Part shown: positions 1-64,000 of the stretch, piece by piece
Layout of the letters: the number at the start of each line of letters is the position of its first letter
How positions within the stretch are numbered: the first letter of the stretch is position 1
NCBI GenBank assembly: GCA_030599585.1
Contig: JAUVNS010000001.1
Coordinates: 256,001-320,000 of the forward strand
From: Promethearchaeota archaeon
GTDB taxonomy: Archaea; Asgardarchaeota; Lokiarchaeia; Sigyniarchaeales; SOKP01
Reading direction: 5' to 3'
DNA length: 64,000 bases
The notes under the pieces: model-generated
Told to the model about the DNA's origin: nothing
What the model saw: the letters and a program-made list of their open reading frames with translations, nothing else
Database searches by the model: none
Program-made: the position numbers and the translations under genes

Positions 1-2222
1 CTTCCTAATCCAACTGTATCGTAATAAGAAGCGCTCAATCTCACATCGTCAGTTTTTGCTATTTCACAGAACCACATGAACACATCGTGATCCAGCTCTT
101 TTCTTTCGGCCGATAAATAGAATTCGTTGTATGTATCAGAATAAATGCTTTGAACGAGCAAATGGGTTTGTTCAACATCGAAATTAATGTTCAGGTCCAA
201 ATATTCCGAAATTTTGTAGCTGTAATAGAGATTTTTTGCGTTCGAATAGTTGAGATGGTTTACCACGAAATTTTTAATTTTAATGACATCCAAGCTAAAT
301 TGATCGATAGCGTTTAAAACATATATAGCATAATATAAATTCTCTAAAGTTAATTCCACGTCGGCTGAATATTTGGAGTCAAAAAATAACTCAAGTGGAG
401 TCTCTACAATATTTCTTACAATGTAAGTTGCCAGTGCGGTTTTATCGAACCCTAAATCAGCGAAATATTGTCCCGTTACATTTCCTAACCCTAGAAATTG
501 GCTAATAATTTCCATTGTTTGTATAGCGTAATAAGAATACTTCAGGTAAACTAACTCGTTTTTCCACTCGGATGAAGACCCTATATTAATATTTATTAAA
601 AAACCACCAAAGTTATCGGTATAGCTTGGATCAAGGAATTGAGAATTGACAACTTCTTGTAAAACAATATTGATATCAAATTGAGAGGCAAAGTCGTTTA
701 ATTTAAAAATTTTCTTCAACGAGTCAAGAGATTTGAAAATATTTTGATGGGAGCCTATGGAATTTATTTCGTCCACGAATTCGTGGTATCCGGCGGTTTC
801 ATAATCGAAAGGTTTCGAGCGAAAACTCGCCTTCTCCAAATCCATACCGGTGCAAGAAAAGAAATCGTAATTACCCCAACGTTCTACTACAGTACCTACG
901 AGTAAATCGTATATCGATTGAATGTTAAGTTCTCCAATTTTCCCGAAGTACTCATATGATGACACTAAGCTGTGGATTAAGTCTACAGAAGTGTAATCCT
1001 CTGAAAGCAAAGAATATCCGCGTTCTTGAGCAAACAAGGCGATAAACGAAGAAATCTCGTCTTTATCACCTAATGACAATTCTAAGATTTCACCCGTGCC
1101 CGAAAGTGACCTTACAATTTGGAACGTGTCAATAAGTTCGTGATATTTCACTGAAGTTGAAGCTTCCCATCCCCCAAAATATTTTCGATTGTTAAGTAAA
1201 AAAGATTTGACCTCGCTTCTTTCAAAAGACCCAAAACCTGTCATATCTGCTAATTCTAAATTGATCGCTGTAGAAACTATATTAGAATAGTTATCCACCC
1301 ACATAGAATCTGAGATGTCAAAATAAGCCCCTTCAGAATGATATAATGTTGTAAGGTGCTGGTGAAACTTGGTTGTATCTATTATATCTATATAACTGCT
1401 TCCGAAAATTTCCAGAGTCTTTAAGCAATAATAAGAAGCAAATTGGTTCGGTTCTGGCTCCATTAGTGAGTCAAACAAGCCATCATTATCGTTATAAAAG
1501 CCCGTAGAAGAGCCCAACGATTGTAAACCGTCAATGTAGAACGTAATATCGCCCCTCTCCTGCGAGCGTAAATTCCAATCAACCCCTAAAGTATCTAAAG
1601 TAATTACGGCGTAATAGGTATTGTCGGCAGTAGGAATTTTAAATCCATCTTCTAACGAGTTATCGTAAGGTTGTCCAATAAATCCGTGTAGACCTTGATG
1701 ATAACAACTCCAAATAAAGTCAAGCATACTCGCAATATTTATTGAATTGACACTATTCAAGATTTCTAACGAAAGAACTGCGTAACAATTAACTTGTAAA
1801 AGCGTGGACAAAGGATAATATCTTCCCTCTATTTTTGAAGCAAAGTATCTCTGAGTGTTCTCGTCCGAAAAGATGTAAGAACTAGAGTTGTAAAACGACA
1901 AGATATAGTCGATTACCGCTTGTTGATCAATATCTCCCAGCTTTCCTATAGCGTCTAAAACATATAGCGCGTAATAAGTAGCTTGAAGAGAGCTAGAATA
2001 AATCTGAGGATAATAACCATAGGCAGCGTAATCGGCGTTTTTTGCATCAAAAACTGCTTGCAACATCTCCAGACTCGAGACATCAGAGGACTCCAGCAGG
2101 TCTAAATTCTCGTTTACTCTATCGCTAGGATTCGCAACAGATTTTATACCTATTGTAGAAAAATAAGCTAAAATTACAATTAAAACAACACTAACTAAAA
2201 CTTGGGGTTTTTTCCATTTCAT
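1..2222 (-). CDS. Secreted/membrane-anchored prenyltransferase/squalene-oxidase-repeat (alpha-alpha toroid) protein, partial (runs off the window start)
   Basis: Not in the ORF track. Hand translation from ATG at 2222 gives MKWKKPQVLVSVVLIVILAYFS (signal peptide), then repeats such as SSLQATYYALYVLDAIG, PTADNTYYAVITLDTLG and NQFASYYCLKTLEIFG, typical of PFTB/squalene-cyclase-like repeats. No stop seen in the part translated. Confidence 0.75.
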   Translation of the reverse strand, partial: MKWKKPQVLVSVVLIVILAYFSTIGIKSVANPSDRVNENLDLLESSDVSSLEMLQAVFDAKNADYAAYGYYPQIYSSSLQATYYALYVLDAIGKLGDIDQQAVIDYILSFYNSSSYIFSDENTQRYFASKIEGRYYPLSTLLQVNCYAVLSLEILNSVNSINIASMLDFIWSCYHQGLHGFIGQPYDNSLEDGFKIPTADNTYYAVITLDTLGVDWNLRSQERGDITFYIDGLQSLGSSTGFYNDNDGLFDSLMEPEPNQFASYYCLKTLEIFGSSYIDIIDTTKFHQHLTTLYHSEGAYFDISDSMWVDNYSNIVSTAINLELADMTGFGSFERSEVKSFLLNNRKYFGGWEASTSVKYHELIDTFQIVRSLSGTGEILELSLGDKDEISSFIALFAQERGYSLLSEDYTSVDLIHSLVSSYEYFGKIGELNIQSIYDLLVGTVVERWGNYDFFSCTGMDLEKASFRSKPFDYETAGYHEFVDEINSIGSHQNIFKSLDSLKKIFKLNDFASQFDINIVLQEVVNSQFLDPSYTDNFGGFLININIGSSSEWKNELVYLKYSYYAIQTMEIISQFLGLGNVTGQYFADLGFDKTALATYIVRNIVETPLELFFDSKYSADVELTLENLYYAIYVLNAIDQFSLDVIKIKNFVVNHLNYSNAKNLYYSYKISEYLDLNINFDVEQTHLLVQSIYSDTYNEFYLSAERKELDHDVFMWFCEIAKTDDVRLSASYYDTVGLG

Positions 2223-2276
2223 TATACTTCACGCAAAGTCTATTATAAAAGCTTTGCATTCCCCATCTACCAAAAT

Positions 2277-2291
2277 TATATAAAGAAAAAA
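2277..2291 (-). promoter_or_regulatory. Pyrimidine-BRE/TATA motif TTTTTTCTTTATATA upstream of the prenyltransferase-fold gene
   Basis: Read directly; divergent intergenic region; 54 nt before the ATG at 2222. Confidence 0.6.
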
Positions 2292-2415
2292 TTAGTGGTA
2301 TTAATTGAAAATTTCTTGGTTATGCCTTTAAACTTATAATAATGAAGGAAATCATTTAAATCCATTAATGAATGGAATAATACTAATTGATGATTAAAAA
2401 GAAATTTGGTTGTGA

Positions 2416-2922
2416 ATGAATATGGTTGTGCTATGGATAAAATGTCCCTATAATAATTCAGTAATAAATTTTGCTTCGAGGTTAGGTCTGATGGCTCTTG
2501 GTACCGTGGGGATAATCTTTTTCAATTTATGGGTTGCTGTCGTGTATTTGTTGTATTCTGTGTTGTTTAACTTTCTATTATTTCCGACTAAGCATTGTCA
2601 ATATTGTTATTACGCAGTAAAGGAAACTACAACCGATAGTAAGACAGGGAAGACTATTGAGAAACTATTACCTAAAGATCAATGGGTAGAATCATGTTTA
2701 GAGAAGCATGTAGAATGCGGGAAGAAATGGTCAAAAGGTTTTTACATCCTCTGGTTTGTTCCAATTATTTTATTAATCGTTTCGTTCTTCATTAGTTTTT
2801 CTGTGTTTGCTTTACTCTCTTTAATTGGCTTTATAGCAGTGTTAGCACTAATGCTGTATTATACTAGAATGAAAATCTGTCCAAGATGCGAAATTATGGA
2901 AGAATGCCATTCATCTTTTTAA
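2416..2922 (+). CDS. Hypothetical membrane protein (about 4 TM) with CxxC motifs
   Basis: ORF track; hydrophobic helices; HCQYC and CPRC motifs. Confidence 0.7.
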   Translation: MNMVVLWIKCPYNNSVINFASRLGLMALGTVGIIFFNLWVAVVYLLYSVLFNFLLFPTKHCQYCYYAVKETTTDSKTGKTIEKLLPKDQWVESCLEKHVECGKKWSKGFYILWFVPIILLIVSFFISFSVFALLSLIGFIAVLALMLYYTRMKICPRCEIMEECHSSF

Positions 2923-2929
2923 CCCTAAA

Positions 2930-3847
2930 TTGGTGAAAAAAATGGAAAAAATGAAAGCGATCGTATGCAAAAAATACGGATCTCCAGACGGTCTTCAACT
3001 TGAAGAGGTAGATAAACCTACCCCAAAGGACAACGAAGTTCTGATAAAAATTCATGCAACAACAGTAACCTTTGGGGACGCGATGCTTCGAAAGCTCAAA
3101 TTCCCTCTTAGATTAATATTTGGTCTCAGAAAAAATGGTATACTTGGGCACGAATTGGCGGGTGTAATTGAAGCAGTAGGTAAAGATGTGACAACTTTTA
3201 AGAAAGGTGACCAAATTTTTGCATCTACGGGTATGCGAGGGGGTACTCATGCCGAGTACATCTGCTTGCCTGAAGATGGACATATTGCAGTATAACCAGC
3301 AAACATGACCTACGAGGAAGCCGCTGCCGTTCCTGTTGGGGGAAATACAGCATTGGACATTCTTAAGAGGGGTAAGATCGAGAACGGACAAAAAGTCCTT
3401 ATCTATGGCGCTTCTGGAAGTGTAGGCACTTATGCGGTGCAACTTGCCAAGTACGCCTTTGGAGCAAATGTTACTGGAGTCTGTAGTACTACAAATCTAG
3501 AATTGGTGAAGTCTCTAGGAGCTGATAAGGTAATTGATTACACTAAGGAGGATTTTACCCAAAATAGTGAGAAATACGACGTTATCTTTGATGCTGTAAG
3601 AAAGCTTTCGTCCTCACGGAGTAAAAATTCGCTAAGGACAAACGGATCCTATCTCTCCGTTCGATCTTCCACAAAAGACAATGTTGAAAATTTAATTTTC
3701 CTCAAAGAACTTATTGAGCTGGGTAAGCTAAGAGCTGTTATAGATAAAACCTATCCATTTGAACAACTCCCCGATGCTCATAGGTATGTTGACAAAGGGC
3801 ACAAAAAAGGCAATGTAGTAATAACTGTGGAACATAACAGCAGTTAA
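2930..3847 (+). pseudogene. MDR-family NAD(P)-dependent alcohol dehydrogenase/quinone oxidoreductase interrupted by an in-frame TAA at 3293-3295
   Basis: ORFs 2930-3295 and 3305-3847 are in the same frame. The junction reads [14 protein letters not shown], where the family has K-P-x-N-M-x-x-E-E-A-A. GroES-like N-terminus and YGASGSVG Rossmann motif are present. Confidence 0.85.
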
Positions 3848-3931
3848 GAAATAGGGTTATCATCGTAAATTATAGAAAGAGTAAAAAAAAAATAAAAAAT
3901 AGAAATTTTGACATTCAATCAAAAGTCATCG

Positions 3932-5212
3932 TCAACAAAGCACGGGTGGACCCTTTGAATTGTAATATTTCCATAGTTCTACATTTACAAGCTCCTGTTC
4001 GTCAAGTATCTCGTTTTTGTCTGAAGCATAAAATTCTTTAGAGTTGAGTTGATGATTGGTGGTAAATTTATCTTGTTTATTGGTAATTGAGGCAACTAAA
4101 TACCCGCTTGCTTCTTTTATAAATAGAAGATGCTCTTTGCTCCCATTTAGGGAATTGTATACTTGATTAGCGTTTCCTAGTATTAATTGGACGATGTCGA
4201 CATTTTCAGGCGATTCTTCAATCGAAACTTCAATTGGATCGATAAAACCAGGGTCAAGCACGCCTAATTTTTGCATAACTTTTTTTAACAATACCGCCGA
4301 TTTTACAAGGGTTTTGAAACCAGGAACTTTAAACCTTTGAATGACTCGCCTCTCTACTTGCCGGTGAATCGTTGACATTTTAATCCCTAATTGGTCACAA
4401 ATTGCACATACGCTCACTTCTTTTTTCTGGGAGCAGAGGAGTGTAATAGAAGTCACTAATCCAACAATAACATCGTCTTTAGTGTTTTTAATTGAATCGT
4501 AAAACCTGTTTAATATCCGTCGTGATTGGTAGTAAAATGGCATACCTAATTTAAAGTGCTCACTCACTTCTAAAATCCGTTCGATTATGTATTGTTTGCG
4601 ATCGCGCTCTTGATATTCGGGCCATATGCGAATAATCGAGAATTTAAAGGCGTTAAAGTCTTTCTTTGAAATTTTTGAAACCTCTAATAGGTCTTTTTCG
4701 CGAACGGGCTTGTTATTCTCTTTGTAGTAAGCATAGATCACGCAAGGTACGAGCATTTCCGCACTTCTGTATTTAGTGCCCTTGCCTAATTGAGCGCGAT
4801 TCTCTTTAAATTTACCTAAAATTACATTAAAATCATTGAGTGAGAAACCTAAAGCGGTTAATATCCTTTTAATCTCAACCTTAGCTGTGATTAAGACATT
4901 TTCTTCAGTCGAACGAGACGCATCAATCCGACTGAGCCCTTCTAACTTGGCAGAATATTGTGATTTACGCCTTTCGGATTTGAAACCAATCTGAGTTTTA
5001 CTTAATACCGCATGTTGAACGACGTCAGCATCGTAGGGCCTATGATATTCTAACTTTTGTGCCTCTAACACTATCCCGCATTCTCGGCAAGTAAATCCTT
5101 CGTGAGTTTCCACAATATCCTGTGATCCACAGATATCACACTGGTAAAATGGATCAAACATAGAAATCGTCTTTAACGATTTTGCTTTATCCATGTTTTT
5201 GGTTGTTGCCAT
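3932..5212 (-). CDS. tfb: Divergent transcription initiation factor IIB (TFB) paralog
   Basis: N-terminal zinc ribbon CDICGS...CRECGIV, two cyclin-like repeats (SAEMLVPCVIYAYYK...EKDLLEVSKISKKDF and VSVCAICDQLGIKMSTIHRQV), plus an extra C-terminal tail of about 100 aa. Confidence 0.85.
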   Translation of the reverse strand: MATTKNMDKAKSLKTISMFDPFYQCDICGSQDIVETHEGFTCRECGIVLEAQKLEYHRPYDADVVQHAVLSKTQIGFKSERRKSQYSAKLEGLSRIDASRSTEENVLITAKVEIKRILTALGFSLNDFNVILGKFKENRAQLGKGTKYRSAEMLVPCVIYAYYKENNKPVREKDLLEVSKISKKDFNAFKFSIIRIWPEYQERDRKQYIIERILEVSEHFKLGMPFYYQSRRILNRFYDSIKNTKDDVIVGLVTSITLLCSQKKEVSVCAICDQLGIKMSTIHRQVERRVIQRFKVPGFKTLVKSAVLLKKVMQKLGVLDPGFIDPIEVSIEESPENVDIVQLILGNANQVYNSLNGSKEHLLFIKEASGYLVASITNKQDKFTTNHQLNSKEFYASDKNEILDEQELVNVELWKYYNSKGPPVLC

Positions 5213-5667
5213 TTTTTTCCAACTTTTTTATAATTTTTTTGAAAAATATCGATTATATTTTAATTACAAAGAATAAAGATCACCAGTTTGCTTTATGAAG
5301 ATATGGTTTTATGAAAAATCTCTAAAATTGTGGGATATAATCAAATGAATAGCGAAAAATAAAGCTGAATCGGTAAATAAACTTTAATTAATTCATGGGT
5401 TAATATGATAACATTCTACATGTAGAAGATTAAGCATGTATTTTTTCATCAAAATCACAATTTCGCAATTTTATTCCGAACAAGGAGAATTTTTGAATCG
5501 CAGGTGCTGAGGTTACAGCCTAAATAAGGAATATGAAGAGATTTGTAATGGAAATTTTGATTAAATACATATATTTATTTGTCTTTTAATCTGAATATAT
5601 CAATAATAACAATAGATTTAGAACTCAACTGAATTAAAGATAATTTTAATAGATTTTTGAAATTGGG

Positions 5668-5751
5668 TTAATTATCTTCGACTTTTCTTAAGTCTCCCGT
5701 TGAAAGTTCTTTATTGAAACTCACTTTTATTCTTACATTTATCTTATCCAT
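5668..5751 (-). CDS. Possible 27-aa small ORF (MDKINVRIKVSFNKELSTGDLRKVEDN)
   Basis: Hand translation; GAGGTG upstream; no recognisable homology. Confidence 0.25.
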   Translation of the reverse strand: MDKINVRIKVSFNKELSTGDLRKVEDN

Positions 5752-5842
5752 AAATTTCTTTTTAAACACCTCTTAAAATTAATGTTTAGTCTAATGAGGA
5801 AATCAAAGAAAGAGTTAATTTATCACTTTTTTTGACATTAAA

Positions 5843-5857
5843 TTTTTCTTTTAAATA
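5843..5857 (+). promoter_or_regulatory. Pyrimidine-BRE/TATA motif TTTTTCTTTTAAATA upstream of the peptidase-radB operon
   Basis: Read directly; 27 nt before the ATG at 5885; divergent region. Confidence 0.65.
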
Positions 5858-5884
5858 CATTCCAATAATAGTAAAGATATAATC

Positions 5885-6652
5885 ATGATTGAATTGTATT
5901 TTTGGCTTCTCGTTATGTTAGGGTTTTCGATGTTGGCTCAGATTTTTTACCGCTATGCCCGAACACCTGGATATAAAGCGGTGTTTAATGTCATAGCTTT
6001 CATTGGAATAGCTGTTCACGAGATGGCCCACTATACACTGGGAACATTATTCGGTGCGAATCCCAGTAAAATGCGGGTGAAATATCGAAGCGATGATAAA
6101 TCAATAGTTGCTCCCCACGGATCAGTCAAATTTCCGGAGATCCAACGATCTTCACTCTTGCAGATTTTTACGATTAGTTTTGCTCCTTTATTGGTATCCA
6201 CATTTCTATTAATGCTTTGCTTGGATGTAATCTTTAACATACAGACCGAATTGTGGGTAAAAGTGGTAGCAATAGTTTTCAGCATCTCGTTAATTATTGG
6301 CTCTGAACCATCAGGTCAAGATATCAAGCAAATAGGCTATTCCTTTCAAAGAGATCCTCGTTATTCTGCTTATCAAATATTCCTGCTAGTGTTATCAGGA
6401 GTATTGGTGTGGTTATTTGTAGATATATATTATTTTGCTCTTCCTTTTGAGGTACTTTATTATATCGGATATTTTATTGTTCTCACTTCTTTTTACTTTA
6501 CGCTGAAAGGAACTTTTTGGATAGTTGGTAGAACTGCTAAAGGAATAGCCAAGAAAATGGGAAAAGTTCAGGTGGCGAGTCCGAAATTTCTTACTCGAAG
6601 GAGGAGGTTTATACACATAAAAGACCCAAACGAAAGAGAGGTGCAATGGTAA
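5885..6652 (+). CDS. M50/M50B-like intramembrane zinc metallopeptidase
   Basis: HEMAH motif in a hydrophobic context, ISFAP motif, PSGQD third-ligand motif, multiple TM helices. Confidence 0.75.
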   Translation: MIELYFWLLVMLGFSMLAQIFYRYARTPGYKAVFNVIAFIGIAVHEMAHYTLGTLFGANPSKMRVKYRSDDKSIVAPHGSVKFPEIQRSSLLQIFTISFAPLLVSTFLLMLCLDVIFNIQTELWVKVVAIVFSISLIIGSEPSGQDIKQIGYSFQRDPRYSAYQIFLLVLSGVLVWLFVDIYYFALPFEVLYYIGYFIVLTSFYFTLKGTFWIVGRTAKGIAKKMGKVQVASPKFLTRRRRFIHIKDPNEREVQW

Positions 6653-6999
6653 ATATGAAAGGATTTTGCTTAATCGCAATAGCAGTTGCGATGTTAATGT
6701 TCTACCAGAAGGAACCATTTTACACGGTAATTATTATCGGTATTGGGGTGGTAATCTATTTCGTTTACAAGGCGAAAAAAAACGGAAATGGGTTGCTCGG
6801 AGCGTTTTTTAGCGGAAATCAGTCTCCTCAAGATAGTAGACTAGACGATTTAATTGCTTTAATGATGCTCCAACAACTCTCCTCGACTAACTCCCAGAGC
6901 AGCAACGCCACTCAACAGATTTCCGAACAAGCTCGAAAACGACGGGAAGCAATCGATAAGACTCAAAAAGAAGTGTTAGACCTATTGAGCAGTGATTAA
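6646..6999 (+). CDS. Hypothetical membrane protein (2 TM plus a short coiled coil)
   Basis: ORF track; overlaps the upstream gene (operonic). Confidence 0.7.
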   Translation: MVNMKGFCLIAIAVAMLMFYQKEPFYTVIIIGIGVVIYFVYKAKKNGNGLLGAFFSGNQSPQDSRLDDLIALMMLQQLSSTNSQSSNATQQISEQARKRREAIDKTQKEVLDLLSSD

Positions 7000-7005
7000 A
7001 ACGCG

Positions 7006-7719
7006 ATGGAGCCAAGTGATCCTTTCAACATTACTTCTCTGTTCGATCTACTAAGGGAACGAAGAATAATCTCAATTTCGGGAGCGTCAAGCACGGGCAA
7101 AACGACATTAGCGCTTCAATTAGTTGCGTCTGTACTAAGTAGCGAGGATAATATCGATGAATGTTGCGTCTGGATACAGGCTAGCGAGCAATTCCCTAAA
7201 AAGCGACTCCACACTTTTTTTAAAAGTTCTCCTGGCAAGTTCGACTACCTCGTAAAAAAAATCTTTTTATATCCAGTGACGTCTCCTTTTTTGAGTTACG
7301 AAGATCAATCAGCCTTTTTAACAACAATAGGAAGTATTATCTTACCTTTTAACACCAAATATTTAGTAATCGACAACATCTCGCACCACTTACGGCTTGC
7401 CTCTTCTTGTTGTTCTAATTTCAAGCAAAAAACTGCGCTATTAGACAGATTTTTTAGCGCTCAACTGTTTCCCCTCATTATGCGCTGTCTAAGGGAAAAA
7501 ATCGTTCTAATTCTAATACACGAGGTCTCTTTTAACCCTAAATTGGGAAAGAATCAACCATTTTTTAATAAGTTGTATTCGAGGATCAACAGCGTAAATG
7601 TTAGTTTATCGAAGCCATTTAATTCCAAGACTAAGCGTATGAAAGTCGTATCGAAAAACAACAAGATCACGAGCGAGCTGAAATATCAAATCTTAGAAAG
7701 AGGGATTTCTTTAGTTTAG
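7006..7719 (+). CDS. RadB/Rad51-paralog-like RecA-fold ATPase
   Basis: Walker A GASSTGKTT, CVWIQASEQFPKKRL (yIdtE-fp-RL equivalent), Walker B LVIDNIS, ILIHEV; no N-terminal HhH domain. Confidence 0.8.
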   Translation: MEPSDPFNITSLFDLLRERRIISISGASSTGKTTLALQLVASVLSSEDNIDECCVWIQASEQFPKKRLHTFFKSSPGKFDYLVKKIFLYPVTSPFLSYEDQSAFLTTIGSIILPFNTKYLVIDNISHHLRLASSCCSNFKQKTALLDRFFSAQLFPLIMRCLREKIVLILIHEVSFNPKLGKNQPFFNKLYSRINSVNVSLSKPFNSKTKRMKVVSKNNKITSELKYQILERGISLV

Positions 7720-7765
7720 TATTAGGTCGTTATATAAAGCAAAAATTTTGCCATCCGATTTTTCC

Positions 7766-7779
7766 TTTTCCTTTAAATA
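7766..7779 (+). promoter_or_regulatory. Pyrimidine-BRE/TATA motif TTTTCCTTTAAATA
   Basis: Read directly; 22 nt before the ATG at 7802. Confidence 0.6.
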
Positions 7780-7801
7780 GCTCTATTTTATAAGTATTAC
7801 G

Positions 7802-8188
7802 ATGATGATCAACACACCTGATCCTAAAATTTCTAATCAAATTAAATGTTCCATTTGCCGTGTCGACATTAAAGATCGCCACACATTGTATCAATCGAGC
7901 TTGAAATTGGGTGTGATCTGCAAACTTTGCCGAGAACGATTCTCTGAAGACGATATCGAGATGATCGTTAACATGTTTTTTGCGTTTGGTGGATTTTTTG
8001 GCCAATTCGAAAAATCCAAGTTTTCCATAGACGATACCATCGTAGAATTTGCAGAACAATTGGACACTAGCAACTCGACCTTTCACTTACAGAATGTGAA
8101 GATGTGGCACAAAATATTAACCCACGGTATCGCTCCTAAAGAGTTTTTAAGTGAGTTATCTACGTACATTGATCAAGGTTTTTTTTAG
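7802..8188 (+). CDS. Hypothetical zinc-finger protein (CSIC...CKLC)
   Basis: ORF track; two CxxC pairs. Confidence 0.7.
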   Translation: MMINTPDPKISNQIKCSICRVDIKDRHTLYQSSLKLGVICKLCRERFSEDDIEMIVNMFFAFGGFFGQFEKSKFSIDDTIVEFAEQLDTSNSTFHLQNVKMWHKILTHGIAPKEFLSELSTYIDQGFF

Positions 8189-8306
8189 AGAAAAAAGAAT
8201 CTTAACTGATAACATAATTTTTATATTGATTTCTATCTCACTTCTATATTAACGATAATTAAATTATGATTCATAAATATTAATCGATTTATTTTTAAAA
8301 ATCAAG

Positions 8307-8702
8307 ATGTCAGACGAAGAACTCAGTAAGCAAATTACTAAAATAGCAGTAGAAATTGAGAAAGTGGACCAGACAGCGAAACAAAAAAAAAACTACTTTA
8401 CAAATAAATGTGATGAGGAATATGATCCTAAAATCAAGGATGTTGGGGAACGGTTGCTACATCACCAAACCGAATTAAATGAACTCCTCAAAAATCTTAA
8501 TGAATTAACAGCGAAAAAGAAGGAATTACTCACTATTACAAAGAAATTGGAATCAGAATACAACTCCTTGATAAAAGAGAAGGAAAAAATCTTTAACCAG
8601 AATATTAAAGCAATTGAAAAAGAAAGGAAAAGTAAAACGAAGGACATTGATACCAAAATTAAATTACTAGAGAAAGAATTGAAAACAAGTGAAAAAAAAT
8701 AA
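8307..8702 (+). CDS. Hypothetical coiled-coil protein
   Basis: K/E/L heptad-rich sequence. Confidence 0.7.
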   Translation: MSDEELSKQITKIAVEIEKVDQTAKQKKNYFTNKCDEEYDPKIKDVGERLLHHQTELNELLKNLNELTAKKKELLTITKKLESEYNSLIKEKEKIFNQNIKAIEKERKSKTKDIDTKIKLLEKELKTSEKK

Positions 8703-8774
8703 GCTTGTAGAGATTAAAGGGATAGAACATTCTAACGGGGATTTTTTATTTATAGAGATGATTAAAAAAAAAAG

Positions 8775-9113
8775 TTAAAGAAGTTTTGTTTCGGTTTTAG
8801 GCGTTGGAGTTTTTATAACCAAGAATCGAAAACTTGCTTCAGATTCGTTTAATAACGTGTGAACGATTTTGGCCGGACTAAAAATTAATTGATCTTTTTT
8901 CACAGTTTCTCTTTCTTTTCCGATCTCGACGATACCTTCACCTTCAAGAACGTAAAAAGTCACGTCTACCGGCGTTATATGCCTTTTGAGAGCTTCACCC
9001 GGCTTTAATTCGATATGTACGATTGTTGCGTGCTCAAAATTCATTAATTTTTTCACAGCTACTTTATGTACGGTGTCCGCAATCTGAACGTCTTTTGTAG
9101 TAATAATTTTCAT
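8775..9113 (-). CDS. Cupin domain protein
   Basis: LKPGEALKRHITPVDVTFYVLEGEG...PAKIVHTLLN cupin motifs. Confidence 0.85.
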   Translation of the reverse strand: MKIITTKDVQIADTVHKVAVKKLMNFEHATIVHIELKPGEALKRHITPVDVTFYVLEGEGIVEIGKERETVKKDQLIFSPAKIVHTLLNESEASFRFLVIKTPTPKTETKLL

Positions 9114-9297
9114 TTTATTTTAACCTAAATTTTCGAGTTATTTTATGATATTCTATATAAATTGATTTACAATATAAGGTTTAAAGTGAACATCTTCGAA
9201 GCGAAACTAATTCATAATCCAATATTTAAAGAATAATTGATAAATGAAGGTTTATTCTAAAACCATTAAAAAAAAAGAAATTTGGGAAGAAAAAATC

Positions 9298-9867
9298 TTA
9301 TTTATGATATTCGATTGTTAGTTGGTTATATAGTTGTAGGTCATAGACTTCAAATGCGTCAGAAATGGAATGGCATCGGATTGTAAAATTATCTAAACCA
9401 TTGCTTTTTACATATACAGAAGACTGAGTTTGATAAGCCGACGAAATCGGATTATCAGTCATCGCAATCCTAACAAAGCTGTGATCGACAACATTATTTC
9501 TTAAAAGACGAACATAATATATCGTCGAAGGTTCAACACTATTCAGGAGTAAGAGAAGTGTAATTTTGTAAAAACCCTCCTCTATTAATTTAAAACTTGT
9601 ATTATTATTGCTTACTTCGATATAATTAGAATTATTAAACTGGTTATTGCCAACTTCAATAAGCCAGGAGTGATCAAATATGTATGGGGCGTATTCTTTA
9701 TTCGTTGCTAAATCATCCCATAATCCTACGAGAATCAGTCCACTATCTGGAGATGTGGTTCCAGGAGTAATAAGTATTTCACTCGTGACGAACATATATC
9801 CGCTTAAACCTAAAGAAGCAATAGCGATGATCCCCAAAAGAAGCATCGCACCTTTTCTTTCACTCAT
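9298..9867 (-). CDS. N-terminally anchored beta-sandwich (C1q/TNF-like) surface protein
   Basis: N-terminal TM IAIASLGLSGYMF; EEGFYKITL and beta-rich C-terminus. Confidence 0.6.
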   Translation of the reverse strand: MSERKGAMLLLGIIAIASLGLSGYMFVTSEILITPGTTSPDSGLILVGLWDDLATNKEYAPYIFDHSWLIEVGNNQFNNSNYIEVSNNNTSFKLIEEGFYKITLLLLLNSVEPSTIYYVRLLRNNVVDHSFVRIAMTDNPISSAYQTQSSVYVKSNGLDNFTIRCHSISDAFEVYDLQLYNQLTIEYHK

Positions 9868-10053
9868 GTTTTTCTATTCACTTTTTTCTTATTATTTTTA
9901 TATAGATAGTAATAACTATTGCTATTTGTTATTAATAAAGATTTCAACATTCTAAAAATAGAAGCTTCAAGCAAAAGAAAAAAAGAAATTGTTAAACGAG
10001 AATTAATAAAAAAAAAGTGGAAAGTGAAACTTTTCCATAATTGAGAATTTTAT

Positions 10054-12030
10054 CTATAGAATTATGATTGGTGGTGGATCGGGGTCATCAGGTGCTTCTT
10101 GGATAGATACAGATGAATCGAACGAGTATTGTATCCCTGCTCCATTTGTTACTATTATCAAAATGACATGTACACCAAGAGTATCCGGTACAGGAATGTG
10201 TTCGTAAATTTTAGAACCCAATCCTCCTAAATTAGTTTCAAAAACGTACGTGACCTCATCAATTTTAATTGTTACTTCTTCAATCCCCGAGTCTGGATCT
10301 CCGACTTCTACTAACCATTCTCCAGGATCTTCATCTGTTGCTTCCCCAGAGTAATCAAGATAAATTGTTGGCGGGGATATATCTATACCAAATATTGGAT
10401 CAAAGATAATTTCTTTTATTTCCACATAATAGCTAGATTCTTGGTCTCCCTCATAGTCATTGTCGTTATTAATTGAAATAACCTCTATCATGTGAGATCC
10501 AATAGAAGTAGGAGTTATAACTCCTCCAGTTTCCCCAGTATAAGAAATTGATAGTATACCGCCTAGATTTTCATCATGGATCATTTCAAAACCATTAACT
10601 AAAATAAGTACGTCATCAATCCCCGATTCAACATCAGTAATATATACATTCCACCACCCAGGATCGTAATCTGTTCCTGATCCGACATACAAAACTTCTA
10701 TTGTTGGTGGAGTAGTGTCATCGTCCTCTATATGTGTAGTAAGAGTTTCTTCGATCCAAAAATCTCCATATTTGGCTGCTACTTTAATGAAATGGTCACC
10801 TGCCAAAATTGGAAGAGCAAATCTAAAAGACCATGAATGTATTGGTGTTTGAAACTGTTCATGAATTTGTGGAAAAGGATTACTACCCACATAGATCACC
10901 ACTTCCATAAGATGAGCACCAATTACATCCACTAACCAAGCGCCGGTGTCAAAATCCATTCCTGATCCTTCATAAACAATCGAAATTAATGGATAATAAG
11001 GTTCTATTTCTACTGAATCAGCTATGGTTCGTTCTAATCCACTTAAATTCTTAACTTTTACTACAATTGAGTGAGTTCCTAGTTCAATTGGGACAGAAAA
11101 TAGATAATCAATTACAGATGTAATGCCATTAAGATCTTTTTCATATATTTTTATTAACCCATCAACGAAAATTTCAACTTCATCAACCCCGGATTCACTA
11201 TCCTCAATAGAAACGATCCAATCACCTGGGTTGATTTCATTATTTTCACCTTGATACACAATATTAATTATAGGAGCTGTTGTATCTTCTAAAATTTCAA
11301 CCCAATCAGTTTCTGTAGCTATTTCTTGATCCCATTCGTGATCATTATCATCGTTTATCGCAGTTACGACAATCATGTGTGTATTTATTACAAGTGGTAA
11401 TGGGATATCATTATAGGTTAGTGATAAGAGCCCTCCTAAATTCTGATCGTTTATGTAGACAATTCCATTAATTTCTATTAAAACCTCATTAATTCCAGAT
11501 TCAAGATCTTCGATGACTATGTGCCATACCCCTAAATTGGCTAAGTAATGCCCTCCTTCATATATTATTGAAATTGTTGGTGGAGTCTTATCATCATCAT
11601 AAACTGAGAATGGATTAATTTGGTCTAAAATTAGATCACATTCAATAATGAAATTTGCTCTTAAATTGCTACAAGTAACCCAGGCTTGATCATAAACTCC
11701 ATTTCCCCAAGGAATTCCATGTTCGTCTTGCTTTAATCCTGTTAATTTAGGTTTGATATCGTGGAGTAGTTTATTATATGCTTCCTTGAAATTCTCTTCT
11801 TCGATCAATTGCTGTAATTCAGTTAATTTGTTACAAATAGTTGATTTCCTGTTTTGAGCTGGTTTTTTCCAAGAATCTTCAGGGGAGTTACGAATCGTCT
11901 CCTTAAATTCTTCTATAGTAAAAGTGAAATCGTCCGTCGTTGCTTTTCCGAATGTTATGAATGAGCCAAATACAAAAATAGTTAAAATTGCTAAAAGAAT
12001 GTAACTTTCCTTATTTACTCTTGTTTTCAT
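10054..12030 (-). CDS. Secreted protein with about 5 Ig-like repeats
   Basis: Signal peptide; repeated DxTPPTIxIxYxG...PGxWxVxIxDxESGIxEV units; ends PDDPDPPPIIIL. Confidence 0.75.
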   Translation of the reverse strand: MKTRVNKESYILLAILTIFVFGSFITFGKATTDDFTFTIEEFKETIRNSPEDSWKKPAQNRKSTICNKLTELQQLIEEENFKEAYNKLLHDIKPKLTGLKQDEHGIPWGNGVYDQAWVTCSNLRANFIIECDLILDQINPFSVYDDDKTPPTISIIYEGGHYLANLGVWHIVIEDLESGINEVLIEINGIVYINDQNLGGLLSLTYNDIPLPLVINTHMIVVTAINDDNDHEWDQEIATETDWVEILEDTTAPIINIVYQGENNEINPGDWIVSIEDSESGVDEVEIFVDGLIKIYEKDLNGITSVIDYLFSVPIELGTHSIVVKVKNLSGLERTIADSVEIEPYYPLISIVYEGSGMDFDTGAWLVDVIGAHLMEVVIYVGSNPFPQIHEQFQTPIHSWSFRFALPILAGDHFIKVAAKYGDFWIEETLTTHIEDDDTTPPTIEVLYVGSGTDYDPGWWNVYITDVESGIDDVLILVNGFEMIHDENLGGILSISYTGETGGVITPTSIGSHMIEVISINNDNDYEGDQESSYYVEIKEIIFDPIFGIDISPPTIYLDYSGEATDEDPGEWLVEVGDPDSGIEEVTIKIDEVTYVFETNLGGLGSKIYEHIPVPDTLGVHVILIIVTNGAGIQYSFDSSVSIQEAPDDPDPPPIIIL

Positions 12031-12231
12031 TTTAATTTCGCCTAAAATTTATGTTAGATTATGAATAATTATCACAAACTATTATTTAACATTTTTGTTA
12101 AAAAACGAGCGATATATTAATTAGAAAGGATAAAAATTGTTTTTGAAATTATGGAATCGGGTTGTTTAAAGAATTATTCATAAATAGTCAATCCAAGTTA
12201 TATGAAGAGAGTAAAAAAAAAGAAAAAAAAT

Positions 12232-12738
12232 TTAGGGTGTTGGCAAAGATGCAAGTACGCTTGTATATGCACTTAGGAACAAAACTGCTAACCCAGTAAG
12301 AACATTCAACATTAATGTGAGCATATTGAGCGTCTGATTCTGTTTTGGAGTGAATTTTTTAACTCTATCCACAATTAAACTGCGGAACACACTTAAAGTT
12401 ATCATAACAAAGTATAATATGTGTTTGATACTCAAGAGAGTCGAATATTCCGTTCCAAAGCTCAAGAAGCCCGTATACAAACCAGATGCCGCGGCTTGTC
12501 TTGCCATAAAGAACCCGGTAATTATCAAACCAGCCATACTAATGTAGGTTAACAAACTAAGCTTTTTCTTTATCAAAGCATTTAACGCTTTAGTTTCTTT
12601 GGATTTACCAAGAATTTTCCTGACTGCAGGTAAAACGGAAAATGCGAGCGCCAACATGCCTCCAATCCACATCGCAGTAAATGTACTGTGGAGGAAGGAA
12701 ATCAACACTGGAGCTATTACAGCACTTATAGGAACCAT
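12232..12738 (-). CDS. CopD/DUF4149-like membrane protein
   Basis: FLHSTFTAMWIGGM...LSIKH pattern; 4 TM. Confidence 0.7.
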   Translation of the reverse strand: MVPISAVIAPVLISFLHSTFTAMWIGGMLALAFSVLPAVRKILGKSKETKALNALIKKKLSLLTYISMAGLIITGFFMARQAAASGLYTGFLSFGTEYSTLLSIKHILYFVMITLSVFRSLIVDRVKKFTPKQNQTLNMLTLMLNVLTGLAVLFLSAYTSVLASLPTP

Positions 12739-12816
12739 AATGATCGTTTAATATTTTATTTTTATTTTAATTGATATTTAATTAACTAAAATTAATCAAC
12801 TCATAATTTTGTTTTC

Positions 12817-12879
12817 CTTTACGGGTAAAGTTTTTTTGAAAACGACTTTTTTGGTATAAATACTTTAGCTTACCAGTAA
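12817..12879. promoter_or_regulatory. Two palindromic operator-like sites, CTTTACGGGTAAAG (12817-12830) and TTACCAGTAA (12870-12879)
   Basis: Inverted repeats TTAC-N2-GTAA in the divergent copD-like / 4Fe-4S gene intergenic region. Confidence 0.45.
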
Positions 12880-12950
12880 AGGGATAAATTTGACTTCAAT
12901 TACTTATTCAAATTTATTACCTAAACTACAAATAAATAGAGATTCTCAAG

Positions 12951-13790
12951 ATGATTTTTCAACACGGAATAGACTTTACTCACGGCTCAACACTTCCCAT
13001 GTTTTTATTGTGGATAGTTGTATTTGTCGTAGCCTTACTTCTAATAAATAAAGGCAAATTGAATAAAACATACAGCTTAATTATTTATACAGTAGTAGTC
13101 GTTCTTGGAGGCGTTATCCTAGGTAGTGTTCCTAATTTGAATTTATCAATTCAAACTCTCCTTCCTGCTATTGGAGTGGGTGCTCCCTTTAATGTTATGC
13201 TCCCTCTGATAATAGTTTTGCTTTTATTGTTACTCACTGTTTTCTTATTTGGACGCATACTTTGTGGTTTTGCTTGCCCAGTGGGGGCACTACAAGAATT
13301 GATTTCACAAATTAACTTTAAGTCAAATATCAAAAAACAGAAGAATGTAAAATATAAAATTGATATCTCACTTAAAACCGCCACTATTATTCGGTGGATT
13401 TTCTTTGGAGTTATAACCGTATTAGCAATTGTTTGGAGCTTTTCATTACTACAAATAATCAACCCTTTCGCAGGTTTTAATATTTTTACAAACCCTCTTG
13501 CTCCTCTGTTTTTGATTCCTGGAATTACTTTAATAACAGTAATAATTGCGAGTTTTTTTATATATCGGCCTTGGTGCAGACTTTTCTGTCCATTTGGAGC
13601 TTTGACTTCCTTGGTAGGTCGTTTTACTCGATATAAATACGTAAGAACAGAAGACTGCAATGACTGTGGATTGTGTGAAACAATTTGTCCTACTCATCAA
13701 GCCGAACGAGATAGTAAAAAGCGAGAATGTTATTATTGTAATAGATGCGTTACCGTTTGTCCTCAGAACGCGATCAAACTTGGAAAATAA
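12951..13790 (+). CDS. Membrane 4Fe-4S binding protein (NapH/YccM-like)
   Basis: GRILCGFACPVGALQE and RPWCRLFCPFG motifs; two C-terminal CxxCxxCxxxCP motifs. Confidence 0.9.
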   Translation: MIFQHGIDFTHGSTLPMFLLWIVVFVVALLLINKGKLNKTYSLIIYTVVVVLGGVILGSVPNLNLSIQTLLPAIGVGAPFNVMLPLIIVLLLLLLTVFLFGRILCGFACPVGALQELISQINFKSNIKKQKNVKYKIDISLKTATIIRWIFFGVITVLAIVWSFSLLQIINPFAGFNIFTNPLAPLFLIPGITLITVIIASFFIYRPWCRLFCPFGALTSLVGRFTRYKYVRTEDCNDCGLCETICPTHQAERDSKKRECYYCNRCVTVCPQNAIKLGK

Positions 13791-13951
13791 TTGAATTCAA
13801 CTTTTTTTGATCTTTTTTTTCATTTCTATTTATAAATATTTGGGTTATCTGTTTATCCATGCCTTTGATACAAACAAGCTATTTTTGAATTAATTCTTTA
13901 TAGAAATTCTTTATTATTATGAGTATATATCGTTAGAAGATCGGTAATAGC

Positions 13952-14083
13952 ATGAAAAAATTAGCAGAACAACTAAAAAAAATTGATTTAGAACTACCTA
14001 AATGGACCCGAGAAGTTCTTTTTGAACATTTAGTGGAAGTGTGCAAAGATATTAAACAAAATGGAGAATTAAAAAGAGCCTAG
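13952..14083 (+). CDS. Small hypothetical protein, 43 aa (MKKLAEQLKKIDLELPKWTREVLFEHLVEVCKDIKQNGELKRA)
   Basis: Hand translation; protein-like composition; T-rich terminator follows. Confidence 0.5.
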   Translation: MKKLAEQLKKIDLELPKWTREVLFEHLVEVCKDIKQNGELKRA

Positions 14084-14180
14084 CACTATTTTCATCTTTC
14101 TTTTTCCAATTTCGTTAGAAGAGTTAGAATTTTTTATCTTATTTATTAAATTATAAAAATCAAATCTTTTCCGAATCTAT

Positions 14181-14666
14181 TCATTCTGTGATTTCTATAA
14201 ATTTCCATCGTGTTGGGGTTCTTGCATAATCGTTCATATCCCAACAAAAAACTTTGGTTTTGTTTACCCGATAAAATGGAGGAGGATGATCTAAATTGTA
14301 TTTTCTCATATAATCCAATTTAATCTCCTTAATAACATTTTCATTTTTTTCAATTGAAACTTTCCCTTCTATTATAACAACCTTCGTCCCACTTTCTGAG
14401 TGAACAACAATATGGGGATTTTCAGCTAAATTTTTACGATTTTGTGTTTCTGAACCTCCCCCAAAATAAAAAATATCATTAATCCAGGATCCCCATATAG
14501 GAATTGCGTGCGGATGATTATCTGATTTTGTAGTACTTAACCAATAATTTTTTGCATCCTTCATCTCATTTTGTACAAAATCCCAAGCTAATAATCCGTT
14601 ATCTGATTCTTCTATACCATAATCAGCTATATATGGACGATCACGTAATTTTTTTTGCTTCATCAT
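14181..14666 (-). CDS. Pyridoxamine 5'-phosphate oxidase-family protein
   Basis: NYWLSTTKSDNHPHAIPIWG...KNLAENPHIVVH...PTRW. Confidence 0.85.
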   Translation of the reverse strand: MMKQKKLRDRPYIADYGIEESDNGLLAWDFVQNEMKDAKNYWLSTTKSDNHPHAIPIWGSWINDIFYFGGGSETQNRKNLAENPHIVVHSESGTKVVIIEGKVSIEKNENVIKEIKLDYMRKYNLDHPPPFYRVNKTKVFCWDMNDYARTPTRWKFIEITE

Positions 14667-14773
14667 TTAACTCGTGGTTTTTCTGTAATTTTAGTTTTAT
14701 CCTTTACTATCTTCATAGTATTCATAGTAATCTAAAACATTAGTCATCACTGAGTTTTGCATTCACTCCATTT

Positions 14774-14787
14774 TTTTTCTTTATAAG
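14774..14787 (+). promoter_or_regulatory. Pyrimidine-BRE/TATA motif TTTTTCTTTATAAG upstream of the radA paralog
   Basis: Read directly; divergent intergenic region. Confidence 0.6.
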
Positions 14788-14843
14788 TAAAAGAATTCAA
14801 TGTGATATAATCTCAAATTACAAATAGGAGTTGATAGTAAAAA

Positions 14844-16082
14844 ATTTCAGACTTAGACCAAGTAAAGTCGATCAACGCTCGGCAAATTAAACTCCTTCAA
14901 GAAAGTGGAATTAGCACGGCAGAAGCGCTGGCTATGTCGCCACATAATATCATATCGGAGATTGATGGATTAGGCGATAAGACAGCGAAGAAATTAATTT
15001 GGAACGCCCGAAATGCTCTTGGGATGACCGAGTTCATAACAGCAGAAGACATAGACGAGAACACCGAGTATATTACTACCGGTTCTTCTGAGCTAAATAG
15101 AATATTGGGCGGTGGATTCCAAACAGGAAAACTCACCGAGGTATACGGTCCGTTTAAAAGCGGAAAAACTAATTTAGCTCACACGATTGCTGTGACCATT
15201 CAACTTTCGAAGAAACAAGGGGGTCTTGGATCTGCTGTCGCTTACATTGATACTGAAAATACTTTTGCGAAAGAAAAAATTAAAAGAATCGCGAAGAGAT
15301 TTGGACTCGATCCAAAAAAGGTTCTCTCGCAAATCTTTCACGCTAGGATTTATTCAAGTGACCACCAAATGCAAATGATTCAAAAAGCAGAGACCTTATG
15401 TAAGACTAGGAATGTGCGGTTGATCGTAGTAGATAGTTTAATGGCGCTAATGAGGGTAGAATACATTGGAATTGGAATGCTAGCTCGTCGTCAGGGCGTT
15501 CTCAATAACATGATACACGGCCTTTCTCGAATCGCGGAAACCTATAACTGCGCTATTCTTCTTACAAATCAAGTTTCAGTTAGCATGAAAGGAATGTTCT
15601 CTGCTAACGATGCTATTGGCGGAAATATCGTCGCACACGGATGTCATTTTAGGGTCATGTTTAAGACAAAAGGTTTTTCTTCCAATAACTCGTTAAAACG
15701 GAGAGCGATAATAGTTGATGCCCCTGACTTACCACCAGAAGAAGCGGAGTTTTATATTACGAGCGTAGGCATTGCTGACACCGAAAAAGGAGAAGTTCCC
15801 GAAGCAAAAGGGTTAGATTTCGAAGTAGAAGCGCTATACGAAGAAGAGGAAATTCAAGAAGTCGGAATTACTGAGGATGCGACTAACTCAGGAGAATATT
15901 CCTTAATCGATGTGAAAGGAATCGGGGGTGGCACTGCAAAAAACCTTATTAAAAACGGTGTTGCTTCAGTTGATGACTTACTTAATTCCGATCCAGAAAC
16001 ACTCGCTACTAAAATCAGCGGAATCTCTTCTAAAATGATTAATGAATGGCAAACGAACGCAAAAGCTCTTTTAAGCGCTTAA
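14844..16082 (+). CDS. radA: DNA recombinase RadA (divergent paralog) with an extra C-terminal HhH domain; probable start ATT at 14844 rather than ATG at 14934
   Basis: ITTGSSELNRILGGG, GPFKSGKT, YIDTENTF, LIVVDSL, TNQV and IGGNIVAH motifs. In-frame upstream sequence ISDLDQVKSINARQIKLLQESGISTAEALAM completes the N-terminal HhH domain. Confidence 0.9.
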   Translation: MSDLDQVKSINARQIKLLQESGISTAEALAMSPHNIISEIDGLGDKTAKKLIWNARNALGMTEFITAEDIDENTEYITTGSSELNRILGGGFQTGKLTEVYGPFKSGKTNLAHTIAVTIQLSKKQGGLGSAVAYIDTENTFAKEKIKRIAKRFGLDPKKVLSQIFHARIYSSDHQMQMIQKAETLCKTRNVRLIVVDSLMALMRVEYIGIGMLARRQGVLNNMIHGLSRIAETYNCAILLTNQVSVSMKGMFSANDAIGGNIVAHGCHFRVMFKTKGFSSNNSLKRRAIIVDAPDLPPEEAEFYITSVGIADTEKGEVPEAKGLDFEVEALYEEEEIQEVGITEDATNSGEYSLIDVKGIGGGTAKNLIKNGVASVDDLLNSDPETLATKISGISSKMINEWQTNAKALLSA

Positions 16083-16206
16083 ATTTTACTCTTTTTTTTT
16101 TATTGTTTTATTTGTTTTCTTTTTTAACAGTAATCTAATTCAAAATCAAATTATTTGCCACTGCAAAGAAAAGCAACATTACCTCGTTTTTGTTTAGTCA
16201 TCTTAC

Positions 16207-16388
16207 TTAACCAACTCCATAAAAGTTCTCCAAAACAAAAATAACACAGGCGATAATTATCATAATTACGATACAGAATTTAGCGCAATTATTCAAATCT
16301 CTCCATTCTTCTATTAACCTCATAACAATTTCACCACTCCTCGTCTTTTATCTTCTTCATATTCTAAAGGTCTTACTTGATTTACCAT
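16207..16388 (-). pseudogene. Split tandem paralog of 16418-16657: MVNQVRPLEYEED... (16320-16388), then a 38-aa TM ORF (16207-16323) with an ATGA overlap
   Basis: N-terminus nearly identical to MVKQVKPLEYEED; similar C-terminal TM helix in another frame. Confidence 0.5.
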
Positions 16389-16417
16389 TCCATTTCTCAT
16401 CCCCTTCAAATATTATA

Positions 16418-16657
16418 TTATCCATGCAATACTAAAAATAATAACTGCGGAGAGAGTAGTATCACGATTAATATGATTATACCGATTATAAGGAAACATA
16501 AACATTCTTGATTACCAGTTTTCTCATACCACTGTTTACTTCCTGGAGTTTTACTGCGTTCTTCTACTACTGGTTTATATTCCACTCTTTCCTTTTTTTC
16601 TTCTACTCTTGTGTATCCATCTTCCTCATACTCTAAAGGTTTTACTTGTTTTACCAT
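16418..16657 (-). CDS. Small tail-anchored hypothetical protein
   Basis: ORF track; charged N-terminus and single C-terminal TM. Confidence 0.65.
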   Translation of the reverse strand: MVKQVKPLEYEEDGYTRVEEKKERVEYKPVVEERSKTPGSKQWYEKTGNQECLCFLIIGIIILIVILLSPQLLFLVLHG

Positions 16658-16736
16658 TATATCGGCCTCTTTTACTTGTTTTTAAGCAACTAATAAATAG
16701 TATTCATTATATGAATCAACTATAGTTGTAATTGAT

Positions 16737-16790
16737 ATATAAAGCTTATACTAAAATTAACGAGTAAATTCCTATTTTTACCGGTTATTT
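16737..16790 (-). repeat. 54-bp upstream element, copy 1 (copy 2 at 17551-17604)
   Basis: Ungapped alignment, 45/54 identical by hand; contains a TATA box (CTTTATAT on the minus strand) and two TTAC-N2-GTAA-like boxes. Confidence 0.7.
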
Positions 16791-16803
16791 TTTTCCATAT
16801 CTC

Positions 16804-17514
16804 TCATTCTGGCCATTGAAATTCGTTTAATATTGTAAGGAGTTTATCTCCAATATTATCTTTTTTAGATATGTTAATAGTTATTTTTGTTTTTTGAGGT
16901 ACAAGGTAACTTAATTTTTTTATTTTTGAACCAGTTGTGAACCGGATTAATTTATAAAGATTTTTAATTGGAATCGAGTATCCATAACATGATTTTGAAC
17001 TCGATATATAATGTTTCAAAGCTTTCTTGGGATTCTTAGTGGAACCACCGCCAAATTCTAAAATTGCTTGTCCTGTGGATAAGTCAAGATCAAAGCCTAA
17101 TTTTCCTTGAGCAATTATTCGACGATTAGTTACATAAAAGGTTCCATTAATTATCCTAATAACATACTTTTTGGGGACTTTTAGTTTTAATGTCCCATAA
17201 AATTCATGTTTTATCTGTTCTCCTTCATCTAGGCAGAACTTCTCCAAAATATATTTATCCATTACTCGCATTCCTTCGTTTCTATAAATCTTACCAAATT
17301 TACGCCTTATTTTTGGATAAATCTTTAACATGAAAAACGCAGGTGCTTGTTGATAAATATCTCCTATTACATCGAAAAATTCAAAATCAGAAAGAGAGTT
17401 ATCAATGTGCAAATCAAATAAATTATTACACAATTCTGACACATTTCTCTTTTCAAGAGCTTTCTCAATCCTAATTATATACTGATTTGATGTATTTTTT
17501 TCAATAATCGTCAT
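16804..17514 (-). CDS. Hypothetical protein with a PH/GRAM-like domain
   Basis: LDEGEQI...GTFYVTNRRIIAQG...IPIKNL pattern. Confidence 0.6.
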   Translation of the reverse strand: MTIIEKNTSNQYIIRIEKALEKRNVSELCNNLFDLHIDNSLSDFEFFDVIGDIYQQAPAFFMLKIYPKIRRKFGKIYRNEGMRVMDKYILEKFCLDEGEQIKHEFYGTLKLKVPKKYVIRIINGTFYVTNRRIIAQGKLGFDLDLSTGQAILEFGGGSTKNPKKALKHYISSSKSCYGYSIPIKNLYKLIRFTTGSKIKKLSYLVPQKTKITINISKKDNIGDKLLTILNEFQWPE

Positions 17515-17550
17515 TTTTTTTTATATGGATTAATTATTGTTGAATGTGGA

Positions 17551-17604
17551 ATATAAAGGTTGTACTGAAAATAACGAGTAATTTCATCTTTTTACTGGTA
17601 ATTT
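17551..17604 (-). repeat. 54-bp upstream element, copy 2
   Basis: See copy 1. Confidence 0.7.
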
Positions 17605-17651
17605 CTATATTAAACAAAATTTCATGTCGATTAAAAAAAAGGTTTGAGATC

Positions 17652-18263
17652 TTAAATCAGTGGAAACGAAAGCCACGGGACAATGAGTACAGCCAGCCAA
17701 GAAAGAATGTAGAAAATCCCTGCTAAGACAAAGAATTTATCCTTGAATTTTATTCCATGCACTATCGTTAAAATAGTTGCGGGAATTGACAGATATGATA
17801 ACATCGCTATTGATAAAAGCATCGACATACCGAATAGTAAGGCTATGAATCCAATAGCATATCCGAGGAATGCAATTAACCATAAAATTCCTGATGCGAT
17901 TAAAATCTCCCCATAAGTTTCCTTATTCCGTTTTCCGAGCAAAATTAAAGAAACTCCAAAACAGACTAGCATTGGGATTTGAGATATTATTGTAATTGTT
18001 GTTCCATATATCCTGGCAATTAAAATTTCAGAAGGAGTACACGAACTACAGATTAACGTGGGAAAAGCTATGACAAGAATAGTTAATATTATTCCGATAA
18101 TACCCGCATTCCTCAAAAGCTGAGAAGATTTATTATCTCGAGGTTGATTTCTTGAAGAAAATATAAACATCAAGTAGGCAAGTACGAGAAAAATCCCTTC
18201 AAATAAATCCATAAAGAAGAACATACCAAAAAAATATCCAAAAGTTATTGTCATGGTTTTCAA
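17652..18263 (-). CDS. Hypothetical multi-pass membrane protein
   Basis: ORF track; about 6 hydrophobic helices. Confidence 0.7.
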   Translation of the reverse strand: MKTMTITFGYFFGMFFFMDLFEGIFLVLAYLMFIFSSRNQPRDNKSSQLLRNAGIIGIILTILVIAFPTLICSSCTPSEILIARIYGTTITIISQIPMLVCFGVSLILLGKRNKETYGEILIASGILWLIAFLGYAIGFIALLFGMSMLLSIAMLSYLSIPATILTIVHGIKFKDKFFVLAGIFYILSWLAVLIVPWLSFPLI

Positions 18264-18364
18264 CTTAATTTTTTGTCAATACTGTTCTAATTATTAAAAT
18301 AGAATTATAATATATAAATAAATTATAGAGATGAGAGAAAGAGGAAAAAAAAAGAAAAATGAAT

Positions 18365-19402
18365 TTAATTTGTGCGTAAGCTAACAGAGTCTTTTTTCCG
18401 CCTGACCGCCCCAAAAACTACCAATATAGCCAATAATCCTCCGGCAGAAAGTCCGAAAACAAGCGTCCACTCCATCGGCACGTAAAAATATCCGCTTATA
18501 GTTTCATTAGTAAGTGGTTCCGGTTCAGGGTCGGTTCCGTTGTTAATAGTGCTAATTTGATAATCTTCCGCGATAGCGTAGGCAATGTTTACTACATCAA
18601 CTTGGCAGTAAATCCGAATTTTAACCGTGTAAATTCCTTCCATTGCGGTTCCGAAATCGAAGTGCACTATCGTTCCAACGCTCCCTACTGTTTTGTTTTG
18701 GTAGATCGTAAACTCAAGCCCTTCAGGATCGGTCACATCGTAATATACTCTAACTTCGTTTTCAACAGTTAACCCTCCAATTGCCGAAACTCTTCCGAGG
18801 TAAAATTTGTAGGATTTATCGGTTTTAAGAACGGTGTTATGCTCAACTACCATCCCGTTGGTGAATTTGTTCACTTGATATAATTTCATTTGTTCTAAAA
18901 ATTTTGGTGATATCACGTCGTACAAGCATTTTACTTCCGGGTCAAATGATATTTTTATATGCAAGTTTAATGTAAGTGCACAGGCAACAGAGACGATGAA
19001 TGTGTAGTTTCCAGCGATCGCTGTTCCGAACGGAATTTCGAACCAATCGTCGCTTTGAGAAATGTTAACCTCTGTTTTGAATATTTCGTACACATCCAAA
19101 ATGGGATCGATGATAGTGACGTTGATTTCGCAGTCGTGAGGAGTAACGATCTCAAGTAACACGTAATAATTGACTTTTTCGAGCAAATAAAAGTTTTCAA
19201 ACCTCAATGTGTCGTTAGGAGCTAGAAAAGTAAACACTTTGTCCACTAAATCTTGTTCAGAACTTGTCTTTGGGTTGTATGTTTGATTCGTCACACCTAA
19301 CACCGGGCGAGGATAAGTAGACAGAACGCCAAAAATAGCAAGGCCAGTGATGATCGAAATAACAAAGAGGGGTTTTCTAATTCTTTGCGTATTAATAGCC
19401 AT
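18365..19402 (-). CDS. Secreted, C-terminally anchored beta-sandwich protein
   Basis: Signal peptide, two internal repeats (FGTAIAGNYT / FGTAMEGIYT), C-terminal TM followed by RRKK. Confidence 0.75.
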   Translation of the reverse strand: MAINTQRIRKPLFVISIITGLAIFGVLSTYPRPVLGVTNQTYNPKTSSEQDLVDKVFTFLAPNDTLRFENFYLLEKVNYYVLLEIVTPHDCEINVTIIDPILDVYEIFKTEVNISQSDDWFEIPFGTAIAGNYTFIVSVACALTLNLHIKISFDPEVKCLYDVISPKFLEQMKLYQVNKFTNGMVVEHNTVLKTDKSYKFYLGRVSAIGGLTVENEVRVYYDVTDPEGLEFTIYQNKTVGSVGTIVHFDFGTAMEGIYTVKIRIYCQVDVVNIAYAIAEDYQISTINNGTDPEPEPLTNETISGYFYVPMEWTLVFGLSAGGLLAILVVFGAVRRKKDSVSLRTN

Positions 19403-19718
19403 ACACCTGCAATTCTTTAAATTCAGAAACGAGAATCTTAACGTTTGAGCACTTATCGAAATCGATACAGGTAAAGCACGGTTGGTCCGACCAAAAATAC
19501 GCAGGTTGATTTGTCCTCTCCACGATTAAAAGCGGAAAGCTACCTTTTGGACACTCTAGCGCAGAATTACTTATCTTTCCCTTCTTTGGGATCGGATACG
19601 AAATACCGCACGCATCGCATTTAACGAACCGTTTGTAGTTATTTGTTTTGTACATCATTAGTGAGCACTGGCAGGAGGGGCAAGTGCCTATCTCTTGAAT
19701 CTGTTTCAATTTAAACAC
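19392..19718 (-). CDS. Stand-alone topoisomerase-IA-type C4 zinc-ribbon protein
   Basis: IGTCPSC...KRFVKCDACGISYPIPKKGKI...CPK...PCFTC, resembling the C-terminal Zn ribbons of archaeal TopA. Confidence 0.6.
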   Translation of the reverse strand: MFKLKQIQEIGTCPSCQCSLMMYKTNNYKRFVKCDACGISYPIPKKGKISNSALECPKGSFPLLIVERTNQPAYFWSDQPCFTCIDFDKCSNVKILVSEFKELQVYGY

Positions 19719-19754
19719 CGTAAATTTATTTTTACTTTAAGGTAAAAATCGATG

Positions 19755-19769
19755 CTTATAAAGGAAAAA
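19755..19769 (-). promoter_or_regulatory. Pyrimidine-BRE/TATA motif TTTTTCCTTTATAAG
   Basis: Read directly; 36 nt before the start at 19718. Confidence 0.6.
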
Positions 19770-19921
19770 GCGCTTGTTAAAAAAAAATTAGAAATTATGA
19801 CTACTGATCTTATTTATAAGGCACGGAATTGGTTTCTATCCTTGCAATTCTTTGAACACACCCTAATTTATTTTTTTTGGAAGGTTAGGATTTTTTTTCC
19901 TACCTTTCTTTTCTTTTAGTT

Positions 19922-20938
19922 TTAATAAATTGAGTATATTTCCTCCTCGATAAACTTGCCATTATCTAGTATCTGTTTTTCATCAAACCAAAGAGAACAG
20001 TTTTGCATCACACCATCCACATGAGTCCCCGCATTCCATTTTGCTCCAGTTTTTTCGGAAATTGGGCTCCCAAATGCTAAATGCACTCCCGGAAATTTTT
20101 CATCCTGCAATATATTACCAACAAATTCTTTTAATGCAATATTTGTCCCGCATGCAAATTCCCCTACCCTATCTGCATTTTCCACTAGTTGCAAATATTT
20201 TCTAAATTCGAAGAGTAATTCTTCATTTTCACACGAGATATTCTCTATTTCTGCTTTTGAATTTTGTATAGGAATTTTTATTGGGGTTTTCTTTAGATCC
20301 CCATATTTTTCACAAAAGAAGGCACCTAAGGTTCCGTCTACCACCATGACTCCATCTACAGATTCCGGGCAAGTAAATACCTCTCCAGCAGGAAGGTTAC
20401 CCCACATACCTTTATGCCATAATAATCCCGCATCTGGAATCCATTTCAATTTATTTGAAAATTTAACATTAAGATCTGTTCCATTAGGAGTAATAACCCT
20501 TGCTGTTTTAGATTTAACCGCAATTCCCATTATCATGAATGTTAAAGAAGCAATCTTATAATAATTAGCTTGCATGCCGGTTTTCAGTATGGTATCATCG
20601 ATATTGGGCATGTGAATTTCTCTTCCATTTTTAGTTGCTAACATTATCAATCTCCCTATAAGGAATTCGTCTTTTTTGGCATGAGCTGTATAATAAGTAA
20701 CATCGCTCTTTTTTAAATCGGCTCTAATCTCCTTTGGGAAAGATCTTAGAGGTCTTTCACCGTAATCATCTAAGATATGAACATGTATGTTTGTGGAAAT
20801 CTCACTAGCATGTCTTTTTATTAGCATGCCTATGTCAATTGAATCTTTATCTGTAATGATTGATACAACTTCTTTAGGTTTTAATTGAGAACACGTTTCT
20901 ACTATGGTTTTACCTGCTTTTTCTAATAGTTTTTTCAA
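19922..20938 (-). CDS. Aminopeptidase, M29/AmpS-like family
   Basis: GNLPAGEVFTCP, VGEFACGTN, QDEKFPGVHLAFG and HVDGV motifs. Confidence 0.9.
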   Translation of the reverse strand: MKKLLEKAGKTIVETCSQLKPKEVVSIITDKDSIDIGMLIKRHASEISTNIHVHILDDYGERPLRSFPKEIRADLKKSDVTYYTAHAKKDEFLIGRLIMLATKNGREIHMPNIDDTILKTGMQANYYKIASLTFMIMGIAVKSKTARVITPNGTDLNVKFSNKLKWIPDAGLLWHKGMWGNLPAGEVFTCPESVDGVMVVDGTLGAFFCEKYGDLKKTPIKIPIQNSKAEIENISCENEELLFEFRKYLQLVENADRVGEFACGTNIALKEFVGNILQDEKFPGVHLAFGSPISEKTGAKWNAGTHVDGVMQNCSLWFDEKQILDNGKFIEEEIYSIY

Positions 20939-21048
20939 AAAAAAAACTCCCTCTATTATTTAATTATTTTGACAACTTGTAAGTCAATTTATAGTTATTA
21001 TGGTATTGAATTTATCTATTTTCGTTTTGATTAGGTTTTTTTATCTCA

Positions 21049-21063
21049 TTTTTCTTTTAAATA
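21049..21063 (+). promoter_or_regulatory. Pyrimidine-BRE/TATA motif TTTTTCTTTTAAATA
   Basis: Read directly; divergent region; 24 nt before the in-frame ATG at 21088. Confidence 0.65.
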
Positions 21064-21087
21064 ATTTCCAATAGAATGCTATTTATT

Positions 21088-21312
21088 ATGGTATTATTTG
21101 ATTATTTTGAGGACGTGATTAGTGGCTTCGAGTTTTGGATTGCCTTTGGCTCGCTTGTGGGAATCTTTGGACTCTTAATCGGCATTATGTTAGCTGTATG
21201 GGGCGGAAGTCGGCTTCGCTATAAGATGCTAGGAGTTATAATCATATCGTTTGTGTTGATAGCGATTTGCGGGTTCGACACTGGGTTCAAATACTTCAGG
21301 ATTTTTAGATAA
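21088..21312 (+). CDS. Small two-TM hairpin protein (pilin-like topology)
   Basis: ORF track 21076-21312; start moved to 21088 on promoter spacing; two hydrophobic helices joined by GGSRLRYK. Confidence 0.65.
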   Translation: MVLFDYFEDVISGFEFWIAFGSLVGIFGLLIGIMLAVWGGSRLRYKMLGVIIISFVLIAICGFDTGFKYFRIFR

Positions 21313-21329
21313 AAAAAAATTCTTATTTT

Positions 21330-21701
21330 TTAGTAAAAATGATATCCTTGGGGTGGCTGGCTCCCTCCAATCACTATCCCTAAAAGCTCGAAAGGGACTC
21401 CTGTAAGGAAAGCACCAATCCAAAGTAATAGTGCGCTAGACAGAAACGATTTAACTCTGAATTGGCGGAAAAAGATTCTGAGGATGTTTATTACTAATAA
21501 AGCACCCCCTATAGTAAGAAAAATTTGTCCTACGCTCACAAAAATTGTTTTGACAAATGTTCCTGTCATATAACGCAAGTTTGATCCGAAAAAAGGCACG
21601 ACTATTGCAACGAACCCTAATATCCCGAGAAATATTAAAAAGGTTTTGTTGGGCTTCCTTCTTTTTTGGATGATTACTATTTGATCTTTATATTTTACCA
21701 T
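21330..21701 (-). CDS. Hypothetical 3-TM membrane protein
   Basis: ORF track. Confidence 0.7.
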   Translation of the reverse strand: MVKYKDQIVIIQKRRKPNKTFLIFLGILGFVAIVVPFFGSNLRYMTGTFVKTIFVSVGQIFLTIGGALLVINILRIFFRQFRVKSFLSSALLLWIGAFLTGVPFELLGIVIGGSQPPQGYHFY

Positions 21702-21741
21702 GCAGATAATCCTCTATTTTTATTTAATTTTTTAACTAAAT

Positions 21742-21756
21742 CTTTATAAAGAAAAA
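21742..21756 (-). promoter_or_regulatory. Pyrimidine-BRE/TATA motif TTTTTCTTTATAAAG
   Basis: Read directly; divergent region; 40 nt before the ATG at 21701. Confidence 0.65.
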
Positions 21757-21842
21757 GTTCACTTTTTTCTAATCCTATTGAAATTAAATTCATAGTAAAA
21801 TCAAAGAAAAGTTTAATATTTCTTCACTCAAGTATATGTAAT

Positions 21843-22061
21843 ATGTCAAATAATGAACGAGTGAAATGTCCGAAATGTGGCTCTATGACTTTAATTTCTC
21901 GAGATAGAGAAGATTTTTGCTCTAATTGTGGTGTAGAACTTAATTATGATGACTTGGAAAAAGTAGGAGGGAAAGTCCTTATATTATGGATCTCAGTCGT
22001 TTTTATAATTACAATAATTAGCTTAGCGTTAATTATGACGCTTTTCTTTCCTCATTACTAG
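21843..22061 (+). CDS. Zinc-ribbon protein with a C-terminal TM
   Basis: CPKCG...CSNCG plus hydrophobic tail; canonical AAAGAAAAGTTTAATA promoter at 21803-21818. Confidence 0.7.
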   Translation: MSNNERVKCPKCGSMTLISRDREDFCSNCGVELNYDDLEKVGGKVLILWISVVFIITIISLALIMTLFFPHY

Positions 22062-22200
22062 TATTCCTATTGGGTTTACTCATAAAGTTAGGGATAGTTA
22101 TCGTATAATTTTTTTTTGTATGAAAGGATTTTGATGGGTTGGTGAGTGTTTTAAACGGAAAAATTAATACTTAAAAAAATATCCAATGAAATACTTCTAA

Positions 22201-22215
22201 TTTTTCTTTTTATAA
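22201..22215 (+). promoter_or_regulatory. Pyrimidine-BRE/TATA motif TTTTTCTTTTTATAA upstream of the fen paralog
   Basis: Read directly; 20 nt before the ATG. Confidence 0.55.
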
Positions 22216-22235
22216 TCTGTAATGACCTAAATTGT

Positions 22236-23336
22236 ATGGGAGTTAAACTTCAAGATTTGGTGATCCGAAACGCGATTGAATTTTCCAAACTCGCAGGGAA
22301 AATCATAGCGGTTGATGCTCCGAATGTAATAATGAGCTTATTCAACTTCGCCCGCAAAAACACGGACGGCTCCAAAGCTGGACTCATTCTCGACCGCACA
22401 CAGAGACCGATATCACACCTCTATGGTTTGCTTTTTAGAATAAAGTTCTTCTACTCCAAGAAGATATTTCCAATTTTTTGCTTCGACGGGCTCGATTCCG
22501 ACCTCAAAAAACTTAAAACGAAAGATAGGCTCAACGACTTCTTGTTTACGGAAAGGTTATACCGATCATTACTCCAAACTGGGAATCGAGAGAACGCTAA
22601 GCAAATCGCTTTATCGAAAGAGTATATGTGGCCCAACATTATCAAAGAATCTAAGCAACTACTAGGGGCGTTAGGAGTGCCATACATGAGCGCACCCGCC
22701 TCAGCAGAATCGCAATGCGCTCAACTCATTAAAGACAAAGTAGTTCATTACTCTAACTCGCAAGATTTCGATTCGCTTCTGTTTGGGTGTCCGCATGTAG
22801 TCCAGAACATCTCGAAGTCGTTAAGAAGAAAAGAGCATGGTCGCTGGACATATAAAAAAATCACTCCGGTTACGATCGATCTCAAAGAAAACCTAATAAG
22901 GTTGGGAATTGATCAGTTTCATTTGGTAGACATGGCGCTCTTAATCGGAACCGATTACTTTCCAGGTATTAGAAACATCGGTCCAAAACACGCGTATAAA
23001 TTCATCAAAAAACACCGATTCGTAGAAAATGTGATCATCGAAGAAAAAGAAAGTTACGATTTTTCGGCCTTGAGTTCCGAAGTTATTGCTCGCGTAAGAA
23101 AAATCTTTTTACTCCCTGAAGTCTTAATAGATTACCCAAAACTGAGCTGGAATTACCCCAGCGATCAGCATACGCTGAGCTTATTGTGCGAAGATCACCA
23201 CCTCAACCGAGAAAGAGTGGAGACCAACCTGAACAAATTGGAGACGAATTACGAAAAATGTCAAGTATTTTTCTCCAACAAAACGAGAAATCCTCCTACA
23301 AAACAAAAAACATTCGACTCAATTTTTTCTAACTAA
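22236..23336 (+). CDS. fen: Flap endonuclease FEN-1 (divergent paralog)
   Basis: MGVKL, AVDA, SHLYGL, FDG, SQDFDSLLFG, GTDY and IGPK motifs; C-terminal PIP-like QKTFDSIF. Confidence 0.9.
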   Translation: MGVKLQDLVIRNAIEFSKLAGKIIAVDAPNVIMSLFNFARKNTDGSKAGLILDRTQRPISHLYGLLFRIKFFYSKKIFPIFCFDGLDSDLKKLKTKDRLNDFLFTERLYRSLLQTGNRENAKQIALSKEYMWPNIIKESKQLLGALGVPYMSAPASAESQCAQLIKDKVVHYSNSQDFDSLLFGCPHVVQNISKSLRRKEHGRWTYKKITPVTIDLKENLIRLGIDQFHLVDMALLIGTDYFPGIRNIGPKHAYKFIKKHRFVENVIIEEKESYDFSALSSEVIARVRKIFLLPEVLIDYPKLSWNYPSDQHTLSLLCEDHHLNRERVETNLNKLETNYEKCQVFFSNKTRNPPTKQKTFDSIFSN

Positions 23337-23344
23337 AAATTTAA

Positions 23345-23359
23345 TTTTTCTTTATAAAG
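23345..23359 (+). promoter_or_regulatory. Pyrimidine-BRE/TATA motif TTTTTCTTTATAAAG
   Basis: Read directly; may double as the fen terminator. Confidence 0.55.
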
Positions 23360-23377
23360 GCTCACTGAATCGTTTAT

Positions 23378-24034
23378 GTGCTAAATAAAATCCTAAACAA
23401 CAAAACTAACGAAATTGAGAGAAGTATGGCAGGATTAACGAACGATGCGATAGTACTGCATAACGAATTAAGAGCCTATAGAAATGCTCCAAGGAAAGAT
23501 GTAAACAAGGAGAAAGTTCTTAATTATTTTTTTAGGTTCGAAAGCTTTGCGAACAACACCAATGAATACAAGGATTTAACCCCTTTGATCGTCGAGAACA
23601 TTGTAAAAGAAACCAACCTACCCGATTTCGTCGTATTAAACACAGTTTTTGAGTTCATCACTGAAGCGACCCAATTCAGTCATACTTTAAGTTTGGGACT
23701 CGTATCGTGGGGCTCAGGAGAGAAAAGTGCTTTGCGGCAAGCGAAGTTTTACTTAAGAAAAGTTCATAAGATCGCCCCAGTGTTTGATTATTCCAGAGCG
23801 ATTGCTAACTTGGAGACTTTACACAAACTCTTAAAGAAAAACTTTTTTTGGGTTCATATCACTACTCAGCTTGCCTTAATTATATTCGTCACTGACAGAA
23901 ACGATCCCACAATAACGAAAAATGAGTATATTCTACAAAAAAACCTAAGGGCATTTTGCGCGTGTTCTGCTTACGCCTTCCATATGGCTCGAAAGAAGCT
24001 TCATATTGATAAGATGGGACGGCTCTGCACCTAA
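23378..24034 (+). CDS. Hypothetical helical protein with a C-terminus resembling a TFB/cyclin-repeat HTH (start may be ATG 23426)
   Basis: ORF track; LALIIFVT...LQKNLRAFCACSAYAFHMARKKL. Confidence 0.6.
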   Translation: MLNKILNNKTNEIERSMAGLTNDAIVLHNELRAYRNAPRKDVNKEKVLNYFFRFESFANNTNEYKDLTPLIVENIVKETNLPDFVVLNTVFEFITEATQFSHTLSLGLVSWGSGEKSALRQAKFYLRKVHKIAPVFDYSRAIANLETLHKLLKKNFFWVHITTQLALIIFVTDRNDPTITKNEYILQKNLRAFCACSAYAFHMARKKLHIDKMGRLCT

Positions 24035-24069
24035 TCTGGAAGATTTTTTAGGTTTTTTCAATTTTTGGA

Positions 24070-24084
24070 TTTTTTCTTTAAATA
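24070..24084 (+). promoter_or_regulatory. Pyrimidine-BRE/TATA motif TTTTTTCTTTAAATA upstream of the RPA-like gene
   Basis: Read directly; 43 nt before the ATG. Confidence 0.6.
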
Positions 24085-24127
24085 CTCAGTTACTCACTTT
24101 TACTTATTAGTAAAAAATTGAGAGGTT

Positions 24128-25057
24128 ATGAAAATGAGCGTCTTAGTAGACGAGCTATTCCAAAAGTTATTGGACCTTGGATTGTCAGAAGAAGAGTTAG
24201 AAAAAAAAGTTAAGGACAAAGTAGACGAATACGGTGGTTTTATGTCTAAACAAGGAGTGTTGTTTATAATAGCTAGAGAAAACGGGCTTGATGTAAGATC
24301 TCCAGATATTGACGATTATGTTTACGACGAGTTAGAAGAAGAAGTCGATTACGACGAGTTCACAATAGACATCTCGGACCTAAGAGAGGGTATGAGTAAC
24401 ATCGTGTTATTGGGTAAGATTCTATCTTTCCAAAAAGTGCGCGAGTTCGTGCGAAAGGACCAGTCTGTCGGAAAAGTGTGTTCTATCTTACTGGGCGATA
24501 CAACTGCAACTGTGAAAATCGTTTTATGGGACGATCGAGCAGATATTGTTAATCAAGAATACTTTAAACCGAAAGAACTCGCTCGAGTAATTGGTGGGTA
24601 TTCAAAATTAGGACAAAACGAAGCTTTAGAAGTTCATATCGGAAGAAAAGGTATGTTACTTCTTTCTCCTGAAGTTAGTGATAAGAAACGAAGACAATTC
24701 GAAGAAATTATGATTGCAAGTTCAGAAGAAACAACACCCAAGAGTAACTTAGAACCTCTGAGACAAGCCATCCAAAAAAACAAATACATCAGCGCTGTTA
24801 AAGGAACTCTTCAAATCGAAGAATTTAAGGAATTAGAGTTGAAATCAGGTGATAAGTCGTTTTTGCTCACCATGTTTTTAGAAGTAGAAGGATTTACTAT
24901 CAGAGTGAAAGCATGGGGCATGAATGCGGTTGAATGCTTGAAAATGGTGAACGACGGAGATTTCGTTTCTATAACCAACCTGGCGGTTAAACAGAACAAA
25001 TACACCGCAGAGAAAGAGCTTATGATCACGAAAAATTCAAGAGTGTTGTTAATCTAA
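24128..25057 (+). CDS. Replication protein A / single-stranded DNA-binding OB-fold protein (DUF2240-like N-terminus)
   Basis: GGFMSKQGVLFIIARENG N-terminus; ISDLREGMSNIVLLGKI...GDTTATVKIVLWD OB fold; second OB fold at the C-terminus. Confidence 0.85.
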   Translation: MKMSVLVDELFQKLLDLGLSEEELEKKVKDKVDEYGGFMSKQGVLFIIARENGLDVRSPDIDDYVYDELEEEVDYDEFTIDISDLREGMSNIVLLGKILSFQKVREFVRKDQSVGKVCSILLGDTTATVKIVLWDDRADIVNQEYFKPKELARVIGGYSKLGQNEALEVHIGRKGMLLLSPEVSDKKRRQFEEIMIASSEETTPKSNLEPLRQAIQKNKYISAVKGTLQIEEFKELELKSGDKSFLLTMFLEVEGFTIRVKAWGMNAVECLKMVNDGDFVSITNLAVKQNKYTAEKELMITKNSRVLLI

Positions 25058-25167
25058 CTATGAGTATTAGAGAAACGAATTTAATTAGAAGAGAGATTTT
25101 ACCTAGCATTTTAAGAACTTTTTTATAAGGTTCATTTTTTGTTTAAATATCCCACTTTTTTCTAAAG

Positions 25168-25842
25168 TTGAAAATCATGATAACTAAGCAAAAAGTAAAC
25201 GCATACAAACTCATCGGCTTAGAAACACCTTCTAACTCCTTTTTAACGCTTTTAGGAAGGGTTCTATTTTATTGTGGCGCTAGCTACATCCTATTGTTAA
25301 TCTTGAACGTTGTGCTGTCTTTGTTTTTCGGATTTTCGCTCACAACAAATTACATTAGCGACTTGGGAAGCAAGATATTTATCCCTTTTCCTTATATACA
25401 TAACTTGATTTGCGTGTTTGGAGGCGTGGTAAGCCTTCCGATTAATTTTTATGTGAAGAAAAAGTTACGGATCACATACAAGAGTTCGAGGTATTCCGCA
25501 TTGTTTCTCGAGTTCGGTGTCGCTTTAGGAGTAATTGGAAATATTGGATATGTGTTCTTAGGAGTGTTCAGTTTAGACAGGGCAGGTCCAGGAGGTATTT
25601 ATCACGGTATTATTTCCTTTATTTCGTTTGGCGGTTATATTTTTTCTATCTTCTTTATTAGCTTGAACATTGTTTTGTCTCATAAGTGCAAACTGAAACA
25701 TTTGGGCCTATTTGGGATAGTCGTCCCCTTGAACTTGTTGGTTCTATATTGTATAATTTCGATCCCTCTTATCGAGTGGTTTTTATTAAGCTCTATCTTG
25801 GCGTTTTTGCTTATGTTGAACTTTTATGTGTTCAAACTTTAA
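25168..25842 (+). CDS. DUF998-like membrane protein
   Basis: TNYISDLG motif, about 6 TM; variant motif TTTTTTGTTTAAATA at 25135-25149. Confidence 0.7.
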   Translation: MKIMITKQKVNAYKLIGLETPSNSFLTLLGRVLFYCGASYILLLILNVVLSLFFGFSLTTNYISDLGSKIFIPFPYIHNLICVFGGVVSLPINFYVKKKLRITYKSSRYSALFLEFGVALGVIGNIGYVFLGVFSLDRAGPGGIYHGIISFISFGGYIFSIFFISLNIVLSHKCKLKHLGLFGIVVPLNLLVLYCIISIPLIEWFLLSSILAFLLMLNFYVFKL

Positions 25843-26016
25843 TCGTTTTTTTGTCAAACTCAATCCTTATATCATAAAGGACACACACTAATAACCTTAG
25901 ATTTTGACGAAGTAAAAGATCAGTATAAAAAATTTGAAATAAAAGAAGATTAAGATAAGCCATCTTAAATCTTACATAATTAAATTGATAAACCCATCAA
26001 AAAATTCGAGTTCTAT

Positions 26017-26328
26017 TTACTTCGGAGGTGTAAGAACGATCTCTATTGAACTTACATTATTTTCACGGCCATCCTCGCCCTTAAGTTGCTCCGTAGAAAT
26101 GCGAATCTCTTTATATTCAACTCCTTTCAAAAAGCGGTTTTTTAAGATCTCGCAAATATCGACGGCGTGAGAAATCGCTCTACCACGAGCCTTTACGGTG
26201 CATTCTTCTCCTTTATTCAGGACCATCATTACAGCCATTACATAATTCATCGTAGGGCGACGGCCAACAAAAACCGCGTTCTCTTGACCTGGCTCTCTTT
26301 CTCTTTTTCCTTTTTCTTTTTCTGTCAT
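26017..26328 (-). CDS. albA: DNA/RNA-binding protein Alba
   Basis: VFVGRRPTMNYVMAV...VKARGRAISHAVDICE...VSSIEIVL. Confidence 0.95.
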   Translation of the reverse strand: MTEKEKGKREREPGQENAVFVGRRPTMNYVMAVMMVLNKGEECTVKARGRAISHAVDICEILKNRFLKGVEYKEIRISTEQLKGEDGRENNVSSIEIVLTPPK

Positions 26329-26512
26329 TTTTTATTCTCTGTTAAATGTAGTTTTTTTATTCTCTATGGTGATAGGTTATCCTTATGTATTATAATTTAA
26401 ATATATTAAGGATCCTTTTAGAGTCATAAAAAGTTGTAAATTAAAAGGTTGTTTTGGATGCACTAAAAGCTCGTTTTAATAGTAAGATTTTGTGATTTCG
26501 TGTGGTTAAAAG

Positions 26513-26528
26513 TTTTTTCCTTTATATA
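26513..26528 (+). promoter_or_regulatory. Pyrimidine-BRE/TATA motif TTTTTTCCTTTATATA upstream of the mglB-mglA-like operon
   Basis: Read directly; divergent region; 51 nt before the ATG. Confidence 0.65.
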
Positions 26529-26579
26529 CTCGAAACTCGTTACTCACAAAAAATAAGATTTATTGGTGATATGTAAAAA

Positions 26580-27113
26580 ATGACAATATACGTCCCTAAA
26601 GCGCTTTACGAGAATGAAATCGCCCGAGTGTTAGACGAGGTGCGGTACAATTACGGAATGCTCACTAGAAAAGGATTCATTAATGGACTCATTGCTATAG
26701 ACCAAGATGCGAAAATAATCGCAATCGATTCTCGGTTCGACAGGAAGTTAAATTATTGGGACTTAAGTTCCATTGGAGCGGCGTTGTATGGAGTCGCCCG
26801 GCAAGCGCAAGATTTTTTCGAAACCGACTCTTTAGTCCGCGCAACGCTAATCTATAAAGACTTGCAACTCTACATCAAATCAATCGGAGATGTGATTCTC
26901 GTCAAAAAAGGAAAAAGAGAGATTTTAGTAGTTCTTTTAGTAGACAATCAAGTCAACATTGGCGTGCTCATACTTCAAATGCGCAAGTTTGCAGCAAAGA
27001 TTAAAGACGCAATCATGCGAAGCCAAACAATTATGGAAAAGCTGCAGATGTCAGAACGAGATCTCAAAGAGCATCTCAGAGACTTAAAAAGAAAGGTTTT
27101 TGGGACGGCATAA
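26580..27113 (+). CDS. Roadblock/LC7 (MglB-like) protein
   Basis: GLIAIDQDAKIIA...LSSIGAALYGVA...NIGVLILQMRK Roadblock pattern; directly upstream of an MglA-like GTPase. Confidence 0.75.
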   Translation: MTIYVPKALYENEIARVLDEVRYNYGMLTRKGFINGLIAIDQDAKIIAIDSRFDRKLNYWDLSSIGAALYGVARQAQDFFETDSLVRATLIYKDLQLYIKSIGDVILVKKGKREILVVLLVDNQVNIGVLILQMRKFAAKIKDAIMRSQTIMEKLQMSERDLKEHLRDLKRKVFGTA

Positions 27114-27137
27114 ACCATATCAGAGGCGAGCTAAAAA

Positions 27138-27806
27138 ATGACAATAGGTTCCAACCATAAAGAAAAGCATTTGGAAAAAGAACAACTCGGCATTAGTGAT
27201 AAATCCGGAGCGAATTCTCTTAAAGAAGTGTTGCAATTCAAAGTTGTTTATTGGGGTCCTGGCGAGTCTGGGAAAACTACTAACTACTTCAGGTTAAGAG
27301 AAAAATTTGATGGAGTAAAACTAAACCGAGGATATTCTATTGAGACCACTGACGGAAGAACTCTGTGGCAAGATTCGATTCGATTGTCTTTCTATCTTAA
27401 CCTCGAGAGAGTCAAATTTAACATCGTAACTCAAATCGTGACTGCGACCGGGCAGGAACGGTTTTTGTCCACTCGTGAATACGTATTGGATGGTGCTGAC
27501 GGCGTTGTATTCGTCGCAGACTCCGATCCTAAGAAAATAGAGCAAAACAAACGAAGTTTTCGAGAATTAATCAGTTTTACAAGTGAACAGAACGTTCCTT
27601 TCGTTATTCAGCTCAATAAAAGGGATTTAGAAGGAGCTATTCCTGAAAAAGAATTTAAAAAAGAGCTTGGTTTACCAAAGTTTGAGAAATACGAAGACGG
27701 AACTCAAGTAATTTATCCCACCGTTGCGATCGAAGGAGATAGCGTGAGGAAATGCTTCGAGGATTTGATGGTGCTCGTGTTATTAAACTTTTTCAAGTTG
27801 AATTAA
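27138..27806 (+). CDS. MglA-like small GTPase
   Basis: KVVYWGPGESGKTTN, ETTDGRTLWQD, TATGQERF, GADGVVFVADS, QLNKRDL and PTVA motifs. Confidence 0.9.
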   Translation: MTIGSNHKEKHLEKEQLGISDKSGANSLKEVLQFKVVYWGPGESGKTTNYFRLREKFDGVKLNRGYSIETTDGRTLWQDSIRLSFYLNLERVKFNIVTQIVTATGQERFLSTREYVLDGADGVVFVADSDPKKIEQNKRSFRELISFTSEQNVPFVIQLNKRDLEGAIPEKEFKKELGLPKFEKYEDGTQVIYPTVAIEGDSVRKCFEDLMVLVLLNFFKLN

Positions 27807-27837
27807 TAGATACAAATAATTATTTTTCAAATTCCAT

Positions 27838-29007
27838 GTGAAGAGGAGACTAATGGACACAGGAGACGATTTTATTACTTCAGAATTTTTACATTTGCTG
27901 TTTTTTGAGCAAAAGAATTTAGTAATATTTCCTTACGTCGATTTGAAACACCTTAGGTCTGTGGATTTGTTTATCGTAGGCTTCGAGACAGTAGACATCG
28001 ATTCCACCGTAATCCACAACCTAAATGAGATAATAGAATACGAGTGTAACAATTCCTATTCTCAACTACAAACTCTTTACTTCATACTCAACCCTTCGTT
28101 CGAAGAACTGGAGATATTAGTGGATTCCCCTAGGTTAAGATGCGTCATCAACTCAAAGGAGAACGTAGAAAACTTAGCAAACGGCGATCAGTTCGTCTTT
28201 TACAACAAAAAAAACAATACTTTCTTAAACTACGAGTTTGAAGGTAGAGATTTATCTTTTGAAGAAGAGATACTACGAAGTTCTCCTACCACACAAGCAA
28301 TCGTGGACGAGCTTCTTAAAATCAAAAGTGTTTCTTCTAAAATTTTTTCCGAGTTAAATCAAAACAATAGTTCCGATAACCTTTCCGAAATTCTTGACGA
28401 ATACGACCAGAAATATTGGAATAAAATTCTACGGTTTACTGGGTTGTATTACCAAATAGAAATCCCGGAGTTTGATCGCCCTGTCCAGTTACCTAAGAAG
28501 AAAAGTTCAAGTAAAGAGATCGACTACTCTGCAGAGTACGAAGTGATTATTAAGACCAACCGAAAAATAGGAAGGTCGTTTATTCACTTAATCCACGATT
28601 ATCGCTACGACAGGGTCAATCCGGCAAATTTAGAAGTATTACAACTTTTTTACCCCCAGAAACTTTACAATTACCTTAGGAATCACCATTGGAAAAACGG
28701 AATGCCGATAGAGTTCGCGATTACATGGCTTAAAAACATCCAAAAAGATTTTTCGGACCCCGAAGAGGCATTAACGGAGTTCCAGGTAATACTAAATAAG
28801 TTGCATTTGTCTTATTCTGTTAATAATATCGATTTAGAGTGCAAATCCGAACCAGAAAAAAAAGAAGCTATTCGAAGCAAAATACCAGAAACTATACCGA
28901 ATGTAAAACAACCGAGAAATACAAAGGCGATTCCTTCAACTAATAATTTTCCTGAGTTCAAAAAGTGGTTATTAAACAAATTAAGCGAACTAGAAAAAAT
29001 CGTGTAA
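27838..29007 (+). CDS. Hypothetical protein (third gene of the mglBA-like operon)
   Basis: Long ORF 31 nt after the GTPase; no recognisable motif. Confidence 0.7.
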   Translation: MKRRLMDTGDDFITSEFLHLLFFEQKNLVIFPYVDLKHLRSVDLFIVGFETVDIDSTVIHNLNEIIEYECNNSYSQLQTLYFILNPSFEELEILVDSPRLRCVINSKENVENLANGDQFVFYNKKNNTFLNYEFEGRDLSFEEEILRSSPTTQAIVDELLKIKSVSSKIFSELNQNNSSDNLSEILDEYDQKYWNKILRFTGLYYQIEIPEFDRPVQLPKKKSSSKEIDYSAEYEVIIKTNRKIGRSFIHLIHDYRYDRVNPANLEVLQLFYPQKLYNYLRNHHWKNGMPIEFAITWLKNIQKDFSDPEEALTEFQVILNKLHLSYSVNNIDLECKSEPEKKEAIRSKIPETIPNVKQPRNTKAIPSTNNFPEFKKWLLNKLSELEKIV

Positions 29008-29139
29008 GAATGTTTTAAAATGCTCTCAGATCGAGCGCTGATTATACTTATGTTTTAGAGACTTATGTTTAAGGATGAATGTTTTTTTCATCTCCAAAAA
29101 TGTCATATTTTTTAACGAAGATATCTTACAATTAAAATT

Positions 29140-30441
29140 ATGGAGTATAGTGGTAAAAATGAAAAGGATTTTGATTCTCCTACTTTGATTAACTACTTAA
29201 GACAAGACATCCCCATAGAGGAAATTAGAGATTATTCCTCATCGGGAAGAATAGCGAGTATTGATTTTATAAAAGGTTTTGCAATAATCTTCATAATGTT
29301 AGCCCATTATGCTGCCGTTTGGTTGGATCAAGATTGGTATTTTGTGTACGGATTAGCCTTTATGTTTCTAGATATTTTAGGTCCATCGCTCTTTATTTTT
29401 CTCTCTGCTTTAAGTGTAGTTTTTACTGTGAAAAGAAAAGCAGGAAGAATGCCTGAAAAACTTATTAGAAATCGAGTTTTCTCACGAGGGCTGATAATTA
29501 TGGTGATTGGAGTGTTTATAAATTTGACAGTAACCAATTATCCCTTCCCGTTAAATCTATGGGGTTGGAATATTTTATTTTTCATGGGATTTTCCCAAAT
29601 TTTTTCGTATTACGCATTAAAAATAACAAAAATGCCTCGTGCTATTATTGGAATATTTATCATTTTTTTAACTCCCACTATTAGAGCGTTTCTCTATACT
29701 GGAAAGGATACAAACTTAATTATAACTTTTTTTCACTTCATTATAACTTCAGCAAACCCATCCGTCACGCTTTTGCCTTGGCTTTCGATTTGTTTTATTT
29801 CTACGATTTTTGGAGAATATCTTTATGAGGCGATGGAGCAAAAATCAGAAAAAACCTACAGCGGATTATTTCGGATCTTTATTTCATGGGGCATTTTCCT
29901 TATTCTAGCGGGAGTTATTATGGGATACACTCTTCAAACGGTAGATTCCATGAACATATTAGAATATGGCCATTTATCTCTTTTGGAAATAGCCAACAGT
30001 CAGAACTTTTTTTACTTACCTGGTATGCCTGATTTTTTAATTAGAGGAACTGCTTCCAATATGCTTTATGATTTAGGTGCTGCTCTCACAATTATTGCTG
30101 TTGCTTTTTATTTCATTGATTTAAAAGGGAAATCGAATGATATCGTAAAGATGTTTAATTACTATGGGAAAATTTCCTTAAGCCTTTTTATGATCCATTT
30201 TATCTTCATGCCCTTATACGTTAAACAATTGAACATATATCTCTTCGTTGTGATCTTTATGGCGAATGTTGGATTATTAGGATTTTTGATGTATATATGG
30301 AATGAATATGGAAAAGGAATTGGATCGCCAGAATGGCTAATGGTACAGATTGGAAGGATTGGACAAAAAACCGGCGAAAATATTAAAAAAACTTCGAAGG
30401 TTGCAGTTGGAAAAACTAAACAAGCAATTAAAAAAATTTAA
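29140..30441 (+). CDS. HGSNAT/DUF1624-like membrane acyltransferase
   Basis: RIASIDFIKGFAIIFIMLAH motif; many TM. Confidence 0.8.
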   Translation: MEYSGKNEKDFDSPTLINYLRQDIPIEEIRDYSSSGRIASIDFIKGFAIIFIMLAHYAAVWLDQDWYFVYGLAFMFLDILGPSLFIFLSALSVVFTVKRKAGRMPEKLIRNRVFSRGLIIMVIGVFINLTVTNYPFPLNLWGWNILFFMGFSQIFSYYALKITKMPRAIIGIFIIFLTPTIRAFLYTGKDTNLIITFFHFIITSANPSVTLLPWLSICFISTIFGEYLYEAMEQKSEKTYSGLFRIFISWGIFLILAGVIMGYTLQTVDSMNILEYGHLSLLEIANSQNFFYLPGMPDFLIRGTASNMLYDLGAALTIIAVAFYFIDLKGKSNDIVKMFNYYGKISLSLFMIHFIFMPLYVKQLNIYLFVVIFMANVGLLGFLMYIWNEYGKGIGSPEWLMVQIGRIGQKTGENIKKTSKVAVGKTKQAIKKI

Positions 30442-30465
30442 AAAATAAAACTAAAAAAAAGAATT

Positions 30466-31563
30466 TTAGGTTGATTTAATTTCAAGTTTCTTGGCAAGTA
30501 TTTTAGCAAAAAGTTCTTCGTCAGTATCGGGAGGAATTTCAACTTTGTCCTTTTTAATTAATTGAATCGCTTCTTCGGGACATCTGGGAACGCAGTTTCC
30601 GCAACCAATGCATCTTCTTTTATTAACCTTGGAAATTTCATTTTTCATTTTAATCGCATCAATCTGACAAACATCTATGCACGTTCCACATCCCACACAC
30701 ATATCTGCATCAATTTGAGCAAAATAATTAGTTGTAAAAAAATCCACGGTTTTTGGAAATTCTTTTAAAGTTGTTATAATTCCACAGCAACATCCACAGC
30801 AGCTACATATGAATTTTGAATCCTTAGCGTTTTCTGCTTGGAAAACTAGGCCCTCTTCCTGATTCATCCGTAACATTTCAAGGGCTTCTTCGCGAGTTAC
30901 CTCCCTCCCCCACCCTTCATTAAGATACATACCAGCCATCTCTCCCATTCCAAAGCAAGTTTCATAACGTGAAGTAACCTTACAAGTTTCACCTCCCATT
31001 TTATGAGCTTTCCGGCAGATACATTCTATCGCCACATAAGGACCAGGATTATTGCTTACGAGCTTTTCAAGTTCTTCATATGATGGTAAGCTGTGTTCTG
31101 TTGTTACACTTTTTTCTACTGGAACCGTCCTAAATTGTGATATTTTCGTTCCAAATAGCTCCATACCAAATTCATTTCCCGCATATTCGCTAATATCCTC
31201 TAAGAATTCTGGAGTAAGTCTATTAATTTGATACTCGTACATTCCAATAACAAGATAGGCGTTTGCATAGTGTTTTTCCCCATCTACAATTTTATAATGG
31301 ATTGCCCCCTTGCTTGACATTATATCTAACTTTTCTCTCAATTCGGAAATATTCATGTCCAATTTAAATCTCTCATGAATCTTTTCTAAAGGCTCATATT
31401 TATCCGTTAACTTTGTAGCGATAACTGCTTCTTCGGGCTCAAATAAATGTTTCAATATTCTAATGCCTGCTCCGGTTTTAGAAACTGGAAATCCAATAGG
31501 ATATTTATCTAGATGCTCGCGTAAATTTTCATAAACACTTTCTAAATCTAATTTAGATTGCAT
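30466..31563 (-). CDS. 4Fe-4S dicluster (ferredoxin) domain protein
   Basis: CICR, CSCCGCCC, CVGCGTCIDVC and CIGCGNCVPRC motifs. Confidence 0.9.
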   Translation of the reverse strand: MQSKLDLESVYENLREHLDKYPIGFPVSKTGAGIRILKHLFEPEEAVIATKLTDKYEPLEKIHERFKLDMNISELREKLDIMSSKGAIHYKIVDGEKHYANAYLVIGMYEYQINRLTPEFLEDISEYAGNEFGMELFGTKISQFRTVPVEKSVTTEHSLPSYEELEKLVSNNPGPYVAIECICRKAHKMGGETCKVTSRYETCFGMGEMAGMYLNEGWGREVTREEALEMLRMNQEEGLVFQAENAKDSKFICSCCGCCCGIITTLKEFPKTVDFFTTNYFAQIDADMCVGCGTCIDVCQIDAIKMKNEISKVNKRRCIGCGNCVPRCPEEAIQLIKKDKVEIPPDTDEELFAKILAKKLEIKST

Positions 31564-31789
31564 AATAATTCACTCTATTATTAAAAATGGATTAACGAAG
31601 ATTAAGTAAGAAAGAGATGTTTTTAACATTTTTGTAACAAAAAAAAATTTGCTTTTATTCGATGATAAAAATTAGTAAATACACTCTGAAATCTCGAAAT
31701 ATGATATTTTCTATTTTTTTAAAATTTTCATTTATATAGATTCGTTTACTAGTTGGAAGTATCAAAACTACATAGTTACAACGAAAAAA

Positions 31790-33025
31790 ATGATTACGCA
31801 AGAAACAATATCTTATCCAATTATTCCATATAAGAGGTTAAGTCCGAAATCAGTAGATGAGTTCTTAGACATTTTTGAAGATGTGTTAGATCTTAATCTG
31901 GAGAAAGGGATGGAGTTAGATTTTACTATCGATAGCAAGTTGGGTTCGGACAAAATTAGCCCTACCCTATTTTTAGCGAAGCCTAAGGACGCTGTTGAGA
32001 TTGCAAATATTTGTAAGGAAGTGTACGAAGGCTCTTACCCATACAAAGAGATAGAAGACCCAGAAGAAGTGAAGAAAATGATCGAAAGCCCCGAAAACCA
32101 TTTTATTCTCTTTAAAATTGAGGAGGACATAGTCGGTTGTTTTCGGTGCGCGTTGGATTTTGAGCATTTTAAGGGTTACACAGGAGGTTTTATGGTTCGA
32201 CAAGAATATCAAGGAATTATCGATGTTACTAAATCGATTATCGGATCTTACGCGTGGATGTGGAGTACCTATAAGGACGAAATATTAATGTGGTATTGTG
32301 AGAATCGAACAGCGCACGCAGCTTCACAGTATATAACTTCTGTGTGTGGAATAAACACTGTGGCGTTCTTTCCTAACAAAGATGTCTTTTTCGATCAAGT
32401 AGAATCGGATGTAATGGGTGTAGTTTTTAGAGAGAAAGCTCTTAAGGAATATCGAGAAACTCAAAAACCCCAATTAATTCGGAATGCACTCGACAGCTTC
32501 CTTCACTGCGATAATATTTATCGACTCGGCGGATTTAACTTGGTTTGTCCGGACATTCAACTTAATTACGAAAAAATCGAGGTACTCCATAAATCTTTTC
32601 GAAGAGATGTGATCAAGGATAAATATGGTTACCAATATAACCAATTTTTTATTACAGGAACAAAATCATATTTTTCATTTCTCCATACTCCCTGTATACA
32701 GAACCTCGAGAAAACCAAATATCACGTTGAATCTTTAGAAGAACTCTATATATACTTGGAGGAATTCTTAAAAGTGATTAAAGAAAACTCAATAAGATAC
32801 AGCGAAGCTTTTGTTTCTGCACTTAATCCTGAACACCAACAACTATTTTACGAGTTCGGCTTTAGAGCGAGGGGATACGTACCGTGTTGGAGTTACAAAA
32901 AAGATGATAAATCTTTCGAGGATTACGTGGTGTTTAATTATTTCGAGGGTAGCGTTCCGAAAGCTACCTTACTTCCGGTCGGTCAAGATTTAGTAAACAT
33001 GTTAAACCTACAAATTAACATTTGA
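31790..33025 (+). CDS. GNAT-fold protein
   Basis: AKPKDAVEIANICKEVYEGSYPY, GFMVRQEYQG and CENRTAHAASQ motifs; variant motif TTTTCATTTATATA at 31725-31738. Confidence 0.65.
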   Translation: MITQETISYPIIPYKRLSPKSVDEFLDIFEDVLDLNLEKGMELDFTIDSKLGSDKISPTLFLAKPKDAVEIANICKEVYEGSYPYKEIEDPEEVKKMIESPENHFILFKIEEDIVGCFRCALDFEHFKGYTGGFMVRQEYQGIIDVTKSIIGSYAWMWSTYKDEILMWYCENRTAHAASQYITSVCGINTVAFFPNKDVFFDQVESDVMGVVFREKALKEYRETQKPQLIRNALDSFLHCDNIYRLGGFNLVCPDIQLNYEKIEVLHKSFRRDVIKDKYGYQYNQFFITGTKSYFSFLHTPCIQNLEKTKYHVESLEELYIYLEEFLKVIKENSIRYSEAFVSALNPEHQQLFYEFGFRARGYVPCWSYKKDDKSFEDYVVFNYFEGSVPKATLLPVGQDLVNMLNLQINI

Positions 33026-33642
33026 TCTCATTAACAACATTTATATATCGAATTTTATTGTTGAATTACATGGACGATATATCAAGAGACGAATATGAAA
33101 TCATAGATCTAATTTTTACATTCCTTAACACGCTGTGTATGGTCTTAACGGCATTCTTTCTTCTAAATAATCTGATAATTTCTCTTATATATAGCATTGC
33201 AGTTGTAATGTTCGCATTTGTAGTTATATACATGTGGGTAGCTCGGAACCCATTTAATATCTATCTAATTAGAGCCTTTGCTTTTAATAATTTTATCTTT
33301 TCATTTATATCGCTCATCTTTTTCTTTTCTAATTTTGCTCACGCCTTAACCGAAAATCTTGGGTACGTAGTATTCCTTTTCCCTTCAGGTTTTTATCTTT
33401 TAATTTCGTATAAATTTTCTGCAGTTACACTTCCTTATGATAAAAAGACTGGTGCTATGTTAGCCTATACTGGAAGAACTGAGGCTTCACGACTACAGTT
33501 ATTTAGAGATAATATGGAGGAAAGGAAAAATCGAGAAGAATTAGTTGCCAAACAGAAGAAAGTATTTAAATATAATTTAATCATAGTTTTAACAATATCT
33601 TTAACTCTAATTAGTCTATTAACTCTAATCTTTGGATTTTAA
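33022..33642 (+). CDS. Hypothetical membrane protein
   Basis: ORF track; 5 TM. Confidence 0.7.
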   Translation: MISLTTFIYRILLLNYMDDISRDEYEIIDLIFTFLNTLCMVLTAFFLLNNLIISLIYSIAVVMFAFVVIYMWVARNPFNIYLIRAFAFNNFIFSFISLIFFFSNFAHALTENLGYVVFLFPSGFYLLISYKFSAVTLPYDKKTGAMLAYTGRTEASRLQLFRDNMEERKNREELVAKQKKVFKYNLIIVLTISLTLISLLTLIFGF

Positions 33643-33690
33643 TTTTTTTTTTATTTAGCATTAGGAGTTATAAAATTAGTAAATTTCGTT

Positions 33691-33705
33691 TTTTTTCTTT
33701 AAATA
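33691..33705 (+). promoter_or_regulatory. Pyrimidine-BRE/TATA motif TTTTTTCTTTAAATA
   Basis: Read directly; 58 nt before the ATG at 33764. Confidence 0.55.
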
Positions 33706-33763
33706 TAATCCATTTTGGAGAATATTATCGTTTTTAATTTAAAAAAATTAAAGTGATGAAAAA

Positions 33764-34936
33764 ATGGAAATTAGTTTAGAGAAACCCATTTCAAAAGAGT
33801 TTACTGTCGCATCAACCCGTAATATTACGGAAATTCAATATGTTTTAACTGAGCTTTTATACGTTCCTGATGAGAGATTAAAACTTGTGGTTGTATTAGA
33901 TCTTGCAGATTATCTTTTAGAGAAATTTTCGAAACCAGACTATAAGATTAGCTTTTTTTATAGCACTCAGAACGGAATCTTAACGGGATTCGTAATATGT
34001 CAAATAGACGACGAGTACAAAAGTTACGGTAAGCCGTGCCCTACTTTTGGCTGGCTCCATGCTAAAAATTATCTTTCCTGTAAGAGGCTTATGAACGAAT
34101 GTGAAAATTTCGTTCGACAGAACAACTTTCGAAAGCTTAGAGGTCCTGTGAATTATCCCAAACTTATTGGGGGAATCGGTTGGCAGACCGAAGGTTTTGC
34201 TGCTCCGATGATGAGTGGAGTAGCATATAACGATCCAGGATCAAATGCTCTAGTTTACTTAAAAGAATTAGGCTTCAAGATTGACACAAAATATTCTTGC
34301 GTAGACGCTTTCGTTAAGATTTGGTCCAAAGGAAAAGAATTAGATGAAGATATTATGCTTCGTTTTTTACCGCTCGAAGAAATAAAAGCATTGAAGGGCC
34401 AAATATTGAAATTAGCTCAACAATCTTTTTATTCCATATTAGCTGACGCTTCAGGAGGTCAATCTCGGTTTGAAGAGATAATGGAAATTTTTTACCAAGC
34501 TAGCAAAAAGGTTAAAATATTAAATCCCGGCTTCGATCCCCAGACCTACGCTGACATGCCAGGCTTTTTAGAAACTTGGAATGCAGCCGATCTCGAAAAT
34601 ATCGTCTCCACGAGCATTTTTGCTTTTGATAGAGGTTCTGGAGAGCTTGTGGGAGTATTGATGGCTCAACCAAATATGTTTCAGTTGTGGGCTGATGAAC
34701 CACTTACGCACATGAACGTTGATACGGTAATTATCAAAAAAGAATACGCTGGAAGAGGTATATTTTCTGCGCTTCATAATGTTGGTAAAACGCTATCGTC
34801 TGCTGTGTACGGGTATGATTACTATGAAGGGACAACTATTTGGGCAAACAATGACCGCGCAATTAAATCGATCTTTCCCCACAGCTCCCCACTAAGAACT
34901 CACTATGTGGTCCAGAAGCGAATCTTAAGAAAATAA
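33764..34936 (+). CDS. Tandem-GNAT (YghO-like) acyltransferase
   Basis: FGWL...LRGPVN...GWQTEGF...YNDP; KKEYAGRGIFSAL; IWANNDRAI. Confidence 0.7.
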   Translation: MEISLEKPISKEFTVASTRNITEIQYVLTELLYVPDERLKLVVVLDLADYLLEKFSKPDYKISFFYSTQNGILTGFVICQIDDEYKSYGKPCPTFGWLHAKNYLSCKRLMNECENFVRQNNFRKLRGPVNYPKLIGGIGWQTEGFAAPMMSGVAYNDPGSNALVYLKELGFKIDTKYSCVDAFVKIWSKGKELDEDIMLRFLPLEEIKALKGQILKLAQQSFYSILADASGGQSRFEEIMEIFYQASKKVKILNPGFDPQTYADMPGFLETWNAADLENIVSTSIFAFDRGSGELVGVLMAQPNMFQLWADEPLTHMNVDTVIIKKEYAGRGIFSALHNVGKTLSSAVYGYDYYEGTTIWANNDRAIKSIFPHSSPLRTHYVVQKRILRK

Positions 34937-34949
34937 AATTTTATTCTTT

Positions 34950-34966
34950 TTTTTCCTTTTTATATA
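34950..34966 (+). promoter_or_regulatory. Pyrimidine-BRE/TATA motif TTTTTCCTTTTTATATA
   Basis: Read directly; 58 nt before the ATG at 35025; may double as a terminator. Confidence 0.5.
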
Positions 34967-35024
34967 TCGACTCATTTTCGATGTAAACTAAAAAAAAATC
35001 AAAGATAAAGAGAAAATTAAAATT

Positions 35025-36710
35025 ATGACAATTGCATTAGTAAAAGTATCGTGCATCAATGATCGATTAATACCACTTGGACTTGCTTGCTTACAGGCAT
35101 TTCTTAAGCACAATTTAATTCCAGTAAAGATTTTTAATTTTAGAACATCTGATTACACCCTACCTAAAGTTGTTTTTGATCCACTTATCCAGTTGAACCT
35201 AACCAATTTTATTGTGAACCATCAAGATATACCGCTTTTAATCCCTATTACGAACGATATTCTAAACAATCGGGAAGTAAACATAAGTGAGGGTTTGTAT
35301 CCAGATATCTTAAAGGATTATTCTCTGAGAATGTTCGAAAATCCCGATACGACAAAAAGCCGATTTGAAAGTATGATAAATTATTGTAAAAACACAGTTC
35401 TGGATGCGTTAAAAGAGTTTGATACACTTGGTTTCTCGCTAAACTATCTAAACATTTCTGAAACTGTTATCTCAACTTGCTTCTTAAAACTACACAATCC
35501 TAAATGTAAAATAATATGGGGCGGTCCCACCATCACGCAATCTTACGATGCCTTTAAAATATTCCTCGATAATGGTATTTGCGATGGGTTAGTTATAGGA
35601 GAAGGTGAAAAGCCATTATTGGATATTGCTCGTGGAAACGATTTAAAGGGAATTAAAGGAGTAATGAGCATAAATGAGAAAGGCATAGTTCAGTTTTCTA
35701 AGGGAGAACAAATCGATTTGGATTTACTACCCACACCAGATTATACCGATATTCCATTGGACACCTATTATCAAATCGCCTCAACATACCGATCACGCGG
35801 GTGTACGAATAGATGTAAATTTTGTGCGGAGTGGAAACTGTTTGGACCTCGATTTAGAACTCGTTCGATCGAAAAAGTCGTTCGAGATATAGAAAAAATA
35901 GTTCAAAATCACAAACCAGGGTATATGTTATTTGGAGAATCGTTAATAAACGACGATTTAGACTATTTCGAGCAGTTATGTGACGCTTTAATCGATAAAA
36001 ACTTAGATATTAAGTTTGGTACGCACTTTAGGGCCAATATCACTCCAGGTCTAGCTAAGAAAGCGAAACTAGCGGGATTCGAGGACGCTTGGGTGGGATT
36101 TGAGGCGTTTTCTGACGAAGATTTAAAAGAAATGAACAAAGGAACGAGCGTGTATCAAAACATGGAAACGATCGAGAACTTAACTCAAGCAGGCGTGAAT
36201 GTTATTGCGATGTTAGTAGTTGGGTTCAGTGATCTTGACACAGAATTAAAGAACAGCGAAAATGTGGTTAACACAATAGAATATTATTCCAACAAGAAAC
36301 GTAAAACCGAAGATGGCAATCAGGTTCAGCTCCCAATACAATTTCGCCCAGCTCCCATATATCTCGTGCCAGGTTCGTTGGATTATCAAAATAAAATAAT
36401 ATCTGACACGAAGCCATGGAAATGTACTGTAGTATCGAAACAAAATCAACTCGAGATTAAAAATCTTGAACGCGAACTAAACACAATTCCATACACATTT
36501 GAGCGCCCTATACCTAATCAAAAAGTCGCACAGTTTATACAAATAATACAAGACGCAGATCGAAAAGCAGGGTTTACTATTGGTGGGGTCACGAAATATG
36601 TCATTGATTATACGATGGAAGAACGCAGAAAAAACCGTAAAGCGCGAAAAATACAGAGAATTGGAGTGTCTGCTCAACGACTTGAACAAGATGTTGATCT
36701 GCAAATCTAA
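35025..36710 (+). CDS. B12-binding radical SAM protein
   Basis: PLGLACL, IIWGGP, GEGE and SRGCTNRCKFC motifs. Confidence 0.9.
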   Translation: MTIALVKVSCINDRLIPLGLACLQAFLKHNLIPVKIFNFRTSDYTLPKVVFDPLIQLNLTNFIVNHQDIPLLIPITNDILNNREVNISEGLYPDILKDYSLRMFENPDTTKSRFESMINYCKNTVLDALKEFDTLGFSLNYLNISETVISTCFLKLHNPKCKIIWGGPTITQSYDAFKIFLDNGICDGLVIGEGEKPLLDIARGNDLKGIKGVMSINEKGIVQFSKGEQIDLDLLPTPDYTDIPLDTYYQIASTYRSRGCTNRCKFCAEWKLFGPRFRTRSIEKVVRDIEKIVQNHKPGYMLFGESLINDDLDYFEQLCDALIDKNLDIKFGTHFRANITPGLAKKAKLAGFEDAWVGFEAFSDEDLKEMNKGTSVYQNMETIENLTQAGVNVIAMLVVGFSDLDTELKNSENVVNTIEYYSNKKRKTEDGNQVQLPIQFRPAPIYLVPGSLDYQNKIISDTKPWKCTVVSKQNQLEIKNLERELNTIPYTFERPIPNQKVAQFIQIIQDADRKAGFTIGGVTKYVIDYTMEERRKNRKARKIQRIGVSAQRLEQDVDLQI

Positions 36711-36795
36711 TTCTTATTTGAAAAAAAAATATAACTCAAGAGCTATCACTAAAAATTTAAATAAAAATCTATCATTATCAAAATTGGTTATAAAG

Positions 36796-37194
36796 ATGTC
36801 GAAACCAACAAAAGAAGACGCAGCATTGTTACTCCAATTATTGTCGGTATTTGCTGCGAACGAAAAAAATAATATAGCTGCCAACTGGGTCTTTGAAAAA
36901 CTTCACGAAAAGGATTACGATGATTTCAAAACCAAGTATCCAATGGGAAGTGAAGGATATAAAAACCTCGCAAGATTTGCTAGCAATGGAGAACTTATAG
37001 GTACGCTTGTTAACCAGGAACTTCTTAGTGAAGATCTAGTTTTTGATTTATGGGGTGGGATGCTTTGGGAAAAAGTTGAACCAATTCTTCTTGGTATGCG
37101 AAAAGAAGCAAATATGCCTAGATTATACGAAAACTATGAAGTTTGCGCTAAGAAATATCAAACTTGGGCCGAGAAAAATCCTCCTAAAGTTTAA
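36796..37194 (+). CDS. DUF4760-like hypothetical protein (true start probably ATG 36796)
   Basis: MSKPTKEDAALLLQL...ELIGTLVNQELL...YENYE. Confidence 0.7.
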   Translation: MSKPTKEDAALLLQLLSVFAANEKNNIAANWVFEKLHEKDYDDFKTKYPMGSEGYKNLARFASNGELIGTLVNQELLSEDLVFDLWGGMLWEKVEPILLGMRKEANMPRLYENYEVCAKKYQTWAEKNPPKV

Positions 37195-37325
37195 AAATTC
37201 AATATTAAAGAAATTCTTTTTTTTTTTTTTATCAAAATTAATTTAATTCTTTGAATGGTATAAATTTATTAAGCGTAAATTTATTTTCATTATTGCTATA
37301 TTTCTTATTTAGGTGATATGATTAA

Positions 37326-37586
37326 ATGGATGAAATTACGGGAATTCTTAGCGTTAAAATTGCACGAGTCGGAACCAAATCTGAAGGGCCTGATTATTAT
37401 ATTAAACCTCTGGATGATTATGCAAATAGATGGTCAGAAATTCTTGTATGGAAAAAAACTCATTTATGGGAGAACGATCCTGGATTGCATAAGTTTATAG
37501 ATAAAAAAGTGCTAATACTTGGCGAGATAATTGAAACAAAGAGTACAATTACCGTTGAGTATGAATTCGTTGAAGTTTTAGATTGA
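37326..37586 (+). CDS. Hypothetical small protein
   Basis: ORF track; AGGTGA SD upstream. Confidence 0.65.
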   Translation: MDEITGILSVKIARVGTKSEGPDYYIKPLDDYANRWSEILVWKKTHLWENDPGLHKFIDKKVLILGEIIETKSTITVEYEFVEVLD

Positions 37587-37640
37587 ATATTTATTTTATT
37601 CAAACCAAAGATGTAAAGAACTGAAAAATAGCTTAAAAGA

Positions 37641-37865
37641 TTAAGCTTTTATTTTTTTGAGTTTATGAAATTTATTTGAGTAATTTTCTTTATAAGTTGA
37701 ACCTTGTTTAGTTTTACGTTCTCTCAGAATTTCCTTTACCATTGCTGCACTTCCACCCTTTAAAAACAATTTAATGAATTTTAACTCGTTCACGCTTATA
37801 TTTAGCGATTGTAAAAATTCGGGGTGCCGATAATTCCCCCATTCTATATTTCGATTTTTTTTCAA
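37641..37865 (-). CDS. Hypothetical small protein
   Basis: ORF track; overlaps 37862-38050. Confidence 0.55.
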   Translation of the reverse strand: MKKNRNIEWGNYRHPEFLQSLNISVNELKFIKLFLKGGSAAMVKEILRERKTKQGSTYKENYSNKFHKLKKIKA

Positions 37866-38050
37866 GTAATTAACCTCTTTTTTGCGTATTTTTTCACCAT
37901 TTTATCCCAATTAACCGAATCAAGACAGCTGGGCATTAGAAAATCGCCTATTGAGGGCGAAATTCTGTTCGATTGGAAATTTTCTTCATAGATATAGCTA
38001 AAATTATTATCTTGATCAATATTCTGTTTGTAGATATCTAAACACCTCAT
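37862..38050 (-). CDS. Hypothetical small protein
   Basis: ORF track; preceded by the special motif. Confidence 0.55.
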   Translation of the reverse strand: MRCLDIYKQNIDQDNNFSYIYEENFQSNRISPSIGDFLMPSCLDSVNWDKMVKKYAKKRLIT

Positions 38051-38102
38051 ATTTTTTAATATTAAATAAGCTTGAGTAGTTAAATATCTAAAATTATGAA
38101 GT

Positions 38103-38168
38103 TATTTAAAGAAAAAGTGTAATTTCTTAATTTTTTCCAAATCTGATGCGTGATTTTTCTTTTATATA
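38103..38168. promoter_or_regulatory. Back-to-back pair of pyrimidine-BRE/TATA motifs: TTTTTCTTTAAATA (minus, 38103-38116) and TTTTTCTTTTATATA (plus, 38154-38168)
   Basis: Read directly; divergent region; each motif points toward its own gene. Confidence 0.7.
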
Positions 38169-38228
38169 TCACTATTTTATCGAATATTTAAAACGAAAAC
38201 ATCCTCAATAACTAATTTCTTCGTATCT

Positions 38229-38582
38229 ATGATGATCTGTGAATACTGTGGTGAATCATTCAAGATTCAGGGCTCTGAAAAAAAATTAGTAGAGCATGTG
38301 AATATAGCGCAAAAAACTAGAAGACATTGCTTCTGTTCACTTAGATGTAAAGATAAATGGTCTCTTCAAGTTCAAAATAGGAAATCACGAATGCTTGTTA
38401 TTTGGGCAATAGGCTCTTATTTAGATAAGTATTTTTTCCTCAAAAAACTCATGAAAGTACGTAGCCCGTCATTATTGGGTTCAGAGACAAAAAAAACGTA
38501 TTTCAAATCTAATTTCGACGAGATAGAAACGTTGGAATTGATTAAATCTAACGGTAAAAAGGTTTTAAAAGTAAAGACTTAA
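38229..38582 (+). CDS. TRASH/MYM-type zinc-finger protein
   Basis: CEYCG...FCSLRC. Confidence 0.65.
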   Translation: MMICEYCGESFKIQGSEKKLVEHVNIAQKTRRHCFCSLRCKDKWSLQVQNRKSRMLVIWAIGSYLDKYFFLKKLMKVRSPSLLGSETKKTYFKSNFDEIETLELIKSNGKKVLKVKT

Positions 38583-38586
38583 TTCA

Positions 38587-38877
38587 TTACTTTCGAGGTT
38601 CGATATGCTCGAGGGATGAGAGATAGCTCAACGAGAAATCGTGGTAACCGTCTTTAGAAGGGGATCTTCTTCCTTCCGCTCGAATATAATGTCCAACGCG
38701 AGGTAAAAATCCGTATGAATTTATTTTTGAAGCATTAACTAATACTGAATACATTTCGATTCCCACGCGAACGGTTAATGACATATAACCATAAGTGTAG
38801 GCTCGAGAAATGCGCTTCTCACCCCCCCTGACTTCTACAATTCGTCCTTCAATTGTAGTTTTTCCCTTAAACGACAT
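38587..38877 (-). CDS. Small OB-fold protein
   Basis: IEGRIVEV...LTVRVG...PRVGHYIRAEGR; start set to MSFKG to avoid overlap. Confidence 0.6.
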   Translation of the reverse strand: MSFKGKTTIEGRIVEVRGGEKRISRAYTYGYMSLTVRVGIEMYSVLVNASKINSYGFLPRVGHYIRAEGRRSPSKDGYHDFSLSYLSSLEHIEPRK

Positions 38878-38884
38878 ATTTGGG

Positions 38885-39286
38885 TTAGAAAAAGGGACCA
38901 AATTTTTTATAGACTCGAATTAAATTGTCGCGATAAAACTGTATTTTTTCGTCGTGAGGGTTTTTTTCAGCTGCAGCCTTCATGATCTCTTCCGCTTTTT
39001 CTAGTTCACCTTTATCTAAAAAAGTGATCGTAAGTAATCCCCACGCTTCTATAAGAGTGTTGTTTAATTCTGTAGCGGTTTCAAAACTAGTAATTGCGAC
39101 ATCTAACTTGCCAATACGACGGTTGACGATACCCAAGTAAAGCCAAGCTTGATCGTTCGAAGGATCTCTATCCAAAAGCTTATTTACGGCTGATAACGCT
39201 TTATCGTTGTCTTGCTCAGCCAAATATTTGTTGACGAGCTCAAAAACTTCGTTGTTCTTAATTTCATCTAGTGCCATGCTATTCAA
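38885..39286 (-). CDS. Tetratricopeptide repeat protein
   Basis: DPSNDQAWLYLG...AITSFETATELN...AWGLL. Confidence 0.85.
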   Translation of the reverse strand: MNSMALDEIKNNEVFELVNKYLAEQDNDKALSAVNKLLDRDPSNDQAWLYLGIVNRRIGKLDVAITSFETATELNNTLIEAWGLLTITFLDKGELEKAEEIMKAAAEKNPHDEKIQFYRDNLIRVYKKFGPFF

Positions 39287-39432
39287 AGCTTTTTGTAATT
39301 GTTTTTGTTACGTTATGTTAATTGTAACTTACTTATGCAAACTTATAAAGATATAATATTAAATCTTTATAAAAAAAAAGTATACGATTAGAATAACACA
39401 ACAAATCAAGTTCGAGTATCTAAAAAGTTAGG

Positions 39433-39696
39433 TTAAAATAGCTCAGGATGCTTTTTCTCGATATTATTGAGAGTCGACACGAGATCGTAGAGAAGTTTTT
39501 CATCCTGACAAAGGTTTATTGACTCAGATAACTTATTGAGAAGTGAGTTCGCAATATTTTTTTCAAATTCAGTAAGATTTGGGGATTTATTTTGGAATAT
39601 CTCGTCAAATTCTGTTTCAAACCAATATAAGTGTTGTTGGAATTCTTCTTTTTGCAGACTTTCACTATTATAGTTAAGAAACATATGTCTCCTCAA
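39433..39696 (-). CDS. Hypothetical protein
   Basis: ORF track. Confidence 0.6.
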   Translation of the reverse strand: MRRHMFLNYNSESLQKEEFQQHLYWFETEFDEIFQNKSPNLTEFEKNIANSLLNKLSESINLCQDEKLLYDLVSTLNNIEKKHPELF

Positions 39697-39987
39697 TTTT
39701 ACTTTTAGAAAATTATATTGAACTACAATAATAGTTATAAAACTTATTTAAAAACTTAAGTATCTCTGCGGGTTTTCTAATATGTCCTAAGACAAAAGGG
39801 AAAATACGTATAAAATTAAAGAAGGTAAATAAGTCGGATTGGGAATCTCGAATAATCTAAAAATTAGAGCGCCAGTTCGCAACTTTAAATATATTTGTAG
39901 AATAATAATATTTTTGTCGAAGCTTAGAATAAAAAACAAAAAAAAGTGTTTTAATATTGTATTTTGTATCTAGAATTATTATGGTGG

Positions 39988-40398
39988 TTAGTTAACTAGA
40001 ATGTCTAGTGATACTAATCCAAAAATAGAACCAAATAAGATTGCTATTATGAAGAGAATTACTTGAATAACTAAAATTAATTGAATAGATTCTCCTCTAT
40101 CCTTCTTATAATACCTCATAGCTAATATAACACCTACAATCGTATTTATAATCAACCTCATATAGTCGATGAATAGAGTATCTCCAGCGAAGAATGATAG
40201 TGGAATACCGATTGCGAGAGTAATTATTAACCATATTATGTTAATCTTCAAAGGAATGCTAAAGGAATCGTCCCACTTCTTTGAACTAGCATACATTTGC
40301 ATAATATAAGTGCCTGCGATAAATAAAATGAGTGATGTCGCAAGATATGAAATCAATACAAAAGTAATTACCGTAGCATAATCTAATTGAAAAATCAT
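39988..40398 (-). CDS. Hypothetical 4-TM membrane protein
   Basis: ORF track. Confidence 0.65.
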   Translation of the reverse strand: MIFQLDYATVITFVLISYLATSLILFIAGTYIMQMYASSKKWDDSFSIPLKINIIWLIITLAIGIPLSFFAGDTLFIDYMRLIINTIVGVILAMRYYKKDRGESIQLILVIQVILFIIAILFGSIFGLVSLDILVN

Positions 40399-40565
40399 TG
40401 TTATTTCCTAATTTATAGTTTAATAGATAATCAACTGAAATTTTTACCTTATTTATAGTTTTTATTTATAAAAAAAGTTCTGCCATTAAGAACATAAATG
40501 GTTTATAAACATCCAAACTAAGATATTAAGATCGTGAAAGCACACTTTCACGAAGAAAAAAAGTA

Positions 40566-41342
40566 TTATTTATCTTGAAACGATTCAGCATTAAACTCCT
40601 TCAGATCGTCCGGTGGCCATGCACGAGGTGTTTTGTAATTTTTTACGAATCTGTGCGTACAAAGCGGAGCACCAAATCCAAGAGCCTGAGTCCGAGAAAA
40701 ACCAAATCCTAAACCTTCAGCTTCGTAGTAATCTCCTAGGCAAATGAACGGAAGATATTTCTCGTCACCTAACTTCTTATAGGCTTTTTGAACACCACAT
40801 TCCGTAATGTCCCAGCCCCATTCAAAAGTATCTCCTTCTCCCTTACTCTCTATGAAATCCATTACCCAATCGTCTGGATAGAGGTTCATTTGCGTATCTT
40901 CAGTTAATTTTTTTTGGTAATCCCTATAAACAGGATCGAAAGGGTATTCGGATGGGTCTCTTCCCGCCTTTTCTAGAGCTTCTTTTCTTAGTTTAAGGGC
41001 TGTCATTACATAATTATAATGAAATTCTCCGATTTCTCTGAATGAAAATCCTTCTTTTTCTAATGTGCGAAATATAGCGAGATCAGACATGCATTTTACA
41101 AGGACTAAAGTGAGAGGACTCTTTTGTCCACCAATATAGGGAATATCGGGTAAAATCTTCTCGAATTCCTCCTTCATTTGATTTAATAGTTCTTCGGATT
41201 TCTTGTCGTCAAATTTCTTGCAAAGTTCCTCATTTACTACAGTTAAACGCTCGTCAAAGCTCCTCAAGAATTTTGATTTCTTTCTAATGTAAAAATCATC
41301 CACGATTTTAGCTACCATACTTATTATTTTAGGATCACACAT
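40566..41342 (-). CDS. L-2-amino-thiazoline-4-carboxylic acid hydrolase-like protein
   Basis: IPYIGG, DITECG, ICLGDY and RTQALGFGAPLCTHRF motifs. Confidence 0.8.
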   Translation of the reverse strand: MCDPKIISMVAKIVDDFYIRKKSKFLRSFDERLTVVNEELCKKFDDKKSEELLNQMKEEFEKILPDIPYIGGQKSPLTLVLVKCMSDLAIFRTLEKEGFSFREIGEFHYNYVMTALKLRKEALEKAGRDPSEYPFDPVYRDYQKKLTEDTQMNLYPDDWVMDFIESKGEGDTFEWGWDITECGVQKAYKKLGDEKYLPFICLGDYYEAEGLGFGFSRTQALGFGAPLCTHRFVKNYKTPRAWPPDDLKEFNAESFQDK

Positions 41343-41356
41343 TATAAACTATAACA

Positions 41357-42346
41357 TTGACGAAGGAAAAAATTGTAGATTCTGTCCTTGATGCTAATAG
41401 AAAACAGGAAATCATAGCATATCTTTTATTGATTTTAACTACGATTATCTGGGGATTTACATGGCCTTTAGGGCGATGGTTAGTCTCAGAGGAAGTTGGA
41501 GGTGATACTATCCCTCCCTTTATGATTGCGGTGATTCGGTATTTCCTAGCCGTAATTTGTTTTTTTTTTATTCTTAGATTCAAGGAAGGAACTTTAAACT
41601 GGCATTTTGCTAAAAAGAACTGGAAGATTTTAAGTTTAATGGGACTGTTATCGGTGACAATTTATCAAGCGGGTTATTTAATTGGAGAGCTTCTTACCAG
41701 TGCGAGCGATGCCAGTATAATGGTGGCAACAAATGCAGTTTGGGTAATAATCATTTCAAGTGCTTTCTTAAAAACTGAACGATTTGCGTGGAGAAAGATG
41801 GTTGGTTCGTTATTAGCATTCACTGCAGTAGTCATTGTTGTAGGGTTTTCTCCGAATGTAAATGTTGAGAATAGAATTCTGGGGGATATTATGATACTAC
41901 TGGGGGCATTTGCATACGCCACTTATACGGTTATTTCCCGGTTTTTCTTGAATAAAACTCGCGAAGATACTGAATCCTATCAACCAAGCTCTATTTGGAT
42001 CATGACCTGGATTTCCTTGTTTGGATTTTTGATAACCACTCCGATCGCATTAGCTATTAGTCCAGAATTCTTAATTCCAGCAACATATTTAACCATTCCA
42101 CCTAGAATCTGGATAGGTATCTCGTATCTAGCATTTATCTCTACGATTGGGGCATATACATTCTACTTAGAAGGAGTTAAACGGTTGAATGCTAGTAGAG
42201 CAGCTATTTTTCAAGCTTTGGTTCCATTATTTGGGGTACTTTTCTCTGCAATATTTTTGCTCGAAGAATTTGATGTAGTTGTTTATCCTGTTGCCCTATT
42301 ATTGGTTATCTTAGGAATTATTCTGGTGAATTTAAAAAAAAATTAG
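41357..42346 (+). CDS. EamA/DMT family transporter
   Basis: 10 TM; IIWGFTW...IRY; GVKRLNASRAAIF. Confidence 0.9.
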   Translation: MTKEKIVDSVLDANRKQEIIAYLLLILTTIIWGFTWPLGRWLVSEEVGGDTIPPFMIAVIRYFLAVICFFFILRFKEGTLNWHFAKKNWKILSLMGLLSVTIYQAGYLIGELLTSASDASIMVATNAVWVIIISSAFLKTERFAWRKMVGSLLAFTAVVIVVGFSPNVNVENRILGDIMILLGAFAYATYTVISRFFLNKTREDTESYQPSSIWIMTWISLFGFLITTPIALAISPEFLIPATYLTIPPRIWIGISYLAFISTIGAYTFYLEGVKRLNASRAAIFQALVPLFGVLFSAIFLLEEFDVVVYPVALLLVILGIILVNLKKN

Positions 42347-42542
42347 AGTAAGCAAAATATTAACAGGGATTAGGAAAACCAAAAATAGCCTTATTGTAAA
42401 TATCGAAAATCAGATAAAAATTCCAATCTAAGCCTTACATTTATGTATAGATTTAACTCTTTTTAAACTAAATATCTATACATTTATATTAACGGAAGTT
42501 GATGAATGCCTAACAAAAATTTATAAAAAAAGAGGAAAAATC

Positions 42543-43916
42543 ATGGGAGAAAATAAAAGTTCAACATTAGCTATTATTGCTGTTATTATTGCAGCTTCTG
42601 GCTTAGGTGTCGGAGCATATTCAATATTTATCGAGGGTCCTCCAGGACAAGATGGAACAAACGGACTAGATGGTTTAGATGGTACAGATGGTTTAGATGG
42701 TACAGATGGTTTAAATGGCACGGATGGTATAGACGCTCTAGGAGGGATCGTGGTAGGTGTTTTAGAACCGGACCATGGAGAAATTGTTTCGGGTAATGTT
42801 ACAATCCGGGCTTTAATTTCGGGAAGTGATAGTTATACTGTCCAAGTTCTTATTAATGGTTGGTTGAATGCAACTTACGTTCCATTTCAGTGGAATACTT
42901 TAGAAGTAAGTGATGGTTTGTGGAATATTACTGTTATTGCGACTGATGTGGGATCTAATAATGTTAGCCAAAATGTAGTTATTGTATACGTAAAGAATCC
43001 AAGCGATACCAACATCTATTATTGCTCATCCCAATCTGAAATAGAGTTAGCTCTAAGCTCAATTGGCACTGGCCATGGGACGATTATGATAACCGAAGAT
43101 ATAACGCTTACTAGCACTATTAATCTAGATGACGGTGGAAGCTATGTTATTCAAGGTGTAGGTTCAATCACGATTGATCGCAATGCGGATGATGAGACGT
43201 TCTCAATCACAAATACTCAATCTTGTATTATAAGAGATTTAATGATAGACGCATCTGATCTCACGGGGGAAAATCGTGCAATAAGTATAATTGATTATAA
43301 TACTAATCTTCTTCACATTGAAAATGTTAAGGTATACGGCGATGGGGGGGGCTATGGAATTTATGTAATATCTTACGATGTATCAATTAATAATTGTGAT
43401 TTTTATAATTTAACTACTGGAATTTATGCCATGTCGGCACATAGACATCGTATTACAGGAAATTTAATTCAATATATGACTGAACATGGAATCCTTGCTT
43501 TTACTAATATTGAAGGTGTTATAACTGACAATATTATTAGATATTGTTATGATGGAATTGAAATACGGCATTGCATGCTTACCACAGTTTCTAACAATGT
43601 TATAAGAAATATTGGGCGCTATGGAATTTACATAAGCGGTTATGGATGTACTTTTACAGGAAATAGTATTGCATATGATAATTTTGTAAATAACGCAGAT
43701 GTTTACGGAATTTTAGTGGCTTCTTTTTATTATTATAATACTATTGTAGGTAATGTGATAAGTTTAATTGATGCTGACGGAACGGGTACAGGCTATGGTA
43801 TGACGATCAATGGTGATAACAATACAGTTGTTGGTAATACACTTTACGATAATGACAATAATACCATCAATGATTTTGGGCTTAACAATGTAATAGAACA
43901 TAATATTGAAGGTTAA
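42543..43916 (+). CDS. Membrane-anchored surface protein: short collagen-like segment, Ig-like domain, right-handed beta-helix
   Basis: GPPGQDGTNGLDG..., FQWNT...DGLWNITVIATD, parallel beta-helix repeats. Confidence 0.85.
   Translation: MGENKSSTLAIIAVIIAASGLGVGAYSIFIEGPPGQDGTNGLDGLDGTDGLDGTDGLNGTDGIDALGGIVVGVLEPDHGEIVSGNVTIRALISGSDSYTVQVLINGWLNATYVPFQWNTLEVSDGLWNITVIATDVGSNNVSQNVVIVYVKNPSDTNIYYCSSQSEIELALSSIGTGHGTIMITEDITLTSTINLDDGGSYVIQGVGSITIDRNADDETFSITNTQSCIIRDLMIDASDLTGENRAISIIDYNTNLLHIENVKVYGDGGGYGIYVISYDVSINNCDFYNLTTGIYAMSAHRHRITGNLIQYMTEHGILAFTNIEGVITDNIIRYCYDGIEIRHCMLTTVSNNVIRNIGRYGIYISGYGCTFTGNSIAYDNFVNNADVYGILVASFYYYNTIVGNVISLIDADGTGTGYGMTINGDNNTVVGNTLYDNDNNTINDFGLNNVIEHNIEG
42669..42713 (+). 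repeat. 2.5 copies of the 18-bp repeat GATGGTTTAGATGGTACA (Gly-X-Asp collagen-like coding repeat)
   Basis: Read directly. Confidence 0.85.
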
Positions 43917-43989
43917 AGTAAAAATCTTAAAGTCATTAAATTTTAATCTTTTTTTTTTTTCATTGTTTTACAAGAGATGAGAATATTAA

Positions 43990-44439
43990 ATGAGAATTCC
44001 GATACAAGTATTAATATATCCAGTTAGAAAAATAAATGAAGATTGGGAGTATCTAATGCTTAGAAGGGTTGAAAATCGAGGGGGTTTTTGGCAAGGCGTA
44101 ACAGGAGCTCCTGAAAACGATGAAACTCTTTCAGAGGGCGCAAAAAGAGAATTATACGAAGAAACTGGTTATATTCCATTGAATTTAATAAAAACAGACA
44201 TCTCCTATATAATTCCAATGGAAGATAGATGGAAAGAAATCTATCCTGAAGGCACCACAGAAATCCCTGAATATCTTTTTATTGCCAAAATAGATGAATC
44301 TAGCCCACCTAAAATAGACCCTATTGAACACAACGCTTGGAAATGGTGTTCATACGAAGAGGCTATGAACCTCCTATCATTGGAAGATAATAAAAGAGCT
44401 CTCGAATTCGTTCATACGTTTTTAGGAAAAGAAGAGTAA
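43990..44439 (+). CDS. NUDIX hydrolase (NudB-like)
   Basis: WQGVTG...AKRELYEETG Nudix box; EH motif. Confidence 0.9.
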   Translation: MRIPIQVLIYPVRKINEDWEYLMLRRVENRGGFWQGVTGAPENDETLSEGAKRELYEETGYIPLNLIKTDISYIIPMEDRWKEIYPEGTTEIPEYLFIAKIDESSPPKIDPIEHNAWKWCSYEEAMNLLSLEDNKRALEFVHTFLGKEE

Positions 44440-44473
44440 TTGGTAAACTCTCTATAAATCGCTTCCCTCTTTC

Positions 44474-45589
44474 TTATTTGAGTATTTGAACCTCATTTTT
44501 TCCTTTCGCTTCTACTAATTTTTCCCCAATGTTAGCTATTCTGCGTGCTAGTTCAGAAATCTTCCATTTTTCGTATCCCTTTACATATGTAGAAAAAGTA
44601 TCTTGTAGTGGTTCGCTCCATTTTGAAGGAATGTTATCAGCACTTAATTGAGCACCAAGTATCGCACCAATATTCCCACAATTACAATCGGTATCGTATC
44701 CCATCATAGCCGCCACACAAATAGACCTACCAAGAGGATCTTCTTTGTCCTGAACACCATATAGAAGAGAAAGAATAATAATTCCTATATTTGGAAGGAC
44801 GTGCACTTTTGACTCCACTCCTTTCAATATTAATGCTCTTTTCGATTCTGAAGTAGGTTCTCTATTGATTAAATCTTCTTTTATCTTTCTCCAATACTCG
44901 TTTATTAAAATTTCTCTCGCTTTTCTGAAGTCGTCTGGATTTTGTTCATACAGATTTATAGCTTTTTTTACGGTTTGAGTATATAAACTAACGTGTTCAT
45001 TAGGTAAAAATGTAAGAGCCTGGTCTATATTTTTTCTTAAATTATTTTCAAAAAAGGCGTTTGAAATTAAGATCGCAACAAAAACTTCACCTTCTATACC
45101 AATCCACGCATGGGAGATTGATCCATCCTTTACACTATAATACTTAGCGATTTCTGGACACCCTGGGGCAATCTGACCCCAAATATCTGCTCTCATTTGA
45201 GCGCCAATAAAATCATAATATGGGTTAGCATATGTCCCCGATTTCGGAGGGAAAATCCCCGATCTAATGTTATTTAAAGCCACTTTTTCGGCAGTAAAAA
45301 CTGCTTTATCGTATTTCAGGAGATTTACCCATTCTAAGGCAATATCCCTTGCGGTTAAATCTATTCCGTATTTCTCTAAGGATATAAGTGCGATGATTTC
45401 ATACATTTCGTCGTCGTTGACATAGTTCAAATTGATTTTCTTTGGATAATAATCAATTTCGCCGTATCTTCGCTGAATTGTTTTAACAGGTCTTAATTCT
45501 AAGGGCGCTCCAACGAAATCTCCAGCAACTCTACCAATCCAAGAGCCATAAACTTTATTGTAATATATTTCAGAAGTTATTTCTTTCAT
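44474..45589 (-). CDS. ADP-ribosylglycohydrolase family protein
   Basis: GDFVGAPLE, NDD, GAQMRAD and GYDTDCN motifs. Confidence 0.9.
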   Translation of the reverse strand: MKEITSEIYYNKVYGSWIGRVAGDFVGAPLELRPVKTIQRRYGEIDYYPKKINLNYVNDDEMYEIIALISLEKYGIDLTARDIALEWVNLLKYDKAVFTAEKVALNNIRSGIFPPKSGTYANPYYDFIGAQMRADIWGQIAPGCPEIAKYYSVKDGSISHAWIGIEGEVFVAILISNAFFENNLRKNIDQALTFLPNEHVSLYTQTVKKAINLYEQNPDDFRKAREILINEYWRKIKEDLINREPTSESKRALILKGVESKVHVLPNIGIIILSLLYGVQDKEDPLGRSICVAAMMGYDTDCNCGNIGAILGAQLSADNIPSKWSEPLQDTFSTYVKGYEKWKISELARRIANIGEKLVEAKGKNEVQILK

Positions 45590-45823
45590 GTCTAACCCGA
45601 ATTTTGTTGTTAGGAAAGTACTTTCTAAAAAAAATGCACCCCAAATGTTAAATCTTCTGTCTCAAATTACTCGAATTATTTTCTTTATTTCTTTAATAAA
45701 TGACCAGAAATATGCTACAACAAATTTAAACGCTAATAACACAGATAGTCTAAAATGATGTTAAGAGTTCAACCTAAGTTTCGGATTGTAAACTATTAAT
45801 GAACTTTATCACATATTATAATT

Positions 45824-46186
45824 ATGATAGAATATTGTATACAGAAGGAAAGAAAGATGAGTGTAGTTGAAATGCTAGGACCTGAAATAACTACCAAACC
45901 TGTAGTGATAGATAATAAGAATGAAAGAAAAAGTTTACCCATGTATGGCATGGTATCATTACTTTTCGTTTTGGTTGGAGTTATAGTAGTGTCGATTAAT
46001 TTTAGCAATCTCAGTATTTCACTCGCGACACCAGTCTTACTAGTTTCGGTAATCACTGCAGGAGCAGGGATCGAAGCGGATGTTGTAAGAGGAATTTCTA
46101 TAATCGGACTTATCTCGGGTATTGTCTTTTTATTAATTAGTCTGTCACCCGTAATCCTATATGTAGCTGGAATATCTGCTTATTAG
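45824..46186 (+). CDS. Hypothetical membrane protein
   Basis: ORF track; 3 TM. Confidence 0.6.
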   Translation: MIEYCIQKERKMSVVEMLGPEITTKPVVIDNKNERKSLPMYGMVSLLFVLVGVIVVSINFSNLSISLATPVLLVSVITAGAGIEADVVRGISIIGLISGIVFLLISLSPVILYVAGISAY

Positions 46187-46312
46187 TTATTGTGGAACTT
46201 AGCGCATAAGTTTGTTATATTTTTTTCTTTTTATATTTCATTTACTTGATTGTTGATTGGTTAAAACCTTTAACTAAAAATAAAAAGAAATCCTATCCAA
46301 TTATAAAATATC

Positions 46313-46597
46313 ATGGAGCAAAAAAATCAAAAGGAAAATAAGTCAATAGATTTTGATACGATTGACGAAGTTGATTCTTTGAATCAAATGAAAGTAGATA
46401 TTAATTATTTTTTGGCTGCAATAGTCAAAATGAAGCTGGTGGACAATTTTGATCACACCATTCCCTCGGGTTTAACATCATTTGCTCAATTTTTCTTCTC
46501 TTACCATGAAATTATTTATCGAAATCAAGAAGTGCCAAACAAAATCTATACACTATTTTTAGAGTGGTTAAATAAGAAAATTTTAGATTTCAAGTGA
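46313..46597 (+). CDS. Hypothetical protein
   Basis: ORF track. Confidence 0.55.
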   Translation: MEQKNQKENKSIDFDTIDEVDSLNQMKVDINYFLAAIVKMKLVDNFDHTIPSGLTSFAQFFFSYHEIIYRNQEVPNKIYTLFLEWLNKKILDFK

Positions 46598-46635
46598 TTT
46601 TTATAAAAAAGAAGTAAAAAAAAGAGAGAATTTGA

Positions 46636-48111
46636 TTATAACTTTCCTTTAATTTTAATGGATAGTGTATAATATAACGCAAAAACAGAGTAAGCACTCA
46701 TAGGAATTAAGAAAATAACATATTCGTATGGCCAGAATGTATATCTAAGGATCATTGAAATAAAGCTAATCACTAAAAATCCCGTCCATACAGCTAAAAG
46801 TCTTGTATTTAGTGGTTTTTTATGTTTTTTAATTACAAAATGTAGTATTGTAGCAGCTATGGCATAACCTATAATTACGACAAGTTGAATGGGAACCCAA
46901 GAGGTTTGCGCCCAGAAAGTTAGAAACAAAATGCACGGAAATATAATGAAAAAATTCACGTAATATAATATTCTTCTTCCTAAATCTTTTTGCCGATCAA
47001 TTTTATACCAAATTATACCTACCCAAATAAATAAAAGCCACAGTGCTGCTAAATCTATTAACTCAAAAGGATCGAAGGGCAAATATATTCCATAATGAGT
47101 CCCCCAAAAAGCAGTTAAGATTCCAAATCCCAATATCTGGGTGAGTAATATGTGATATGTTGATCTCCCAATTAACGAAATTGTCTTCGAGATTTTTCTA
47201 GTTGAAGTATTGGGTAAAAATTTGAGTGCTAGCAAAACTAAGAACGCGGAATAAGGAAAAACCAAGAAATGGTAGTCTCCTCTTAGGAGGGGTGTGCCAT
47301 CAATCATGAACCTAAATCCAAAAAATTGGTATACAACAATGTAGGCTAAACTGATTGGATATATAATCCACATAAAAAAGTTATGTTTGCTCTGAAGGTC
47401 ATGATCCATAGAAAACCACATACCTAGCCCTACAGCTGAAAGATAAAATGGGATACTGGTCATGAACAAGGTTAAGATATGCGATTCTTCCCAGGTTGTT
47501 ATATCACCGATTACAAAAAAAACTGTGAGTTGCATAACAATTTCTACTACAACGGTTAAAATTAACGTCAGCACGGGTTTTTTAGTAAAACCCCAATACA
47601 ATAATGGCACGACGAGAATTGATTGCATTAAAACGGGAATGAACCAATTACCTGGTCCCCAAAATGGCATTATCAACCAGAATAAATTAATGATTCCGTA
47701 ATCGGGGGAATATTGCGTATCATACATTGCTATGAAATCGAATCCAAAGATAAACAAACCAATAAAAGTTGATGCGGCATATAGAATAAGAAAAGGAACA
47801 ATATAACGTAAAATCTTCTTCTTGAAATAACTCCAAGAATATAATTGCTTTAACGTTGTAGCACCTTGTCCTCTAAAAGAGAGTCCCATATTCAATCCCA
47901 TTACTACTAAAAAGACAGGTATCGAAATTCTCTCCCAGAGAGCGGCCCCAATTTCCCTTTTGACGTCCCAATATACATAATGATCAAAAATAACAAGAAA
48001 TATCATTACTGCTTTTAGAAAATCAATCTGAAAGAAAGAAGTTCTATCTTCTAATCCACTTGAAGTGGATATTTCATCTTGCTCAGTTATTTGAAAATTT
48101 TGATCGTTCAT
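46636..48111 (-). CDS. Acyltransferase-3 family membrane protein
   Basis: QIDFLKAVMIFLVIFDH, SIPVFLVVMG and IGRSTYHILL motifs. Confidence 0.85.
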   Translation of the reverse strand: MNDQNFQITEQDEISTSSGLEDRTSFFQIDFLKAVMIFLVIFDHYVYWDVKREIGAALWERISIPVFLVVMGLNMGLSFRGQGATTLKQLYSWSYFKKKILRYIVPFLILYAASTFIGLFIFGFDFIAMYDTQYSPDYGIINLFWLIMPFWGPGNWFIPVLMQSILVVPLLYWGFTKKPVLTLILTVVVEIVMQLTVFFVIGDITTWEESHILTLFMTSIPFYLSAVGLGMWFSMDHDLQSKHNFFMWIIYPISLAYIVVYQFFGFRFMIDGTPLLRGDYHFLVFPYSAFLVLLALKFLPNTSTRKISKTISLIGRSTYHILLTQILGFGILTAFWGTHYGIYLPFDPFELIDLAALWLLFIWVGIIWYKIDRQKDLGRRILYYVNFFIIFPCILFLTFWAQTSWVPIQLVVIIGYAIAATILHFVIKKHKKPLNTRLLAVWTGFLVISFISMILRYTFWPYEYVIFLIPMSAYSVFALYYTLSIKIKGKL

Positions 48112-48232
48112 TCTTTACATCATTTATTTTTAATTTTAATTCAGTCAGAGAATTGTTACTAATTCTAAACAAGATGTATCTTATTAACATTAAAGGAGTC
48201 CATTTTTTTTTTTTGATGGAATATAAAATATT

Positions 48233-48721
48233 CTAGTTTGATTCAATAAATTTAGGAGGTAAACTGGCTGCTCCTAGGTGCTTTAAAGGTGGTTTGACCA
48301 TCACAGTTAATGTACCATGCGCTAAAAGTTTGTCTTCCTCATTTTTGATTGATACTTCCGCCAAGCCAATACTCTTCCCTAAGGTTATACAACGAGCGTA
48401 AGCTAACAATTTCCCACTTTTGACGCTAGATAAATAATTCACTTTCATCTCAATCGTGGCTGCACTATCATCACCCTCGACTCGAGAGTAAACAGAAAAA
48501 AATCCAGCACTATCAATAAGAGCAGAGTAAACTCCACCGTGAACATATCCGTATCCTTGGAGATGCTTGCGATTTAGCTCTATTTCTACGAAGGACTCGC
48601 CGTATTTCAAATCTACTATCTTCATATTCTGATTTTTAAAGTAACCACTACCGTTTACAACTAATTTTACAAAATCAACCCATTTTGGAGATAATTGCTT
48701 CATTCTAGATTGCGCTTCCAA
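48233..48721 (-). CDS. PaaI family thioesterase
   Basis: GYVHGGVYSALIDSAG...TIEMKVNYL. Confidence 0.9.
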   Translation of the reverse strand: MEAQSRMKQLSPKWVDFVKLVVNGSGYFKNQNMKIVDLKYGESFVEIELNRKHLQGYGYVHGGVYSALIDSAGFFSVYSRVEGDDSAATIEMKVNYLSSVKSGKLLAYARCITLGKSIGLAEVSIKNEEDKLLAHGTLTVMVKPPLKHLGAASLPPKFIESN

Positions 48722-48828
48722 GTTTTATTGAATTATTTAAAATAAGGACATGTAACAATAGCTATTCTAATTGTTGGATTATTTAATTATTTTTGATTAA
48801 TAAAAAAAAAGTTAGAAGTGATTATGAA

Positions 48829-50373
48829 TTATTCTGGTGTAGCTCGTTTTTTCATAAATATATAGAGACCAGATATAACCGCTACTCCTCCTACTATGGA
48901 AATAACAACGATAATTACAATACCTCCGGGATCTGGTCCTTCTTCTGAAAAGCTTTTAGTTAGTGTTACTTCTTCAAACGCTTCGTTTCCTACAATGTCA
49001 TTCGCGTAAAAGGTAATAGTAACACTTCCTTCACCTAAAGCATCCCAAGCCGATTGATCAATCGTTCCATTTTCTGTAAACGTATAATTATTTAATCCTC
49101 CATCAATTGTATACCACATCTCAAACAGAAAATCATCAATGACTTCAATGTTGAAAAAGGGAGCAACACTACTAAAACTACTACCAGCACTAGGCGCATG
49201 AATAGTAATCCGGGGTGCTCCATCTTCAGCTATAGGTAAATAATCTATACTTCCAGCAGAACCACCTATATGTGTGTACGAAACATCTACAATTCCATCT
49301 TGTGGGGTTGTATCTGGACCAGTATGATTGTCCCAGTAATTACCAATTGTCATGCTGTTCCATTTGTTATCAGTTCCATTATCCATAGCATGTATTTCAT
49401 TTGCTAGAAAGAAATTTCCATAGATGATGTTATTAATACTATTTCCTATATTAATTCCATACTTGTTATCGCTTAGAATGTTTCCCGAAATAGTATTATT
49501 ATTGCAACTATTAATTAAAATTATCCCGGTATAGGTATTGTTACTTGCGATGTTTTCCGAGATGATGTTATTGTTACAGCCATCCAACACTATCCCAGTA
49601 TTATCGATATTATCGTTTACGGTGTTTTCTGTAATGATATTGTAATTACAATTGTAAAAATACATCCCGATTTCGTTATCGTTTACGGTGTTTCCTAAAA
49701 TGGTATTGTTAGTGCATGTGTTAGATAAATATATCCCATTACTAGAACTGTTACATGCGGTGTTTCCCGATAGGGTGTTGTTATTACAGTCGTTTAACGT
49801 TATCCCAGTAATGTCATCGTTTGCAGTATTTCCCGAGATATAATTATTATTGCATTCATCTTTTAAAAATATCCCAGTATAATTATTGTCTACAATGTTT
49901 CCCGAAATAGTGTTATTTTCACAATTATTAATCAAGATTATTCCGTCCCGAGCGTTGTTAGAACAGTTATTATTTGTTAATGTTCCGTTATTTGTATTTT
50001 CCAATTTGATTCCCCCGTCATATTGTCCACTTCCTGCGTTGTAAACCGTGCAGTTTCTGATGATAAAATAATCATTTTTGGAATTGTTTATAAAAATTCC
50101 ACTTCCCGTAGGTGAAGAACTTGCGTCAATGGTAACGTTTTCAATAGTGTAGGGATTACTCCACGAACCATCACCGCTACACCAACCATAAGATGTAGTA
50201 GCTGACCAATTACCATTAACATGTATGAATTTTGCAAGGTAACCAGCCGATTCTTTCGGAGTAATAACATTAGTTTTTTGCCCATGGTCGAAATCAAGCA
50301 TAAAATTAGGCAAAAACACGAAGCCCATTGCTAAAACAATTAAGAATACTATTTTTTTCGAATTGGATTTCAT
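48829..50373 (-). CDS. NosD/CASH beta-helix surface glycoprotein with C-terminal TM
   Basis: Signal peptide, NNTISGN repeats, GNYWD, C-terminal TM followed by KKR. Confidence 0.9.
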   Translation of the reverse strand: MKSNSKKIVFLIVLAMGFVFLPNFMLDFDHGQKTNVITPKESAGYLAKFIHVNGNWSATTSYGWCSGDGSWSNPYTIENVTIDASSSPTGSGIFINNSKNDYFIIRNCTVYNAGSGQYDGGIKLENTNNGTLTNNNCSNNARDGIILINNCENNTISGNIVDNNYTGIFLKDECNNNYISGNTANDDITGITLNDCNNNTLSGNTACNSSSNGIYLSNTCTNNTILGNTVNDNEIGMYFYNCNYNIITENTVNDNIDNTGIVLDGCNNNIISENIASNNTYTGIILINSCNNNTISGNILSDNKYGINIGNSINNIIYGNFFLANEIHAMDNGTDNKWNSMTIGNYWDNHTGPDTTPQDGIVDVSYTHIGGSAGSIDYLPIAEDGAPRITIHAPSAGSSFSSVAPFFNIEVIDDFLFEMWYTIDGGLNNYTFTENGTIDQSAWDALGEGSVTITFYANDIVGNEAFEEVTLTKSFSEEGPDPGGIVIIVVISIVGGVAVISGLYIFMKKRATPE

Positions 50374-50450
50374 TTTATTTTCCCTTAAAATAATAGTTAA
50401 CTAATAGGATGATAATGAATTATTTAACACTTTTGTTAACAAATAGTTTC

Positions 50451-50582
50451 CTATTGCTCTCGAGATTGACAAAATGTCTCATTTTTAAACGAAAGAGCAT
50501 ATTCAAGAGAGTCTTGAGCAATATAATCAATAATCTCATTCAAATCATTTTCTGCTTTTAATGACCATTCTATTTCAGCCAT
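50451..50582 (-). pseudogene. Truncated RelE/ParE toxin (43 aa)
   Basis: Hand translation MAEIEWSLKAENDLNEIIDYIAQDSLEYA..., the classic ParE N-terminus; overlaps the antitoxin end; stops at about half the normal length. Confidence 0.75.
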
Positions 50583-50770
50583 TGTTCCAATCTCTTTTTA
50601 GCATTTTCCATGACTTGTTCATGAGGAATTACTCTCCCTTGCTCAATTTCTTCAATACCAGCGATGATTTTTTTTTTGACATAAAGATGATACATAATAT
50701 CATCAATTGTAGCATTTTCTGGCAATTTTTTTATAAGTTCTATAATCTCTTCCTTTAGATTAGAAGTCAT
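50570..50770 (-). CDS. Type II antitoxin partner of the ParE-like toxin
   Basis: LKEEIIELIKKLPENATIDDIMYHLYVKKKI...GRVIPHEQV, directly upstream of the ParE remnant. Confidence 0.75.
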   Translation of the reverse strand: MTSNLKEEIIELIKKLPENATIDDIMYHLYVKKKIIAGIEEIEQGRVIPHEQVMENAKKRLEQWLK

Positions 50771-50971
50771 AATATCTCACTATCTAAATAATCATACCAA
50801 CTTTTATATTTTCTTATCTTGCTCTTGTGTATAATAGTAAAGAATCTATTAGATTAAATTAATAATTGAGAATTAAAAGGCTACTCCCTGATTTCCCCTC
50901 ACATTATGGTCTTGGAATAGAGATTAAATCTTAAAAAAAAGAATTGAAAAAAATATAATTTAAAGATGAAC

Positions 50972-52681
50972 TCATGCTTTCCGTTTTTTGATAAAAATAT
51001 ACACTACAGCAGCTACAGCAACCCCCCCTACAAGAGAAACAATAACTATCACCAGTGTTGGATCAAATTCTTCTGGGAGATTCTTACTTATCGTTATTTC
51101 CGTAGTCCCGATATTTCCTGCTATATCAATCGCATAAAATGTAATCGTAATAGTACCATCGGACATAGCATCCCACGCAGATTGCGCGATTGTTCCAGCA
51201 AATCCTGTAAATGTGTAATTGTGCTGGCCATCATCAAGTGTGTACCACATTGAGACGATATAAATATCGGTGACTGTTATTATGAAAGAGGGAGCGATAT
51301 TGTCAAATCTTCCACCTTCATGCGGGGAATTAATTGTTATTATTGGCTTCCCATCCTCCGCTATAGGCAAGTAATCTTTACTTCCAGCAGGTCCACCGAT
51401 ATAGGTATGTGGCGTGTCGACAATTCCATCTTGTGGGCTTGTATCTGGACCAGTATGATTGTCCCAATAATTACCAATAACCGTGTTATTCCATATGTTA
51501 TTAATTCCATCATCGAACGCGTGCTTAAAATTCTTTGAAAAGAAATTTTCATAGATTGAGTTGTTATCGCCGTTATCAATATAAACACCATAAGTATTGT
51601 TGAACAGTAGATTTTCGGTGAGGGTGTTATAATTAGAAAAATCGTATATCCCAATTCCGTTTAATCCGTTGAAACTTACTACGTTGTTCGAAACCGTGTT
51701 ATTTTCGCAATAATCATACAGTTCTATTCCAATCTGTTCATTGTAATTTGCTGTATTGTCTACAATAGTATTGTTACTGCTGTACCAATGTAAAGATATC
51801 CCTTCCTCTCCACTACCATTTACAAAGTTGTTCGAAATCGTGTTATAACTACAATCATCATAAAAATATATCCCCTGACTTGTTGAACTATTCACGGCAT
51901 TTCCCGAGATGGTATTATAATAGCATTCATATTCTAAAGATAGCCCAGCATAACCATTTTCGTTCGCTATATTGTTCGAAATCGTGTTATAATTACAAAA
52001 TCCATAAAGGTATATCCCATAATCTTCGTTATTATTCGCAGTATTTCCCGAGATGGAGTTGTTTATGCACTCGGTATCGAGATATATCCCATAGTCATTA
52101 TTAGAACAATTATTATTGATTAACCGAGAATTACTTACATTATTAAAAGTGATTCCCTCTATGTGATCATATATTGTATTGCCAGTTATGTTTATATTTT
52201 CGCAATCTTCTACCACGATTCCGTATCCTAAATGATAAATAAGATTATCTTCTATTCGGCCATGAGTAGTGTTGAGTAAGTAAATCCCCGTCATAGGTAT
52301 ACTATTTGTTAATTCGTTCCATTTGAATGTACAACTTCTTATTATGAAATGCTTATTATGTGAGTTAGAAATTTTTAATCCATCTATACTCATTGACATA
52401 TTTAAAATATGACCTTCAATAATATATGGATCCAATAACGTTCCCGAACCAGAGCACCAAACTTGACTTTCTGCCCATGCCCAATTGTTCGAGCTGCCTG
52501 GAAGATTGTCAATTGTGATGTTTTTGTACGTTCCAGATGTCTTTAAATCGTCAACAATCATATTTTGATCATAACTATCAGAATTTGCATTACTTATATA
52601 GTCAACATTATGAAGACTGAACAATGCTATAATTAGCATCAATCCTAAAATTAAACAAAACTTTTGTTGATTGGATTTCAT
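50972..52681 (-). CDS. NosD/CASH beta-helix surface glycoprotein (paralog of 48829-50373)
   Basis: Same architecture; shared GNYWDNHTGPDTxPQDGIVD...DYLPIAEDG block. Confidence 0.9.
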   Translation of the reverse strand: MKSNQQKFCLILGLMLIIALFSLHNVDYISNANSDSYDQNMIVDDLKTSGTYKNITIDNLPGSSNNWAWAESQVWCSGSGTLLDPYIIEGHILNMSMSIDGLKISNSHNKHFIIRSCTFKWNELTNSIPMTGIYLLNTTHGRIEDNLIYHLGYGIVVEDCENINITGNTIYDHIEGITFNNVSNSRLINNNCSNNDYGIYLDTECINNSISGNTANNNEDYGIYLYGFCNYNTISNNIANENGYAGLSLEYECYYNTISGNAVNSSTSQGIYFYDDCSYNTISNNFVNGSGEEGISLHWYSSNNTIVDNTANYNEQIGIELYDYCENNTVSNNVVSFNGLNGIGIYDFSNYNTLTENLLFNNTYGVYIDNGDNNSIYENFFSKNFKHAFDDGINNIWNNTVIGNYWDNHTGPDTSPQDGIVDTPHTYIGGPAGSKDYLPIAEDGKPIITINSPHEGGRFDNIAPSFIITVTDIYIVSMWYTLDDGQHNYTFTGFAGTIAQSAWDAMSDGTITITFYAIDIAGNIGTTEITISKNLPEEFDPTLVIVIVSLVGGVAVAAVVYIFIKKRKA

Positions 52682-52807
52682 TTTTATATACCTAAATTTT
52701 TTTGTTATGTATTTCTAACCCATATTGATTAATAATAATATGTTTTAATTTGATACGATACAATTTTTAGAAAGAACTTAAAATTGAATGACGCAATGAA
52801 GTTTTAA

Positions 52808-52938
52808 AAAGAACTTATGAGGCAGGGAAGCTAAAGACGATTATAGATAGGAGATATCCGTTGGAACAGATTGTCGATGCTCACAGGTATGTTGAAACAG
52901 GACAGAAATCGGGACAAGTAATAATAACCATGACATAA
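52808..52938 (+). pseudogene. 3' remnant of an MDR alcohol dehydrogenase gene
   Basis: [37 protein letters not shown] is homologous to the C-terminus of 3305-3847. Confidence 0.8.
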
Positions 52939-53154
52939 TAACAGAGCCTAACAAAACATTGCAGTTAACTCAATATTAAAATTGTATCTATTTATTAAAA
53001 CAATTGCAAGGACTTTAATTTTTTAAAAATTATTTTGAGATTTTACACAATTTTTATAGCTCTCTGATGGTGAAAACTAATAGTTCTTTAAGTGAAGTTT
53101 TATTTACTTGAACATTTATTTATAAAATAAGTATCAGTCACGAAGTGTGAAAAA

Positions 53155-53379
53155 ATGGCAGATTTAACTCTTAATGCACTAGGAAAAAAATGCCCAATGC
53201 CTATCCTCCTGACTAAAAAAGAATTAAAGAAAATGAGTCCAGGACAAACTCTTGAGTTGATCGTCGACGATAAAGGAGCTTTAAAAGATGTACCTGCTCT
53301 TATCCGTAAGACGGGTGATACGATACTCGAGACGAAAGATAATGGCGAACAAATAACTTTTATGATACAAAAGGTTTAA
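53155..53379 (+). CDS. tusA: Sulfurtransferase TusA/SirA family protein
   Basis: LNALGKKCPMP...DDKGALKDV. Confidence 0.9.
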   Translation: MADLTLNALGKKCPMPILLTKKELKKMSPGQTLELIVDDKGALKDVPALIRKTGDTILETKDNGEQITFMIQKV

Positions 53380-53437
53380 ACCTTAAATTTACGAGAAAAT
53401 TAGTTAATGACGATAATAATTAAAAAAATCAAAAAAA

Positions 53438-53878
53438 GTGAATAAAATGACAGAAGATATAAGTTTTATTGTAAGTGATAGATCCTTCGAAAAGTTTGGT
53501 ATGATGTTGATTCTTGGAACTACCGGCGACGCGATGGACGTTAAAATGAACTTCTTTTTTACATTTTGGGGATTATATCTTTTGAAAAAGAAATTCAGAA
53601 AAATTAGGAAGATCCCGAAGTCATCTGGTATGGCTTCTATGATGAAAGGAATGGGCGGTAAAATCTTTTCTAAGAGATTAAAGAAGTTTGGGATGGAAGA
53701 TCAATGGGGAATGATTAAAGAAGCTGTCGAAAACGGAAACGTGAAACTCTATCCGTGCCAAATGACGATGGATTTAATGGGTATCAAAAGAGAAGAAATG
53801 TGGGACTTTGTAGAAGATCCAATTGGAGCTGCTGGGTTCTTAGAGCTTAGTGCAGATGCCAAAATAGTCTCACTATAA
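53438..53878 (+). CDS. DsrE2/DsrE-like sulfur-trafficking protein
   Basis: FFFTFWGL...YPCQMTMDLMG...GAAGFL. Confidence 0.9.
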   Translation: MNKMTEDISFIVSDRSFEKFGMMLILGTTGDAMDVKMNFFFTFWGLYLLKKKFRKIRKIPKSSGMASMMKGMGGKIFSKRLKKFGMEDQWGMIKEAVENGNVKLYPCQMTMDLMGIKREEMWDFVEDPIGAAGFLELSADAKIVSL

Positions 53879-53903
53879 ATAAAAAAAAATTTTATTTCTC
53901 TTT

Positions 53904-55127
53904 TTACAACATATCTGATTCTCTTTTATAATACTCAGAAATGTTTTTGCCCTTACCAAGAATTGCATCTACCTTTTCAAGTTCTTCAGGTATATTTATC
54001 TCCTGCGGACATTTCTCTAAACATTCGCCGCATTTAGTACAGAAAAAGGCATTTCCATTGGGATATTCTTTATTCAACTTTTTCTTGGATTTAGCTAATT
54101 TTTTGTATCTTCGGTTTATAAGGAAGGTCATTCCTCCTTTCTGTCCGGTATAAGCTACATTATTGAGAACTGCAAAATTTTCCGGAATATTGACGCCAGA
54201 AGGGCAAGGCATGCAATATTTACATGCCGTACATTGAACAAGAATGCTTTTACGATAAATGCCTGCTAACTCAGTAATTATTTTATTATCTTCTTCACTC
54301 AATGAATTAATTCCCGATTTAGAGGCGCTTTCAACATTTTCATCTATCATTTTTATGGATCCCATTCCGCTGAGTACAACCGCTACTTCAGGTTGATTCC
54401 AAACGTACTGTAAAGCCCAATCAACGGGGGTTCGCTGGGTTGATGTTTTCTTCATTATTTCTAAAGCTTCTTCAGTAGGATTGGCTAACTTTCCTCCTTT
54501 TACAGGCTCCATAACCACAACTGCTATTCCTTTTTCGTGGGCATATTTTAGCCCCTCGTGAGTTGCTTGAATAGCCGTATCCATGTAATTATATTGAATT
54601 TGGGCGAGATCCCACTTGTAATAATCGATTATCTCTTTAAATACCGGAAGCGTGTCGTGAAAAGAGAATCCTATATGTTTAATCAGTCCTTTTTCTTTAG
54701 CTTCTTCCATCTTTTCCATTAATTTTAATTCCTTAACTTTCTTAAATGAATTTCTCGAGAGACCGTGGAAAAAGTAGGCGTCTAAGTAATCGGTTTGAAG
54801 ACTTTTTAATTGCTGGTTGAGATATTTGTAAAAATCTTCTGTTTTTCTGACGAGGAACATTGGTAACTTGGTTACGAGGAAAATTTTTTCTCTATATCCG
54901 TCTTTTAATGCTTCACCTAGTACTTTTTCGCTTGCTCCAAAGCCATAAATCCAACCGGTGTCGATATAATTAATGCCTTTATCGATTGCATAACGAATTA
55001 ACTTTATTGATTCGTCCCAATCTACTCTAGGGAGAAATTTTTTTGTAGGGAGTCGCATAGCACCCAACCCAAGCGCAGATACATTCCAAGCTATGGAACC
55101 AAAATTTCGATATTTCATTTCATTCAT
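53904..55127 (-). CDS. Aldo/keto reductase with a C-terminal 4Fe-4S dicluster
   Basis: SALGLGAMRLP, YIDTG, GFSFH and MEPVKGG motifs; CTACKYCMPCP and CTKCGECLEKCP. Confidence 0.9.
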   Translation of the reverse strand: MNEMKYRNFGSIAWNVSALGLGAMRLPTKKFLPRVDWDESIKLIRYAIDKGINYIDTGWIYGFGASEKVLGEALKDGYREKIFLVTKLPMFLVRKTEDFYKYLNQQLKSLQTDYLDAYFFHGLSRNSFKKVKELKLMEKMEEAKEKGLIKHIGFSFHDTLPVFKEIIDYYKWDLAQIQYNYMDTAIQATHEGLKYAHEKGIAVVVMEPVKGGKLANPTEEALEIMKKTSTQRTPVDWALQYVWNQPEVAVVLSGMGSIKMIDENVESASKSGINSLSEEDNKIITELAGIYRKSILVQCTACKYCMPCPSGVNIPENFAVLNNVAYTGQKGGMTFLINRRYKKLAKSKKKLNKEYPNGNAFFCTKCGECLEKCPQEINIPEELEKVDAILGKGKNISEYYKRESDML

Positions 55128-55409
55128 TATTTTAAAAATTTTTTATTGCAGATAATTATTTTTATTAATTCATTCTGGGACATTAATTGGGTAGTATCCA
55201 TATTTTTCCCGAATTTCTAACAATAACTGAAAATGTTCTAATGGAATTGCGGGATTTCTAATTTTATCCTAACCAACCGTATCTTTCTTACTAATTGAAG
55301 CATGTTTTTGTGAGAAATTAAAATCTCTCTTAAATTCTGAATTGACCATAATCTAATGAAAAAATATTTAAACCAAGCTATCTACTATAGAAACTAGAGG
55401 CTATGGTTA

Positions 55410-57695
55410 GTGAAATCGAAAAGTTTCTTAGATAAATGGAACTTAAACAGAAATAGGGTTTGCCTAATAATTACTTTATTCTTAATTTTTTTGTTACATA
55501 TTTCTGTAAGAGATATTTTAATAAATCCGACTGCTAATGGAAGTGTGTATGATTCACCATTAGATGTCCAGTTAAGATCTTCAAGTTTTAATGCCACTCT
55601 AACAAAATCCGTTGGAGGTGGGCCAGAGCACGTTGTCGTAGAGGATGTTAATAATGATGGATATGACGATATTATTACAGCAAACTATTGGGATGATAAT
55701 GTATCTATAATTTTATGGAATTCGAGTACAAGTGATTGGGAGGAGCACTTTACTAGATCTGTTGGAGATGGACCTAGTAGTGTTTTTATCGGTGATGCGG
55801 ATAATGATGGATTTAATGATATTATAACTGCGAATTATTGGGATGGAAATGTCTCAATTCTGTTATGGAATTCGACTTTACTTGACTGGGAAGAACCCAT
55901 AACGAAATTAGTAGGTAATGGTCCAGAAACTGCTATATTGGGTGACCTCAATAACGATGGATATAACGATATCGTTACAGCAAATAATTGGGATAATACA
56001 ATCTCTTTATTAATCTGGAATGAGAGCCTTGGTTTCTGGAACCCAGAAGTAACACAATCTGTAGGCGATGGACCTGAATGTATATTTGTTGGTGATGTCA
56101 ATAATGATGGGTTAAACGATACTGTAACTACTAATTATTCAGACGATACGATTTCGTTATTTCTATGGAATGGTAGTATAAATGCTTGGGATCCTGAAGT
56201 AATATTATCAGTTGGAAATGGTCCTGGAAGTGTTTTTATTGAAGATGCTAATAATGATGGATATGCCGATATAATTACATCAAACTATGTTGATGATACT
56301 GTTTCAATCTTAACTTGGAATAACAGCACTAAACTTTGGAATCAAGAAATCACTGCGTCAGTAGGGGATGGGCCAGAAATTGTTTTAGTTGATGATGTAA
56401 ATATCGATGGATATAATGATATTTTAACTACTAATTATGGAGATAATGACATATCTATATTGATATGGAACGTTATTTCTTCTGATTGGAATCCTCAATT
56501 CACCATCTCTGTTGGAAATAGACCGCAAAGTGGTGTTATAGCAGATTTAAACTACGATGGTTACAATGACATATTAGTTTCAAACTTCCTGGATAATAAT
56601 TTGTCCATTCTTTTATTTATGACTAATCCGATATCAGACGACACATATGAAGAAAACGATGATTTACCAACAGCCTCCTATATCACTAATGACACTCGAT
56701 ATACAAATCTGGCATATTTAGATTTGGATTACTATTATTTTAATGTTTCTAAAGACTTTCTTATTAATCCGAAAATTGAATATGATAGTTTTAGCACAGA
56801 ATTTTATTTATACTTATATAATTCTTCCTATGACCTTGTAGCAGAGAGTCGCTCAAATCAAGTTTTTCAATATTTAGCTAATAATACAGATTATTTCTAT
56901 CTAGGAATTCTCTGTAACGAATTATATACATCCTATAATCTTACCATCAGCTTATTTCCCCTTCCAGGTAATTTCTCTCTTACTTCTGATGCCGCTAATC
57001 CTGATTTAGATGGGAATTTTACATTATCGTGGAGCCATGCTGAAGATGTTACTAATTATTCAATTTATCAACATAATAGTTATATTTCGGAAATTAATGC
57101 AAGTTTAACACTGGTAATAGAGGGAATCTTTCAAAATAATTACAATTTAACCAAATACCTTAATGGAACTTATTATTTTATACTATTGGCAACCAATTTC
57201 GTTGGCTCCACTCTTTCAAATTGTATATCACTAAATATATCTATTCCAGCTCCACCCAAACCACCTGGCAATTTTTCATTATTTTCAAGTGCAGGAACCC
57301 CTGATGATGATGGAAACTTTACATTAATTTGGTCTAAATCAATTAGAGCAGAAAATTATAGCGTATATCAATATTCTAAGTTTATATCAGAAATAAATGG
57401 TAGTTTAAATTTACTGGTAAGCGGATTAACTAATAATTCACTCAACATTTTTGATTATGTTAATGGAACTTACTTTTTCATGATCGTTGCTTTTAATGAT
57501 GCGGGGGTCACATCATCAAACTGTTATTCTGTTACTGTAATGATTCCCCAAAAAAATGACCCAGAGGTGATTCCAACAATTAAGATTTTTGGTTACAATT
57601 TTTGGTTTATAATTTTAATTATTGTATCATTTTATATTGCTTTAATTATTAAATTAATAACTAAGAAAGATATACACTATATTGTTCTAAATTAA
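55410..57695 (+). CDS. FG-GAP/VCBS repeat (beta-propeller) surface protein with PPC-like and fibronectin-like domains and a Loki-CTERM-like tail
   Basis: Seven repeats of VGxGP...DxNNDGYxDIxTxN; DDTYEEND; duplicated PGNFSL...DGNFTL domain; IFGYNFW-TM-KK tail. Confidence 0.85.
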   Translation: MKSKSFLDKWNLNRNRVCLIITLFLIFLLHISVRDILINPTANGSVYDSPLDVQLRSSSFNATLTKSVGGGPEHVVVEDVNNDGYDDIITANYWDDNVSIILWNSSTSDWEEHFTRSVGDGPSSVFIGDADNDGFNDIITANYWDGNVSILLWNSTLLDWEEPITKLVGNGPETAILGDLNNDGYNDIVTANNWDNTISLLIWNESLGFWNPEVTQSVGDGPECIFVGDVNNDGLNDTVTTNYSDDTISLFLWNGSINAWDPEVILSVGNGPGSVFIEDANNDGYADIITSNYVDDTVSILTWNNSTKLWNQEITASVGDGPEIVLVDDVNIDGYNDILTTNYGDNDISILIWNVISSDWNPQFTISVGNRPQSGVIADLNYDGYNDILVSNFLDNNLSILLFMTNPISDDTYEENDDLPTASYITNDTRYTNLAYLDLDYYYFNVSKDFLINPKIEYDSFSTEFYLYLYNSSYDLVAESRSNQVFQYLANNTDYFYLGILCNELYTSYNLTISLFPLPGNFSLTSDAANPDLDGNFTLSWSHAEDVTNYSIYQHNSYISEINASLTLVIEGIFQNNYNLTKYLNGTYYFILLATNFVGSTLSNCISLNISIPAPPKPPGNFSLFSSAGTPDDDGNFTLIWSKSIRAENYSVYQYSKFISEINGSLNLLVSGLTNNSLNIFDYVNGTYFFMIVAFNDAGVTSSNCYSVTVMIPQKNDPEVIPTIKIFGYNFWFIILIIVSFYIALIIKLITKKDIHYIVLN

Positions 57696-57740
57696 TTAGA
57701 AATCTATGAATGATCCATTAATTGAAAATGAATAGATTAA

Positions 57741-58382
57741 TTAGTTATCTTTAGTGGTGATTAGTGAATTTTTTAAATTCTCTCTAAATTGTTTAATACG
57801 ATCTAATTCTTTCAATTGAATCTCAGTATTCTCGGGTAAATTTTCAGTATGCAAATTTAATTCAAAATCAATGCTAAAGCTAGTACAAAACTGTTTTAAT
57901 TTTGATATAATTAATTCCATATTCTCTTTTCGAAAACGCAATAAAAATATTCTTAAGTCTTGTGAATCCCTTTCAGTTGTCACTTTTACCACGTAATTAT
58001 GTTTAAATTTATAAGAATTGAAATATTTTTCATTAGAAATATCTACTTTTTTAATTTCAAACCATAATAATTTTAAATAAACTTGGTTTTGAAGTAAAAT
58101 TTTTATTTCTTTGGCTGTTATAAAACATTTTACATAATAAATTGGAGTGTTGCGATTAAGATATTTTTTTATGGTGTAATATCCCATTATTAATAATGTA
58201 ATAGTTACGAAAAAGAAAAGAAGAAAACCAAATGTATTAACTTCTTGGTAAAAAATGATTACCAAAGTGATTATTACAATGATAGGCAAAATGAATGGGA
58301 TTGTAGTAAACAACAGATCAATTATAAATTCTCTTTTATAGTGGTCTTCCACTTCAAATAGTTCTTCATTCAAATTATTCAT
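57741..58382 (-). CDS. Hypothetical 2-TM protein with a PH-like domain
   Basis: ORF track. Confidence 0.6.
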   Translation of the reverse strand: MNNLNEELFEVEDHYKREFIIDLLFTTIPFILPIIVIITLVIIFYQEVNTFGFLLFFFVTITLLIMGYYTIKKYLNRNTPIYYVKCFITAKEIKILLQNQVYLKLLWFEIKKVDISNEKYFNSYKFKHNYVVKVTTERDSQDLRIFLLRFRKENMELIISKLKQFCTSFSIDFELNLHTENLPENTEIQLKELDRIKQFRENLKNSLITTKDN

Positions 58383-58428
58383 GTAAAATTCCCTATATGT
58401 TAATATTTTTATAAAAAAAAAAAAAAAT

Positions 58429-61400
58429 TTAAGGTTGATTATATATCATTAAAATTCTCCATATAAATATACCGATCATTCCCAGGAAAAAGCTTACTTT
58501 ATACCATAGGTCTAATTGAGAACTGCGCTCATCTAGATCTGGATTAAGGACTATTGCTATAACTCCCGTGACTATACCAACAATTCCCAAAGATGCGCCA
58601 ATATCGCCAAAAAATTCCAAGGGATTTATGTTATTAATGTCTGTACCAATTATACCCAATAGCGGTCCTATAAGATCTAATACTAGCCCTCCAACAAAAA
58701 AAAACGCTATAAGGTTTTCAATTTGTTTAGGGATTTTTCCAGATAGCCCTCCGAATATCAAAGAAGATATAAAAAGCATACCAGCAACAATAAAACTACC
58801 CACAGCTAAACCGAAAAAGTATGAGTCGGGATCGGTCTGTGGAGTATCAAAAATCGCCGTTAAAAAGCCACAAATCAATGCAATTACACTAAAAGCAATC
58901 GCTACACGTATTAAGCGCATTGCTAATTTGTTTTGTGGAGTTGCTGGTTTCATCGCAAACGCACTTAAAGCATCAACATTCATCCCTATAGCAATTAAAT
59001 CAAATGCTAATAAAACTCCAGAACTAAATGACTCAAAATCAAATCCTTGGGGATATTCAACAATATCTAAACCTGATGGAGGTTGAATTAGTAATGAAGT
59101 CTTCGGAGTTTCGCCAGTTTGTTCATAGTCTGAGGATTCTGGGTTTGGATCTTCATTTGTTTCAAATGTTATAATGTCAATCACGGTATCTTCCATTGAA
59201 TCTGTATCGGTTTTAAAGAAATTACTAGATACCTCAAAACTCAAATCATTACAAATAATTGAAAAAGTTAGAGAGGGTATATATAAATCTAAAAATGATA
59301 CATAGTCTAATCCAATGGAATATCCAAAGTAAAAGTTGAAATAATCATTTTGTGCTGTAATTGAGTTTATCGATATCTGCGGTTCAATACCTAGGATATT
59401 GCTTAATAATAAAACGGCAGGTAATAATATTAAGATCATAGGGATCATTAGTATCAAAAGCAATGCAAACATTAGATAAATGAATACTAAAATAACTGCT
59501 TTAAGAATTGCTTCTACCGCAGCAAGAATAGTTTGTGTTATAGCTTCCATCAAATTCATTCCAATTTCCATTATCCACTCAAATAATGCTACGAAGAATT
59601 CTCCAATTGCTACTAAAACATCAATAATAAATTGGATTATCTCCACGATTATTTGAATAAAATTTTGCCACGGCGTTCTCGGCCACACCCCAACTTCGCT
59701 GTTTTGAAGGTCTCCCATATTTAATGGTATTAACTCTAGAATATCTGATGCTACACCTAAGCTTTCTGCGACGTAATCGTTAGTATATCCATAAATAATA
59801 CCTTCGGTCTCATTCGCACTCGTTACAGCAAGAAGCAGAAGATCATATGCGTCTTCAGCGTTTAGTGTTTTAGCGATAACGCATTCCACATTAGGACTGA
59901 TAGAATCCTTTAATTCTTCCCTATTGATTCCTGATACATTTGCACCTTTTATACAAGAGGGTACATCATACCATTTGGAGTCAGAGACAATACCAAATTC
60001 ATCTACGGATGTTTCAATAATTCTATGAAGTTTGCTATTAGTAAAAACTGATGTAGGAATCAATATTGCATTTATTCCTGCAACAAAGTAATCATTTGTT
60101 CCAGAATTAACATCTAACAACACTACAGTCATTTTTTCAATAGCGGAATAATGTCCATTATAGAATGTTCCATTTTCATATACAGCTACCGTGTTGACTC
60201 TTGGAATACCTTTAGTTTCAATACTTATATTAATAAAATTGCTACCACTATAGATAAATTTCTCTTGTGTGTTCATTTCACCGTCTTTCATGAAATCGTG
60301 ATTAATAACTCCATCTACATGAGGTAACCATCCTAATAAGTAAAACTTCCAAAGTTCGGCTTTAATACTTATATCGGTATCTCCATCATCTACATCAAAA
60401 TAGTATTCGTCGTCAAATTTTGCAATCGTATTAACAGATCCTATTGTAAATGGCTTTAAACCGGGATAAGGAACACAGAATCTCGTACAAATTGTATAAG
60501 ATCTCCATCTACACCTAAGTGCCCACCAGCATATTTTACCTAACCACGTACTTGCACATTTTTTAATCCAATAACAGTCCAACCAAGGAATAGTAATACA
60601 CGAAGTCCAACAATACCAGTAAATCCAAGGTAAATATACAATTATGGGTCTATTTCCATCACTAGCAACCTCAGTGGGTGTAGCTACCTCCCATTTATGT
60701 TCGGGATCAGCTTCAACCTCTAAGGTAACCTGTAAGGTCGGATTAAATATTTGAAAAATATCATCGTATTTTGCTGTGTTCACTCTTACCATTACAATAA
60801 GGTTGTGGAGTGGATCTGCGTCTGCCCAATCTTCAACACCGTCTCCGTCGGTATCTCTTGAATTAGGGTTCCAACCCATATCAATCTCATATTTATCATT
60901 GATAGTATCACCATCTGTGTCTCTCTTAGCAGGATTAGTAATCCATCCATTATTTTCTTCTGGATTTACTTCTACGCCATCTAAAATTCCATCGTTATCT
61001 GTGTCTGCAGCTCGAGGATTAAGATATTTTGTAAAAGCTAATGCGTATTCTTCTAGAAGACAATCCATGGAACTATGAATTTTCAGCTTCCATTCGCCAC
61101 CAAATGTTTTTCCACTGTTTTCCACAATTTGTTTTATGTCTGAAACATTTACATAATATCTCTGGTTTGACGCTTGCTTTTCAAATAATAATTCGCTTTG
61201 CAGAAATAATTGGATAGTTAGATCAACAGTATTTACTCCCTCACCAACAGATATAGAGGTTGTAAGCCCTGCTTGAATTATTCTCTTAGTTCTCTCAGTA
61301 GACAGGATAAATGTGTTCCAACCGGTTGATAATTTCTTTCTTTCTTTTATCTCTTTTGTAACTGAATATACTTCTTGCCCATCTAACAAAAGGTCACCAT

Positions 61401-64000
61401 CAGAGTCAGCAACTAAAGGAAGAGTAATGTACCCATCTTGACCGGGATAAACTTCTTCACTGTCTGATAAGCCATCTTCATCCGAATCTTTCTTATTGGG
61501 ATCAGTACCAATTTCTCTTTCTTTTGAATCAGATAATCCGTCACCATCTGCGTCTACTTTCCAGGGATACAAGTCTTCTAAATCATCAACTCCATCATTA
61601 TCACTATCTTTATTTCTGGGGTCCGTACCATTCACATATTCAGAGTAATCGCTCACTCCGTCAAAATCTGTGTCAAATTTCAGAGGATCTGAATCTACAG
61701 CAAAAATCTTTGTCACGTATACATCTGGGTAATTGACTGGATCTTCATAATAATCTATTGTTAGTTCCCAGCCAAATATTTCGCAACTATCAGTTAAATT
61801 GTCATTGTCGGTATCATTTGACAAAGGATCTGTCCCATAATAAAACTCACCCTTTATTCCATATTTATACCCATCAGGAAGGCCATCCGCATCAGTGTCT
61901 GCATTTAACGGATCTGTTCCATAAATATACTCTTCATACCAATCAGTTAGTAAATCACCGTCACAATCAGAATCATCTGGCGATGTACCCAACATTGCTT
62001 CAATTTCGTCAGTAATACCATCCCCATCGGAATCTAGGACAACTACAATCTCAAATTGAGCCATTCCTCTTTTGCCTACATCGTCATACGCTTCAACTAT
62101 ACACTTATATGTAGACGAGATTTCGTACTTAAAATTGATAGTTGAACTGTGTTCTGTAATTGAAGTTGTTCCATTAAATGTCCAATTATAGAATATATTA
62201 CTAGAATCCATGAAAGAATCGAGTGTATAGGCATTAAGTGATATTTCTCCTGGTGGACCGTATATGTATTTACTTGAAGTTGTTACAGTTGGAGTTATTC
62301 CCTCAATAATGAAATCTAAATCAATCGTGGTCGTGTCTCCGTCCATATCAGATACTGTTAAATTACCTGTGTAGTCTCCATCATTTAGACAAATAGACGG
62401 CTTGTTTCCGTATAAAATCTCTCCATTAACATCCCAAATAAAATCTAAGCCCCACTCATCTGCAATACTATCAAAGACTGCCATATCTAAGTTAATTACG
62501 GTTCCTTCCAGGCCTTCAAATCCGTAGGGCCCTTCTATAAGTGGAGGTTCATTGGTGACATTCATGATTATCATGGTGCTATTAAATACACCATTATCGT
62601 CAAAGACAAAAAGAGTCAAATTGTAAAATCCAGACTCTGCCCATACATGTCCCCTAAGAGAAGAATCGCATTGTTCGCCCCAGAAAGGAATAAAATCTAA
62701 GTCATAATAAGTGTAACCATCTCCAAAATCCCAGTAAAACCTAAGTTCATCTAGATCAGAGTCGGAATCACTAAACGACGAAGATTCATTTAGACGTACA
62801 TATTGATCTTCAAGAATATTTGGATAGATATTCTTAAGAGTTATTTCAGGGACGCGATTAAAGATTTCTATTAAAGTTCCAGTTTTAGATGTGGCATCAC
62901 CATCACTAGCAGTAATTGTTATAAGATATACCCCTTCATTTTCATAGGTGTGAAATATTTCAGCATCCCCAGAAGCAGTTTCCATAGGTGAACCATCGCC
63001 AAAATTCCATTCCACATTTAAAGTCGCATCGTTATCAAAATCGAATAAATCTGCAAACATCGGTACGATTTCATCCTCATATGAAGAACCATAGGCATAT
63101 ATAAAAGCGTCTGGTGCAAAGTTTATAAAATCAGTAGTGCCTTGAGTTGTATCAATTTTTACTGTTTTGGAGTCTTGTCCACCGTCGTCATCTTCAGCAT
63201 AAACTTCCAATATGTTTACAGCTTCAATGATGTTAATTACTTGTGCTCCATCTATATTAATCTGTTGATGCATTTCTAAGAAACTTAGATCAATAGGATA
63301 GAAGGTAAATTTTATTGGAATATTAGTCGGAAATTCATTTTCATAGTAGTCATCAATAGCTAATTTCTGAGTGAAGGTTAGATCTGAATAAATTTTACCA
63401 CTTTCATTGTACACATATGCCTCATATAAAATATGATTTGGATCATGAGGTATTGTAAGTGTTTTTGTATAAGGATACGAAATATCTGCAGCTCCAGGAA
63501 AGTCAATCTCAAGTAATAAATGCAGTTTAAAATCAGCTTCAACATGTATATCATCTTTGCTTGGATCGAATATTGACCCTTCAAAAGTAATCGGCATTTT
63601 ATACATATGATCTGCAAGTCTAGCGGTAAATTCATCAGGATCTAATTTCCATCCTGGCCAAAATTCACTGAATGAAGTACCAATTGAAAAACTGCTTCCA
63701 TCCAAAAATGAAAACACCAAATCTATGTAATAAACGCCAGGAAGAAGTTCATGAGTTCTATTGATTTTTATGACATAATCCTTAGACAAGTCAAATCGGA
63801 AAGGAATTGGTGGAGTCTCCATTCTATTTTCTCCCGATGGTTTGCCTACAAGGTAACCAACCTCAGTTTCTCCATCTCCAATAAATTCTACAGAAAAATT
63901 GCACACTTTTGGCGTTGGTGCTTTAATAAACGCTGTCACATTAACATCAATGTACGCCCAATTAAGGTTAATATGGGGTGGTACATTTTCAACGGTTATC
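58429..64000 (-). CDS. Giant surface protein (partial, more than 1850 aa): PKD domains, TSP3-like Ca-binding DxDxDG repeats, C2-like domain with a Cys/Trp hairpin, hydrophobic C-terminal helices
   Basis: WNFGDG/WDFGDG PKD motifs; many DSDGDG/DTDxDG repeats; frame remains open beyond 63939 to the window end (ITVENVPPHINLNWAYIDVNVT). Confidence 0.9.
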   Translation of the reverse strand, partial: ITVENVPPHINLNWAYIDVNVTAFIKAPTPKVCNFSVEFIGDGETEVGYLVGKPSGENRMETPPIPFRFDLSKDYVIKINRTHELLPGVYYIDLVFSFLDGSSFSIGTSFSEFWPGWKLDPDEFTARLADHMYKMPITFEGSIFDPSKDDIHVEADFKLHLLLEIDFPGAADISYPYTKTLTIPHDPNHILYEAYVYNESGKIYSDLTFTQKLAIDDYYENEFPTNIPIKFTFYPIDLSFLEMHQQINIDGAQVINIIEAVNILEVYAEDDDGGQDSKTVKIDTTQGTTDFINFAPDAFIYAYGSSYEDEIVPMFADLFDFDNDATLNVEWNFGDGSPMETASGDAEIFHTYENEGVYLITITASDGDATSKTGTLIEIFNRVPEITLKNIYPNILEDQYVRLNESSSFSDSDSDLDELRFYWDFGDGYTYYDLDFIPFWGEQCDSSLRGHVWAESGFYNLTLFVFDDNGVFNSTMIIMNVTNEPPLIEGPYGFEGLEGTVINLDMAVFDSIADEWGLDFIWDVNGEILYGNKPSICLNDGDYTGNLTVSDMDGDTTTIDLDFIIEGITPTVTTSSKYIYGPPGEISLNAYTLDSFMDSSNIFYNWTFNGTTSITEHSSTINFKYEISSTYKCIVEAYDDVGKRGMAQFEIVVVLDSDGDGITDEIEAMLGTSPDDSDCDGDLLTDWYEEYIYGTDPLNADTDADGLPDGYKYGIKGEFYYGTDPLSNDTDNDNLTDSCEIFGWELTIDYYEDPVNYPDVYVTKIFAVDSDPLKFDTDFDGVSDYSEYVNGTDPRNKDSDNDGVDDLEDLYPWKVDADGDGLSDSKEREIGTDPNKKDSDEDGLSDSEEVYPGQDGYITLPLVADSDGDLLLDGQEVYSVTKEIKERKKLSTGWNTFILSTERTKRIIQAGLTTSISVGEGVNTVDLTIQLFLQSELLFEKQASNQRYYVNVSDIKQIVENSGKTFGGEWKLKIHSSMDCLLEEYALAFTKYLNPRAADTDNDGILDGVEVNPEENNGWITNPAKRDTDGDTINDKYEIDMGWNPNSRDTDGDGVEDWADADPLHNLIVMVRVNTAKYDDIFQIFNPTLQVTLEVEADPEHKWEVATPTEVASDGNRPIIVYLPWIYWYCWTSCITIPWLDCYWIKKCASTWLGKICWWALRCRWRSYTICTRFCVPYPGLKPFTIGSVNTIAKFDDEYYFDVDDGDTDISIKAELWKFYLLGWLPHVDGVINHDFMKDGEMNTQEKFIYSGSNFINISIETKGIPRVNTVAVYENGTFYNGHYSAIEKMTVVLLDVNSGTNDYFVAGINAILIPTSVFTNSKLHRIIETSVDEFGIVSDSKWYDVPSCIKGANVSGINREELKDSISPNVECVIAKTLNAEDAYDLLLLAVTSANETEGIIYGYTNDYVAESLGVASDILELIPLNMGDLQNSEVGVWPRTPWQNFIQIIVEIIQFIIDVLVAIGEFFVALFEWIMEIGMNLMEAITQTILAAVEAILKAVILVFIYLMFALLLILMIPMILILLPAVLLLSNILGIEPQISINSITAQNDYFNFYFGYSIGLDYVSFLDLYIPSLTFSIICNDLSFEVSSNFFKTDTDSMEDTVIDIITFETNEDPNPESSDYEQTGETPKTSLLIQPPSGLDIVEYPQGFDFESFSSGVLLAFDLIAIGMNVDALSAFAMKPATPQNKLAMRLIRVAIAFSVIALICGFLTAIFDTPQTDPDSYFFGLAVGSFIVAGMLFISSLIFGGLSGKIPKQIENLIAFFFVGGLVLDLIGPLLGIIGTDINNINPLEFFGDIGASLGIVGIVTGVIAIVLNPDLDERSSQLDLWYKVSFFLGMIGIFIWRILMIYNQP

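Follow-up and report, generated by a model that had tools for sequence, protein, structure and literature searches.

Seventeen transcription units in a 64,000-nt stretch of contig C20 (here called the window) of a Loki-type Asgard archaeon are preceded by a short T-run ending in C, which lies directly upstream of a TATA box. This raises the question of whether the motif is a core promoter in its own right, which genes carry it, and which factor may read it.

Anatomy of the promoter element and its sites in the window

The initial annotation had listed 17 motif sites as marks of a second promoter class. All of them were found again with a shift of at most 1 nt, each was oriented toward a gene, and their number was far above chance. 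The exact sequence TTTTTCYTTTAWAWA was present 4 times in the 64,000-nt window (0.06 expected) and 45 times when up to 2 mismatches were allowed (19.7 ± 4.5 expected). None of 100 shuffles attained the observed count, either for exact sites or for ≤2 mismatches.

Genome-wide, the element has the form [A/T][T] T4-5 C(Y) and is fused straight onto the TATA box TTTAWAWA, with a Y-A initiator 21-22 nt downstream of the TATA box. TTTTTC, TTTTCC and TTTTCT were by a wide margin the most frequent hexamers preceding TATA. Among 120 exact sites in the genome, 68 were intergenic and pointed to a start codon ≤120 nt away. The distances between site and start codon were bimodal (20-29 nt and 40-69 nt). 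At leadered sites (n = 69) Y was present in 74% at +21 and A in 72% at +22, compared to 40% A in control sites (n = 221), while leaderless-type sites showed the ATG at +22 or +25. From this geometry we predict transcripts that are leaderless or have leaders of 15-40 nt.

A PWM was derived from the genome-wide sites, and a score ≥14 was used to count transcription units. Fifteen of the 17 sites in the window scored 14.5-20.8 bits (Table 1). The distance from the TATA end to the start codon was 19-63 nt for all 17 sites, given two corrected starts. The RadA-like ORF is in frame from ATT 14844, while the annotated ATG is at 14934; we placed the start at ATT 14844 because the copies on contigs C12 and C49 (promoter score 19) have an ATG where C20 has the ATT. 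The distance for site 19755(-) fits only with GTG 19718 as start. The back-to-back pair at 38102-38168 was confirmed. A further site at the right edge of the island, 39366(-), was absent from the initial list. We concluded that the motif is a genuine core promoter of an accessory gene island, discrete and strand-specific, and located at the BRE position.

Table 1. Features of the island within the window. Scores are PWM scores; distances are from the TATA end to the start codon.
Feature	Position	Strand	Score	Distance	Downstream gene or remark	Orthologous sites (score)
Island portion within the window	1..39380				Whole island ~61 kb, C20:~234,046-295,380	
Promoter	2277..2291	-	19.2	54 nt to ATG 2222	Divergent region; operon with 990-aa prenyltransferase-like protein first, continuing leftward to Hef-like helicase	20 in G002 and C49; 10 in C12
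Divergent TFB/TFIIB-family protein	3932..5212	-			426 aa; candidate element reader (Pfam, profile, AF2 model)	
Conserved box ACTGGTGATC	5278..5287	-			Upstream of the TFB-like gene, just downstream of TATA-like TTCATAAAG	
Promoter	5843..5857	+	19.1	27 nt to ATG	Exact match; operon 5885-7719: 255-aa and 117-aa proteins, then KaiC/RadB-like ATPase	17-20 in G002, C12, C49, G017
Promoter	7765..7779	+	20.2	25 nt to ATG	Near leaderless; 7805-8188, 127 aa, small island protein family	19-20 in G002, C12, C49, G015
Promoter	14773..14787	+	13.8	56 nt to ATT 14844	RadA-like gene	
Promoter	19755..19769	-	15.9	36 nt to GTG 19718	19392-19718 and 18365-19402	14-20
Promoter	21049..21063	+	18.4	24 nt to ATG	Exact match; leaderless type; 21088-21312 (74 aa)	15-19
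Promoter	21743..21757	-	17.2	41 nt to ATG	21330-21701 (123 aa)	15-18
Promoter	22201..22215	+	14.5	21 nt to ATG	FEN1/XPG-like gene 22236-23336 (Pfam XPG_I and XPG_N)	13-18
Promoter	23344..23358	+	14.7	19 nt to GTG	23378-24034 (218 aa)	
Promoter	24070..24084	+	20.8	43 nt to ATG	RPA-like OB-fold gene 24128-25057	17-20 in six copies
Promoter	25135..25149	+	16.6	27 nt to ATG	G variant TTTTTTG; 25177-25842	16-17
Promoter	26514..26528	+	20.2	51 nt to ATG	Exact match; operon 26580-29007: 177-aa protein, Arf/Ras-like small GTPase, 384-aa protein	17-21
Degenerate promoter	31724..31738	+	9.4		TTTTCA ("CA variant"); 31790-33025	17-20 in C12, C49, G015 (20 in C49 and G015)
Promoter	33691..33705	+	19.1	58 nt to ATG	33764-34936 (390 aa)	18-20
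Promoter	34950..34964	+	16.8	60 nt to ATG	Radical-SAM gene 35025-36710 and DUF4760	16-17
Promoter	38102..38117	-	19.9	52 nt to ATG	Divergent; small genes 37862-38050 and 37641-37865	
Promoter	38154..38168	+	17.6	63 nt to ATG	Exact match; 38232-38582	20 in C12
Weaker extra site	39366..39380	-	15.1		T-run without C; before TPR gene 38885-39277	

The co-location of marked RadA-like, RadB/KaiC-like, FEN1-like, RPA-like and small-GTPase genes was as first described. The M50 peptidase named with them was not found; gene 19922-20938 gave a weak M29-like match and carries no motif. For several other functional labels (pilin, lipid enzymes) Pfam gave no confirmation, and the supposed ordinary purine BRE upstream of 12030 turned out to be the palindrome TTAACA-N4-TGTTAA.

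Restriction of the element to an accessory island

The marked units belong to an island that begins ~22 kb left of the window, and PWM sites cluster at C20:234,453-295,365. Syntenic paralogous copies are present on C12 and C49, fragments on C52, C23, C6 and further contigs (copies and fragments at 57-96% amino acid identity), and orthologous islands in the related genomes G002, G015 and G017. Different species of the genus have the island at different chromosomal sites, and empty sites are present in this genome; the island relocates as a block among chromosomal sites within the genus. Its genes include a spare set for DNA recombination and repair, encoding RadA-like, RadB-like, FEN1-like and RPA-like proteins together with Hel308-like and Hef-like helicases. 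Twins of the C12 flanks at 90% are present on C38, and the extra island copies (on C12, C49 and elsewhere) may stem from co-binned relatives.

The element precedes 41%-54% of the island transcription units and 1.9% of the remaining units. With a score ≥14, it was present upstream of 22/54 units of the island, 29/54 units of homology-defined paralogues elsewhere and 60/3221 units in the rest of the genome, about half of these 60 on island contigs. Of the 26 island units common to other copies, 20 carried it and 6 lacked a strong site, while among the 28 unshared units it was present at 3 (Fisher p = 1e-6). It was never present at operon-internal genes scored across the island copies. At the corresponding unit starts the element was kept in G002, G015, G017, C12, C49, C52, C23 and C6, with protein identities of just 27%-90%. 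Three relatives showed 13-18 sites per 60-80 kb of island, compared to 2 in a sister-family cluster. The element is private to this island and to its homologues, which are located on further contigs and in related species of the same genus. The proposed second promoter class holds as a private regulon confined to one accessory island family, and not as a general class of this genome.

A TFB-family protein as candidate reader

The canonical archaeal core promoter consists of a purine-rich BRE, a TATA box and an initiator and is read by TBP and TFB (1D3U, P. woesei). The island promoters share with it the usual TATA sequence, a 6-nt element directly upstream and the Y-A initiator ~22 nt downstream. 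Instead of being A/purine-rich like the BRE, this upstream element consists of a T-run with a final C, and in its written form it corresponds to the complement of a typical GAAAAA-type BRE.

The 426-aa protein of the island combines the zinc ribbon of TFB with two cyclin repeats: the TFIIB Zn ribbon of Pfam was matched with E 6.7e-5, below the cut-off, and profile matches were obtained to TFIIB cyclin repeat 1 and to the P. furiosus TFB ribbon. In its AF2 model, the core (residues 100-320) had a pLDDT of about 80-90, and Foldseek aligned the model to P. woesei TFB (1d3u_B) with TM 0.81 and rmsd 3.2 Å. Like P. woesei TFB, the candidate has the TFB fold with a helix-turn-helix ending the second cyclin repeat. 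Its BRE-reading recognition helix is IKMSTIHRQVER, while all ten host TFBs have VTEVTLRSRYKE; it differs at nearly every position, and the protein has an additional C-terminal tail of ~100 aa that ends in a conserved KGPP. The helix residues MSTI-Q-E are invariant in 18 orthologues that are otherwise 38%-84% identical. Distant paralogues on C9 and C10 are likewise located among motif sites. In a sister family, the G038 homologue shows an STVY-type helix resembling that of these paralogues, yet the C-type element is missing there; the motif can therefore not be predicted from the helix sequence alone. No alignment with canonical TFBs was possible for the B-reader region of the island protein, whose competence for initiation is therefore putative.

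The gene for this protein has a different promoter. None of the 8 copies scored contained the T-run-C element (PWM -7 to 2). The conserved box listed in Table 1 was kept in C20, C49 and seven other genomes of the genus, was present as a variant in G011 and was missing in C12.

An alternative TFB had been suggested as reader of the motif. This stood insofar as the island does encode a non-housekeeping TFB-family candidate, far more divergent than the canonical paralogues, which we consider the most plausible reader in view of its co-location with the element and its changed helix. It did not stand for the canonical paralogues: none of the ten is located in the island, and the recognition helix VTE(V/A)T(L/I/V)R is kept in all of them.

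The in silico analysis demonstrated how the promoter is built, that it is conserved and restricted to the island, and that the candidate has a TFB fold with a changed helix; from these results we infer the binder of the element and a cascade. TBP would bind the ordinary TATA box. The pyrimidine element coincides with the position at which TFB reads the BRE through its C-terminal helix-turn-helix, and it would be read there by the island paralogue instead of a host TFB; this paralogue retains the zinc ribbon and both cyclin repeats, with a rewritten recognition helix. The host machinery would produce the island TFB, which would then turn on about 20 island units together, like the sigma factor of a phage or an ICE. 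A cascade is the likely logic, since the island TFB gene has its own conserved promoter without the element. Because ~20 units share a promoter and the island encodes its own divergent TFB, island transcription is probably under the control of a private switch of the sigma-factor type. We favor this reading as a whole, an island-specific core promoter read by the island's own TFB in a cascade that switches on the island units, with moderate confidence.

Alternative readings and known systems

An island-specific signal could also be read by another protein, namely a TFB or TBP paralogue of the host or a distinct activator that binds DNA. In that case the TFB-like protein of the island would have a different role, for example in trans as for Sulfolobus TFB3, or that of a decoy or repressor. 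The genome encodes ten canonical TFBs and three TBPs, two motif promoters flank one of the canonical TFB genes (C15:40763-41704), and with TFB3 there is a known case of a TFB paralogue that activates alongside TFB and not in its place (PMC7289017). In addition, ~30 good matches are located outside the islands, some with scores of 19-20 (e.g., C35:89565, C24:401670); these could be due to chance, could be satellites of the regulon or could point to a host factor as an additional reader. However, the canonical recognition helix is unchanged in the ten canonical TFBs, and adaptation to a pyrimidine element is thus not apparent in any of them. With its short length, its asymmetry and its fixed register to TATA, the element resembles a BRE and not a typical operator, and the TFB-like gene is the only transcription-factor-like gene present in every island examined. 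We therefore regard another reader as unlikely, but worth keeping in mind.

It is very improbable that the T-run-C has no specific reader and represents a structural or A-tract-like element upstream of the TATA box, or an oligo-T terminator that belongs to the preceding gene and abuts the TATA box by chance in a compact island. In archaea, terminators consist of oligo-T runs, a same-strand gene precedes nine of the 17 sites, in one case with a spacer of just 41 nt, and the intergenic DNA of the genome is ~78% A+T. But T-runs (TTTT) with C beside TATA boxes were strongly enriched in forward orientation (57 forward, 10 reverse), while those without C were not (23 forward, 26 reverse). By gene calls, 8 of the 17 sites, and not at least nine as counted before, are located in divergent intergenic regions, where a terminator is not expected. 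Moreover, unshared genes interleaved in the island and 98% of the other promoters of this A+T-rich genome lack the element. This strongly supported that the element is neither a terminator nor an effect of base composition. An artefact of ancestry or assembly, with the sites as copies of one duplicated sequence or as normal promoters of a contaminant, can practically be dismissed: the bin has 8.9% contamination, G+C is higher on C12, C49, C6 and C51, and contigs share some near-identical flanks, but the island is embedded in a 411-kb contig, both the island and its flanks are syntenic in G002, the surroundings of the 14-nt element are unrelated among different genes of one island, and island contigs carry the element only at genes common to several islands.

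The proposed reading by the island TFB has parallels in specialized TFB paralogues, with which it shares an extra TFB-family protein dedicated to a gene subset; haloarchaeal TFB/TBP combinations are one such precedent (PMC7289017). The TFB2 cell-cycle regulon of Sulfolobus acidocaldarius is reported to have near-identical TATA boxes and similar BREs that differ in spacing (bioRxiv 10.64898/2026.09.06.749720), while the island promoter element is clearly distinct in sequence. TFB3 of Sulfolobales functions in the DNA-damage response (PMC7289017); it has no DNA-binding core and works together with TFB1. The island targets are likewise rich in DNA-repair and recombination genes, but the island factor retains the full core. 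In contrast to the regulons of TFB2 and TFB3, that of the island is one physical, relocatable block.

TFB homologues are also encoded by thaumarchaeal ICEs (PMC6563490) and by the Asgard elements 10H_0, 7H_42-like and wyrdvirus WyrdV1, and the 7H_42-like elements additionally encode a Rad51-like recombinase and nucleases (bioRxiv 10.1101/2021.07.29.453957). By description, the island resembles them as an archaeal accessory block of tens of kb with its own TFB homologue. It differs in that searches for integrase, capsid, terminase and conjugation genes and for PHROG matches gave no hit, and a cognate promoter motif is not given in those reports (PMC6563490; bioRxiv 10.1101/2021.07.29.453957). 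With the bacterial alternative sigma factors of phages and integrative elements, the island would share an initiation factor that is encoded by the element, has its own promoter code and is itself produced from a host-type promoter; the difference is that TFB with TBP would take the place of sigma with -35/-10 boxes. If the island is read as proposed, an element-encoded TFB with its own promoter code would act on the genes of the element as a unit.

Anatomy of the T-run-C promoter element

The element, a T-run ending in C (T4-5C(Y)) fused to a TATA box, was found more often in the window (C20:256001–320000 of genome G000) than expected. The exact consensus occurred 4 times versus 0.06 expected, and 45 matches with up to two mismatches compared to 19.7 ± 4.5 expected. 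All 17 sites listed by the initial annotation were present, and each was aimed at a gene. With a weight matrix (PWM) built from genome-wide sites, 15 of them scored 14.5–20.8 bits. TTTAWAWA was found as the TATA box in all sites, and the BRE position was occupied by T4-5C(Y) and not by a purine- or A-rich sequence. The start codon lies 19–63 nt beyond the last TATA base in the 17 sites after correction of two starts. These are GTG 19718 for the site at 19755 and ATT 14844 for the RadA-like gene, where the copies on contigs C12 and C49 have ATG and from which the frame is open onward. Divergent placement, initially counted for at least nine sites, was seen, but for 8 of the 17.

We compared every YTTAWAWA located 15–80 nt 5' of a start codon in forward and reverse orientation on the same DNA. 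TTTT followed by C at position -1 or -2 was present 57 times in forward and 10 times in reverse orientation, while TTTT without C was about equally distributed (23 forward, 26 reverse). Since only the C was enriched in forward orientation, we concluded that the C and not T-richness is the selected feature. This counts against a terminator or a composition effect as the source of the motif.

Of 120 exact sites in the genome, 68 were intergenic and faced a start codon not more than 120 nt away. The spacing of exact intergenic sites to the start codon was bimodal, with 20–29 nt and 40–69 nt. At leadered sites (n = 69), a pyrimidine was present in 74% at +21 and A in 72% at +22 after the last TATA base, with G in ≤3%. 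The controls, 221 matches located in coding sequence or in reverse orientation, showed a flat profile with 40% A. Where the spacing is short, the start codon ATG occupies +22 or +25, indicating leaderless mRNAs. These distances match an archaeal promoter whose TATA box has its centre near -26 relative to the predicted start site.

All statements on upstream positions depend on gene calls from a hexamer-based caller trained on long ORFs. It predicted 4384 genes (coding density 87%) for the genome bin, which comprises 4.85 Mb in 52 contigs with 33% G+C and a contamination of 8.9%. With TTTAAATA as seed, de novo EM motif discovery across all upstream regions moved away towards generic poly-T and was dropped. 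Start-codon anchoring was also dropped because composition by position relative to start codons revealed a Shine-Dalgarno-like G-rich signal only and no fixed TATA. Exact 14-mers were counted against a backwards control in 40 relatives, with 89 versus 17 in the genome under study (G000), 67 versus 30 in G016 and 18 versus 23 in G015. These counts were not used for factor co-occurrence, since they were too insensitive: G015 was below the control despite a clear island cluster by PWM.

Distribution of the element and the accessory island

Sites of the element were clustered at C20:234–295 kb, over the full length of C12 and C49, at C9:326–338 kb and on small contigs. An all-against-all protein comparison revealed that the C20 region is one copy of a syntenic island. 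Further copies are located on C12 (about 8–77 kb of the contig) and C49, and fragments on C52, C23, C6, C16, C19 and C51; copies and fragments showed 57%–96% amino acid identity.

To avoid circularity, paralogues were defined by homology only (≥50% identity to C20-island proteins), and a site was called at ≥14 bits. The element preceded 29 of 54 units of these paralogues and 22 of 54 units in the C20 island. Elsewhere in the genome it preceded 60 of 3221 units, roughly half of them on island contigs. The element is therefore confined mainly to island units and does not represent a second promoter class of the genome, as had been assumed. Within the C20 island it was present in 20/26 units with a first gene common to other copies, but only in 3/28 interleaved unshared units (Fisher p = 1e-6). 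The unshared genes include Alba, Fe-S proteins, alcohol dehydrogenase (ADH) fragments and the 8.3–14.7 kb block.

The flanks of the C12 copy have ~90% identical twins on C38 and C51, and no terminal overlap was found on C12 that would indicate circularity. The extra island copies may come from co-binned relatives instead of one cell. This doubt on copy number does not affect the promoter result, as co-binned copies would then act as independent orthologues.

Of 24 genomes sampled in the genus, 22 carried the gene for the island TFB, a divergent TFB-like protein of 426 aa. We compared its surroundings (60–80 kb each) in G002, G015, G017 and a genome from another family, G038. The numbers of sites with ≥14 bits were 18, 14, 13 and 2, respectively. 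The element was located before the matching unit starts in all island copies, although the proteins are only 27%–90% identical, and was consistently lacking at operon-internal genes.

High-scoring (17–20 bits) and correctly placed T-run-C promoters were also seen at five positions outside recognised islands (see Table). Two genes, C22_118348 and C34_243843, are distantly paralogous to island genes. Fragments of island genes on C32 may represent a decayed island. Another strong T-run-C promoter (19.5 bits) is located 2.3 kb downstream of the tandem TBP gene pair on C9.

By Pfam, the island encodes many recombination and repair functions: RadA/Rad51-like, KaiC/RadB-like ATPase, FEN1/XPG-like, OB-fold RPA-like, Hel308-like, Hef-like and HhH proteins. 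It also encodes ThiF-like and radical-SAM enzymes, an Arf/Ras-like small GTPase and a prenyltransferase-like protein of 990 aa; many further proteins had no Pfam family. Several island genes have more canonical chromosomal paralogues elsewhere, such as RadA on C27 (44%) and FEN1 on C32 (33%), indicating that the island carries a spare set. The RadA-like protein has a C-terminal HhH domain plus a short N-terminal one. In the C12 and C49 copies, a frameshift or programmed shift divides the gene into two ORFs that overlap. The halves of a zinc alcohol dehydrogenase (ADH_N and ADH_zinc_N) are adjacent ORFs in the island, and relatives with 55%–67% identity and about 310–350 aa are encoded on C1 and C45. 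The split ADH is probably a broken cargo gene.

The island adjoins the same left-flank genes as in G000 in G002 and probably in G014. In G015 it forms a 44-kb insert between the orthologues of C8_166536 and C8_167355 of G000, and in G017 a 21-kb insert between the orthologues of C26_163223 and C26_164270. In G000 the same gene pairs are 107–166 nt apart and thus represent empty sites. Host flank proteins are 60%–80% identical between species, but most island proteins only 30%–55%. The varied location together with the lower identity indicates that the block relocates or is exchanged. An empty site for the G000 locus could not be reconstructed, since the right-flank gene had no orthologue in five genomes of the genus.

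A virus or an integrative conjugative element (ICE) was rejected as an explanation. The search for integrases and recombinases gave PF00589 only on C31 and C32 and no PF00239, and no tRNA genes were found at the island borders. Ten unannotated island proteins had no PHROG match, the island TFB had no relative among IMG/VR contigs, and no capsid, terminase or VirB4 was found by Pfam among about 60 island proteins. We concluded that this is a relocatable accessory island, unproven as a mobile element.

What the initial annotation cited as a textbook purine-rich BRE upstream of 12030 turned out to be palindromic, with the sequence TTAACA-N4-TGTTAA (one copy has TTACA). This palindrome is located 49–58 nt 5' of three unrelated genes, in overlap with a TATA-like TTAAATA. 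It looks like the operator of a small separate regulon.

Table. Location of features in the window (coordinates without contig) and elsewhere.
Feature	Location	Remark
ADH_N half	2942–3295(+)	
ADH_zinc_N half	3305–3847(+)	
Island TFB gene	3932–5212(-)	candidate reader of the element
Conserved block 5' of island TFB	5240–5300(-)	contains CAAATCTTMAAATAGCAAACTGGTGATCTTAATT
ACTGGTGATC	5278–5287(-)	follows a conserved TATA-like box
Palindrome	12086–12101(-)	precedes gene 10054–12030
RadA-like gene	14844–16082(+)	
Stand-alone zinc-ribbon gene	21843–22061(+)	72 aa
Palindrome	31623–31637(-)	precedes Fer4 gene 30466–31563
Right-flank gene	42543–43916	
Palindrome	50424–50439(-)	precedes gene 48829–50373
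Palindrome	C9:~325988	
Longer TFB-like gene	C9:326327–327781(-)	
Longer TFB-like gene	C9:334104–335963(-)	
Longer TFB-like gene	C10:6298–8076(+)	
TBP genes, tandem pair	C9:164753–166047(+)	
TBP gene	C24:314748–315269(-)	
T-run-C promoter near TBP pair	C9:168384	
T-run-C promoters outside recognised islands	C35:89565, C24:401670, C32:157373, C34:243754, C22:118260	
Fragments of island genes	C32:147.8–157 kb	
Sister-family cluster (L031–L034)	G038:C1:1729000–1787000	similar gene content

A divergent TFB-like protein as candidate reader

The host genome has ten canonical TFB and three TBP genes, none of them located in the island. A genome-wide search with PF00382 retrieved only the ten canonical TFBs, none in the island, and PF00382 was not matched in an hmmscan of the island TFB either. 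The initial proposal of an alternative-TFB regulon was partly supported. Co-location, a distinct motif and a changed helix point to a regulon private to the island, with a candidate TFB of its own, and not to a genome-wide class that a paralogue of housekeeping type would read.

At its N-terminus the island TFB has a zinc ribbon (PF08271, E 6.7e-5, sub-threshold with respect to the curated cut-off). The four Cys residues of this ribbon are kept in full-length orthologues, and it gave a weak profile match to the ribbon of P. furiosus TFB (1pft). A profile search also hit cyclin repeat 1 of TFIIB (E 0.006), at the right position. The AF2 model of the core (residues 100–320) had a pLDDT of about 80–90. 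Foldseek aligned this core to 1d3u_B (P. woesei TFB) with TM 0.81 and an rmsd of 3.2 Å over 206 columns, and to 1ais_B with TM 0.78; TFIIB and Brf2 were also matched. The model thus has the two cyclin-like repeats expected to form a TBP/DNA-binding-type core.

In TFB/TFIIB the HTH that closes repeat 2 enters the major groove 5' of the TATA box and reads the BRE (PMC4581349). The corresponding helix is VTE(V/A)T(L/I/V)R.R(Y/F).K in all ten host TFBs. In the island TFB the counterpart of the canonical recognition helix VTEVTLRSRYKE is IKMSTIHRQVER, which is not of the VTEVT-R-RYKE type. Six residues of this helix (M279, S280, T281, I282, Q285 and E287) do not vary among 18 orthologues, which are 38%–84% identical overall. 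The island TFB has S and H in place of the canonical V and R, which would correspond to V283 and R286 of human TFIIB, two residues that contact the BRE. The B-reader region (LEYHRPYD...KTQIG) is kept within the island TFB family and could not be aligned to the host TFBs.

A second, longer kind of TFB-like protein (484–619 aa) is encoded in a small cluster of T-run-C promoters. These C9 and C10 paralogues have 22%–26% identity to the island TFB and QS(S/T)(L/I)(H/Y) helices, and lie among element sites; two of the genes are preceded by the element. The C10 protein has a long N-terminal zinc-ribbon array. The stand-alone zinc-ribbon protein of the island gave weak matches to TFIIB/RPB9-type ribbons. 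Its gene is preceded by an A-rich BRE, in a promoter of the leaderless type, and is not common to other copies.

The element was never found upstream of the island TFB gene itself (scores of -7 to 2 in eight copies), which would fit a two-step cascade. The conserved block in this upstream region was found in 10 of 15 copies, in most of the genus genomes examined. A second subgroup (G001, G006, G015 and partly G023) has a different conserved block, also with GTGATC, 5' of the island TFB. The first block could be the operator controlling the switch.

In the sister family, the factor of G038 is 24% identical to the island TFB and has the helix ITASTVYSHIK. The C-type element is absent from its cluster, and by eye many promoters there read TTTG-N-TTTTAWATA. 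Patterns chosen post hoc were 4- to 8-fold enriched in the cluster, based on four hits only. For TTGNTTTTAWAWA, 4 of 56 genome hits were inside the 36-kb cluster, about 8-fold more than expected and suggestive only; for TGRTTTTAWAWA, 4 of 85 hits were within 45 kb. Factor and element may vary in concert from one family to the other, with T-run-G and a different helix in the sister family.

Comparison to known systems and implications

That alternative TFBs select promoters has long been proposed for archaea. To our knowledge, no clean pair of a factor with its DNA element is available. The published cases involve similar BREs or factors without the DNA-binding core.

Alternative usage of TFB and TBP is established in haloarchaea, and TFB3 of Sulfolobales, which has no core domain, activates a DNA-damage regulon (PMC7289017). 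Unlike TFB3, the island TFB keeps the full core. TFB2 of S. acidocaldarius is reported to use near-identical TATA boxes and similar BREs with other spacing (bioRxiv 10.64898/2026.09.06.749720), whereas the element at the BRE position is clearly different here. Mobile elements also encode TFB homologues, namely thaumarchaeal ICEs (PMC6563490) as well as a wyrdvirus and Asgard elements (bioRxiv 10.1101/2021.07.29.453957), but a cognate promoter was not reported for them. In the library of literature that we searched, no such promoter class was described for Asgard archaea. What is new is the combination of a full-core TFB whose helix is rewritten, a clearly different sequence in place of the BRE, and a target set that is physically defined and relocatable. 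This target set comprises about 20 units, in the lineage closest to eukaryotes.

It is possible, although on balance somewhat doubtful, that the island is a relocatable recombination/repair module of Loki-type Asgard archaea with an orthogonal initiation system, in which its own TFB would read, by its rewritten helix, a pyrimidine BRE that is ignored by the host TFBs. If the host TFBs ignore this BRE, the module would be silent until the island TFB is made and would be functional after transfer to a new host. If true, this would account for the separate control of a spare recombination gene set and would provide orthogonal promoter/factor pairs for archaeal genetics. It would also mean that factors of the TFIIB family can be re-coded as sigma factors are. 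If factor and element indeed vary in concert between families, nature would offer a whole set of orthogonal promoter codes of archaeal or eukaryote-like kind.

Follow-up and report, generated by a model that had tools for sequence, protein, structure and literature searches.

A cysteine-laddered, tryptophan-rich beta-ribbon predicted to project from a C2-like domain in a giant Asgard surface protein from a Lokiarchaeia-type archaeon

The window, i.e., the whole stretch of 64,000 nucleotides that was analyzed here, carries on its minus strand a gene that runs past its right end (Table 1). Its open frame comprises 2,261 codons (from window position 58429 to contig position ~321214), and the corresponding database gene call is a protein of 2,222 amino acids (P0002); all residue numbers used below refer to P0001, the version of this host protein that is truncated by the window. 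A small membrane gene (57741-58382) lies downstream. Pfam matches are confined to PKD and TSP3_bac domains. The protein begins with a signal-like N-terminus, PKD domains, and bacterial-type TSP3 calcium-binding repeats leading up to a C2-like domain that bears an inserted arm, followed by an alpha/beta domain ("domain 2"), a continuous helix of 94 residues, a small beta domain, an acidic linker, and 6 transmembrane helices. The host is a giant surface protein with a membrane anchor, encoded by a Lokiarchaeia-type Asgard archaeon, and the C2-like sandwich belongs to the membrane-proximal, extracellular module of this protein. An AF2 model of the C-terminal 595 amino acids (model 2) suggests that at least 7 helices anchor the protein in the membrane of its own cell and that the 94-residue helix, amphipathic and acidic in its first half and strongly hydrophobic in its second, joins the module of C2-like domain and domain 2 to the membrane. 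No other part of the family is conserved as widely as domain 2, and most of the 91 representative matches align only from about q135 to about q390; Foldseek returned no PDB match at E<=0.001 for the 595-residue model of domain 2 and the membrane part.

Table 1. Positions in the window of the host gene and of the features of its product that are discussed in the text.
Feature	Position	Strand	P0001 residues	Basis or remark
Host gene, extending past the right end of the window	58429..63999	minus		ORF list and translation
Six predicted transmembrane helices, C-terminus	58441..59037	minus		AF2 model 2 helices 394-592; hydropathy
Continuous helix of 94 residues	59392..59673	minus	1443-1536	AF2 model 2 helix 182-275, pLDDT 75-88; hydropathy segments
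Alpha/beta "domain 2"	59680..60198	minus	1268-1440	pLDDT ~90 (AF2)
C2-like beta-sandwich bearing the insertion	60199..60807	minus	1065-1267	Model q11-213
Acidic loop YYFDVDDGDTD after the return strand	60373..60405	minus		Conserved family-wide; placed after strand 5 by strand order
Inserted arm, 58 residues	60457..60630	minus	P1124-L1181	Predicted two-stranded beta-ribbon; 9 Trp, 8 Cys, net charge +6
Eight-cysteine stretch, spacing 3-7-5-8-5-7-3	60475..60612	minus	C1130-C1175	Sequence
Hairpin tip T-W-L-G-K	60535..60549	minus	1151-1155	AF2 turn; alignments

The minus strand of 60475-60612 translates to CWTSCITIPWLDCYWIKKCASTWLGKICWWALRCRWRSYTICTRFC, so that the palindromic stretch of 8 cysteines in a giant protein lies exactly where a preliminary description of this DNA had placed it. 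The cysteines occupy positions 1130, 1134, 1142, 1148, 1157, 1163, 1171, and 1175, and all four mirror pairs add up to the same value (i+j = 2305), which gives C1130-C1175, C1134-C1171, C1142-C1163, and C1148-C1157 as predicted rungs. The offsets between cysteines of the same strand (4, 8, and 6) are all even and would therefore bring these residues to one face. A block of 100 residues around the stretch holds 8 of the 19 cysteines and 10 of the 36 tryptophans of P0001 and is the sole block of the extracellular region in which K+R (11) exceeds D+E (7). For 8 cysteines spread over 46 residues, with the outermost two held at the ends, chance would produce a perfect palindrome with a probability of 1/4,584. 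Of 354 eight-cysteine windows in the whole genome, 5 are palindromic; apart from the present stretch, these are four double zinc ribbons of the CxxC type, which constitute a distinct motif. The 3-7-5-8-5-7-3 pattern itself occurs once. Together with the mirror-symmetric variants in relatives described below, these figures rule out an artefact of chance or composition.

Metagenomic relatives display seven further cysteine architectures that are all mirror-symmetric, except that the outermost pair shows an offset of 2 versus 4. The number of cysteines is even in every one of them, and losses affect mirror partners together and never a single residue, in support of the ladder pairing that had been proposed from the window protein. 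Three relatives (P0003, P0005, and P0010) carry 10 cysteines with gaps of [2,3,7,5,8,5,7,3,4], while P0009 shares the [3,7,5,8,5,7,3] pattern of the window protein, in which Y and G stand in place of the outer pair; unlike the window protein, orthologs carry an outer C-x2-C, and several of them would form five cross-strand pairs. Cys 3 and Cys 8 have been lost together in P0004 and P0006 ([2,11,5,8,5,11,4]), the central four cysteines are deleted symmetrically in P0007 and P0030 ([2,3,8,3,4]), and the outer pair is lost in P0012 ([12]); P0008 ([5,10,5]) and L030 ([3,2,3,8,3,2,3]) show two more arrangements. The clade with the cysteine ladder is monophyletic with a support of 100/100, and its poorly resolved, apparently mosaic tree (P0009) comprises at least four distinct paired cysteine changes. 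P0009 joins the window protein in the tree of the C2 region and P0003 in the tree of the C-terminal region, which suggests mosaic evolution.

Environmental variants retain cysteine through synonymous changes at two codons (TGT>TGC at C1130 and TGC>TGT at C1157). A contig joint in run X6 that would skip 60546-60680 (133 nt) has a side of 22 nt and was not trusted. One metatranscriptome contig (212 nt with 7 differences) gives a weak hint of transcription in a close relative. The habitat is anoxic sediment, as based on two high-share sediment runs together with cold-seep and subsurface contigs and with many runs of 0.1 share left out.

Within the AF2 model of the module (mean pLDDT 90.8 and pTM 0.75, computed from a shallow alignment of 37 rows of which ca. 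11 carry the cysteine ladder), the hairpin block reaches a pLDDT of 91-95. As the preliminary description had anticipated, the model contains a single very long hairpin with a TWLG tip, composed of strands q60-97 and q100-148 around a turn at q98-99 (W1152-L1153), and these arm strands run unbroken into strands of the sandwich. The TWLGK tip is invariant across all orthologs with 58-residue arms and appears as PWWLGGG in the short form, and the invariant residues of the arm are concentrated in the tip and the distal third. Very probably, the arm is one long two-stranded beta-ribbon that reverses at TWLGK and is held in register by four cross-strand cysteine pairs, with an estimated length of ca. 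6 nm from the first to the last rung and ca. 7-8 nm from the sandwich to the tip. Conserved cross-strand contacts (W1139-R1166, W1144-L1161, and L1140-W1165) would, with similarly high probability for these structural claims taken jointly, provide the ribbon with a mini-core of its own. Face 1 is made up of C,T,C,T,P,L,C,W,K,C on one strand and C,W,L,C,W,S,T,C,R,C on the other, and face 2 of W,S,I,I,W,D,Y,I,K and W,A,R,R,R,Y,I,T,F; both are largely hydrophobic or aromatic with an Arg cluster on one of them, and an alternation of polar and apolar residues is absent. The "Cys-Trp-Arg layers" of thrombospondin type-1 repeats and designed tryptophan zippers are known as elongated, core-less beta structures with stacked cross-strand Trp-Arg contacts under disulfide caps, and the invariant W1139-R1166 contact and the row of R1162, R1164, and R1166 would fit such stacking. 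The arm differs in having two strands instead of three and in lacking the WxxW register. Any likeness is one of analogy only.

The domain that bears the arm had been described as a C2-like fold, and structural comparison supports this. VIA-align superimposed the model (range 11..213) onto the C2 domain of cPLA2 (1rlw) with Z 13.3-13.4 and an rmsd of 2.7-2.8 Å over 121/126 residues, and an unbiased search of 48,161 representative chains returned C2 domains for all of the top 50, including those of dysferlin and myoferlin (C2A) and of perforin at Z 11.6-12.3. Foldseek likewise assigned a probability of 1.00 to many C2 entries. At the sequence level, identity to C2 domains amounts to 8-16%, a hmmscan run at E<=1 with the module (391 residues) gave no match to Pfam C2 (PF00168) and only a lone chance-level match to a phage ssDNA-binding family, and a profile search against PDB sequences found no C2 domain and exclusively EF-hand-type and PKD-type matches from the flanks. 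The strands assigned by DSSP (12-23, 34-42, 48-52, 60-(arm)-148, 155-166, 169-181, 190-197, and 200-211) form an eight-stranded antiparallel beta-sandwich that can be superimposed across most of solved C2 domains. Their order and the full-length sequential alignment starting at strand 1 fit the topology II of cPLA2, with a register offset of ca. 10 residues near the base of the arm, and in this topology the beta4-beta5 turn is the most likely site of the insertion. Extending this turn, the arm would leave the sandwich at the end opposite to the canonical membrane-binding loops of C2 domains, to which the preliminary description had referred, and this counts against lipid contact. The C2 domain of cPLA2 contacts membranes with three calcium-binding loops of a topology-II fold (PMC2133140).

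Besides the sandwich, which resembles topology-II C2 domains (cPLA2 C2 1rlw/6iej, dysferlin/myoferlin C2A, and perforin C2) over essentially its whole extent, the archaeal domain would share with them an acidic loop with a near-invariant Asp after the fifth strand, where calcium-binding loop 3 sits. D1205 of this YYFDVDDGDTD loop is Asp in 59 of 61 sequences, and D1202 is retained as Asp in 48 and exchanged for Asn in 12 of them; the loop is a candidate equivalent of calcium-binding loop 3. In the loop that follows strand 1, an Asp with aromatic residues beside it is half-conserved (16/31), and the canonical five-ligand, five-Asp calcium pattern is not evident. The archaeal domain differs further from its eukaryotic counterparts in being extracellular instead of cytosolic, in carrying a ribbon of ca. 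58-68 residues where C2 domains have a tight turn, and in the absence of both a Pfam C2 match and a recognizable five-Asp calcium site.

The arm is exceptionally hydrophobic on the interfacial Wimley-White scale, with a sum of -17.7 kcal/mol that falls into the top 0.017% of all 58-residue windows of the genome that are not transmembrane-like. Among orthologs, this sum ranges from -2 to -18 and the net charge of the hairpin from -4 to +6, so neither is conserved. The basic character highlighted in the preliminary description therefore holds for the window copy (net +6) and not for the orthologs, and the cationic resemblance to protegrin and tachyplesin that it had drawn is a lineage-specific trait; natural variants include A1160E and R1173E. 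Trp is 3-fold enriched in the loop at the arm site across the family (6.1% versus 2.1%), and these loops often resemble hydrophobic membrane loops (LWWFII, WIFGIFIGFTWY, and RYWWWDWLHVYPYY).

As the best explanation of the whole, to which we assign a probability of roughly 0.4, we propose a stapled, C2-borne aromatic arm with a Trp-Leu tip that docks at a lipid interface. The 58-residue insertion in the extracellular C2-like sandwich would fold into a rigid, self-supporting aromatic arm whose most conserved part is the distal third with two rungs and the Trp-Leu tip. The tip and the flanking Trp residues would then dock in the interfacial zone of a lipid bilayer, which could belong to the cell itself, whose membrane lies beneath the module, or to a partner cell that it touches, and the shorter, Cys-free Trp/Phe loops found at the arm site of relatives would presumably act alike. 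The docking step in itself remains tentative, at somewhat short of even odds. Loops rich in Trp that insert into membranes from the tip of a beta-sandwich or finger are familiar from the undecapeptide of cholesterol-dependent cytolysins and the fusion loops of class II fusion proteins, and the arm is comparable in its hydrophobic, putatively disulfide-held Trp/Leu/Gly tip, its elongated beta structure, and the adjoining membrane-anchored stem. Unlike class II fusion proteins, it is one ribbon only and no part of a three-domain architecture, and no fold match is significant. The likeness to fusion loops that had been suggested before has no support from the fold searches: BFVD gave no meaningful match to viral fusion proteins (bunyavirus glycoproteins at E ~0.08 and a probability of 0.06), and fusion proteins do not appear in the PDB structural match lists, leaving a fusogen fold unsupported.

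The main rival of lipid docking is an arm that makes no lipid contact at all and serves as a protein-protein element, either as an oligomerization arm or strut that packs onto the arms or long helices of neighboring copies or as a variable recognition finger for a surface protein of a partner cell. The ribbon is hydrophobic and aromatic on either face, and burial in a protein interface fits this composition equally well. The arm would exit from the end of the C2 fold that does not bind membranes, given the strand order, and the 94-residue amphipathic-to-hydrophobic helix comes next. Helices of this kind often form coiled-coil stalks in oligomers. Traits that are typical of recognition surfaces are also found, i.e., a hypervariable length of the loop at the arm position (14 to 90 residues across the family), a patchy distribution of the gene (25 of 161 genomes of the class), and the mosaic P0009. 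Yet the TWLGK tip is invariant, whereas variation would be anticipated in a recognition finger, and the shorter loops of distant relatives with their runs of Trp, Phe, and Ile are strikingly lipid-like and unlike typical epitope loops. We regard a pure protein contact as rather unlikely, albeit as an option to be taken seriously.

It is quite improbable that the arms of several copies assemble into a membrane-spanning beta-barrel in the manner of lysenin or aerolysin stems and act as a contact-dependent pore, killing, or fusion device. Its merits are that Foldseek gave its best E-values to protomers of lysenin in the pore state (5ec5, 1.7e-5), aerolysin, CDTb, and Vibrio cytolysin, that the estimated length of the arm would suffice to extend to a bilayer and pass through it, that the module is followed by a stalk helix of the type seen in oligomers, and that perforin is represented among the C2 matches. 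Like the stems of lysenin (5ec5) and aerolysin (9fml), the arm is a very long, isolated two-stranded ribbon that juts out of a beta-rich body. However, matches of the lysenin/aerolysin type (E 1.7e-5 to 1e-3) have TM-scores of 0.10-0.15 at an rmsd of 24-34 Å, and such TM-scores together with rmsd values above 30 Å suggest that the likeness to pore toxins is limited to the shape of a long lone hairpin; none of these entries is found among the top 50 of VIA by Z. The arm also lacks the polar/apolar alternation of these stems, being hydrophobic on both faces with its Arg cluster on one, and it appears pre-formed and stapled instead of being refolded from a pre-stem. Its charge is not conserved, its host is fixed in its own membrane by transmembrane helices, no viral fusion protein was matched in BFVD, and an arm of 30 residues, as in P0007, suffices in some orthologs. 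More speculative still is the idea that the stapled arms line up in the native oligomer as a beta-barrel or beta-collar that enters the bilayer, a transmembrane beta-structure of archaeal origin on a C2-like base, with which the Asgard archaeon would pierce, tether, or fuse the membrane of a partner.

The cysteines could alternatively bind metal in a zinc ribbon, a knuckle, or another site instead of forming disulfides, and some observations lean this way: palindromic cysteine spacing is shared with the four double zinc ribbons of the same genome, the outer C-x2-C of the orthologs would suit metal binding, and recognizable exported disulfide oxidases are absent from the organism. We detected neither DsbB nor VKOR in the genome, found no exported DsbA (two DSBA-family ORFs lack signal peptides), and saw no bias toward even cysteine numbers in a crude set of its exported proteins. 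Given the anoxic sediment habitat and the undetected exported oxidases, oxidized cystines in vivo are not assured; the evidence for them is indirect and consists in the even cysteine number of every variant. A metal site is nevertheless very improbable. The window protein has no CxxC, rungs that lie 4-8 residues apart on a strand are too distant for tetrahedral four-Cys sites, and cysteines have been lost in twos as mirror partners and not in fours. The setting in a protein with PKD and TSP3 domains is extracellular, and the true double zinc ribbons of the genome differ from the arm. Structure prediction and a Foldseek search around the domain, which had been named as a check beforehand, yielded an extended hairpin on a C2 sandwich and no zinc knuckle.

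Barely credible is the last alternative, a segment that is cut out and freed as a cationic antimicrobial hairpin like protegrin, tachyplesin, or theta-defensins, since the Trp-rich, Cys-laddered, and cationic window copy is countered by strands that continue into a confidently folded sandwich in the AF2 model, a length of 58 residues versus 16-25, an ortholog charge down to -4, the variants with Glu, and the lack of any visible processing motif. Theta-defensins contain a "cyclic cystine ladder" of three rungs in 18 residues, and protegrin and tachyplesin have two rungs each. The arm shares with these disulfide-stapled beta-hairpin peptides (PMC13001179) the layout of one hairpin with parallel cross-strand cysteine rungs and, in the window copy, the combination of aromatic and basic residues. 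Its register is also that of a cystine ladder, considering the constant sum of the four mirror pairs, the AF2 turn midway between them, and the paired losses. Unlike these freed peptides of 16-25 residues, the arm is neither small nor released nor conserved in its cationic charge; it has 4-5 rungs in 58 residues, forms an integral insertion in an archaeal membrane protein of more than 2,200 residues, and no result implies antimicrobial activity.

With its 4-5 rungs over ca. 58 residues, the arm would exceed in length every other natural cystine ladder on one beta-hairpin that is known to us. If the proposed structure is true, it would be a clean model of how an isolated two-stranded ribbon becomes rigid, with the pairing of its rungs documented by a natural "knock-out in pairs" covariation. 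The C2 domain is the classic membrane-targeting module of eukaryotes, and a C2-like fold on the outside of an Asgard archaeon would, if true, bear on the origin of eukaryotic membrane-binding folds. Close contact with partner cells is part of how Loki-type archaea live, and hardly any of their surface machinery has, as far as we are aware, been characterized. For hypotheses about membrane or partner contact, a hydrophobic finger that is conserved and adjoins the membrane anchor of an adhesin-like giant protein would, if true, offer a concrete and expressible target.

The AF2 model of the 391-residue module, built on a 37-row alignment (mean pLDDT 90.8, pTM 0.75), draws the 58-residue Cys/Trp-rich arm of the giant protein (residues numbered as in P0001, its window-truncated form) out into one antiparallel ribbon. 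DSSP assigns strands q60-97 and q100-148 (q, model numbering) with a two-residue turn at q98-99 (W1152-L1153) and the arm block has pLDDT of 91-95, so that the TWLG tip proposed in the preliminary description is recovered by the model. We consider it very probable (roughly 85%) that paired cysteines and a Trp/Arg zipper make the arm a rigid ribbon carried by a C2-like sandwich; the arm's length and direction and the SG-SG distances are estimated or deduced. Its cysteines at 1130, 1134, 1142 and 1148 face those at 1157, 1163, 1171 and 1175, and positions sum to 2305 in all four mirror pairs, matching directly opposed residues of one antiparallel hairpin; the same-strand offsets of 4, 8 and 6 are all even and thus put every cysteine on one face. 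Cross-strand partners include W16-R43, W21-L38 and L17-W42 (arm numbering, P1124 being position 1). Among 58-residue orthologs, P1, W2, C7, W16, D/E18, C19, W21, C25 and T28-W-L-G-K32 are invariant up to and including the tip and C34, W35, L/I38, C40, W42, R43, C52 and P56 beyond it; tip and distal third make up the conserved "business end", the proximal half being a variable spacer. These orthologs keep 9-10 Trp but conserve neither net charge (-4 to +6) nor interfacial hydrophobicity on the Wimley-White scale (sums of -2 to -18 kcal/mol); the cationic character initially ascribed to the hairpin is lineage-specific. The window arm is the extreme case at -17.7 kcal/mol, in the top 0.14% of the genome's 58-residue windows and within the top 0.017% of the non-TM-like ones.

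Table. Features of the giant gene and its surroundings in window coordinates.
Feature	Position	Strand	Details
Giant ORF	stop at 58429, off the window's right end	-	2,261 open codons on contig C20
Arm (P1124-L1181)	60457-60630	-	58 residues
Eight-cysteine stretch	60475-60612	-	translates to CWTSCITIPWLDCYWIKKCASTWLGKICWWALRCRWRSYTICTRFC
Domain 2, small beta domain and six-helix membrane part	58432-60216	-	AF2; no PDB match by Foldseek at E<=0.001
Continuous 94-residue helix	59392-59673	-	AF2; begins at the Trp-rich WPRTPW motif
213-aa membrane protein	57741-58382	-	46 nt downstream of the giant gene; no Pfam family found
Adjoining 761-aa protein	55410-57695	+	FG-GAP / FG-GAP_3 (integrin-alpha-type beta-propeller) repeats; surface-type

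Of the protein's 19 Cys and 36 Trp, 8 and 10, respectively, fall within the 100-residue block around the cysteine stretch. For eight Cys in 46 residues with fixed ends, a perfect palindrome has a probability of 1/4,584, and palindromic spacing was found in 5 of 354 eight-Cys windows when all frames of the 4.85-Mb genome that stay open for 100 codons or more were scanned. The other four windows hold double CxxC...CxxC zinc ribbons, a motif of another kind whose symmetry is readily explained, in four small proteins on contigs C20, C26, C27 and C34 of the source genome; since these controls are palindromic too, palindromy alone is no sign of a ladder. The relaxed Cys pattern has one further genomic occurrence, in a CxxC-type protein.

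Cysteine pairing can be followed within the monophyletic clade of ladder-bearing relatives (support 100/100).

Table. Cysteine spacing in the ladder clade.
Protein or locus	Gaps between Cys	Remarks
P0003, P0005, P0010	2-3-7-5-8-5-7-3-4	ten Cys
Window protein, P0009	3-7-5-8-5-7-3	Tyr and Gly jointly in place of the outermost pair
P0004, P0006	2-11-5-8-5-11-4	Cys 3 and Cys 8 jointly replaced
P0007, P0030	2-3-8-3-4	symmetric deletion of the central four Cys and 28 residues; tip still PWWLGGG
P0008	5-10-5	four Cys
P0012	12	Ser and Tyr in place of the outer pair
L030 (locus in genome G074, G074:C34)	3-2-3-8-3-2-3	eight Cys, other spacing

No variant has an odd Cys count, all are mirror-symmetric except for a 2-versus-4 offset of the outermost pair that implies a two-residue bulge at P-Y-P, and no loss of a Cys without its mirror partner was found among them. 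Paired loss is predicted by a ladder of cross-strand pairs and not by four-ligand metal sites, so that metal binding by the arm cysteines is unlikely and their cross-strand pairing is well supported. The tree inside the clade is poorly resolved, and P0009 looks mosaic: in the C2/domain-2 module it shares 88% identity with the window protein, but over the last 595 residues only 49%, against 59% with P0003, with which it also groups in the tree. This points to a mosaic or recombinant history of these surface genes; we therefore limit the claim to at least four distinct paired Cys changes. The L030 ladder has the tip SGPWWDLD and is accompanied by an extra acidic segment, about 40 residues long, that comes after the return strand.

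We infer that the arm cysteines are oxidized in vivo. As a caveat, the source habitat is anoxic sediment, and neither VKOR nor DsbB was found in the genome, which encodes two DSBA-family ORFs, both without signal peptides. A crude genome scan yielded no exported thioredoxin-like CxxC protein, and in a crude set of exported-like ORFs even Cys counts (21) were not favoured over odd ones (27), no differently from cytoplasmic ORFs. The arm would work like cystine-ladder hairpin peptides but is not a member of that class. Theta-defensins are peptides with three rungs in 18 residues (PMC13001179), whereas the arm is an insertion with four or five rungs in 58 residues; its release as a free peptide is unlikely.

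Around the hairpin, the C2-like fold suggested by the preliminary description is well supported at fold level. Foldseek returned C2 domains at probability 1.00; its best E-values went to pore-state lysenin, aerolysin and related toxins at TM-scores of 0.10-0.15 and rmsd above 24 A, matches that in our reading reflect the outline of an isolated long hairpin. VIA-align matched model residues 11-213 to the cPLA2 C2 domain (1rlw/1cjy; Z 13.3-13.4, rmsd 2.7-2.8 A, 121/126 residues), followed by the C2A domains of myoferlin, dysferlin and otoferlin, perforin C2 and others. A separate all-against-48,161 search that did not rely on Foldseek had C2 domains in all top 50 rows. The likeness is one of fold and not of sequence, at which level no C2 membership was found. 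The cPLA2 C2 domain has topology II (PMC2133140). The strand order of the model (12-23, 34-42, 48-52, 60-[arm]-148, 155-166, 169-181, 190-197 and 200-211, with tight turns at 167-168) fits this topology, so the arm would extend the beta4-beta5 hairpin, and YYFDVDDGDTD would be the loop-3 equivalent (D1205 is Asp in 59 of 61 sequences; at D1202, 48 have Asp and 12 Asn). Because topology II places beta4-beta5 and both termini at the end opposite the Ca/membrane-binding loops, the arm would then not be among the membrane-binding C2 loops that had been invoked for it. That assignment does not account for an offset in register of about 10 residues close to the arm base (VPYPGLKPFTIGSVNT).

A word-indexed search recovered six full-length relatives (42-80% identity) and an exhaustive HMMER search 91 representative clusters, from Promethearchaeota, Lokiarchaeia and Helarchaeota MAGs and named only "hypothetical protein" or "PKD domain-containing protein". 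A literature search of limited coverage found nothing on this family or on a C2-like domain of an Asgard surface protein, which does not in itself prove novelty. The module is patchily distributed (25/161 genomes of the window's class, 3/41 in the same genus), and across the 91 clusters domain 2 is conserved more widely than any other part; most of the distant relatives align only from a point just past the arm, yet the preceding sandwich strands are present. A 2,315-aa paralog in the same genome (contig C3:85244-92188, minus strand) shares the C2-like/domain-2 module and has a short Cys-free loop at the arm position instead of a ladder. Across the family, the segment between the EVATP and YYFDV anchors varies from 14 to 90 residues and is three-fold enriched in Trp (6.1% vs 2.1%), and in many Cys-free relatives it resembles a hydrophobic membrane loop, e.g., LWWFII, WIFGIFIGFTWY, RYWWWDWLHVYPYY or PWKDWWMWVEVP. 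Relatives about 94-97% identical occur on environmental contigs from cold-seep and subsurface metagenomes; these carry synonymous changes at two Cys codons (C1130 TGT>TGC, C1157 TGC>TGT) and charge-altering A1160E and R1173E. A 212-nt metatranscriptomic contig matches window 60286-60490 with 7 differences and so weakly hints at in situ transcription of a close relative. One contig of subsurface metagenome run X6 seems to skip 133 nt (window 60546-60680) across the arm's first strand; its joint has just 22 nt on one side and probably stems from another organism or an artefact.

The public gene call for the giant protein (P0002, 2,222 aa) begins at the first ATG, and P0003, an 80%-identical homolog, is called from the same internal Met. 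About 117 bases upstream, on contig C20 beyond the window, lies an in-frame segment, KKREKLLIKAFGVLLTIILANVA, that resembles a signal peptide; neither ATG, GTG nor TTG precedes it, so the start codon may be non-canonical or the start may have been called wrongly. Pfam recognizes nothing in the protein beyond PKD domains and Ca-binding repeats of the bacterial TSP3 type. For the last 595 residues, AF2 gives a well-predicted alpha/beta domain, the 94-residue helix, a small beta domain, a disordered acidic linker and six TM helices, a model for which Foldseek found no PDB match at E<=0.001. Amphipathic and acidic over the first half, the helix becomes extremely hydrophobic over the second; it could form the stalk of an oligomer and run on into the membrane. 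The arm-bearing domain thus lies close to the membrane, in a module of a giant adhesin-like protein that is itself membrane-anchored.

As to what the arm does there, a protein contact or oligomerization element is possible, if rather unlikely, and would agree with hydrophobicity on both ribbon faces, the long stalk helix that follows the module, hypervariable length and patchy gene distribution, and the exit from a non-canonical end of the C2 fold. That the arms form a beta-barrel pore or fusion device has little support and is highly improbable. Our tentative preference is for docking at a lipid interface, given that shorter loops at the same site are lipid-like across the family, that the arm site is enriched in Trp, that the hydrophobic tip is invariant with flanking Lys and that the arm is positioned beside the membrane anchor. 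It is the Trp-Leu tip and flanking Trp that would then dock.
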